Source: a virus
Lineage: Duplodnaviria; Caudoviricetes
Reading direction: 5' to 3' (one strand)
Virus record (IMG/VR): IMGVR_UViG_3300017702_000168
Coordinates: 1-37,446 of that record
DNA length: 37,446 nt
Positions 1 to 37,446 of this stretch are shown in pieces. Positions within the stretch are counted from its first letter, which is position 1; each line of letters starts with the position of its first letter. Made by a program: the position numbers and the translations under genes. The notes beneath the pieces were generated by a model. The model had not been told where the DNA came from, did not search any database, and was given only the letters and a program-made list of their open reading frames with translations.

Positions 1-123
1 CGCTCAATGAAGACCTGTCTTGCAGCTTTGATCCCTGCAATGTTTGCCTCAATCTGAGCGTCCTCAGCCTCCTGTCTTCTATCAGCCTCCAGCTTGCTCA
101 TGTAGGAATCATAGTCCTTTGCC
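1..123. repeat. Terminal direct repeat, left copy (circular-assembly overlap)
   Basis: 1-123 is identical to 37324-37446 (cgctcaatgaagacc...atagtcctttgcc). It lies inside a continuous ORF, so it indicates a circularised contig of about 37,323 bp. Confidence 0.97.
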
Positions 124-314
124 CTTTGTGGCCATGAGAACTTAGAACTCCATGCCTCCAGAACCTTCCTGTATCCATCCACCCTCCCCATCTCACTTGC
201 TGTGAGCTTGATGGTTCTGGTCTTCTTTGGGAGCTTGTAATAGACCTCAAAGGCTTCATATGATTTGAAGGTTTCACCCTCCATCATCTCCCATGATTTT
301 CCACTATCGCTCAT
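1..314 (-). CDS. terS: Terminase small subunit, 5' part (continues across the circular junction to 37092)
   Basis: Manual translation from ATG at 314 (GGAG upstream): MSDSGKSWEMMEGETFKSYEAFEVYYKLPKKTRTIKLTASEMGRVDGYRKVLEAWSSKFSWPQRAKDYDSYMSKLEAD..., in frame with ORF 37092..37424, about 181 aa in total. It has an HTH-like W..GET..YEAF..Y...W...W..RA..YD pattern and lies directly upstream of TerL. Confidence 0.8.
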   Translation of the reverse strand, partial: MSDSGKSWEMMEGETFKSYEAFEVYYKLPKKTRTIKLTASEMGRVDGYRKVLEAWSSKFSWPQRAKDYDSYMSKLEADRRQEAEDAQIEANIAGIKAARQVFIE

Positions 315-328
315 GATCATGTCTCCAT

Positions 329-356
329 AAAAAAGGGGAGAGCATAAGCCCTCCCC
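329..356 (-). terminator. Rho-independent terminator between the MTase-like gene and terS
   Basis: GC-rich stem (ggggagagc / gccctcccc) followed by a T-run on the minus strand, abutting the terS RBS. Confidence 0.65.
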
Positions 357-373
357 ATATCGGTTGTGATTGA

Positions 374-1117
374 TTAGATGTATTCATCCAGGCTGATCTG
401 TCCATCCTTGTAGGATTCCAGGTCAAGCCCTTTGGTTGCAGCTATGAGGGACTCAGCAAGCTCCAGGGCTTCATCCATCGAGTCCACATAGCCCATGTAT
501 CGTCTCTTGGCTGAGAGGACAGCACAGCCCATATCAGGGTGTGTGCAATGAGGCTCAAGGAAGACCTCTCCAGGGTATGAGCAAGCCCTGATCAGTTCCC
601 CCAGGACAGCCTTTGAGCTGTTGCTTGAAAGGACAACGTTGTGAGGCTCCATCCCAAAGCTCTCCTTTTCCTTGGAGATCCAGGTGGAGTTATCTGCTGG
701 ATGCCACACAGCAAGCTGTCTTGCGCTCCCTATAACAAAGGCATCACCCCATGTCTCATCATTGCCCATGAGGATCTCCTTGGTTTTCACCCAGATCCCA
801 TTCCTCACATGAGCATCCCCCAGGACATCCTGAATGTTCCCCACCTCATCAAGTCCACACATGAAGAACCCAAAGCCCTCACAGTGTTCTGAGAGGTCTC
901 CAATGATGCCTTGATTGACCAGACAAGACCCAGCAAGATCATCCTCACACCACATGATATGAGAGGGCTTGTAGCCCATGATCTCCTTTGGCTTGACCTT
1001 GTTGTAGTCGCCTACAATGATGGTCCATATATTGCTTGACGAATCGGTTATGATGTGAGCGTTTTTAATCTGTGTGATCACACACTCATCATGAACAATC
1101 TTGCTTAACTTCTTCAT
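374..1117 (-). CDS. Degenerate beta-class N6A/N4C DNA methyltransferase-like protein, probably catalytically inactive
   Basis: The C-terminus ELIRACSYPGEVFLEPHCTHPDMGCAVLSAKRRYMGY..EALELA follows the N6_N4_Mtase pattern LI...S.PGD.VLDPF.GSGTT..AA....R..IG.E. The N-terminal IIVGD resembles I..GD. The DPPY/SPPY and DPFxGSG motifs are both replaced. Confidence 0.65.
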   Translation of the reverse strand: MKKLSKIVHDECVITQIKNAHIITDSSSNIWTIIVGDYNKVKPKEIMGYKPSHIMWCEDDLAGSCLVNQGIIGDLSEHCEGFGFFMCGLDEVGNIQDVLGDAHVRNGIWVKTKEILMGNDETWGDAFVIGSARQLAVWHPADNSTWISKEKESFGMEPHNVVLSSNSSKAVLGELIRACSYPGEVFLEPHCTHPDMGCAVLSAKRRYMGYVDSMDEALELAESLIAATKGLDLESYKDGQISLDEYI

Positions 1118-1212
1118 TACATCTCCACTGTAATATTATTGCATGTAGGTAATATAGGAGAGATCACATGTGCGTGATCCCTCGCTATTACCAGATCTTT
1201 CCCAGTCTACAC

Positions 1213-1737
1213 TCAAGTCATCGTTGACACAAACTTCATCACACGAAACAGGTGTTCCTCATGTGTCAGTGGTTTGACTTTGACGAACACCCCAGCCTCA
1301 AGATCTGAGAATGGAGAGATGGATCTCTCACCCTCAGTGAGGGTGTTCAGGATGATCTTGTCTGTATCCATGCTCATGACCTTCCTGTCATCTTCCCAGA
1401 TACATCCACACCCCTTGATCTTTTGACCCCTGAGGACTTTCCCCCTTGGGAGTTCAACATTCCTCTTAGCAACCACATCCACCCCATTGAGAGCATCCAT
1501 GATGCCTCCAGCAAGGTTGTCAATGTCTCCCACCCACCTTCCATCATTGAAGACAAAGAGAAGCTCAAGGAGAACGTTCCCTGAGTATTTGTGAGTGATG
1601 TTTTGCTCAGCGATGAAAGCAACCTTTGTCTTCCACTGCTTCATGTTCTTTGGTGTCCTCATGGTCTTGTTTGCACCGCTGATAGGTCTGAGCTTTGCGA
1701 TTGACCGACCTGGAACGAAAAACGTTGTACTACTCAT
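1213..1737 (-). CDS. rusA: RusA-family Holliday junction resolvase
   Basis: Motifs VPGR.IAK.RP, DIDNLAGGIMDALNG and WEDDRKV match the RusA D.DNL.K...DAL.G / DD..V signature. Confidence 0.88.
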   Translation of the reverse strand: MSSTTFFVPGRSIAKLRPISGANKTMRTPKNMKQWKTKVAFIAEQNITHKYSGNVLLELLFVFNDGRWVGDIDNLAGGIMDALNGVDVVAKRNVELPRGKVLRGQKIKGCGCIWEDDRKVMSMDTDKIILNTLTEGERSISPFSDLEAGVFVKVKPLTHEEHLFRVMKFVSTMT

Positions 1738-2179
1738 GATCCTTCTCCACTGTTACACACTCCCCATCAGGGAGCTTGTTATGGTCTTTGGGCTGTCCCT
1801 CAACCTTGATGCTCCTGAGTCGCCCTATGCGCTCAGGATCTCCTATAATCCTTGTGAGGAGGATAACCCTCACCTGGACTGAAGTCTTGACTTTATCGCT
1901 CTCCTTGAGAATCGCGTCCATGTCTTTCTTACTCAATCCAGGGATTCCTCCTGTCTTCCTTTTGAATCCCCACTCCTTCATCCAGGCTTGAAGTTCATCC
2001 TTGAGAGTCCTCCTGAGCTTGGATGTAAACACCCCATATGGTTGATGCGCTCCCCACTCTTCAAAGAGTCTTACGCGCTCCTTGATGGCGAGGTGTGAAG
2101 CCACATCATACCCTGTGAATTGATGCCGTACCATCTTGACCTCCTGTGAGCGTCCCTGTTGCGTTGCTTTCTCTTCCAT
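1730..2179 (-). CDS. Hypothetical basic protein
   Basis: 149-aa ORF with GAAGGTAGG upstream and an 8-nt overlap with rusA; no recognisable motif. Confidence 0.75.
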   Translation of the reverse strand: MEEKATQQGRSQEVKMVRHQFTGYDVASHLAIKERVRLFEEWGAHQPYGVFTSKLRRTLKDELQAWMKEWGFKRKTGGIPGLSKKDMDAILKESDKVKTSVQVRVILLTRIIGDPERIGRLRSIKVEGQPKDHNKLPDGECVTVEKDHE

Positions 2180-2293
2180 TACTGCTGACCTACCTTCACC
2201 CCTTCAAGGGGCTTAGAATCCATTACAGACCCCTTCCTGAGCTTATTTATACCATTTCCCATTAAGGGGTTCTTTACTTTCATTGATTCATGG

Positions 2294-2830
2294 TCGTCTC
2301 AAATTCATTGTCTCAGACGATTTACCCTCACAGCCCTGGGAACTCTCCCCTCCCCCCCCTAAAGGGGGGAGAGGAGAGTCCCAGGGTGAGTGATGCGGTG
2401 AGACAACCAGTGTGAGACAATCGATGGACGGCCTAGAATGCGGGTGAGCGATTGTCTCACAAATTTGAGACAATGAATGGGTGAGACAATGACCTGTTTT
2501 TTGAACTTCCATAATGATTTCAACCACTTGTGATTGTCTCAAATCATTGTCTCACGTTTGAGACAATGAATTTCTGAGACAATGAATTGAGACAATGACC
2601 TGTTTTAGGGGTTGTTTCAAAAGTCGTGAGACAATCAATCAACCGCCTATCATGCGCATGAGACGACACCCTGAGACAATGAATCGACCCCTTGAGACAA
2701 CCCTTGAGACAATGAATCCCAAAACACCCCCATTGAGGGCATTGACTCAACCCCTTGAGACAATCGCTCAACGGCCTATCATGCGGTTGACTCACCATTG
2801 ACTCAATGCCTGAGACAACCCCTGAGACAA
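2294..2830. repeat. Iteron-like array of TGAGACAA octamers (putative replication origin)
   Basis: 18 exact copies at 2308r, 2399, 2413, 2452r, 2466, 2482, 2534r, 2547r, 2559, 2575, 2588, 2627, 2672, 2693, 2705, 2756, 2811 and 2823 (r = reverse), plus variants at 2294, 2612 and 2659. The array lies immediately downstream of the primase-helicase. Confidence 0.85.
2334..2386. other. 53-bp imperfect palindrome centred on CCCCCCT-AA-AGGGGGG
   Basis: ccctggg-aactctcc-cctcccccccct-aa-aggggggagaggagagt-cccaggg; lies inside the iteron region. Confidence 0.85.
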
Positions 2831-2874
2831 TGCTTTGACCCATGGGGAACCTCATCTGGGGCTGATGCGCGCTC

Positions 2875-5304
2875 TCACCCCTCATCATCAACCTCCTGGG
2901 TGAAGGATTTTGGGTTGCTTCCATCCAGATAATAGACACGTGATCCTTTTGATTTGCTGTCTACTTCTTCCCTTTCTGGTCCATCCTGATAGACCCAAAC
3001 CTCCCTGGATTCTACCTCCAGGATTGCTCCAGAATCGGAGTGCTTGAAATGAGTGGGGAGGACTGATGTGAAGTCCCAGACAGTCTCCTGATCATCCTTG
3101 GAGATGTCTTTACCCAACTGCATCCCCTCAACCACCATGAACCCATCTGAGTTGTGATGAGGCTTCTCCACATCATCAGGTAAGTCCCATCCATCAGTGA
3201 TCCTGATGTAGCCCTTGCTCATCAGCTCATTGATCTTTCGTGCAATGGATGAGCGGCTCCCCAGCCCCAGTGTGTTGCTGTAGGTCTCACAGAATGACCT
3301 GGAGGTGATGAGCCTCCTCTCCTCCCTTGCGAGTCTGTCCAGCTCCCTGAGGACCACACTGGACTGTCTGGAGGCTTCCAAGTCCCACCTTTGCCCAATG
3401 ACCTCACCAGCAATCCTCACCTCAGCATCAGCGCGCACAAAGACACCCTGATCACCTTCAAACTTGACCACCATGGGAGAGGGGGTCTCATCAATCCTCA
3501 CCTCAAAGAAGACCTTCCTTTCATGGGATTCCTCGCTGATCTTGCTGATCACCATCCCTGAGGAGTAGTATCCCCTCAATGCTCCAGCACCCCTGATGCA
3601 GTTGAATGGGTCATCCTCAAGCTCCCTCTTGGAGATCTTGGATGTGTGGTGGAGCATGATGATTGCAGCCTCAGGGTTCACCCTATCGCGCATAGCATCC
3701 ACCCTCTTGAGGAATTTGATCATCTCTTGGTTGTCATTCTCAGTGTTCCCACTGAAGACGTTCACAAGCGGATCAATGACGATGACATCAGGGAGTTCAC
3801 CCTCATCCCTCCAGAACCCCTCCAGGAGGTCCACAGCCTTGCTCACCCCTGTGTCATCCAGGGTGAGGTGGAACTTGTTTGTGATCTTGAAGTTGCTTCT
3901 AAACTGCTCCTTGTCCTGTGGACGTATGGGGAGGAGCTTGAGCCTCTTTTTGAGCACGCGCTTTGACATCTCCATGTTGAGATACGCTATCCTCCTGGGA
4001 GCTGGAACCTTCATCCCCAACCAGTCCCACCCCATTGCAAGGTGGAGACACATGTCCTGACACAGGAGGCTTTTCTGGGACTTGGGTGGACCAGCGATGA
4101 GGAGGAACTCACCTGGAGCCACAATTCCAGGCTCAAGATAATCATCAGGGAGGGGTGTTGGATCATCAATGAGATCCATCACGTCCAGGACTTCAGCCTC
4201 CTTGACATCCAGGAGAAGCTCAGCTCCCTCCAGCTCACCAAAGATGAAGCGCTGAGGATCAAGCCCTTGACGCTCCCTGGAGCGGTTGATGGACTCCACA
4301 ACGCTTGTGACAAACCTGAGCGCGTTAGTGTACTCATCCTTGCCCTTGTTCTCAGTGATGTCCTTGAACAGTGGTGGATGGTGTTTGGTGGAGTCATACT
4401 TGAGCACCTCAAAGAGTGTCCTCTCCAGGCTCTCTCTTCTCTCCAGGCAAGCACCCACAATCATCTTGAGGGAGTTGTTCCTCCCTCCAGCTCCAGTGAG
4501 TCCACCATGAGCCTCAGTGAGTGCATCCCAGTCTGATGGGGGAGCACCCCCTCCAGGAGCTTCAATCTCACCCTCCCACCCTGAGAAGAGATCCTCCTCA
4601 TAGATGTCCATGCTCTCCATCAAGTAGGCAATGGAGAACCTCTCACCATCGTTGCTCACAATGTCAACAGGACGCTTGTCATTCTCAATCTTGAGGTTGA
4701 GACTTCCAGGAACCCTCAGCACACGAGCAAGATCAAAGGTTGAGTCAAGGTGCCAACCTTTCATTTTCCATGCACGTTGAAAGTGAGCCTGAAAACGCTG
4801 GACAAAGCCCATCGCTTGTGTGCGTTGCCTCTCCCTCTCATGGTCCCCCTCAGGAGTCCCATCACTGGTGAACTCCCAGACCTCATCAAACAACCAATAA
4901 CAATGAAGACCTCCTCCACTGTGGATCACCACAGTAGGCTCAATGGGGAGGGCATCATCCAGCGCCTCCAGCGCCTCCTCAGTTGAGGATGGGAGCCTCT
5001 TTGATGCGTGGACACCTGTGGAGAGATCCACATCAATCCACACTCCAGGGATGAGCCTCACATCACTCTCACTCCCCCTCCCACTCTTGATCCCCTTCTC
5101 CATCAATCCTATGGAGTAATAGATGTTCTGGTCTCGCCACACCTGGAGCTGTTTCTCCAGGGATGTCCTGAATGATCCATCCTCAAGTCCTTCAATGGGG
5201 ATGAACTTTGTACGTCTTGAAGGGAGGGCAAACAAAGCAAGCTCACCCTCCTCAGCGTGCTCATATATCTCTTGAAAGAACTGTATAGCCTTGTCTGTAT
5301 TCAT
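2875..5304 (-). CDS. Replicase: RepB/AEP-type primase + PriCT-like domain + AAA_25 (RepA-like SF4) helicase
   Basis: Primase motifs WIDVD, HSGGGLHCYW and DLARVLRVPGSLN; PriCT-like GRNNSL; Walker A GPPKSQKS, YLNMEM, Walker B VIVIDP, HHTSK and RGAGAL. Confidence 0.9.
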   Translation of the reverse strand: MNTDKAIQFFQEIYEHAEEGELALFALPSRRTKFIPIEGLEDGSFRTSLEKQLQVWRDQNIYYSIGLMEKGIKSGRGSESDVRLIPGVWIDVDLSTGVHASKRLPSSTEEALEALDDALPIEPTVVIHSGGGLHCYWLFDEVWEFTSDGTPEGDHERERQRTQAMGFVQRFQAHFQRAWKMKGWHLDSTFDLARVLRVPGSLNLKIENDKRPVDIVSNDGERFSIAYLMESMDIYEEDLFSGWEGEIEAPGGGAPPSDWDALTEAHGGLTGAGGRNNSLKMIVGACLERRESLERTLFEVLKYDSTKHHPPLFKDITENKGKDEYTNALRFVTSVVESINRSRERQGLDPQRFIFGELEGAELLLDVKEAEVLDVMDLIDDPTPLPDDYLEPGIVAPGEFLLIAGPPKSQKSLLCQDMCLHLAMGWDWLGMKVPAPRRIAYLNMEMSKRVLKKRLKLLPIRPQDKEQFRSNFKITNKFHLTLDDTGVSKAVDLLEGFWRDEGELPDVIVIDPLVNVFSGNTENDNQEMIKFLKRVDAMRDRVNPEAAIIMLHHTSKISKRELEDDPFNCIRGAGALRGYYSSGMVISKISEESHERKVFFEVRIDETPSPMVVKFEGDQGVFVRADAEVRIAGEVIGQRWDLEASRQSSVVLRELDRLAREERRLITSRSFCETYSNTLGLGSRSSIARKINELMSKGYIRITDGWDLPDDVEKPHHNSDGFMVVEGMQLGKDISKDDQETVWDFTSVLPTHFKHSDSGAILEVESREVWVYQDGPEREEVDSKSKGSRVYYLDGSNPKSFTQEVDDEG

Positions 5305-5666
5305 TCTTCACCCTTGGGATCACACACACCCTGTGAGTCACCATCAGTCTCCAGGGGGAGACCGCGAAAGAACCAAGGACACAAGTTGATCCTGGAGACC
5401 CTCTCATCAATACCATTGATTGCAGCGTGCTGGTTGACAGCCTTCTCAATGTCCATAGCCCTCTTGCCATCAACCCCCACCTTCATCCAGTGATAGAAGA
5501 TGGAGCGGCTCACCCCCAGGAGGGATGCAAAGGATGTCACCCCTCCTACTATACGTGCGCAAGACTCCAGCTCTCTCCTGATGAGCTTCTTCTCCTCATC
5601 TGTGATCTCTTCAGTCTCTTCCATGAGTCCCTGTATAGGATGGTCCAATTTATTTTCCATGATCAT
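5301..5666 (-). CDS. Cro/YdaS-like HTH transcriptional regulator
   Basis: GGVTSFASLLGVSRSIFYHW...RAMDIEKAV...VSRINLCP matches the YdaS/Cro pattern GG..A.A..LGVS..AV..W...RA..IE......V....L.P. It is the first gene of the leftward operon. Confidence 0.8.
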   Translation of the reverse strand: MIMENKLDHPIQGLMEETEEITDEEKKLIRRELESCARIVGGVTSFASLLGVSRSIFYHWMKVGVDGKRAMDIEKAVNQHAAINGIDERVSRINLCPWFFRGLPLETDGDSQGVCDPKGEE

Positions 5667-5717
5667 CTCCTGTGTTCATGCGGTTTTGAGCGGTTTTGCT
5701 GTTCACTGTCGAATATT

Positions 5718-5746
5718 TTTATACATTTTCCCTTGCAATGTGTCAA
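5718..5746 (-). promoter_or_regulatory. Sigma70-like leftward promoter
   Basis: Minus strand TTGACA (5746-5741), 17-nt spacer, TATAAA (5723-5718), upstream of the cro-like gene. Confidence 0.7.
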
Positions 5747-5769
5747 ATGATATTGCACAGTGTTTGACA
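5734..5769. promoter_or_regulatory. Interleaved inverted repeats (candidate operators) in the divergent control region
   Basis: TGTCAAA(5741-5747)/TTTGACA(5763-5769) and TGCAAT(5734-5739)/ATTGCA(5752-5757) overlap the leftward -35. Confidence 0.4.
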
Positions 5770-5828
5770 TCAGGGGGGAAACAGCCCCACGAAACATCCC
5801 AAGAGGGACAACAGCCAAGAGGCACACA

Positions 5829-7010
5829 GTGAACACCATCAAGATCAAATTCAGTGAAGCTCAGACAGCCCTCCTTGATTCAGCTCATGGGGCTGAGTTC
5901 TACAACAGGGGAGGCGAGCGCCTCACTGTTGAGTTCACCCAGGAAGCTCTCCTTGAGCTTCAGGAGACTGTTGAGGGGATCACTGAGGCTGAGCTTGCTG
6001 AGGAAGCTGAGATGACCATGGACACCCATCAGGAAGTGTCAGACAACATGATCAAGTTTGCCACACGAGCAAAGATGAACTCCCTCAAGGCCATCAAAAA
6101 CAAGGTCAACAACGGTCTCAACAGCTTCCCTGAGGAAGTCGCTGAGGAAGTTGCTGAAGAGATCCAGACACCACAAACCACAAAGGAAGCATCCACCATG
6201 AACAAGCGAACAATCAACTCAGTTGCCAAGCGATTCAATGACCTCCAGACACTCACACTCACGAAGGATGACATTGCACCATCAACCCTCAGGGGATACC
6301 TGAAGAAGGATCTCTTCAATGTCACTGATGATGGACTTGTCCTCCCCACACCTGAGCTGATGCGCTCTCTTGTGGAGGCTGATGTCCTCACCTTCGCTCA
6401 TGGTTGGGTTGATGAGAGTGTCACCCCTGAGGAAGCTCCTGAAGCTCCTGAAGCTCCTGAGGAAGTTGTTGAGGAGACACCTGTGGTGATCACTCCAGGT
6501 GAGCAAGCCTTCAACACCCTGAAGGAAGATGGACGCTTCTCTCACTTCAAATCCTGGGAAGACTATCAGGAGCGAGGAACCAAAGCAGATCAGTTCATCC
6601 TCTCATCAATGCTCCTGGACGCTCCTGAGGTTGAGCCTTTGGTCATTGAAACAACTGAAGTCCTGGAGGCTCCTGTGGTCTCAATGAAGATCACTGGGAA
6701 GGTTGTGAAGTCAAAGAAGGTCAAGGCAAAGAAACCAAAGAAGGCTAAAGAGCCAAAGAAGCCAAGGGTTTACAAGACCACTGATGACTACACATCATGT
6801 GAATGTGGGGATAAGGACTGTGATGAGAAGGCATCCAACCAGGATGAGATTGAAGACCTCTTTGGGTGGAGGAACATCATGAAGGGTCCAGGTGGAGCAA
6901 GGGTCAAGGTTCAAGTCCCTCAGTCCAACTGTAGAGCATGTCGCAAGCGTAAGAATGCCAAGTATGCCAAAAAGAAGAAGGCTCTCAAGCAAGCTGAAGC
7001 AACAGCCTGA
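5829..7010 (+). CDS. Hypothetical early protein: acidic modules, Lys-rich linker, C-terminal Cys cluster (putative Zn-binding)
   Basis: Likely GTG start at 5829 after AAGAGG (the track starts it at 5760). Contains PEEVAEEVAEE and APEAPEAPE repeats, KKVKAKKPKKAKEPKK, and CECGDKDC...FGWR...PQSNCRACR. Confidence 0.8.
   Translation: MNTIKIKFSEAQTALLDSAHGAEFYNRGGERLTVEFTQEALLELQETVEGITEAELAEEAEMTMDTHQEVSDNMIKFATRAKMNSLKAIKNKVNNGLNSFPEEVAEEVAEEIQTPQTTKEASTMNKRTINSVAKRFNDLQTLTLTKDDIAPSTLRGYLKKDLFNVTDDGLVLPTPELMRSLVEADVLTFAHGWVDESVTPEEAPEAPEAPEEVVEETPVVITPGEQAFNTLKEDGRFSHFKSWEDYQERGTKADQFILSSMLLDAPEVEPLVIETTEVLEAPVVSMKITGKVVKSKKVKAKKPKKAKEPKKPRVYKTTDDYTSCECGDKDCDEKASNQDEIEDLFGWRNIMKGPGGARVKVQVPQSNCRACRKRKNAKYAKKKKALKQAEATA
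6432..6458 (+). repeat. In-frame 9-bp tandem repeat (GAAGCTCCT)x3 encoding EAP-EAP-EAP
   Basis: Read directly from the sequence. Confidence 0.9.
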
Positions 7011-7106
7011 GAAGTCAAGGATCATAGAGATAAACAAACACAGATGAGGGACTGTACATCCCTCACTACTCTCAACCCCATGAGGGGTCAAAACTAAGGA
7101 AGTATC

Positions 7107-8942
7107 ATGAGTAGAACAAAGAACATTGAGAAAGAATTGAGCGTCATCAGCGACACCCTGAGCGCATCACAGCAAGACACCAGCCTGAGCATCCCCATCA
7201 TGGTCTCAGCCCTTATGAGAGCCGTCCTGTGGCTACTCGATGGACTGAAGATGGGCAAGACCCCTGAGGGCAAGGCTCTTGAGGAGCTGTGCTTCACACA
7301 CAAGTCTGTCAAGGATGCTCCCTTCTATGACCCTGGGAACCTTGCTTTCATCGTCTTCTACATCAACTCAGCCCTTCGTGGTGGTTGTGGTAGGGGTGTG
7401 TGGATCTCCAAAGTGAGAAGGATGTCCAGCGTCCTCCTGGATCTCATGAGTCACCATAAGATCACAGCATCCATTGACCCAGCAAAGCTCCTCCCTGGAG
7501 ACCGCTTTGAGCATGGACTGAGGCTCATCTCAGTGAAGAGAACTCACACCACTCATGATGTTGTTGTCATCACCACGAAGACAGGAGAGGTGATCAACCT
7601 CCCCAGGGGGACTGATGTCACAGCATTTAACCCAATCGAACTCCCAAGACTGGGGGATGAGGTGGAGGCTGCAATCCTCATGGAAGTCAAGCACATTCAA
7701 CAGTGCTGTGTCTCCATCTACCCTGAACTCATCAGGAACAGCCCCAGGGACATCCTCCTCACCCTCAACACTGACACAGTGCTTGACATCATGCCTGGAG
7801 AGATCCTCAGCTCAGGTCAGCATGTGGCTGATCAGTTCGACATTGACCCCCTTGCTGTGGTGGTCCACATCAATGATGCTGTTGCATATCCATTGACTCA
7901 GGTGGTGACATCTCAACAGCTCATCAACATTGGTGAGGACTGCACAGTCATCCCTCATCACCCCTCCATTCATCAGCTCATAAAGCTCACTGATGAACTG
8001 ATGGACAAGATGGATCACAACATCATCATAGGGTTCATTAAGGGCATTGACCTTAGGGTCACAGTCCTCCTGGATGTCCTGAACTCAAAAGCCTCCATCA
8101 GGGAGGACAGTCTCCAGGCTGTCATGCTTGATCTCCATGCTTGCCTTGCAGCTCGATTCACATTCTCATCATACCTCAGGACACACTGGACAAAGGAGGC
8201 TCCAGGAGACTTCATCTTCCCAGGAGGACTCACCTCCTCATTCATCGGGATGGACTTGATGGATGTCTACATGAGCGTTGTGTCATCAGCTCAGATCACC
8301 TGTGAGGCAATCAAAACAGTCAGGAAGGTCTCACCCCTCAAGCCTCCCATCAATGTCCCTCATGAGAAACAGGTCTTCCTGGACAAGTGGAAGAACACTT
8401 TCACTCGACTCAATCCAGTTGCCTCCATGGATCTGATTGCTGGTCAACACTTCCTCATCTTCTCAGACCTTGCTGTCCTCCTGTTCATGGAATCTGGGAT
8501 TGTCAAGCCCTCAGGTGGTCGGAAGACGACCATTGAGACCCTTGAGGGAGAGCCTTCATTGATGGATAATTGGGACATCTCAACCCACAATGGGATGGTT
8601 AAGATCACTAACCCCATCTGTGATGCTGTCATTGAACTCAAGATCCATACAAACTCCTTTACAGGGGTGAGGACTGTGTTCCTCCTCACTAACCCACTCA
8701 CAAGGAGCTGGTCCAGAATGGCAGATGTGAACGCTCATGGTGAGATTCTCCTCATCAATAGGCTTCCTCCTGGGATTGATAGGGATGATGCCAGCATCAT
8801 CAAGACTTGCCTGGAGGGACCACGATGGATGCTAGAAAACACTGAGGTCAAGATTGAGATCCAGGGACTTTGCATCAAGACCAATGACCCCCTCGTGAAG
8901 CCTCAGGACGTTATCTCAGGAGTGATCACATGGATGAATTGA
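7107..8942 (+). CDS. Hypothetical 611-aa multidomain protein (possible degenerate DUF6011-like C-terminus)
   Basis: Long ORF with AAGGAAG RBS and genome-typical codon usage. The C-terminal resemblance is from recall only. Confidence 0.8.
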   Translation: MSRTKNIEKELSVISDTLSASQQDTSLSIPIMVSALMRAVLWLLDGLKMGKTPEGKALEELCFTHKSVKDAPFYDPGNLAFIVFYINSALRGGCGRGVWISKVRRMSSVLLDLMSHHKITASIDPAKLLPGDRFEHGLRLISVKRTHTTHDVVVITTKTGEVINLPRGTDVTAFNPIELPRLGDEVEAAILMEVKHIQQCCVSIYPELIRNSPRDILLTLNTDTVLDIMPGEILSSGQHVADQFDIDPLAVVVHINDAVAYPLTQVVTSQQLINIGEDCTVIPHHPSIHQLIKLTDELMDKMDHNIIIGFIKGIDLRVTVLLDVLNSKASIREDSLQAVMLDLHACLAARFTFSSYLRTHWTKEAPGDFIFPGGLTSSFIGMDLMDVYMSVVSSAQITCEAIKTVRKVSPLKPPINVPHEKQVFLDKWKNTFTRLNPVASMDLIAGQHFLIFSDLAVLLFMESGIVKPSGGRKTTIETLEGEPSLMDNWDISTHNGMVKITNPICDAVIELKIHTNSFTGVRTVFLLTNPLTRSWSRMADVNAHGEILLINRLPPGIDRDDASIIKTCLEGPRWMLENTEVKIEIQGLCIKTNDPLVKPQDVISGVITWMN

Positions 8943-9154
8943 TTATCAATGGAGAGGTTTACATCTTCGTTATGGAGATTGACTTACAGAACTATTATGG
9001 AGGCGTCAGACTACTGAGAAAACCTGGAGAGTCTGGATACTATATGGACCTTGAGAACTGGAATGGTTACGACGTAATAAGCATATCTCAAGAGGCTGGA
9101 GATCAGTTGATTGAGGATTCAAAATCACCACTTTACACAATCGGAAAGGGATAA
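8930..9154 (+). CDS. Small acidic hypothetical protein
   Basis: 74 aa with AGGAG RBS; overlaps the upstream stop and ends 6 nt before the Sak4-like gene. Confidence 0.65.
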   Translation: MDELIINGEVYIFVMEIDLQNYYGGVRLLRKPGESGYYMDLENWNGYDVISISQEAGDQLIEDSKSPLYTIGKG

Positions 9155-9160
9155 AAGATC

Positions 9161-9877
9161 ATGGCTTTTAATTTCAAGATAACGACAACAAAAGAAGCGG
9201 CTCAACACCACGGGATCAAAGTCTGTGTGTATGGAGGAGCTGGAGCTGGAAAGACTCGACTTTGTGCAACATGCACCCCAGAAGACCACAACAAGACTCT
9301 CATCATCAGCGTTGAGAGCGGTCTCCTCTCCCTCAGGGGAGTTGAGGTTCCAGTGGTCCAGGTCTCATCCTTCAGTGAGATGGAAGAGATCTACCAGTAT
9401 CTCAAGGCTGGTGATCATGGGTTTGAGTGGGTGTGCCTGGACTCCATCAGTGAGATTGCTGAGCAGTGCCTCAAGCACTACAAGGAGGTCCATGGTGAGA
9501 GTGCTAATGGATGGGCTGTTTACGGCTCCCTGTTCACTGAGATGGACAGCCTCTTGAAGAAGTTCAGGGATCTCCCCATGAATGTCTACATGAGCGCCAA
9601 GATGGAGCGAGACAAGACAGATGATGGAGCGCTCCTCTACCTCCCTATGATGCCTGGAAACAAGCTGACTGCTCAGTTGCCCTTCCTGTTTGATGAGATG
9701 TTCTGTCTCCACTCATTCCCTGAGGAGACTGATGAGGGTGTGGTGGTCCATCGAAAGCTCCAGACCTTCAGGGATGCTCGATATGAGTGCAAGGACAGAT
9801 CAGGAGCGCTTGACCCCTGGGAGAATGCTTCACTCTCTCATATCGCAAACAAGATCAACTCAAGCATGGAGTCCTGA
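9161..9877 (+). CDS. Sak4-like AAA_24 ATPase (ssDNA-annealing recombinase)
   Basis: Walker A YGGAGAGKT, ESGLLSL, Walker B VCLDSISE, LLKKFRDLP and C-terminal CKDRSG; upstream of a DUF669-like SSB, a common pairing. Confidence 0.88.
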   Translation: MAFNFKITTTKEAAQHHGIKVCVYGGAGAGKTRLCATCTPEDHNKTLIISVESGLLSLRGVEVPVVQVSSFSEMEEIYQYLKAGDHGFEWVCLDSISEIAEQCLKHYKEVHGESANGWAVYGSLFTEMDSLLKKFRDLPMNVYMSAKMERDKTDDGALLYLPMMPGNKLTAQLPFLFDEMFCLHSFPEETDEGVVVHRKLQTFRDARYECKDRSGALDPWENASLSHIANKINSSMES

Positions 9878-10011
9878 TGGATGTGCTCAAAGACCCCTGC
9901 TTCCTCATCACAGTGATCCTTTGCACGCTGATGATCTGTGGAGCAATAACAACCCTGAACACCATCACAATCAGTCTGGTGCACAGGAAGGTAGACCCCC
10001 AGGAGGAGTGA
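9877..10011 (+). CDS. Small membrane protein (44 aa; not in the ORF track)
   Basis: MDVLKDPCFLITVILCTLMICGAITTLNTITISLVHRKVDPQEE*, with TGATG coupling at both ends and GGAG upstream. Confidence 0.65.
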   Translation: MDVLKDPCFLITVILCTLMICGAITTLNTITISLVHRKVDPQEE

Positions 10012-10193
10012 TGCACTGGATAGCTTTCATGATCTTTGCTCCCATCTTCGTCCCCTTCCTTGCTGCTGAGTATGCAGTGAGGAGGATCAAGATGAGATAC
10101 AGTAGGGACAACACCTGTCCTTTCTGTGAAGCCCCTCAAGGGGATGATACATGCTCAGCGTGCTCCACTGGAGCCGCTGGTCAAACGACTTAA
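10011..10193 (+). CDS. Small protein with N-terminal TM helix and CxxC-CxxC zinc ribbon (60 aa)
   Basis: MHWIAFMIFAPIFVPFLAAEYAVRR...CPFC...CSAC with AGGAGGAG RBS. This is the 3' part of track ORF 9690..10193. Confidence 0.7.
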   Translation: MHWIAFMIFAPIFVPFLAAEYAVRRIKMRYSRDNTCPFCEAPQGDDTCSACSTGAAGQTT

Positions 10194-10279
10194 AAAGAAG
10201 TTCCCTAACGGTCCCTTTGCACTGTGCGATAAGGACCACAACCAACAATTCCCCAATGATGGGGAAAGGATAGAAGACA

Positions 10280-10762
10280 ATGGCCAAACTTAAAAAACCA
10301 ATCAACTCCAATGATCAAGATGACTCCAACGATTACAGCCCGCTTCCTGCTGGATGGTATGATGTGGAGATCGAACAAGCAGAACTCAGACAGTCAAACA
10401 GTGGTGACTATGACGCTGTGAACGTCACGTTCCTTGTGGTTGGTCCCACTCATGCAGGGAGGCTCCTGTGGAACTGGTTCAACTACTCCAGTGACATCCC
10501 TGAGAATCAGCGAGACGACAAGATGAAAAAGGCTATCCAGATTGGACGCTCAGAACTCAACCGGATGTGTAGAGCAGTGGGTCTCAATGGAGAGCTTGAG
10601 GACACTGATGATCTGACTGGTAAGATCCTCAAGGTCAAGGTTGCAATTGATAAGAAGGATTCTGAGAAGAACGCGGTCAAGGGCTACAAGCCTTCTGATG
10701 GTGCAGCCACTCAGGGACCATCCTCACGCAAGACAGATACAGGGAAACCTCCCTGGATGTGA
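10280..10762 (+). CDS. DUF669-like phage single-stranded DNA-binding protein
   Basis: YSPLPAGWYDVEIEQAE, GPTHAGRLLW, ELNRMCRAVGL, DTDDLTGK..KVKV, N.VKGYK and terminal KPPW. Confidence 0.85.
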   Translation: MAKLKKPINSNDQDDSNDYSPLPAGWYDVEIEQAELRQSNSGDYDAVNVTFLVVGPTHAGRLLWNWFNYSSDIPENQRDDKMKKAIQIGRSELNRMCRAVGLNGELEDTDDLTGKILKVKVAIDKKDSEKNAVKGYKPSDGAATQGPSSRKTDTGKPPWM

Positions 10763-10799
10763 ATCACCCAGGATGAACCCTAGCAGCAACCTTTAACAT

Positions 10800-10844
10800 A
10801 GCGCGCTGGAGATGAGCCTTGAGCCGCTCCAGTGCGCTTTTTTT
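10800..10844 (+). terminator. Rho-independent terminator-like hairpin after the SSB gene
   Basis: agcgcgctggag / ctccagtgcgct stem followed by a T-run. Confidence 0.7.
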
Positions 10845-10857
10845 GTGAGATAGAACA

Positions 10858-12069
10858 ATGGGAAAACTTAACTTAGATACAACAGTGAGAAGGATCTTCA
10901 AATCCTATGAGGTCAACCGCGAAGACTGGAGGAGACCTCATCTGGGTGCATCCATCGTGGGCAAGGAGTGTGAGCGCTCTGTCTGGTATGCCTTCAGGTG
11001 GGCACAAGATCCAGGCTTCCCAGGGAGAATCCTGAGGCTGTTCAACACTGGGGAGCGTGAGGAGGAGAGACTCACCTCAGACCTGATCAATGCTGGTGTG
11101 ATTGTGCATGAGGCTGATCAGTCCACAGGGCAACAGTTCAAAGTGATTGGTCTTGATGGACACCTTGGAGGCTCCATGGATGGAGCGGGCAAGGGGTTTG
11201 TTGAGGCTCCTGACTCATGGCATGTCCTGGAGTACAAGACATCAAGCGACTATGCCTTTAAGAAGCTGGAGAAAGAGGGATGCTTCTCAGCCAAGCCTGA
11301 GCACTACTATCAGATGATGATCTACATGGGTGGAGCTGGTCTGAAGCGCGCTGCATACCTTGTGCGAAATAAGAACACTGATGATCTCTACCTTGAGTTC
11401 ATCAAGTTCAATGCTGGTGAATACAGCAAGATCATGAACAGGGCAAAGCGCATCATCCAGGCTGAGAACCCTCCTGAAAGGGCTGGAGAGTTCATCTCAA
11501 AAATACCCTGCAAGTGGTGCAACTACAATGAGATGTGTCTTGGGTATAAGAAGAAAGCTCCAGTGATGAGGCTTCCTGAGTTCAACTGTAGGACTTGCGC
11601 TCACAGTGAGCCTATCCTGTTTGACCCAGACCAAAAGCCCACAGTCTCCATGAGGAAGGATGAGGACCATGAAGGGGTGTGGGCTTGCCATGCCAAGGGA
11701 GGCAACCTTGATGAGGATCAGCAACGCTCAGGGTGTGAGCTTCACCTGTTCCATCCTCACCTCCTGGAGCCACTCACAACCCTTGATGGGGAGTGGGCTG
11801 ATCATCATGTTAATGGGGTACAGATGAGTGTTTCATACAAGCACAAGTCAGAATCAACATTCAACCTGATCAACCACATTGACACTGACAGGGGGAGGGC
11901 AAGGCTCAAGACGATAGGCTCCAGGGTGGAGCTTGAGGGAGGCTTGTCTGAGGATGAGGCAAACACAATCATGGGTGATTGGATTGTTGGCTCAAGCAAG
12001 GAGCTTGCAGGCAAGATCATTGACCTCAGTGGGGATTATCCCACCATCAAGATCAAGGATGATCAATGA
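10858..12069 (+). CDS. Cas4-like PD-(D/E)XK exonuclease with Cys clusters
   Basis: RPHLGASIVGKECERSVWY.FRW, GSMDG, LEYKT, HYYQM.IYM, CKWCNYNEMC and NCRTCAHS. Confidence 0.88.
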   Translation: MGKLNLDTTVRRIFKSYEVNREDWRRPHLGASIVGKECERSVWYAFRWAQDPGFPGRILRLFNTGEREEERLTSDLINAGVIVHEADQSTGQQFKVIGLDGHLGGSMDGAGKGFVEAPDSWHVLEYKTSSDYAFKKLEKEGCFSAKPEHYYQMMIYMGGAGLKRAAYLVRNKNTDDLYLEFIKFNAGEYSKIMNRAKRIIQAENPPERAGEFISKIPCKWCNYNEMCLGYKKKAPVMRLPEFNCRTCAHSEPILFDPDQKPTVSMRKDEDHEGVWACHAKGGNLDEDQQRSGCELHLFHPHLLEPLTTLDGEWADHHVNGVQMSVSYKHKSESTFNLINHIDTDRGRARLKTIGSRVELEGGLSEDEANTIMGDWIVGSSKELAGKIIDLSGDYPTIKIKDDQ

Positions 12070-12245
12070 GTGAAGGGCTTACAATAACCAGAAAGGAGGG
12101 TGAGGAGATCATCCTCATTCTGGACAATGGTGAGGAGGTCTCCATCATCATTGTGGAGGCAACGCGAAGAAGCGCAAGGGTGAGGATCAAAGCTCCCCAG
12201 GACATTGACATCATTAGACCTGACTACCAAGGAGGTACAAAGTGA
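12066..12245 (+). CDS. csrA: CsrA/RsmA-family RNA-binding translational regulator (59 aa; not in the ORF track)
   Basis: MSEGLTITRKEGEEIILILDNGEEVSIIIVEATRRSARVRIKAPQDIDIIRPD matches L.LTRK.GE.I.I...I.V.V......VRIGI.AP..V.I.R; ATGA and GTGA overlaps with its neighbours. Confidence 0.85.
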   Translation: MSEGLTITRKEGEEIILILDNGEEVSIIIVEATRRSARVRIKAPQDIDIIRPDYQGGTK

Positions 12246-13729
12246 ACATCAGACCACAAGAGCAATACTGGGAAGGGACTCCATTCCCCCCTAGAGACTG
12301 GCAAGAGAAAGCACTTCACCCAGTGATCCAGGCTATCCAACCTGGAAACAGACCCATTGTGAGGGCTGTCACTGGAGCTGGGAAAAGCTATTTCCTGAGC
12401 GAGGTCTCCAGGTGTTTCATCCCCTCCAGAAAGGAGAGGGTGATCATCACCACACCCACAGTCAAACTTGTGGAGCAACTCCACAAGACCCTCACAAAAC
12501 ATCTGGGGAGAGGGAAGGTGGGGAAGTTCTACACCAAATCAAAAGACACAAGACAGCCCTACATTGTGTGCTGCATCCCCAGTGCTGTGAGCCTCGCTGA
12601 GGAGCTGGACAAGGCTGGTGTGAGTGTTGCTCTGTGGATTGCTGATGAGGCTCACAGGACTGAGACTGGGACCATGCTGGACGCTGAGGAGGCTATGAGT
12701 CCTGAGCGTGCTGTGGGGTTCACAGCAACCCCATTCAGGAGTGATCCTGGGGAAGCCCTCTCCCTGTGGGATGAGGTGGTCTGGAACTATGGACCTGCTG
12801 AGGCAATCAGGGATGGTGTGGTTGTTCCCTGGGAGCTGAGGTTCTGGACTGGAGATGAGAGTCTTGAGGTTGATGAGGTCTGTGCTCAGATGATTGCTGG
12901 GGCTGTCCAGCGCGCTGAAGGTCCAGGAGTGGTGAACGCTATCACCATCCATGATGCTGAGGAGTTCTCAGCTCTCCTGGGAGAGTATGGGGTGAGGGCT
13001 GAACCCATCCACAGCAAGCTCCATGAGAGGGAACAGGAGCGCCTCATCAAGATGCTGGAGGGAGGCAAGATTGATTGTCTTGTCCATGTGTCCCTCCTCC
13101 AGGAGGGGGTTGATTTCCCTTGGCTCATGTGGCTGTGTCTCAGGCGTCCAGTCAAGTCAAGGGTGAGGTTCATTCAGGAAGTGGGGAGAGTCCTCAGATC
13201 ATACAAGGACAAGCTCAAGGCAATCATCTATGATCCACATGATCTCTTTGCATCGTTCAAGCTGGACTACAATGCAATCCTGTCAGGTGATGTGGATGAA
13301 GATGAGATCCCTGTTGAGGCAACGATGAGGGAGGTGAGCGTCTACCTGGATGAGCTGTTCACAGCACCACTCCAGCGCGTTGAAGCAAGGCCCAGATTCA
13401 TGAACTCAGTGAGTGCATATCTGAGACAGCTTGCTGTTGCCTTTGATGCTGCTGGTAGAGTTGAGAGGAGCACGTCAACTCACTGGAGGAAAGACAAGGC
13501 AACTGACAGGCAAGTTAAAGCAGTGTGGCGCATGAAGTTTGTTTTAAGGGACTCCCATTCCCAGGACATCCCTGAGGGTCACAGGATGTCTCTTGCTGTG
13601 GCTGTGGAGAGGAGGGAGGAGTTGACAAAGGGTGAGGCTGGTGATCTCCTCAGCGTCCTCAAGTCACTCAAGGATGATCCATCGTGGCCAGACCTTTGCA
13701 GCATCATGGTGAGCACTCAGGTTGCTTAA
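12242..13729 (+). CDS. Superfamily 2 DEAH-box helicase
   Basis: PRDWQ, AVTGAGKS, IADEAH, GFTATP, LQEGVDFP and FIQEVGRVLR. Confidence 0.92.
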   Translation: MNIRPQEQYWEGTPFPPRDWQEKALHPVIQAIQPGNRPIVRAVTGAGKSYFLSEVSRCFIPSRKERVIITTPTVKLVEQLHKTLTKHLGRGKVGKFYTKSKDTRQPYIVCCIPSAVSLAEELDKAGVSVALWIADEAHRTETGTMLDAEEAMSPERAVGFTATPFRSDPGEALSLWDEVVWNYGPAEAIRDGVVVPWELRFWTGDESLEVDEVCAQMIAGAVQRAEGPGVVNAITIHDAEEFSALLGEYGVRAEPIHSKLHEREQERLIKMLEGGKIDCLVHVSLLQEGVDFPWLMWLCLRRPVKSRVRFIQEVGRVLRSYKDKLKAIIYDPHDLFASFKLDYNAILSGDVDEDEIPVEATMREVSVYLDELFTAPLQRVEARPRFMNSVSAYLRQLAVAFDAAGRVERSTSTHWRKDKATDRQVKAVWRMKFVLRDSHSQDIPEGHRMSLAVAVERREELTKGEAGDLLSVLKSLKDDPSWPDLCSIMVSTQVA

Positions 13730-13736
13730 AATAGAA

Positions 13737-13776
13737 CACCCCCTTACCTCAAGATTTCTCAAGAGATAAGGGGGTG
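13737..13776. terminator. Hairpin between the convergent early and late arms
   Basis: caccccctta / taagggggtg inverted repeat between the helicase stop and the last lysis gene stop. Confidence 0.55.
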
Positions 13777-13803
13777 CTTCCCAGTGGAGAGGGAAGAGAC
13801 ACT

Positions 13804-14316
13804 CTAACCTGAACCAGACCCTAAGAGCAACCGTAACACGATAACGCCAATGACCACCGCTCCAGCTCCCACTCCAGCGTAAACCCATCTTTGTTTTTCC
13901 AAAGACTTTACAGTGTCTTGAGACCTCTTCAGGTCTTGAGACTTTTTTTTACCTTCAGCCTTGTAGACCTTTGCAGCGTCCCTCCATTCATCGCGCTCAT
14001 TTCGATAGCGATCAACCCACCCTCCCATGGTGTCAACCTTGCCCTCACATCTGTACTGATCAGCGCGTGAGTTCTTTGACTGCTTGAGGAGGTCATCCCA
14101 CAGGACAGCTTGAGCCTTGCACTTTGCAGCGGTCTCACGCTTGACACAGGTCTTTGCCTCCCCACAGGAGTTGTCAACTTTCTGGGGTCTTGGGGTTGAC
14201 TGTGCTTGTGAAGTGGTTGTCCAGCCACTCGCCAAGATCATCACCATCATGCTCATCAATAGCAATCTCAGTGTTGACCCTTGCCTTAGTTTCGATCTCA
14301 GTGATGTTATCACCAT
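13804..14316 (-). CDS. Exported coiled-coil protein with C-terminal TM helix (atypical spanin candidate)
   Basis: AAGGAG RBS before ATG at 14316; signal peptide ...LRLLLMSMMVMILASGWTTTSQA; four Cys; helical charged core; C-terminal WVYAGVGAGAVVIGVIVLRLLL. Last gene of the lysis cluster. Confidence 0.6.
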   Translation of the reverse strand: MVITSLRSKLRQGSTLRLLLMSMMVMILASGWTTTSQAQSTPRPQKVDNSCGEAKTCVKRETAAKCKAQAVLWDDLLKQSKNSRADQYRCEGKVDTMGGWVDRYRNERDEWRDAAKVYKAEGKKKSQDLKRSQDTVKSLEKQRWVYAGVGAGAVVIGVIVLRLLLGSGSG

Positions 14317-14599
14317 CGTCAGCTCCTTTGTGTGGGGTGTGTGTAGTGTTCTTTGGTTCTGGGTGCTCAGGCTCACTGTGAGGCTCCTGAGCGTCCTCCT
14401 TCCTTGCATCCCTCATCTTGAGTCCAATGAACCCAAGCAACAGCCCTACCAGCCCCAGGATTGCAGGGACAAAGGCTGATCCCTCCAGCTTCTTCCTGAG
14501 GTCTGGACGAACCATGAGGACCACAGCACCCAGGACAAGTCCCAGGGCTGAAGCAATAACAATTATATATACCTTCTCAATTGACAGCAGGCTCACCAT
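14174..14599 (-). CDS. Membrane protein (two TM helices, acidic tail), lysis cluster
   Basis: AAGGAGGG RBS before ATG at 14599; TMs VYIIVIASALGLVLGAVVLMV and AFVPAILGLVGLLLGFIGL. Confidence 0.7.
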   Translation of the reverse strand: MVSLLSIEKVYIIVIASALGLVLGAVVLMVRPDLRKKLEGSAFVPAILGLVGLLLGFIGLKMRDARKEDAQEPHSEPEHPEPKNTTHTPHKGADDGDNITEIETKARVNTEIAIDEHDGDDLGEWLDNHFTSTVNPKTPES

Positions 14600-15086
14600 C
14601 TCCCTCCTTCTTTTCCTTGGGTTGAGGCTCATCATCTATCACATCAGATATAGATGCAAGTGAGTCAATGCTGACAACTATCTCATCAAGCTCCCCCAGG
14701 AGGGATTCAAAGTGAGAGGTTGCAGCTTCATCTTGACCAGTCTCCCTGAGTAAGGTGTAGGTGGAGAGCTTGAGTTTGAGGCTTATGATCTGGGTCTTGA
14801 ACCCCTCAAGGGAGATGAGGATCTTGCTTTGTCTGAGGGATCTCTTTTGCTCCAGATCTTCAAGCTGTTCAATCCTTTGTTTCTGTCCCTTCACATCCTC
14901 AACAAGATCCTTCAGGTTGCCTTGCACAAGGGCTGAGTAAATCTCATCCATGCTCTTCTTATCCGCTGAGGAGACCTCATCCTTTTTGTTTCTCCTGATA
15001 ACCCACTGAGCGCTCAAGCCTATAAGGATAGTTCCGATTGATCCTATGATCGCGGCTCCCCCTGGACCAACTATAGGATCACTCAT
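14577..15086 (-). CDS. N-terminal TM + coiled-coil protein, lysis cluster
   Basis: GAAIIGSIGTILIGLSAQWVI followed by RRNKK and a heptad-rich region; likely start MSDPIV at 15086. Confidence 0.7.
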   Translation of the reverse strand: MSDPIVGPGGAAIIGSIGTILIGLSAQWVIRRNKKDEVSSADKKSMDEIYSALVQGNLKDLVEDVKGQKQRIEQLEDLEQKRSLRQSKILISLEGFKTQIISLKLKLSTYTLLRETGQDEAATSHFESLLGELDEIVVSIDSLASISDVIDDEPQPKEKKEGDGEPAVN

Positions 15087-15498
15087 TGTGTGCCTCATTG
15101 GGTATCTTTATTGCATCAGCATAGTATCTAAACGCTGATATTAAAGTTGATGTAAACATCAAAGTGTAAATGTAGATTCCTGTGTTTAATAGCTTGAGAC
15201 TGAACTCATCTTGTTGAAGCACAGAAACCAGAAAGAATGCAGCAATACCACACCACCCTGAGGATGTGACAATCCCAGACCAGAAGACCCTCCATCCTGG
15301 GATAGCCCTCTTGCTGAGGAGGACACCAGCCAGTCCCACAAGCGCGAAGAATGAACCCCAGACAACGTTCCCCCCAGTCTCAATCATGAGCTTGTATGAG
15401 GTGATCTTTGGGTTGTTCATTGGTTGGAACACCAGCACCCACAATCCCCACCCCATCAGGAGCCTTGCTGTGAGCCTTATGAGGAGAGCATGTCTCAT
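15079..15498 (-). CDS. Four-TM membrane protein (holin candidate)
   Basis: Four hydrophobic segments in 139 aa; GAGGAG RBS; TGATG coupling to the upstream gene. Confidence 0.7.
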   Translation of the reverse strand: MRHALLIRLTARLLMGWGLWVLVFQPMNNPKITSYKLMIETGGNVVWGSFFALVGLAGVLLSKRAIPGWRVFWSGIVTSSGWCGIAAFFLVSVLQQDEFSLKLLNTGIYIYTLMFTSTLISAFRYYADAIKIPNEAHNE

Positions 15499-15872
15499 CA
15501 GAACTCCTCAGCAACTTGTGGATCTTCTTCCACCTTGACCTCCTTGGGAGGCTTCACATGAATGGGCATAGGGGTTGAGCGTCTTGCTCTACCTCCACCC
15601 ATCTCAAAGGGGTTGAGGGCATTAGCAAACTTGCTCCCCACATTCCCTCCCACAAGGGCAACGATCACAGTGATGGTGATGTTGCTGAAGGCTGCATCTT
15701 CAAGCCTCCCTGTGTATGCCAAAAGAAAACAGGGCAACCACACACCAGCATAGACGTAAACCATTTTACGTCCACCCAGTGCAGTGATTGCCCTACGGAT
15801 GATAGGATGATCAACCTCATCTTTAGATGAGACCGTATCCTGTGAAGTGTTCGATTCTGAGTCTGTAAGCAT
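15498..15872 (-). CDS. Two-TM membrane protein (holin candidate)
   Basis: GGAGAGG RBS before ATG at 15872; LGGRKMVYVYAGVWLPCFLLAY and ITITVIVALVGGNVGSKF; directly after the endolysin. Confidence 0.65.
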   Translation of the reverse strand: MLTDSESNTSQDTVSSKDEVDHPIIRRAITALGGRKMVYVYAGVWLPCFLLAYTGRLEDAAFSNITITVIVALVGGNVGSKFANALNPFEMGGGRARRSTPMPIHVKPPKEVKVEEDPQVAEEF

Positions 15873-16458
15873 GTAGACACCTCTCCAGTGGTCGGTTGTT
15901 TTTGACAACACCCTCCCCATATGTCCCATCTCCCAACGTACCATAGGCGTTGCCTTCAATCGTGGGGATGGTTCCATCTTCCTGGAGACCTCCAAGAGCA
16001 ATCATAATATGATCACCTGATGGTCTTGAGGTTCGTGGTGTGTCAAGGATTAAGATGTCACCCCGCTGAACATCCTTGGGATCAAAGCGCTCAGGTGGAG
16101 TGACACCACATTGCTCCCATCTTCGCTCACTTGCCAGTCTTGGACAAGAGGGGAAACAGGATGATGCAATCTGTGACTTGAGCTTTACATCAACACAGTG
16201 CTCAGTGTCCAGGAAGTCTCCAGCCTGGACGAAGCAAGCCCCAGCAAAGATCCCACACCACATCATCCCTTTGCTCTCTTGGTAGCGTCCATCCTTCCCC
16301 CTTGCGAGCATCCAGCCCCAGTCTACAAGGTGGAAGAATCTCTCAATTTCCATGATGTCCCCAGGGTGTCCCTTCTGGGTGTCCCTGATTGTGTCCTCCC
16401 AGGACAGCTCAGCGGCAAGGATCGCGCCTTCAATGATTTGTGTGAGTGTGTAGCTCAT
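15823..16458 (-). CDS. CHAP/NlpC-P60-type endolysin
   Basis: WCGIFA (catalytic Cys), RGDILIL, DHIMIA (catalytic His) and TIEGN; heads the membrane-protein cluster. Confidence 0.85.
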   Translation of the reverse strand: MSYTLTQIIEGAILAAELSWEDTIRDTQKGHPGDIMEIERFFHLVDWGWMLARGKDGRYQESKGMMWCGIFAGACFVQAGDFLDTEHCVDVKLKSQIASSCFPSCPRLASERRWEQCGVTPPERFDPKDVQRGDILILDTPRTSRPSGDHIMIALGGLQEDGTIPTIEGNAYGTLGDGTYGEGVVKNNRPLERCLHAYRLRIEHFTGYGLI

Positions 16459-16503
16459 GATTTCTCTCCATGGGTTCTGTGTGGCTCTCAGTGAGCCTGA
16501 GGT

Positions 16504-17451
16504 TTAATACATATCAAAGTCAATATTGAACTCAGTCCCACTGGGTGCAGTCCCCGCAAGAGGGTTGACCCATGTTGAGCCGTTCCAGTATTTGACTGTG
16601 AGGATCAGCCTGTTGTTTGCTGAGTCATAAATCAGGCTGGAGTCATAGACTCCACCATCAACTGAGCTGATGCTGTGTGGGACTGTACCACTTACGTTAG
16701 CACTGATGCCATTGAGAACCCATGTGTTAGTGGGTGCTCCACTTGTGACAAAGTTCCCTGAGACATTGTAAGAAGTTGTTGCAGCGTTTGAGAGTGATCC
16801 GCCACTCTCAGTAAAGTTCCATGTCCCCCTGTGCTTCACAAGGTTTCCCTTGTAGAGGGAGGAGTCCCCAGGGAACAGGATGGAGAAGTTCCCTCCAGGA
16901 GGGTTTGAGCGGTCAACCCTGTATGCCTCAGTGGAGATTCCAGCAGTCTGAGAACCTACACCAGCAACCCTCAGGGAGCGTGCTCCAGTGAGTCCAGACT
17001 CATCATCAATGTCAATCTCAACCCCTGGGGATTGTCCCACTCGATAGACAGACCTGATGGAGAAGTCAGCTTGACTGATGGTGATTGCTGATCCTGTTGC
17101 CCTGTGCTCAACCCTGTGCTCACCAGCGTTGTCCACAGTGGTCTCATACTCCCCGTATGTCCCCCAGTCTATGTGAGAGGTGAGGTTGACCTTGGGAGCG
17201 CTGAGATCTCCAGCCCCTCCATCATGGGTGTGGTTCTGATCAAAGTGAGTCAACCACTCAATCCACTTGAATGAGATGTGGAACAACCAGTTTAACCAGT
17301 TGAAAGGAACGGTCTCTCCATGCCCAAACCCATCTTGTTGCTTTGCAAGGTTTGGGGGTACGTTTTCGTTAGCTGGATCGCTTGCAGCTCCAGCGGGATC
17401 TGGGGTGTGATCAGTTGCCCACTGGGGATTGTCTGTTGGTTTTGTTGGCAT
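16504..17451 (-). CDS. Tail fibre / receptor-binding protein
   Basis: N-terminal P.WAT...KQQDGF..GE..PFNWLNWLF...WI.WL baseplate-attachment pattern; G/S/T/N-rich beta C-terminus; follows the wedge genes. Confidence 0.75.
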   Translation of the reverse strand: MPTKPTDNPQWATDHTPDPAGAASDPANENVPPNLAKQQDGFGHGETVPFNWLNWLFHISFKWIEWLTHFDQNHTHDGGAGDLSAPKVNLTSHIDWGTYGEYETTVDNAGEHRVEHRATGSAITISQADFSIRSVYRVGQSPGVEIDIDDESGLTGARSLRVAGVGSQTAGISTEAYRVDRSNPPGGNFSILFPGDSSLYKGNLVKHRGTWNFTESGGSLSNAATTSYNVSGNFVTSGAPTNTWVLNGISANVSGTVPHSISSVDGGVYDSSLIYDSANNRLILTVKYWNGSTWVNPLAGTAPSGTEFNIDFDMY

Positions 17452-18017
17452 TATACAAGCCTTGAGAGTTGACCCTGATCAAGTCCTTGACCGGGTGTGT
17501 CTAGTTTGAATGGATTTGAGTGAGTCTCCACAACCCCTGTGACCTGGACACCTGCAATTGTGGATGTCTGCATTATCTGCTGAAGCTCCCCCACAAGCAA
17601 TGCTCCCAGTGAGCCTCCTGAGAACTCAAAGGAGACCGTTGCTCCAGGGTGTTCCCTGAGGATGATCTCATCAGCCTGAGTGAGTCTGTGGAGAATGTTG
17701 AGGAGCTGTTCTGGTGTCCCACTGGAGGTGTTGCGAGCGATACGGGCAACGATGAATCTGATGAAGTTGAGATCACTGAGAGACCCCCTCCTCTCACCGA
17801 TGAGAGCACCCCACTGATCCAGCGTTATCCCCACTCCCTCCAGGGTCTCTCCATCCCAGATGATTCTGTTGTTGATCATCTCACTGAGTTCAACCTCAAC
17901 CTCCTGGACTTGCTCCACAAGCATTGCCACAATCAGGGGGAACAGTGCGCTCTTTTTGAACTGGATGATGAGACGCTCAAGCGCCTTCTCAATCATGTCT
18001 GTTATCGTTGCTATCAT
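17451..18017 (-). CDS. DUF2612-like baseplate wedge protein
   Basis: LIIQFK, G..LDQWG.LIGE.R..LSD..F.RFI.ARI.RN.S.GT; follows baseplate J. Confidence 0.8.
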   Translation of the reverse strand: MIATITDMIEKALERLIIQFKKSALFPLIVAMLVEQVQEVEVELSEMINNRIIWDGETLEGVGITLDQWGALIGERRGSLSDLNFIRFIVARIARNTSSGTPEQLLNILHRLTQADEIILREHPGATVSFEFSGGSLGALLVGELQQIMQTSTIAGVQVTGVVETHSNPFKLDTPGQGLDQGQLSRLV

Positions 18018-19204
18018 ACCTGCACCACTGTTGTTCTGGTTGAGTCAAAGCGAGCCTGAGATGTCTCACCCATCACAAGGTTAGCTGAGGAGACTGGAGG
18101 GTCTGACAATCCAACAAGGACTGTGACATCAGACACCTCATCCAAGTCCTCCACAGTGGAGGCATTGACAGACCTTGTGAGCCTCCAGGTGTTCACATCA
18201 TCAGCAATCTGGAGAAGGTTCCCTTCACTGAGAGCCTCCTCCTCAATTGCTTCCAGCTCACCTGAGCTGAGGGTCTTGGAGGAGGACACCTGGACAATCA
18301 TCCACACATCCACCTCAGTAGCCCTGGAGAACGTCACTGTGTGGGACTTGCCCTGGGAATCAACAACGGTCTCAGCGCGCTGGTCAAGGGCTGGGGCTGT
18401 GGTCACAGTCTCAATCCCAGCACCCTTGAGAGTCCATAGCTTGTCAGCAACCTCTTGATCATCCCCACCCAGGACCACAACCTCAATGCTGTGGGGAGGT
18501 CTTCCAGATCCATCAGTGAGGCTTGTTGCATTCTCATAGACCTGGACAGACTGAACCTCATCAACATCCTCAAGGATCTTTGAGAGGATTGCTCCCACTG
18601 TGGCAAAGCCTGCAACCTGGAGGGAGGTTCTCATCCTGATCCTGAGTTCAGAATCAGACTCCACCTCTCTCCCCTGGAGAGCGTCCTCAGTGTTCGTCAC
18701 TGAGTCCCACCCTGAGACTGCTGTCACCTTGACAGTGAGTGATCCAGCGCTTGCCTCAATCGCTCCCTTGTTGACGCTCCTCACTCCCACTGTGGTTGCT
18801 CCCAGGGCTGGGATGACAACATCAGCGATGGTCTCAAACAACTCCCCAGTCTCAGACTGAGCAACCTGTGTCCCAGCAGGGACCAGTGTCCCATTACTCC
18901 CATTGATGGTGATGGTTGTGATGGAGTGTGTGGAGGGAAGTCTGGTGAGTCCAATGATGTAGGCGAGATTGTCCAGGAGGACACCCTCAGCACTGTTAGG
19001 ATCAAGCATCCAGTATGCAATCTGAAGCTGTTCCCAGACCTCAGACAAAGGCTCAGCAAACGTGCCAATGAGCAACCCAACAAAGGACTTTGGATGGAGC
19101 TTTACACCATCACCAAAGACCCCCCTTGCAGCGGTCTCCAGATCTGTCTTGATGTCCACAAGTCTCTTGTGGAGGTATCCTGAAATACTAAAACCATATG
19201 GCAT
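18014..19204 (-). CDS. Baseplate J / Mu gp47-like wedge protein
   Basis: AEGVLLD..AY..GLTR, GTLVPAGT, G.EVESDSELR.R, VYENAT, PPHSIEVVV.GG and V.FSRA. Confidence 0.92.
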   Translation of the reverse strand: MPYGFSISGYLHKRLVDIKTDLETAARGVFGDGVKLHPKSFVGLLIGTFAEPLSEVWEQLQIAYWMLDPNSAEGVLLDNLAYIIGLTRLPSTHSITTITINGSNGTLVPAGTQVAQSETGELFETIADVVIPALGATTVGVRSVNKGAIEASAGSLTVKVTAVSGWDSVTNTEDALQGREVESDSELRIRMRTSLQVAGFATVGAILSKILEDVDEVQSVQVYENATSLTDGSGRPPHSIEVVVLGGDDQEVADKLWTLKGAGIETVTTAPALDQRAETVVDSQGKSHTVTFSRATEVDVWMIVQVSSSKTLSSGELEAIEEEALSEGNLLQIADDVNTWRLTRSVNASTVEDLDEVSDVTVLVGLSDPPVSSANLVMGETSQARFDSTRTTVVQV

Positions 19205-19212
19205 AGATCACC

Positions 19213-20388
19213 TTACTTCTTTGTGGGGAATGTGAATGGGAATGGGGGAACACCAGTAGGATACTTGATCATCATGGAGTCAGTGATCTTGATGAAAGTC
19301 ACCACTGGAGCAAGGGGGTTCTCAGCAAACAACTGGAGATAGAACTCCCTTGCATTGTATGCTGTAGCCTCCCTCCCAATGTTGCCCTTGAGGTGTCCCT
19401 TCATGGTTCCCCCACTGCTCACCTCCACAGGATACCATTTAAACTTGAGACCTACAGTCTTGTCATTCTCCTGGGTGAGGGTCTTTTTGAACACAAGGTT
19501 CAGGTTGTAGAGCCTCGCTCCAGCAGAACTGAAGCAGTCCACAAAGCCCTCACTGTCATCTGGATCACCCGCCTCACTTGCTGGGTTGCTGGTTGTGGTC
19601 TCAACCCACATTGTACCCTGGGTGTAGGTGTCTGCAACGTCATCAGGATCAAGGATCTCACCCATCTTGCAGATGAGATCAGGCTCCTTTGAGGCTCCTT
19701 CAGTCATGTAGATGTCAAGCACTCCCTCAGTGTCATCAAAGGAGAGGAACAGGTCTGAGCCGTTCACATTGGTTGACCCACCCTGGACCATAGTGATCCC
19801 CCTTGGGTAGTCTGTGGATGGGAGAAAGGCTGTTGCTTTCGTTGAGTTGTTTGCTGGCAATGCTGTTGATGATCCAAAGTCCCCACCCACATAGGTGAGT
19901 TCTGTTGCGTCATCGAACTGCATATCAAAAGTATCTGTTGCATAGTCTGGGTTGTAGAGGACATTCAATCCCCAGCCTGAACTTGAGTTGTATCCCGTGT
20001 TGTCTGCTGCGGCTCCACAGTTCTGGAAGTGTGTGTAAGATGTGGTGTATCCAGGCACTACAAAGTAGTTGCTTGATGGGGAGTTCCCACTGGAGTCATA
20101 GCCTGAGAAGATGAACAACCACTCATTGCCAAAGATGGTATCTCTCACAATGAAAGCATACCCATCCTTCGTCCCGTTGGCGAACTTACACAGATCACTC
20201 ACCTTGAAGTGAGCTGGTAGAGCGTTGTTGAATGGGTAGGACTCACCATCCCCATTCCTGATGAGATCCCTGAAGGCAATAGCCCACGCATCAACACGAG
20301 CCTCAACAATGAGGTCTGTGTCTGCGAGGACATTATCAAGCCTTGAGATGTGCTCAGGCGTATAGAAGTAGAAAGCATATTCTGACAT
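19213..20388 (-). CDS. Hypothetical 391-aa protein inside the baseplate operon (putative virion protein)
   Basis: GAGG RBS; acidic, G/S/T/aromatic-rich; located between the gp46-like and J-like genes. Confidence 0.75.
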   Translation of the reverse strand: MSEYAFYFYTPEHISRLDNVLADTDLIVEARVDAWAIAFRDLIRNGDGESYPFNNALPAHFKVSDLCKFANGTKDGYAFIVRDTIFGNEWLFIFSGYDSSGNSPSSNYFVVPGYTTSYTHFQNCGAAADNTGYNSSSGWGLNVLYNPDYATDTFDMQFDDATELTYVGGDFGSSTALPANNSTKATAFLPSTDYPRGITMVQGGSTNVNGSDLFLSFDDTEGVLDIYMTEGASKEPDLICKMGEILDPDDVADTYTQGTMWVETTTSNPASEAGDPDDSEGFVDCFSSAGARLYNLNLVFKKTLTQENDKTVGLKFKWYPVEVSSGGTMKGHLKGNIGREATAYNAREFYLQLFAENPLAPVVTFIKITDSMMIKYPTGVPPFPFTFPTKK

Positions 20389-20397
20389 ATCATAACC

Positions 20398-20982
20398 TCA
20401 AGGTTCTGGGGTGGAGTTCAGTGCTGTTGTGTGTGGCTTTGCATCATAGAGATCCAGCGTGTTTGTGACGATGGACAGCTTATCCCCACCGAATCCTGGA
20501 TGGTCATCTGGTGTGTAGAGGTCATCCAGGGGGAGAGGTCTGAACATCAGCTCATAGAGGTCAACCTCAGCAGGTGGAATCACAACTGGAGGAGGCTCCT
20601 CCTCAACCTTCGTGATCCTTGTAACTGTCCCCAGTGGGAGTGATGACTCAACCTCACCATACTCAGTTGTTGCTGTGAATGACACAGCAAGAGACCTTGT
20701 GATCCTGTTGACTGATGTGGTGTATTCAATGATCTCAACCACACCCTCAACATCATTGATCACTCTTTTGATCTCAGCATCCCTGAGGATCTGGGGCTGT
20801 CTTCCAAGGATTCTCCCCAGATAGTCTGTGCCTATAGACCTATCCAGGAACCACTCCCCTTTCCACATCAAGAGGCTGATTCTTATCTCTTGCTCAATCG
20901 CTGCAAGCCCATCAATGGGGACAAGATCACCATTGATGAATGCAATGTCATGAGCTTCAATATCTAATGCAAAGTCTTTCAT
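20398..20982 (-). CDS. Baseplate wedge / sheath-initiator protein (gp46/gp25-like) with C-terminal extension
   Basis: DL..IDG..AI.Q.I.I.L...KGEWFLD..IGTDY, I..V.GV..I, R.L.V.F...T.YG. Confidence 0.82.
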   Translation of the reverse strand: MKDFALDIEAHDIAFINGDLVPIDGLAAIEQEIRISLLMWKGEWFLDRSIGTDYLGRILGRQPQILRDAEIKRVINDVEGVVEIIEYTTSVNRITRSLAVSFTATTEYGEVESSLPLGTVTRITKVEEEPPPVVIPPAEVDLYELMFRPLPLDDLYTPDDHPGFGGDKLSIVTNTLDLYDAKPHTTALNSTPEP

Positions 20983-21674
20983 GATTTTATTGTACCTATC
21001 TTTGCAGTTATCTCAGCCAATGAGATCAGCGAGTCAGCAAGGCTTGATAGTGTTGCAGCATCTAGGGGTGCTGGAGTGCCTAGAGTTGTCACAAGAGCTG
21101 TTGCTGATGTGATTGATGTTACAATTCCAGAGACCTCAGATACCACATCATGCACAAGCTGGACAAGCTCAGCGGTATCTGAGCCTATCTTGATTGCTCC
21201 TGATGGGGTGACTGAGAACCCTGAGGAACCATCCCTCAGCCCCATCCAAAGCTCATCACCTGGAGCCTTACCAGCCTTAGCTGAGGGGTTGCTGAAGTTC
21301 CCCACAAGTGCAATGCAATCACTCGTGTGGAGGAACCTCCCATCCCCAGGATCAACACATCCCCCATTGCTTTTGAACACATCCATGGAGCGTCCTGAGA
21401 AGATCAGGAACACCTCATCACCCTTCTTTGGGGCTGAGTGAATGGCAAAGGGACCAGCACTCCAGAAGTGGATGGGAACGTTAGGAATGGAGGCTCTCTC
21501 CTCCAGCTCACCTGAGACCTTCTTCTGTTTGATGCAGGGCTTGACTGTTGCTGTCAGTGTAGCCCCATCAAAGTCCTGGATCTCCCCTGGGATAGGGAAT
21601 GATTTCCCCATCATCACAGCAGTGATTGCATCCCTGAGGGCTTGTGTGGGATCTGGTCTTGCTTCGTTGCTCAT
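20979..21674 (-). CDS. Baseplate central spike (Gp138-like N-terminal OB domain)
   Basis: PG.I..FD....ATVKP, NVPI.F, KKGDEV.LIFS.RS.D and R..H.SD.IA..G. Confidence 0.85.
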   Translation of the reverse strand: MSNEARPDPTQALRDAITAVMMGKSFPIPGEIQDFDGATLTATVKPCIKQKKVSGELEERASIPNVPIHFWSAGPFAIHSAPKKGDEVFLIFSGRSMDVFKSNGGCVDPGDGRFLHTSDCIALVGNFSNPSAKAGKAPGDELWMGLRDGSSGFSVTPSGAIKIGSDTAELVQLVHDVVSEVSGIVTSITSATALVTTLGTPAPLDAATLSSLADSLISLAEITAKIGTIKS

Positions 21675-22483
21675 GTTGGCTTTGACTCCATGACACTCAA
21701 CCATTGCCCTGAGTGTGTGTCTCCTGAGAACTTGTGCTTGAGGATGACATAGGCTCCCTTGAAGTCCCTGGAGGCAAGGTCCAAAGATCTTCCAGGTCTT
21801 GCCTGATGGATCAACAGTGAGGTGATCTCAAGTTTGCCCTTCTCAAGAGTCTTGGGTGAACCCACAAGACCTGTGTCAGCATCAAGGAAGACAGCCTCCC
21901 TGGGTGTTGCTTTTCCATCCTGGATGACCTGGATCTCTTCATCCTGGATGCTCCAGGAGTAACCGTTCCCATTGAAGAGAGAGTCAAGTTCATTTGCTGA
22001 TGATCCAGAAAGGACAACCCCTTGAGCTTTGGTGGTGATAGCCTTGAGAGAATCCACAAAGCCCTCACCTATTTTGAGACCACCAAAGGAACCCTTGACA
22101 GCACTCATGATCTTCTCAGGTGTCGCTCCCTTTGGGATGGTTGCCTGGATGGTGGAGGACTTGAGAGCCTCCACACCATCCCCACACTCAATGTCAGTGA
22201 TCCACTCAGCACCCTCCTTGTGTGAGGACACAGTGGTCACATCACCCTTGAACAAGACCCCTGTGTCTCCAAGGTATCCAGCCTCAAGGATGAGCTTCAT
22301 CTTCTCCTTGATGAATGCTCTTGAGTCGATTGAGAGATTATAGATCCTCAGGTTGAGACTGTTTGCTGTTCTCTTCCCTGTGTGCTCACCGCTGAAGGCA
22401 ATCCTCAGCTCACTCCACTGTCTCCCCTCCTTGCCCTCCTCACCTATCGTGAGGGAGTATTCTCTCATGTAAAGATCTGTCAT
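21671..22483 (-). CDS. Baseplate hub protein
   Basis: LRI.F, N...L.IYNLS, LEAGY, FKGDV, ECGDG, WSIQD and TGLVGSP. Confidence 0.85.
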   Translation of the reverse strand: MTDLYMREYSLTIGEEGKEGRQWSELRIAFSGEHTGKRTANSLNLRIYNLSIDSRAFIKEKMKLILEAGYLGDTGVLFKGDVTTVSSHKEGAEWITDIECGDGVEALKSSTIQATIPKGATPEKIMSAVKGSFGGLKIGEGFVDSLKAITTKAQGVVLSGSSANELDSLFNGNGYSWSIQDEEIQVIQDGKATPREAVFLDADTGLVGSPKTLEKGKLEITSLLIHQARPGRSLDLASRDFKGAYVILKHKFSGDTHSGQWLSVMESKPT

Positions 22484-22836
22484 GACTGAAGCTCCTGAAG
22501 TTCATCACTCGTGAGGTAGATGAGCTTGAAGTTCCCTTCAAGACCCACCTCACCCAGGGCTGGTTCAAGGAGGCTACCATCATCAGGGATCAGGACAAGA
22601 TCCCCATCAGGGAGGAGAGGGTTGCTAAACCTGTTGAGGAGGAACCACCTTGAGACAAGGGCAATCCCAGCAACAAGGATCTCATCAGTTGAACCATCAT
22701 AGAGATCCATGTAATAGCGCTGAGCGCGATTGTTCCAGGCAATGAACAGCCTGAAGCTCTTCCCATCCAGGCTGTAGACAGCATCAATGGGGAGGGCTGG
22801 TTCTGATGGTGTGAATGTGATTGGGATCTCAAGCAT
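22480..22836 (-). CDS. Baseplate plug-like protein
   Basis: LDG..F.L...WN.R...YYMD.YD, GI.LV and F.L.Y; conserved position before the hub gene. Confidence 0.75.
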   Translation of the reverse strand: MLEIPITFTPSEPALPIDAVYSLDGKSFRLFIAWNNRAQRYYMDLYDGSTDEILVAGIALVSRWFLLNRFSNPLLPDGDLVLIPDDGSLLEPALGEVGLEGNFKLIYLTSDELQELQS

Positions 22837-22845
22837 GTTTTAGCC

Positions 22846-23415
22846 TCATTGAAAGATCAATTTGTAAAGTTGTGAGGACTCCTTCTCAGCCTTTGCCTTT
22901 GCCTTCTTCGTGCTCTTCCTGGAGCCTTTGCCCTTTGGCTTCTTCGTTCCATGCTTGACTGATGAGTCAGGAGCCTCAAGGGTTGTGGTCTTTCGCTCAG
23001 CAACCCTGAACTCCTGGAGCTGGACTGAGACCTTGAGGGCAATCCCAGACTGTGCATCCTCAAGCGTCCCCACTGATGTGATGAGCATCCTCTCATAGAC
23101 CTTCAGACCGCTCACCACAGTTAGCCCTTGCCTTGCTTTGGCCAAGCCTACCAGTGTGGACCACTGCTCCCTTGCTCTCCCCACAGCGGCTCTCTCAGCC
23201 CCATTCACCACATCACTCCACATCACCTCCATGGTGAGCTGATCGGGCATGACAACAGCATGATCTGGGATGTCCGCTCCCTCCTCCAGGGGGTTTGTCA
23301 AAACCTGGATGGTTGTGGTGTGACCCTCACTGATGGAGGCGTCAACCACAAGATCACCCAGCTTGCTTCCTTGAGTCCTCTTGACAAGGATTGCTGTCTC
23401 TTCTGATTCTGCCAT
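22846..23415 (-). CDS. Dit-like / tube-initiator baseplate protein
   Basis: DAS.SE.H....V.TNP.E.GA.I.DH....P..L and VV.GLKVYE.M.I.S; follows the tape measure gene. Confidence 0.8.
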   Translation of the reverse strand: MAESEETAILVKRTQGSKLGDLVVDASISEGHTTTIQVLTNPLEEGADIPDHAVVMPDQLTMEVMWSDVVNGAERAAVGRAREQWSTLVGLAKARQGLTVVSGLKVYERMLITSVGTLEDAQSGIALKVSVQLQEFRVAERKTTTLEAPDSSVKHGTKKPKGKGSRKSTKKAKAKAEKESSQLYKLIFQ

Positions 23416-23427
23416 GATCGCGCCTCC

Positions 23428-25143
23428 TCAGTACACATAAGCCGTTGTAAAGTTTTCCTTAATCTCTCTTGCTTGCTTGTCCATCTCAGCCTTCTGATGC
23501 TTGCTGATCCGCTTTGCTAGATCATCAGTGGACTCTCCAGGTTTCTGGACAACAGTGATGGGGCTACCTGTGTAGCTGGATCTCACCTCAGGTGTCCTCC
23601 TGTTTGATGCCCCATTGGACGCATCCCTGGAGACTGTTGAGGATGGTCCAATCTTGGAGGCTCCTGTGTTGAAAAGGTCAACCTTTGCCTTGAGGTCTTT
23701 CACAAGGCTCAGCTCAATCCCAGGGATTGCATCAGCACCCTCCAGGATTGTCCCCAGCATCTTGCTGAACCTCCCGGTGAGGTCCAGGATCACACCCATT
23801 GCATCAGCATGGATGTTCTTCCAGGCTCCTCTTGCTTTGGCTTCCATGTTGTTCCACCCATCAACCAGACCCCAGATTGCATCCCAGCCCTCTTGCTTGA
23901 GCTTTGGCCACATCTTAAACAGCCACAGGAAGAACTCCTCAGCAACAACACCAGCCTCATTCCAGACATCCCTGATGAAGTAGATAGCCTTGCCAAGCTC
24001 AGGGAACTTCTTCACAAGCTCCCCTATCGCTGAGTTTTGTCCCTTGAAGAACTTGTCAAAGTCCTCAATGAGGTAGGCAATCAAAGCGAGCAACGCACCT
24101 ATTGCAATGGGGATCAGGAGCATCTTTGCTTGTGCAAGTAGAGCACTCATTCCAAGCAATCTATATGCAGCAATCAGACCCCTGATCATCTTGATGAATG
24201 ATACAATCCCAGCAAGAGCCTGATAGGATATGAACGCGGTCATGATGAATTGAACAACCCTCATGACTCGCTCAAGTCCACCCAGCCAAGAGATCAGGCT
24301 TTGGATGAGAGACACCACTGTCTTGATCCCCCTACCCATGAACTTCAGTGCTTCCACTGTGAGCATGATCCCTTGCTTTATTCTGAGCTTCAGGAGTTCC
24401 TTGCTCTCCTTCGTCCAGGTGAGCGTTGCCTTTGCAATGTCCAGGACTTCAGGGATCAGCTCGATTGCAACAGCATCCTTCACAGCCTTCACTGTGAACT
24501 TGATTTTGTCGATGGTGTCATTGAGTTCCTCAGCCTTCTGAGCGGTCTCCTGGGAGAGGACAAGACCCAGCTCCCTGGACTCCTGTCTCATCTTCCTGAT
24601 TGCCTCAGAACCCCCATCCAGGAGGGACGCCATCTTGATCCCCTGTTCCCCCAGGAGCTTCATCCTGAGCTGTGCTCTTAACCCAGGGTCATTGACCCCC
24701 TTGAGTCCATCAGACACAGCCTCCAGCTTCTTATCAATGGGGAGCTTGACGAACTTGTCAGCATCAATGCCCATTGCTCTCAGCGCAAGCCTGAGACCCT
24801 TGTTCCCTCCAGCCGCTTCAATGCTGTTCTTCGTGAGGTCTTTGAGGATGTCATTGAGCTGTTCATTGGATGCACCACTGAGACCTGCTGCATACTGAAG
24901 TTCAAGGAGTTCCTGAGCAGTGAGTCCAATGTTTCGCGCCGCTTTGGTGACTGTATCGATCCCCTCAGCGGTCGTCTTGACGAACTTGTACACACCTACA
25001 GCAGCCCCAGTAGACACTGCTGTGATCACCTTGAGGGATGTCTTGAGTTTATCAACTCCACCCTCAGCCTCTTTGAGAGGCTTTGAGTCAATGTCAAACC
25101 CCCACTTTGTGATCAGCTCCCTGATAACTTGCTTCACAGCCAT
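23428..25143 (-). CDS. Tape measure protein (about 571 aa)
   Basis: VIRELITKWGF.ID start, LELQYAA..SG, helical A/L/K-rich composition, central hydrophobic segments; follows the chaperone pair. Confidence 0.88.
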   Translation of the reverse strand: MAVKQVIRELITKWGFDIDSKPLKEAEGGVDKLKTSLKVITAVSTGAAVGVYKFVKTTAEGIDTVTKAARNIGLTAQELLELQYAAGLSGASNEQLNDILKDLTKNSIEAAGGNKGLRLALRAMGIDADKFVKLPIDKKLEAVSDGLKGVNDPGLRAQLRMKLLGEQGIKMASLLDGGSEAIRKMRQESRELGLVLSQETAQKAEELNDTIDKIKFTVKAVKDAVAIELIPEVLDIAKATLTWTKESKELLKLRIKQGIMLTVEALKFMGRGIKTVVSLIQSLISWLGGLERVMRVVQFIMTAFISYQALAGIVSFIKMIRGLIAAYRLLGMSALLAQAKMLLIPIAIGALLALIAYLIEDFDKFFKGQNSAIGELVKKFPELGKAIYFIRDVWNEAGVVAEEFFLWLFKMWPKLKQEGWDAIWGLVDGWNNMEAKARGAWKNIHADAMGVILDLTGRFSKMLGTILEGADAIPGIELSLVKDLKAKVDLFNTGASKIGPSSTVSRDASNGASNRRTPEVRSSYTGSPITVVQKPGESTDDLAKRISKHQKAEMDKQAREIKENFTTAYVY

Positions 25144-25147
25144 GGCA

Positions 25148-25354
25148 CTAGCTCCAGTTGTTTCCCTCTTGGCGCTCCCTTTGCTCTTCAGCAATCTTAG
25201 CGCTCAGGTCATCAATCTCTTGTTTTATGTCAAGGGCTGAGTGTGCATCAATCAATGTGGAGAGGGTGTGAATTTCCATGACCTCAGTGTACGTTGTGAT
25301 GCCTGCAATGATGGGTCTCCACACCCACCAATTCAGCCCGCGATCTTTTATCAT
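25148..25354 (-). CDS. Tail assembly chaperone, second frame (gpT-like; probably reached by a -1 frameshift)
   Basis: NWWVWRPI.AG..TY.E......L..L.DAH.ALD. The same frame is open upstream to the slippery site at about 25590. Confidence 0.75.
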   Translation of the reverse strand: MIKDRGLNWWVWRPIIAGITTYTEVMEIHTLSTLIDAHSALDIKQEIDDLSAKIAEEQRERQEGNNWS

Positions 25355-25365
25355 CTGAGTGATCC

Positions 25366-26115
25366 TCAGCTCCCCTCTTCTTTTAGTTGAGCTTGAATCT
25401 CCTCCATCTCCTCCTGGGAGATCCCCAGACTCACCTCCTCCAGCGCTGAGGCTGGTGAAGCCTCCTCTTGTGTCGTCAGCTCCAGGGGAGAAGGGTTGCT
25501 CTCTTCCTTCCAGATCTCCTCCAGCTTGCCCTTGAGACCCTTGACTGATCTCAGCTTCTCCATGAGCGCGTTGAAGGATCTTGTAAAAAAATCCTGATAG
25601 TGAAACCTCAGAGTGAAGATGATCACTTGCATCATCCCAAACTCATTGAGCTTGAAGTCCCTGTCAGCATCCATCTTGACCCAGCGGGGAGCACCCTGAG
25701 GGGATGACACCACAACATCAGTACAGCAAAGGATGTCATTGATCATGACCTCTACACCAGCGTCATCAACACGCTTGAAGAGACTGCTCACGGCGCGCTC
25801 AATACCAGCACCCTCAAGGGCTTCAGCTTGCTCCAGGGAGATCCCCTCATCAGAACCCATGAGCGCTGAGACAGCGGCTCCAAACGGTCCACCCACAATC
25901 CTCCCCAGCCTGATGAGGAGCTGTGTGGAGTAGATGGGGTTGAATGCTCTCACCCTCACTCTCATGTCCCCTGTGGGGAACGTGAAGACCCTGACTTCCC
26001 AGGGCTTGCGAGGCTCCTTTGTTGGCTCCTCAATGGGAGCCTCAGTGGGTTCATCTGAGAGGACGCTCTCTTCAATCTTTGGATCTTGCTCACTTGTCTT
26101 CTTTTTGTCTGTCAT
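25366..26115 (-). CDS. Tail assembly chaperone (gpG-like)
   Basis: Lies between the tube and tape measure genes; contains Y.DFF encoded by GGATTTTTTTA. Confidence 0.78.
   Translation of the reverse strand: MTDKKKTSEQDPKIEESVLSDEPTEAPIEEPTKEPRKPWEVRVFTFPTGDMRVRVRAFNPIYSTQLLIRLGRIVGGPFGAAVSALMGSDEGISLEQAEALEGAGIERAVSSLFKRVDDAGVEVMINDILCCTDVVVSSPQGAPRWVKMDADRDFKLNEFGMMQVIIFTLRFHYQDFFTRSFNALMEKLRSVKGLKGKLEEIWKEESNPSPLELTTQEEASPASALEEVSLGISQEEMEEIQAQLKEEGS
25584..25594 (-). other. Programmed -1 frameshift slippery site G GAT TTT TTT A
   Basis: T7 run in the X XXY YYZ register. The -1 frame is stop-free from here to 25148 and is closed by a TGA about 17 codons upstream. Confidence 0.78.
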
Positions 26116-26144
26116 GTTCTTTTCCTTTCCACTGGGGAGGGGGT

Positions 26145-26180
26145 AAAAAAAGAGAGCCTCAAGGAACTCCTGAGGCTCTC
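26145..26180 (-). terminator. Rho-independent terminator after the tail tube gene
   Basis: gagagcctca / tgaggctctc stem followed by T7 on the minus strand. Confidence 0.85.
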
Positions 26181-26186
26181 AAGTGA

Positions 26187-26606
26187 TCAGGTGTTTGAAC
26201 CCACGAAGTGATCAAGGACAGGGCAAAGGAAAGCCCATTGCACATTTCCAGTCTCAGCCTCATAGGACTTGTCACTCACCTTCTGGAGCCTGGAAGCCTC
26301 AGCAAAGTGAAGGCTTGTTCCGTTGGCGTCCTCCACTGCAATGTGGGTCTGACCCCCACCCAGCTTCTCCTGAGCGAGTGCAACACCCATGAAATAATCA
26401 TTGGATGGGCTTGAACCCAGAAGGGTGAATGTGACCAGTCCAGACTTATCACTTGAGAGGTTGAAACACCAGTCTCCCTGAAGACCAATGGTGAGTGTTG
26501 CAGCCTCAGATCTTCGGGCTGCATTGATCATTGTTCCTGGAGCAAATCCAGTGACGATGTGAGCACCATGAATAGCGCTCACTTCACCCGGTGCATAACT
26601 TGGCAT
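26187..26606 (-). CDS. Tail tube protein (DUF3277-like)
   Basis: Y.P.EV....G....TGFA.GT.I, G..G, DKSG.VT.TL..SSPSN.Y, D.NG and W; follows the sheath gene. Confidence 0.85.
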   Translation of the reverse strand: MPSYAPGEVSAIHGAHIVTGFAPGTMINAARRSEAATLTIGLQGDWCFNLSSDKSGLVTFTLLGSSPSNDYFMGVALAQEKLGGGQTHIAVEDANGTSLHFAEASRLQKVSDKSYEAETGNVQWAFLCPVLDHFVGSNT

Positions 26607-26664
26607 GATTGAACTCCTTTAGTTCATTGTTTTTGTATAGATCATTTGAACACAGTGAGGCTGA

Positions 26665-28026
26665 TCAGGCTATCAGCTTCCCACTGTATGATGTCTTGTT
26701 GATTGCTCCAGCAAGGTAGAACTCAAAGGTGATTGTGGGGAGGGAGCGTGTTGCTCTCTCAGCGCTTGTCATCGTTCGCACATCAACAGCATTGATGATA
26801 GGTTCAGGCTGATCAGTGAATAGACCAGTGCTCAAGCCCTTTGCAAAGCGCTCCCTGAGAATCCCCAGAAAGATTGCTTTACCAGCGTTTGTCATGGGGA
26901 TCTTTCCTCCACCCTTTGAAGCCTCAACCTTTGCAGCAAAGGAAGCCTCCTCAAGTCTTGTGGTTGTCCAGTCAATCCCCAGGAGGACATCCATCCACTC
27001 ACCAGATGAGGCTTTGCAGTCCTCCCCTGTGACTGTGATCCCACCTGCATTGTCAGCAAAGAAACCATTCTTTGCCTCAAGGAAAGCACGCTCACTGGAT
27101 GTGATGTTTGCTGGGGTGATCCCAGGCATAGGAACGTTGTTGTAAACTGTGGACTGCTCATCAGCACTCACGCTGAGTCTGTTCCCATGAAGAGCAACGT
27201 TAGGGAACTCCCAAAAGCGATCAGTCCAGAAGATCCCCCCATCCCTGGAGAGAGTCTGTGCAGCGCTCAAGACATCATCAGTTGCACTCGTGATGCAGTC
27301 AGCATCACTGGAGAGACCCATGGGGAGCTTGCGTCTTGTCTGGCACCATGTGAGGAGTTCCAGGACATCAGCCTTTGTGGGGTTGAGGAGAGCCACACCA
27401 TAGAACCCTGGGTTCTCCAGGAGGCAAGCATCCAGCGCATCTGAGACGGTCTCAGCGCTTGCTGTGTTTGCGGTGGTGTTCACGATGGACTGAAGAGCAT
27501 CCACAGTGGATGTGAATCCGATGCCTGGAAAGTCACTGGTCACAGTGTAGGCATCAGCCCCACTGTCAGCAGTGGTCACAGGGAGGGGTGAGTCATCAAT
27601 TGCAGCCCTGATCAGATCACGAATATCACCCAGGGAGGGTGTCCCTGTGGGAGCTGTGACCTTGACCTCAAAGGCAACACCTGTGGGGAACTTGTACCCA
27701 TAGGTGTAGATAGCCTCAGCGGTTGCTGTGTCCACAGTGATTGTGTCCACTTGGGCAATGCCCACAGTACGTCTCCCCACCATTGCAGCCTGAGGGGTGA
27801 GATCCATCCCAAGGAGGTTTGACATTGCGATGTATTCAGCATCCTTTGCAGTGAACCCAGCATCCTTCATACCCTGGAGGATCTCAGCCCCAGAACCAGC
27901 ATACTCTTGAGTTCTCTCCAGGAACCTTGAATGCTCTCCCAGGATCAGGACTTTTCCAAAGCCAGCAGTTGAGAGGTTGAGAGTTCCAGAAATGATCTGG
28001 ACATTTTCACGATCAGTGATCCCCAT
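26665..28026 (-). CDS. Contractile tail sheath protein (DUF3383-like)
   Basis: GFG..LILG, SGEWMD...G.DW, KIP.T..G and F...LAGAI. Confidence 0.9.
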   Translation of the reverse strand: MGITDRENVQIISGTLNLSTAGFGKVLILGEHSRFLERTQEYAGSGAEILQGMKDAGFTAKDAEYIAMSNLLGMDLTPQAAMVGRRTVGIAQVDTITVDTATAEAIYTYGYKFPTGVAFEVKVTAPTGTPSLGDIRDLIRAAIDDSPLPVTTADSGADAYTVTSDFPGIGFTSTVDALQSIVNTTANTASAETVSDALDACLLENPGFYGVALLNPTKADVLELLTWCQTRRKLPMGLSSDADCITSATDDVLSAAQTLSRDGGIFWTDRFWEFPNVALHGNRLSVSADEQSTVYNNVPMPGITPANITSSERAFLEAKNGFFADNAGGITVTGEDCKASSGEWMDVLLGIDWTTTRLEEASFAAKVEASKGGGKIPMTNAGKAIFLGILRERFAKGLSTGLFTDQPEPIINAVDVRTMTSAERATRSLPTITFEFYLAGAINKTSYSGKLIA

Positions 28027-28041
28027 GAGGGTCTCCTTTGT

Positions 28042-28581
28042 TTAAGTTAAGTCAATGTCCAGGCTTACACTGGATCTGTTTAAATCATCACTCACCACAT
28101 CACCCTCAAAGGTAACATGTTCAATGACTCCAGGGCTTGTTCTGTATTCAACAGAATAGGAGAACTGGAGCGTGAGGGTTGCCCTCTTTTCGTTCCTTGT
28201 TGTGAGGAAGGTTGTAGAGTCGATTGAACCCAGCTCACGCTGATAGGACACACCAGCGTTGAAGAGTGTGGGCTTGTGGTACTCCTGGAGGGAGTTCCTG
28301 ATTGCATCAACATCCTCATCTGAGGTCTCACCATACAGGGAGAGGGTAACTGTAGCAATCCTCTCCCCCTTGTGGACATACTCCTCATCATCCATGACCT
28401 TTGCGTCCTGATCCCCCACCCTCCTCACAGGGGTGACTCTCACTGAGCACCATGGAGCCTCAGGAGATGGAGTCCCTGTGGAGTCTCCCGTCCTTGGCTG
28501 GTCATGATCAATCACTGTGTGTGATGGGAGGATCTCCTCAATGAAGTCCCCAATTGCATTCTTTGCTGTTGTGAAGTTCAT
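28042..28581 (-). CDS. Neck / tail terminator protein
   Basis: Position before the sheath gene; VI..DQ, G.R.ATV.LS.YG and E.RA.L.L.F.Y. Confidence 0.75.
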   Translation of the reverse strand: MNFTTAKNAIGDFIEEILPSHTVIDHDQPRTGDSTGTPSPEAPWCSVRVTPVRRVGDQDAKVMDDEEYVHKGERIATVTLSLYGETSDEDVDAIRNSLQEYHKPTLFNAGVSYQRELGSIDSTTFLTTRNEKRATLTLQFSYSVEYRTSPGVIEHVTFEGDVVSDDLNRSSVSLDIDLT

Positions 28582-28928
28582 TCATCCACCCTGATTGCAA
28601 CCACCTCCCAGTGGGGTGATGTGTGTTCAATTGGCTCACAGGTCATGACCTCATAGTCCCTCCCATTGATGGTGATCACATCTGCTGGAGTCTTGAGGGT
28701 CTTGTCCAGGGTCAAGAGTTCAGTGTTTGTAATGATGAGCTTTGGGTCTTTCGTGCGCTGAGCATCGCTCAGAGAGACTGTGCTCTCAGATGACGCTGGT
28801 TCAGGATAGCCCTGGATAGTGAAGACGGTCTCAGCCCCAGGGACAAACTTCCTATTCACATACGTTCCAGCGGCTCTCCTTTTCACTGAGAGTGATCTTG
28901 CTCCCAGGATGCTTCCTCTTGATCTCAT
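28578..28928 (-). CDS. Head-closure protein
   Basis: R...G.YV...FV.G, L.D..R, T.TEL and AD.I...G..YEV. Confidence 0.72.
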   Translation of the reverse strand: MRSRGSILGARSLSVKRRAAGTYVNRKFVPGAETVFTIQGYPEPASSESTVSLSDAQRTKDPKLIITNTELLTLDKTLKTPADVITINGRDYEVMTCEPIEHTSPHWEVVAIRVDE

Positions 28929-29395
28929 GGTTTCTCCTTCATGCGCACCTCAAAGGATACAGCATTGCGCGCTGTTCCTGTGTCAATGAGTGGGTTGTCA
29001 GCACCCTTCTGATCAATGGTTGACTCAGCGTTAGCTGGATCATTGAAGTCAGTGATTGCTTTCTGAAGCTCAGCCTTGAACTTGATCCCCACCTTCGTGA
29101 GTGCACCCTCAACTGTGGAGCGTCCCTGGATGATTGCCTCCAGCTCCCTCTTGAGCATTGCCTCAACCTCAGGTCTGACAGCATCAGTTGTCTCACCCAT
29201 GACTGGACGCTCAGGGATGTCAATGGTCCCCACCTCATTGAGCCACATGTAGTCAGCAACACTCAGCTCAGACTGATCTCCCCCTTCAGGGTTGTCCCCA
29301 GCAAAGAACCCCACAACAACATGGGGAGCTTTCTTCATGAGATCCATCTGTCCCATGATGCGCTTGTATCCTTTGTCCTTGTCGATAGTATCCAC
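28925..29395 (-). CDS. Tail-completion / virion morphogenesis protein (HK97 gp10-like)
   Basis: VVVG, NEVGT..IPERP, PANA.STI..KG...PLIDTG..RN.V; GTG start. Confidence 0.8.
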   Translation of the reverse strand: MDTIDKDKGYKRIMGQMDLMKKAPHVVVGFFAGDNPEGGDQSELSVADYMWLNEVGTIDIPERPVMGETTDAVRPEVEAMLKRELEAIIQGRSTVEGALTKVGIKFKAELQKAITDFNDPANAESTIDQKGADNPLIDTGTARNAVSFEVRMKEKP

Positions 29396-29430
29396 TGAGA
29401 ACTCCTGTGGTGGTCCCTGAGGGGTTTGAA

Positions 29431-29808
29431 CTACAGTCCAGGTATCTTGCGATATCTACACCAGTAACGATCCTCTACAGCCTTGAGAGCCTCCTCAGTG
29501 GAGCGGTATGTCTCAGCGATTCGTGAGGAGCGCTTTGAGCTGATTGATGGGTCTGCTCTCACTGCATCCTGGATAGCAAAGACGAACACACCCAGCTTGA
29601 CGCTGGAGGGGATGGACTCATCAACACCAAACCCATCAACAAAGGGGTTGTTGATAAACAGATCAGCTTGCTCCATTGCTCCCTCAAGAGAGAGCTGGAG
29701 CATGAAGTCATCTGAGGTGTCCAAGGGGTCAATCTTTGCGTACTTCTTAAACTCAGTGAGCAAGGCTGCAATGTCTGGATCTGGCAATCTGTCTTGTATC
29801 GCTCCCAT
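29431..29808 (-). CDS. Head-tail connector (HK97 gp6-like adaptor)
   Basis: L.EFK.Y.KID....DD..L...L..A..QAD.F.N, IP..VK.GV and terminal YR..PGL. Confidence 0.8.
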   Translation of the reverse strand: MGAIQDRLPDPDIAALLTEFKKYAKIDPLDTSDDFMLQLSLEGAMEQADLFINNPFVDGFGVDESIPSSVKLGVFVFAIQDAVRADPSISSKRSSRIAETYRSTEEALKAVEDRYWCRYRKIPGL

Positions 29809-29875
29809 GGGAGGCTCCTTGTTTTGAGTCCCTCTCCTGGGACTGGTTCAACTCAATGGACACAGGGGGTGTGGA

Positions 29876-30328
29876 TCACTCCTCCTCACCCAGTCCAAGC
29901 TCAGCATCAACCTGGACATCACCAGCATCAATCTTGCCAGTGAGGACAGCCTGAGACTCTTCAACCCACAGCTCAAGAGCAATGGTGTTCTCTTCCTTGG
30001 TTGGGTAGGTGGTCTCACCTTCAGCCTGGAGAGCATACACCTTCTTCAGTGCGGCTCGAATGGCGTTGCCATTGCCACCCTCAAGGGCTGCATTGGCTTC
30101 CTCAAGCAAGGTCATGGATGTGGCGATTGCTCCCCCCTGAGGGTTGATGGGATCAACATTCTTTGCAGACTCCACATCCTCAATGGGGTCTCCAAGATAA
30201 CCAGTGCCATAGACGCGCTCGATTGCTGCAACGGCATGATTGCCCAGCCACTTTGTTTTACCCTGAAGCATCAGGGAATCAGACCACTTGAAATTCTGGA
30301 GAATGGGATAGAGCTTCTTTGACATCAT
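29876..30328 (-). CDS. Hypothetical protein downstream of the major capsid gene
   Basis: 150-aa ORF with acidic C-terminus in a position typical of head accessory genes. Confidence 0.7.
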   Translation of the reverse strand: MMSKKLYPILQNFKWSDSLMLQGKTKWLGNHAVAAIERVYGTGYLGDPIEDVESAKNVDPINPQGGAIATSMTLLEEANAALEGGNGNAIRAALKKVYALQAEGETTYPTKEENTIALELWVEESQAVLTGKIDAGDVQVDAELGLGEEE

Positions 30329-30353
30329 CGTCTCACTTTGTCGGGATCACGTT

Positions 30354-30390
30354 AAAATAAAAACCCCTCTCCTCATGGAGAGGTGAGGGG
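30354..30390 (-). terminator. Rho-independent terminator after the major capsid gene
   Basis: cccctc-t-cctc / gagg-t-gagggg stem followed by TTTTTATTTT on the minus strand. Confidence 0.75.
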
Positions 30391-30422
30391 TCTGATAGAT
30401 TCTGAGTCTGATCAGGAGTTGA

Positions 30423-32030
30423 TCAGGAGGGTGCTGCATCGAAGGAACCAACCACCATAGCCTCAGGTCGGTAGTACGCAAGCATCAAGCGTTGCTCCAT
30501 GAGGAGCTGGATCATGTTACGCATGAAGAAATCACTATGTGATTCCGAGATGCGAACGTTGGTATTTTCGCGATCAAACAACTCAACAGCAAGCTGGAAG
30601 TTGCCTGTAAGGAAGTCACCCTCATTGATCGCTGTGGTCTCAACGTAAGGCACGCGCCACACTTGACCGTTGTTGAGGACGTACATGTAGCCCTTGTTGT
30701 CGTTCTTCAACAGCTCAAGGTCTTCAACATCATTGGGGTTGAGGATCATCCCTGTTGCTGGGTACTCAGCAAGGCGACCTTTGGTCATGGCACGACGCAT
30801 AGCATCATACTTCGTGTCGCCAATCTCACCAGCGCTCCAGGAGTAGGACTGAACGTTAGCATGAGTCATCATGCCTTGAAGCTCATTCCCTGTCCCTGAA
30901 CCGTAAAGCAAGTGCCAATCTTCATTGGTCATCATGCCAGCGGTGAGGCGTCCATCAATGTAGGAGCGCAAGCGGGGAGCATCGTCCATGATCTGACGAG
31001 TGATGGGCAAGCCCTTCGCAATCGTCTTCACTGTGGCACTTCGGAGAGCAATGGTGACATCACCATCAGGCTTCTTCTCACCCTCAGGGGTTGCAGCGAT
31101 GAGGTCAGAACTCACACGTGTAGCGTCGATTGCGTAGTTGTTCACAAAGGCAACCGTAACGGTGAGCGTACCACCATCACCTGAGCGGCTCACACCACCT
31201 GGAGCGATTGTCTTCACCTCAGTGTTTGTCCCATCAGACACAGTGATCTGCTGTCCAGGAGTGAAGCCTGAGATGGTCGCAACCACAAGGGTTGTGGGGG
31301 TTCCTGTGATTGCGGTTGTGAGCTTCGTGGAGATGTTGAAGAAACCTGTCTCCTCAAGCCACTCAACACCATTGACACTTGTGGGGGATGTGCGGATCAA
31401 GTCACGCACGTGCTCCAGGCGGAAAGGCTTGTTCACAATGTCTGGGAGTCGTGTTGGACGTACAAGGACACCCACTGATCCTGAGTCACTGGTCAAGCCT
31501 TTCTGCTCACGAAAGGACTTGATCTCCTTGCAAAGCTGAGCGGTGAGAATCTCATCGCTTGCCCCGCCTCCAATCATTGCTTGAACTTCCTTGGAGGAGA
31601 AGATGGAGCCAATCTCCACAGAGTTGCAGTTCGTTGAGTTGTTTTTGCGCATCTGCTCATACTGAGCCGACTTGATGAACAGCTCACCTGGAGTCATGCC
31701 CTTGACGCCATCAGAATCAGCCTCACCAGCTTGGTAGGTTGGACGCTGCATGCGCTTGATGAGGGTCTCATGTTGAGAGATGAGATCAGCGTTTTGCTCT
31801 CCAAAGGACTGGAGCTTCTCTTCAAAGGATGTGATCAGTGCAGCGGTTGCATCACTGGTTCCACCCCTGGACTTGATCTCACGAGTCTGGTTCTCAAGGG
31901 CTTCCTTCATGCCCTGCATTGTTGTGTTGAACTGCTTGATGAGATCAGTGTTTGCGTTATTGATGTCATCGTTCTGGCTTTTGGTGTTTGACTTCACACC
32001 ACCACGAAAGAGCGGATTGTTTTTAACCAT
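30423..32030 (-). CDS. HK97-fold major capsid protein with N-terminal delta domain and E-loop insertion
   Basis: Coiled-coil N-terminus; VRDLI, EG..KP, VKTIA...PITRQ.MDDAP.L.SYI..RL, LLYGSG.G..L.G, ILNP.D and F..NMI....EQR. Confidence 0.95.
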   Translation of the reverse strand: MVKNNPLFRGGVKSNTKSQNDDINNANTDLIKQFNTTMQGMKEALENQTREIKSRGGTSDATAALITSFEEKLQSFGEQNADLISQHETLIKRMQRPTYQAGEADSDGVKGMTPGELFIKSAQYEQMRKNNSTNCNSVEIGSIFSSKEVQAMIGGGASDEILTAQLCKEIKSFREQKGLTSDSGSVGVLVRPTRLPDIVNKPFRLEHVRDLIRTSPTSVNGVEWLEETGFFNISTKLTTAITGTPTTLVVATISGFTPGQQITVSDGTNTEVKTIAPGGVSRSGDGGTLTVTVAFVNNYAIDATRVSSDLIAATPEGEKKPDGDVTIALRSATVKTIAKGLPITRQIMDDAPRLRSYIDGRLTAGMMTNEDWHLLYGSGTGNELQGMMTHANVQSYSWSAGEIGDTKYDAMRRAMTKGRLAEYPATGMILNPNDVEDLELLKNDNKGYMYVLNNGQVWRVPYVETTAINEGDFLTGNFQLAVELFDRENTNVRISESHSDFFMRNMIQLLMEQRLMLAYYRPEAMVVGSFDAAPS

Positions 32031-32033
32031 GTC

Positions 32034-32777
32034 TCACATACCTTGTAAGAAGTTATTGAAGTTATCGAGTGAACTTGTGATGGAGTTCAGATCATCCTTG
32101 CCTTTAAAAGCATCACCTCCATTCATACCTGAGCCAAGCAATGTGCGCAAGTCTTCAAGCTCCAAGATTCTGGAGTTGAGCATTGACTCAAGGGACTTGA
32201 TCTGATCAGGGGTGACATCCTCAGTCTCCCTGAACTCCTTGATGAGAAGATCCAGCGCGTAGGCTTTGCCCTCCTCAACTGTGGTGGAGCTGTTTGCTCC
32301 CCATGTGACAGGACTGATCTCCCAGATCTTGAGCTGAGTGAGGAGCCTTGCCCTGATGGTAGCGTCTTGACCTTTGATGTTCCAGTCAATCCAGTTCGCT
32401 TTCATGACATCAAACCCAAAGGACATCTCATCAACAGCATGATCCCTGATGAGTTCAAGGGCTTCATCACCCCTCACAGTCTTGGAGACTCGACTCTCAA
32501 AGTACAAGCCCTTTGCATCCTCAATGAGGATGTGTGGACGACCTATCACCTCATGCCTCTTGTGTTGCCACAGGAGTTTGATTCTGGACTTGCCCTTCCC
32601 AGGAGGATTAAAGTCATCCCTGATGGACTGTGCAAAAGCACCTTTCTGGATCACGTCTCTATCTGAATCCAGGTTGTCAAAGATTGCGGCATGACCTTTG
32701 ATGATCCGCTTGTCAATCTCCGCTTTGATGTCTGTGTCTGCTGTAACCTTATTCATTCTGGCCATGGTTTTGCTCAC
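32034..32777 (-). CDS. HK97-family prohead protease
   Basis: IKGHAAIFDN.D..RDVI.KGAF, LLWQH, EDAKGL, MSFGF and EISPVTWGAN. Confidence 0.95.
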   Translation of the reverse strand: MSKTMARMNKVTADTDIKAEIDKRIIKGHAAIFDNLDSDRDVIQKGAFAQSIRDDFNPPGKGKSRIKLLWQHKRHEVIGRPHILIEDAKGLYFESRVSKTVRGDEALELIRDHAVDEMSFGFDVMKANWIDWNIKGQDATIRARLLTQLKIWEISPVTWGANSSTTVEEGKAYALDLLIKEFRETEDVTPDQIKSLESMLNSRILELEDLRTLLGSGMNGGDAFKGKDDLNSITSSLDNFNNFLQGM

Positions 32778-33817
32778 TCAAGTAGGTTGTAAATTATCGC
32801 ACATCTACAGCCTGGATGGGCTGGAGCTGTGAACGTGTTTGGGATTCTCTTTGTTGCTCCAGGGAAGGTCTCCTCCAGACCAATCACAGCCCCATGGAGA
32901 GGACCACAGTGAGGGCATACCCTCTCATCCTGTGCAGTGTACCACATCTTGATGATGGTGGATGAGCTGAGTGCTCCTTTGTTCGCTTGCCTCATCTGTT
33001 CAAGAGCACCCTGATTGAAGGCAATAGACATCTCAGTCCTTGCAATCCTCTCAGCCCTCACCATGTGCATCCTGGAGGCATAGCTCAGGGCTTGCCTGTC
33101 AGCATCCACAGGACTTGCTCCACCATCGATGAGGGCTGTCCTGTGTCTTGATACTGCTTTGGCTTGCTTGTCTGTGAGTCCCACAGTTGCCCTGATGTAA
33201 CGTCCAGCGGCTTTAGCTCCCATGGGGGAATCATTGACCACATACTTGATCATTGATTGTAATGCCCTGTGTTGTTGGTTGCTCAGGTTGACAGCAAGCT
33301 CAGTCCCCCTGGATGAGATCCAGGCTCTCAGTGTACCAGCCCTTGCATCAAACCTGATGTTCTTCCCCAGGGAAGACTTGACAGCATCTCTCATGTAGCC
33401 TGAGGAGGACTCTATTGCATTCATCCAGGCTGGTGACAGCTTCTCATTGATGAGTTCAACATAGGCGTCCTGGAGAGCCTGGAGCTGATTTGCATCAAGG
33501 CTACCGTTCTTCAGCGCCTCCTGGATGTCACCATACTTCAGGCTCCTCCTGGAGGAGTTCCAGGTCTTCATGAGGATACGCTGGAGCTTTGGCTCCTGTG
33601 AGCTGAGGTAAGCCCTGATCACTCTCTCAACCCCTGAGTTGTTGATGGGGATGAGGGTGAGGTTCTTTGGTAGCCTTGCCCTTGAGGAGTCAACCTGTGG
33701 GGTTGTATTGGTCCCCAGTGTTGGGTTGCTCAGTGGGCTTGAGATGTTGGAACCATATGGATCTTTGGTCTCATGATCCTCACCACAACCACATTTATTT
33801 CTACCTAGAACGATCAT
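32774..33817 (-). CDS. Minor head protein (SPP1 gp7 / Mu gpF family)
   Basis: RAERIARTE, K.W.TA.DERVCPHC..LHG and PAHPGCRC. Confidence 0.92.
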   Translation of the reverse strand: MIVLGRNKCGCGEDHETKDPYGSNISSPLSNPTLGTNTTPQVDSSRARLPKNLTLIPINNSGVERVIRAYLSSQEPKLQRILMKTWNSSRRSLKYGDIQEALKNGSLDANQLQALQDAYVELINEKLSPAWMNAIESSSGYMRDAVKSSLGKNIRFDARAGTLRAWISSRGTELAVNLSNQQHRALQSMIKYVVNDSPMGAKAAGRYIRATVGLTDKQAKAVSRHRTALIDGGASPVDADRQALSYASRMHMVRAERIARTEMSIAFNQGALEQMRQANKGALSSSTIIKMWYTAQDERVCPHCGPLHGAVIGLEETFPGATKRIPNTFTAPAHPGCRCAIIYNLLE

Positions 33818-33905
33818 CGTAAGTCCTTGTTATCCTTTCTTATTTCAGCGTAAAGCATGGCAACACATAGCAGACAGAACCCCATCCTCACAAGCTCAAT
33901 GGTCA

Positions 33906-35606
33906 TCACTCAGCCTTAGGAGGTTCTATGAGTTCACCCACAATGATCTTTGCATCATCCACCTCCACCTGGAATGAGATGGAGATGATCTGTATAGCTT
34001 GACCCAGGGTGATCAATCCAGCGTTAGCATCCTGGATAATCTGAAGGAGTGAGGCAACCTGAGCACCATTGAGCGCCGACTTCTGGACATCCTCAGGAGC
34101 GGACTGGAGACCCACCCCAGCATCAGGGACAAGCTCATCATCATCACCAAAGGTGTCAACTGATCCAGCACCAAAGACCCCTGTGGGGAGTAGACCAGAT
34201 CCCATGTATCCCACATCCCATCCTGGGAACTCCTCAAGACCCAATGAGAGCCTCTTGTTGATGGTGCTCATTGGGACACCCTTAGCCCAAAGGCTGTTAG
34301 CAATCTCCATCTTCTTTGCGAAGTTCTGAAGGAGGACGCTGATGTGAGAGACATCATATCTGAGCCTCCACTCCTGTCCAAACTGCTGAGCAATGCTCAG
34401 GGTGAACACACCCTGGAGATCATCCAGGAGAGGGATGATGGTGTCCTCCCAGAAGATGAGCCTTGCAATCTGGATGTTGGCAAGGGTTGCATTGTCATAG
34501 ATCCCCACAAGAGGAGGGGGTGTCTGGAACACAGAACAGATCTCCTCACGTGTGAACTTGCGACTCTCCAGGAAGTCCATCTCAGCGGGTGTCATGGACA
34601 TCTGACTCCATCGCGCTCCACCTCCAAGCACCCAGGGAGTCCTTGCATTCTTTGACCCCTGATGCTGTTCCCTTACCTGTGATCTTGCATCCTCCCACTG
34701 GGTCTGAGTGAGCGACTTGTCAAACGAGAATACACCATCAGAAATTGCTCTATTCTGGAGGGCAATCTTGTTGAATGTCACAGCCTCATTGTCAGTGTCC
34801 ACAGTCCTTGCAGCAGCCTGGAGAGGACTCATCCCCCACATCATATCTGCTGGATCAGTGAACATTGCATGGACCACCTCATCAGGCTCAAGTCGTCTCT
34901 TGTTGTTCCCATCCTTGAACTCATAATGGGAGATGAAGTCCTCCCCTTTGGAGCTGTCTCCAGCAATGGGAGAGATGGTGTGAGGGAAGATGTTCCACAG
35001 CTCAACAGGGACACCCCTCATTTCCACCTTTGAGGAGAGGGAGTTCCCTGCAAGATAGAGCGACATAACAACACGCTCCATGTATTGCTGTCTCGTGGTG
35101 AAGGGGTTTGGGTTGTCAATGAGGAGCTGTAGGGGTGAGGTGGGTTGTGGTTCCCACACATCACCCACACGTCTCTCAGCAACCCAACGCGCTGAGGCTG
35201 CACTTTTTGCAAGACGATAGATGCAAGCAAACACCCAGGAGGATGCTTTCATCCCGTCCCTTGTTGCAGCCTCAGAATCCCACTCCTTGAACTTTGCTCT
35301 CCCTCTCAGGTTGGGTGACATCAGCTCAGCACCATTGTACTGCTTGCTCATATCTCCAGCACCATGGACCATCCCTCCATGAGAGCCTGGAGTTGATGGT
35401 ACAGACCCTATCCCATAGTTGAAGGGCTTGGATCTTCCACTCTTGCTGAGGGTGAATGGAGCCTCCTCAATGACCTGTGATGGATCAGGAAGCTCCAGGA
35501 CAACACTGGGGGTTGATCCCTTTGTCTCATCAGCAAGTCTTTCCCATCTTGCCTGAGGTCTGAAGGTCTCGCTTATTGCACGCTTTGTCTTGTCGAATAA
35601 TCCCAT
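33906..35606 (-). CDS. HK97-family portal protein
   Basis: WVFACI, L..L..NPNP, L.LAGN, GMSPLQAA, EMDFLESRKFTREEICSVF..PP.LVG and TIIP. Confidence 0.95.
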   Translation of the reverse strand: MGLFDKTKRAISETFRPQARWERLADETKGSTPSVVLELPDPSQVIEEAPFTLSKSGRSKPFNYGIGSVPSTPGSHGGMVHGAGDMSKQYNGAELMSPNLRGRAKFKEWDSEAATRDGMKASSWVFACIYRLAKSAASARWVAERRVGDVWEPQPTSPLQLLIDNPNPFTTRQQYMERVVMSLYLAGNSLSSKVEMRGVPVELWNIFPHTISPIAGDSSKGEDFISHYEFKDGNNKRRLEPDEVVHAMFTDPADMMWGMSPLQAAARTVDTDNEAVTFNKIALQNRAISDGVFSFDKSLTQTQWEDARSQVREQHQGSKNARTPWVLGGGARWSQMSMTPAEMDFLESRKFTREEICSVFQTPPPLVGIYDNATLANIQIARLIFWEDTIIPLLDDLQGVFTLSIAQQFGQEWRLRYDVSHISVLLQNFAKKMEIANSLWAKGVPMSTINKRLSLGLEEFPGWDVGYMGSGLLPTGVFGAGSVDTFGDDDELVPDAGVGLQSAPEDVQKSALNGAQVASLLQIIQDANAGLITLGQAIQIISISFQVEVDDAKIIVGELIEPPKAE

Positions 35607-37141
35607 TATGCTCTCCCAATAAAGAAGGGGGTGTCTGTAAATTGACCAGCATATGTCAAGACCAGTGCATCAGCATAATCAGGGGATTTGTACCCTTCAA
35701 GTCTTCTGGACATTGCCTTCTTACTCTCAATGATCACCCTTCCTCTTGAGTCAGTCTCAGCAAGGGGGAGCGAGAGTTCAGCAATGAGTTGAGGATGGTC
35801 TGGTAGAGAGATCATCTCATTAGGGTCTGTACCCACACCCTCATGTATATAGCGATAGGTGTTCTCACACAAGCGTCTCACGTGCATCCAAAGTTCTGCT
35901 TTGAGGTTTGAATACTTCTGAGTTCCTGTTCTCTCATCGGCATACTGGTTGTTTGATGCTGAGTCTCCAACATTGATCCCAACATGATGGAAGTCTCTTC
36001 TCTCCCTGTTGAGTTCACCTTCAACACCAGCACCAATCCCAATCACATCATAGTAGAGATCATCTGATCCCCACACACTCATGAGCTGTGTTGCCCACTG
36101 TGCAACCTTTGTGGTGTCGCTCAGGTTGGTATGTTGAGGAGGCTTGACCCATGGACCATTCCTGGGGATGAACACGCTGAGATCCTTCCCACCTTTGGCC
36201 ACATCAAGCCCTGATATGATAGCGTTACCCACCTTCTCATGGTTTGGAAGAACAGCATTGACACAAGCTGCAACGTACTTTGCAGGGATAGCGATCCCCT
36301 CAACTGAGGCTGTGTAGTCAATGTCAATCTCCTGAGCAACCACAACAGGATCATAGAGGAGACACATCATGTTGTACCACTCAGCATCCTTTCTGGGATC
36401 TCTTGTCCAGTGCATTCTGAACTTGCGATAGGCTGGGTTGTTCACCTTGCTGTGGAAGCTATTTCCTATGCCGTTTGCGGTTGATCCATAGATGATGCAA
36501 TTGGAGTTCTGAGACAGACCCCTGTCAACCTTGCGAGCACGCATCACAAAGCCCCACTCATCAGCGAAGTAGAGAGAGGAGCGTCCACCACGTCCCATCT
36601 CATCACCAGCCTCACCCAGGATGGATGAGCCGTTGTGAGGGTTTTTGATGGTGCACAGCTTGTCATGAACTCGCTTATCAAACCCTTCTGGGATCATCCA
36701 TGCTGGAAGGTTCTTTATGATGTAGCGGATCTTCTCAAAGATGGAGTCTGGGTTCTCACGCTTGTCCACAAGCTCCAGCTTCCTTGAGCCAAACTTCACC
36801 ACAGTTCCAGGTCTGAACAACCAGCACCACACAGCAAAGAAGGCACACAGCCAAGTGAAGCCCATGTCCCTGGACTTCTCCACAACCCCATGGTTCTTAT
36901 CGTTCAGACACCCCAGCAACCATTCAATGAACTCCTCCTGGAAGTCAAACAACTCCATGGGGATGCTTGAGGGTTTGCCCTGATCAGCAAGTCTTGGATC
37001 TGATGTCCATCCCCAGTGATTGATGAAATATGCTGGATCTCTTGTGCACATCTCCCAATCAAGATCTTTGATCTCCTGATCATCAAGGCACTTATTCAGA
37101 TGATCCCATCTTCTCTCTAAGACGCTTCGACAACTCTTCAT
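35606..37141 (-). CDS. terL: Terminase large subunit
   Basis: KSRDMGFTW (Walker A region), GRGGR, YFADE, STANG; nuclease motifs SGLDVA.GG.D, YDVIGIG and SPDYADAL. Confidence 0.95.
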   Translation of the reverse strand: MKSCRSVLERRWDHLNKCLDDQEIKDLDWEMCTRDPAYFINHWGWTSDPRLADQGKPSSIPMELFDFQEEFIEWLLGCLNDKNHGVVEKSRDMGFTWLCAFFAVWCWLFRPGTVVKFGSRKLELVDKRENPDSIFEKIRYIIKNLPAWMIPEGFDKRVHDKLCTIKNPHNGSSILGEAGDEMGRGGRSSLYFADEWGFVMRARKVDRGLSQNSNCIIYGSTANGIGNSFHSKVNNPAYRKFRMHWTRDPRKDAEWYNMMCLLYDPVVVAQEIDIDYTASVEGIAIPAKYVAACVNAVLPNHEKVGNAIISGLDVAKGGKDLSVFIPRNGPWVKPPQHTNLSDTTKVAQWATQLMSVWGSDDLYYDVIGIGAGVEGELNRERRDFHHVGINVGDSASNNQYADERTGTQKYSNLKAELWMHVRRLCENTYRYIHEGVGTDPNEMISLPDHPQLIAELSLPLAETDSRGRVIIESKKAMSRRLEGYKSPDYADALVLTYAGQFTDTPFFIGRA

Positions 37142-37446
37142 CAGTCAACTCCTTATGTTTTCCTTCCTGTGGTCTTCTACTTATCCCAGCAACCCTGAGC
37201 TGGATCTCCTGAGGCACTGTCACACCAGCCCTGTTGAGAGCCTCAATGGTTGCTCTCACGTTGGGTGATGTGGCATCAGGATCAACTGTGTGTTCAATGA
37301 GGGTGAGTGCAAGATCCTCAGCACGCTCAATGAAGACCTGTCTTGCAGCTTTGATCCCTGCAATGTTTGCCTCAATCTGAGCGTCCTCAGCCTCCTGTCT
37401 TCTATCAGCCTCCAGCTTGCTCATGTAGGAATCATAGTCCTTTGCC
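37092..37446 (-). CDS. terS: Terminase small subunit, 3' part (starts at 314 across the junction)
   Basis: Open to the window end and continuous with 124-314; ends in LTDEEL, a common TerS C-terminal pattern; overlaps the terL start. Confidence 0.8.
   Translation of the reverse strand, partial: AKDYDSYMSKLEADRRQEAEDAQIEANIAGIKAARQVFIERAEDLALTLIEHTVDPDATSPNVRATIEALNRAGVTVPQEIQLRVAGISRRPQEGKHKELTDEELSKRLREKMGSSE
37324..37446. repeat. Terminal direct repeat, right copy
   Basis: Identical to 1-123. Confidence 0.97.

What the first reader, a model, noticed from the sequence alone, without database searches (positions are those of the whole stretch)
1..30400. Strong CpG depletion in a phage of roughly 50% GC
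Seen: I count 9 CG dinucleotides in 1-1020, where base composition predicts around 60. CCG/CGG are especially scarce, Arg is mostly AGA/AGG, and TG/CA-containing words (TGAG, CTCA) are abundant, while GATC and CCWGG are common. Established: CpG loss with TpG/CpA gain is the signature of 5mC deamination, and phages also purge restriction sites. Inference: the host has a CpG-type C5 methyltransferase, or a defence recognising CG-containing or methyl-CG sites, that has reshaped the whole genome.
Basis: partly seen in the sequence, partly recalled or inferred. Interest (0 to 1): 0.7.

Follow-up and report, generated by a model that had tools for sequence, protein, structure and literature searches.

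The report
Marine phage purges CG by selection
This complete 37-kb uncultured marine phage genome carries only a quarter of the expected CG steps and lacks many restriction-enzyme sites, and the pattern likely comes from natural selection by DNA-reading host defences rather than from methylation damage.

Summary
Confirmed and genome-wide: CpG O/E is 0.26 in a complete circular 37,323-bp myophage, at all codon positions, between genes and on both strands. At 478 Arg positions shared with a relative, CGG:AGG is 5:199, a C-to-A route that deamination cannot take. Surviving CpGs are far more conserved than hypermutation allows, and selection models fit better. The penalty acts per strand (C>T>A>G before CG) and relaxes in the capsid gene. 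It sits among other purged words: 38 of 64 six-base palindromes are absent, and some asymmetric words are purged in only one of two sister phages. The host is unproven. Gene and word-usage clues point to Myxococcota (Bradymonadia), whose sampled DNA never falls below CpG 0.69. The phage's own methyltransferase homologue has lost its catalytic motifs. Best reading: weak cumulative selection from many host restriction-type specificities, agent unidentified. The scan reported similar CG purges earlier in crAss-like phages. This is a new lineage with a different context rule.

The parts
1..37323 (.). Complete circular myovirus-type genome; CpG O/E 0.26, TpA 0.33, TpG/CpA 1.45; 38 of 64 six-base palindromes absent
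   Evidence: circular contig in run X1, which may be the source of this DNA
37324..37446 (.). 123-nt assembly overlap identical to 1-123; the putative small terminase ORF reads across this junction
374..1117 (-). Beta-class N6/N4 DNA methyltransferase homologue with degenerate catalytic motif (DPPY-type replaced by DSSS) and SAM-binding motif (DPxxGSGT-type replaced by EPHCTHPD); predicted inactive
   Evidence: ESM Atlas features 0.94 and TM up to 0.72; phmmer relatives with intact motifs; the A3 profile hits DpnA-like and CcrM structures; the G001 orthologue is also degenerate at 37% identity
2300..2850 (.). Array of TGAGACAAT direct and inverted repeats downstream of the primase gene; likely replication origin
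   Evidence: role inferred
2875..5304 (-). Primase/helicase-like protein; no DNA polymerase gene was recognised among the 47 ORFs scanned, so replication likely uses host polymerase
8930..9154 (+). Variable slot holding the least ameliorated ORF (CG 0.57, TA 0.78); G001 carries a small phage C5 methyltransferase gene here instead
9161..13729 (+). Sak4-like annealase, SSB, Cas4-like exonuclease and SF2 helicase; the helicase subfamily gives the host clue
30423..32030 (-). Major capsid protein gene, where the CG penalty relaxes: O/E 0.65, and 27 of 28 Arg codons are CGN

Best explanation
The phage keeps CG steps at a quarter of expectation on both strands, and this is most likely purifying selection by host DNA-reading defences, not methyl-cytosine decay. 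Shown: the loss is at DNA level, strand-symmetric, reaches CG by transversions as well as transitions, acts per strand with strength C>T>A>G for the base before CG, and coexists with complete loss of many 5-6-base words, some purged in only one of two sister phages. Inferred: the hosts, probably Myxococcota of the class Bradymonadia, carry a large and changing set of restriction-type specificities, likely including methyl-cytosine-dependent type IV enzymes of the YCGR kind. Every CG would slightly raise the chance of a cut, which averages to a weak per-site cost (fitted scaled selection about -2 for CG) that translational selection can outweigh in the capsid gene. The phage would rely on sequence purging because its own methyltransferase homologue is predicted to be catalytically dead. 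The TpA deficit is probably in large part host-like background.
For: (1) Conserved Arg: window CGG:AGG 5:199 and CGA:AGA 31:127 at 478 shared positions; AGR share is 68% against 5-21% in five Bradymonadia genomes. C-to-T at these codons changes the amino acid, so deamination cannot produce AGR (genetic code). (2) Turnover versus G001: in the low-divergence third, C before G differs in 0.53 of cases, T before A in 0.49 and T before T in 0.48. Of fourfold-site Cs before G, 16 are shared among 35 and 51 (0.37), against 0.04 predicted for the roughly 60-fold hypermutation needed, or 0.19 with 15% invariant sites. (3) All three routes into CG are suppressed (T>C 0.08, A>C 0.05, G>C 0.07, against 0.2-0.8 in other contexts). 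(4) Likelihood fits on 3,200 fourfold sites: selection on CG+TA AIC 13,700; deamination only 14,196-14,288; three-context deamination with invariant sites 13,840; the CpG multiplier added to selection models is below 1. (5) 14 palindromes expected 4-42 times are absent, and CAGAG is 6 against 154. GAGCCC occurs 75 times in aligned G001 DNA and differs in the window by changes at all six positions. (6) A four-factor per-strand model reproduces the ten NCGN classes with r=0.983. (7) The capsid genes of both phages use CGY Arg.
Against: No host is proven and no enzyme is identified; no spacer match was found in the genomes searched. Only two close genomes were available, with no outgroup, and stationarity was assumed. 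The best deamination-plus-TA-selection model with invariant sites is only about 30 AIC units worse (13,637 against 13,607), and all models are far from the saturated fit (lnL -6,555). At fourfold sites the pyrimidine share before G (0.566) equals that before T (0.562), which taken alone looks like a pure C-to-T swap. Adding CG palindromes to per-strand NCG terms gains almost nothing in the window (lnL -7916.7 to -7912.8), which fits one short-motif reader better than a sum of palindromic systems. 629 CGs survive, so no efficient CG cutter is involved. Rusinov 2018 (section read) found avoidance mainly for orthodox type II sites and values near 1 for type IV sites.
Confidence: 0.55

Rival explanations
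1. One unknown host factor reads a three-base word (Y-C-G) on each strand and restricts or signals in proportion to its number.
For: Per-strand multiplicativity r=0.983; conditional weights CCG -1.65, TCG -1.0, ACG -0.07, GCG +0.04, with the same order in G001 and no extra effect of palindromes in the window; most NCGN classes are 0.25-0.5 of the G020 value.
Against: Other short words carry similar weights (CTGC -2.0, GCC -1.7, CCAA -1.1). G005 lost CG with another rule (TCG -1.0, GCG -0.6, CCGG spared). No candidate protein was found.
Confidence: 0.15
2. A host CpG-type C5 methyltransferase methylates the phage and deamination converts CG to TG/CA.
For: Fourfold sites before G: C 75, T 1000, with an unchanged pyrimidine share; strand-symmetric. 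Junction loss of 788 CG is matched by a gain of 813 TG. G001 carries a C5 methyltransferase gene.
Against: The Arg transversion route, CpG conservation and model fits. The G001 gene has foreign composition and is absent from the window. Candidate host G020 has CpG about 0.84, and the two of its three C5 enzymes that I searched hit HaeIII/DNMT1 or Dnmt2 structures, with no entry named as a bacterial CpG methyltransferase.
Confidence: 0.1
3. The phage simply mirrors an unsampled CG-poor host (amelioration), and the cause lies in the host genome's own history.
For: A, C and T contexts match G020 (C/Y 0.84, 0.42, 0.68 against 0.85, 0.52, 0.76). G020 shares avoidance of CCGG, CTGCAG, GGATCC, GGTACC, AGGCCT and CAGCTG. 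Forni 2024 (passage) states that phage CpG content tends to resemble the host's.
Against: The lowest CpG among 78 Bradymonadia pieces of 5 kb or more is 0.69. The G context differs sharply (0.39 against 0.06). The sister phages differ in purged words.
Confidence: 0.12
4. Self-avoidance: a phage-encoded nuclease or DNA-binding effector prefers CG and attacks the CG-rich host chromosome, so the phage removes its own targets.
For: The trait is phage-specific and shared by the sister pair. Two large early proteins have no family (5760-7010, 7107-8942).
Against: No nuclease or deaminase fold was found for 7107-8942 (low-confidence model). It does not explain the purged restriction sites.
Confidence: 0.05
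5. Physical DNA properties (bendability, heat adaptation) favour CA/TG over CG and TA.
For: CA/TG is the first word chosen in all three CG-poor phages (z 44-50). Forni 2024 (abstract) links CpG loss to thermophily and bendability.
Against: IVYWREL share is 0.382, mesophilic by a recalled formula. The runs are marine. Capsid relatives G006 and L020 have CpG 1.1-1.2.
Confidence: 0.03

Closest known systems
Restriction-site avoidance in non-temperate dsDNA phages (Rusinov et al. 2018, PMC6286503; abstract and section 13 read)
   Same: Complete elimination of 6-bp palindromes that are classical type II sites (enzyme names recalled: SacI, BamHI, PvuII, HindIII, PstI, NsiI, StuI).
   Different: Here avoidance extends to asymmetric 4-6-base words and down to a per-strand 2-3-base CG word. 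The paper found little avoidance outside orthodox type II sites, with 7.1% of type II sites eliminated.
CpG loss with a bacterial CpG methyltransferase (M.MpeI of Mycoplasma penetrans; seen only as cited in PMC11282364 passages)
   Same: CpG deficit with TpG/CpA excess.
   Different: No CpG hypermutability between sister genomes, a transversion route at Arg codons, and 51% GC.
Type IV modification-dependent restriction of YCGR (McrA; the site is named in PMC6286503 section 13, its assignment to McrA is recalled)
   Same: CCGG, CCGA and TCGA are among the rarest CG contexts (0.03, 0.07, 0.23).
   Different: Half-sites are penalised multiplicatively and RCGY is also below expectation (0.34-0.55). 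No such enzyme was linked to a host.
CG-purged crAss-like phages noted earlier in this scan (e1-5798529, e1-5999840, e1-5977746; unchecked AI notes)
   Same: Genome-wide, strand-wise CG purge read as selection by an unknown agent.
   Different: This is an unrelated 37-kb myophage at 51% GC; CCG is the most depleted context and GCG the least, whereas those notes report CCGG spared.
Beta-class amino-methyltransferases (DpnA-like 5hfj/5hek, CcrM 6pbd; PF01555)
   Same: ORF 374-1117 has this predicted fold and motif order.
   Different: The catalytic and SAM-binding motifs are replaced in both sister phages.

Membership tests
Restriction-site avoidance in phages | Palindromic type II sites strongly under-represented after compositional control | tested here: met
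   38 of 64 absent against 11.7 expected; 14 absent with expectation 4-42
Restriction-site avoidance in phages | Sites lost by changes at any position (selection on the whole word) | tested here: met
   GAGCCC, CTGC, GTCA and CTTC differ at all positions, by transitions and transversions
Restriction-site avoidance in phages | Avoided words match systems of the known host | not testable with these tools
   Host unproven; no REBASE access; G020 avoids several of the same words
Restriction-site avoidance in phages | Non-temperate lifestyle | tested here: inconclusive
   No integrase among 47 ORFs, but one repressor-like HTH and a possible origin array
5mC-deamination CpG decay | CpG deficit with TpG/CpA excess on both strands | tested here: met
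5mC-deamination CpG decay | CpG sites hypermutable relative to other sites | tested here: not met
   caveat: two genomes, no outgroup
5mC-deamination CpG decay | Loss confined to transitions | tested here: not met
   CGR:AGR is 36:326 at conserved Arg
5mC-deamination CpG decay | CpG C5 methyltransferase in phage or host; methylated virion DNA | tested here: inconclusive
   None in the window; 2 of 3 G020 C5 enzymes searched, no named bacterial CpG-enzyme hit; methylome not testable
Type IV YCGR restriction target | Penalty specific to the full YCGR site | tested here: not met
   No palindrome term beyond per-strand YCG in the window (CCGG +0.15, TCGA +0.09); G001 shows an extra CCGG term (-3.1)
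Beta-class N6/N4 methyltransferase (ORF 374-1117) | Fold and motif order | tested here: met
   own AlphaFold model low confidence, pLDDT 49.7
Beta-class N6/N4 methyltransferase (ORF 374-1117) | Intact DPPY-type and SAM-binding motifs | tested here: not met
   PF01555 score 13.1 against cut-off 26.7

The most novel reading that the evidence does not exclude
Predatory Myxococcota carry an undescribed innate-immune reader of the short word Y-C-G on each DNA strand, a bacterial counterpart of CG sensing in animals. It has driven independent CG purges in at least two branches of this phage group, while the phage keeps a dead methyltransferase as a decoy against host modification-restriction complexes.
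Probability: 0.15. Interest if true: 0.85.

Novelty: new variant of a known kind. Interest (0 to 1): 0.5.

Why it matters
Site avoidance is known for 4-6-base type II sites, and phage CpG content is usually thought to follow the host. Here a phage falls far below any sampled candidate host and the data favour selection on a two-to-three-base word. That points to host defences with very short or very many specificities in a little-studied group of marine predatory bacteria, for which my searches found no phage or restriction study. The purged-word list is a ready prediction of the host's methylome and restriction repertoire.

Tried and rejected
Host codon usage as the cause: rejected (junction and intergenic loss; the capsid gene prefers CGY). 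A picocyanobacterial host from TGATCA abundance (PMC4390886 passages): not supported, 55 against 61 expected. Cultured relatives: none close; best TerL 37-38%, sheath 28-29%, portal 36%. Spacer-like matches: none convincing in 48, 113 and 31 Bradymonadia genomes, each searched with half of the phage genome; the two best 30-33-nt hits lie in non-repeat DNA. TerL was found in 1 of 5 candidate genomes and not in G020 or G189. The Cas4-like protein and the A3 methyltransferase profile found 0 of 113 at strict cut-offs. Population variants: one C>T at 17819, not in a CpG, in contigs of three runs; uninformative. Selection models did not move because of an optimiser fault and were refitted. A lone CG weight is not identifiable in the conditional model (collinear with GC and CA), so only relative NCG weights are used. 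The idea that CA-containing sites are protected by phage methylation fails: CAGCTG, ATGCAT and CTGCAG are absent. CRISPR PAM avoidance (recalled idea) is not supported for CC/GG (O/E 1.07). ORF 7107-8942 has one homologue and no fold. A weak PADLOC methyltransferase hit to ORF 13804-14409 (E 0.004) was set aside as a likely chance hit on a membrane or lysis-type protein. The careful capsid tree did not finish; the quick tree is used.
Full report
What the window is. Positions 1-123 repeat at 37324-37446 and a contig in run X1 closes the circle, so this is a complete 37,323-bp genome. Pfam and PHROGs give an HK97-type head, a contractile tail and baseplate, a primase/helicase, Sak4, SSB, a Cas4-like nuclease, an SF2 helicase and RusA. 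No DNA polymerase, integrase or recognisable methyltransferase appears among the 47 ORFs scanned, and no tRNA. Three marine metagenome runs hold it, one possibly its source. Cultured phages are distant. One close relative exists, G001, about 79% identical in DNA over the longest match.

The observation. CpG O/E is 0.26 overall and below 0.65 in every kilobase; TpA is 0.33 and TpG/CpA 1.45. With protein and codon usage held fixed, junction CG is 280 against 1,068 (z -41), and intergenic DNA gives 0.33. Sense and antisense views of synonymous sites agree. Among 248 related loci of 1.5 kb or more the median CpG O/E is 1.07. Those below 0.45 are this phage, G001, G005 and four AT-rich loci.

It is one part of a wider word purge. 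38 of 64 six-base palindromes are absent where 11.7 absences are expected, including GAGCTC (expected 42), GGATCC (32), CAGCTG (29) and AAGCTT (20.5). Asymmetric words are purged too: CAGAG 6 against 154 and CAAGAA 0 against 31. The sisters differ: GAGCCC 0 against 95, ACCAGG 1 against 24 and GCGC 84 against 201, while CTGC and GTCA are rarer in G001. Homologous sites differ at every position of the word and by all kinds of change, as selection on a whole word predicts. GATC and TGATCA are kept. 39 of 41 genomes in the family of G020 have a PF01555 match, most of them one conserved enzyme whose best structure hit is CcrM; its site was not determined.

Mutation or selection. For deamination: before G, fourfold sites hold A 473, C 75, G 350, T 1000, and the pyrimidine share is the same as before T. 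Four results stand against it. First, at 478 Arg positions shared with G001 the window has CGG 5, AGG 199, CGA 31 and AGA 127. CGR to AGR is a transversion, and C-to-T there is non-synonymous. Five Bradymonadia genomes use AGR for 5-21% of Arg, and the capsid genes of both phages use CGN (27 of 28 and 23 of 25; Fisher p 2.5e-14 for the window), so AGR is not the likely translational optimum. Second, CpG sites are not unusually labile: context-stratified turnover is 1.37 before G against 1.01-1.34 elsewhere. Shared Cs before G are 0.37, against 0.04-0.19 simulated for the roughly 60-fold rate that deamination would need; more invariant sites would narrow that gap. Third, all routes into CG are low (reversibility assumed). 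Fourth, selection models beat deamination models and an added CpG multiplier is below 1, though the closest mixed model is only about 30 AIC worse and all fit imperfectly. The apparent T-for-C swap also dissolves if the background resembles G020. There T is already favoured before G (pyrimidine share 0.68, C/Y 0.39); removing C by selection gives about 0.58 by my arithmetic, observed 0.56, whereas deamination would leave 0.68. This rests on G020 as a proxy.

Shape of the penalty. A model with one factor per strand for the base 5' of CG (G 2.04, A 1.38, T 0.69, C 0.33) reproduces the ten NCGN classes with r=0.983. Conditional fits give the same order in G001 and little gain from palindromes in the window. 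Forward selection picks CA/TG first in window, G001 and G005, then lineage-specific short words. G005 shares the architecture and CpG 0.36 but spares CCGG. In a quick capsid tree it groups with CG-normal G006 and L020 (SH-aLRT 98), apart from the window and G001, so CG loss probably arose twice. The tree is a short search with many open forks.

Host. Circumstantial only. The long-type capsid protein occurs in 2 of 48 Bradymonadales genomes. The helicase subfamily is in 5 of 401 Myxococcota genomes and in 0 of 251, 0 of 201 and 0 of 201 genomes from three other phyla, with only 3-7 candidates scored per genome. One of the three best Atlas clusters for ORF 374-1117 is mostly Myxococcota. Trinucleotide residuals correlate best with G020 (0.63-0.76 for six pieces; best of 186 other loci 0.65, 95th percentile 0.37), and G020 avoids several of the same palindromes. 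G020 and G189 have no TerL match, and no spacer was found. The lowest CpG among 78 Bradymonadia pieces is 0.69, so the phage is far below any sampled candidate. Low TpA is common in these genomes (0.18-0.71), though the phage's TA weight is stronger than G020's (-1.9 against -0.7).

Methyltransferase genes. ORF 374-1117, missed by Pfam, is a beta-class amino-methyltransferase homologue by Atlas features and structure and by phmmer relatives that keep DPPY/F and DPxxGSGT motifs. The window and G001 copies have replaced both motifs yet keep open frames at 37% identity, so a non-catalytic role is inferred, not shown. G001 also has a small phage C5 methyltransferase gene (phrog_757) with foreign composition in a slot where the window has an unrelated ORF. 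It is likely recent and not the long-term cause.

Literature. PMC6286503: abstract and section 13. PMC12707154: passages. PMC11282364: abstract, passages and section 13. PMC4390886: passages. PMC7460792: listing only. A search for CpG depletion with bacteriophage, methyltransferase and deamination gave 0 papers; Bradymonadales with phage and restriction-modification gave 0; searches listed no study of this phenomenon in such a phage. Most subscription papers are outside this library. Enzyme names for the sites are recalled.

Verdict. A real and extreme feature, best read as restriction-type site avoidance pushed down to very short words in a new phage lineage, with the agent unidentified. New variant of a known kind; interest 0.5.

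Noticed in passing
window 374-1117 (-); G001 L013:10875-11657 (-): Predicted dead beta-class DNA methyltransferase just upstream of the terminase genes, kept open but fast-diverging (37% against mostly 60-90% for other genes); possible decoy or DNA-binding protein.
   Followed up: partly
L012:72-678 and L013:19015-19206 (G001): Small phage C5 methyltransferase gene; the two end copies of the record differ in the length of a G run (one in frame, one not) and in a two-base hairpin loop. Phase variation or assembly error.
   Followed up: partly
window 2300-2850: Dense TGAGACAAT direct and inverted repeats, likely an origin; a related region exists in G001.
   Followed up: no
window 30423-32030: Major capsid protein of 535 aa, longer than the usual 400-aa HK97 relatives, apparently by an internal insertion; shared by a group of uncultured phages and two Bradymonadales genomes.
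   Followed up: partly
window 5760-7010 and 7107-8942: Two large orphan early proteins; the first ends in a cysteine-rich basic domain, the second has one homologue only (49%).
   Followed up: partly
L457 (G002:C9) and most genomes: A conserved CcrM/DpnA-like methyltransferase across the family of G020; site unknown.
   Followed up: partly
G005 (L259, L260): Second CG-poor phage of the same architecture (CpG 0.36, TpA 0.28) with a different context rule, CCGG and GGCC kept.
   Followed up: partly
G020 (L381, L382, L453-L456) and G189 (L437, L438): Two Bradymonadia genomes with unusually low CpG for the class (0.84 and 0.67-0.69); G020 has nearly lost CCGG (46 against 269) and CTGCAG (2 against 60).
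   Followed up: partly
L422 (G020:C122): A C5 methyltransferase gene tail-to-tail with an endonuclease III-like DNA glycosylase gene.
   Followed up: no
G006 L261:9438-12367, 17829-19304: A 57-kb capsid relative carries WGR-vWA and MoxR genes and a B12-binding radical SAM gene.
   Followed up: no
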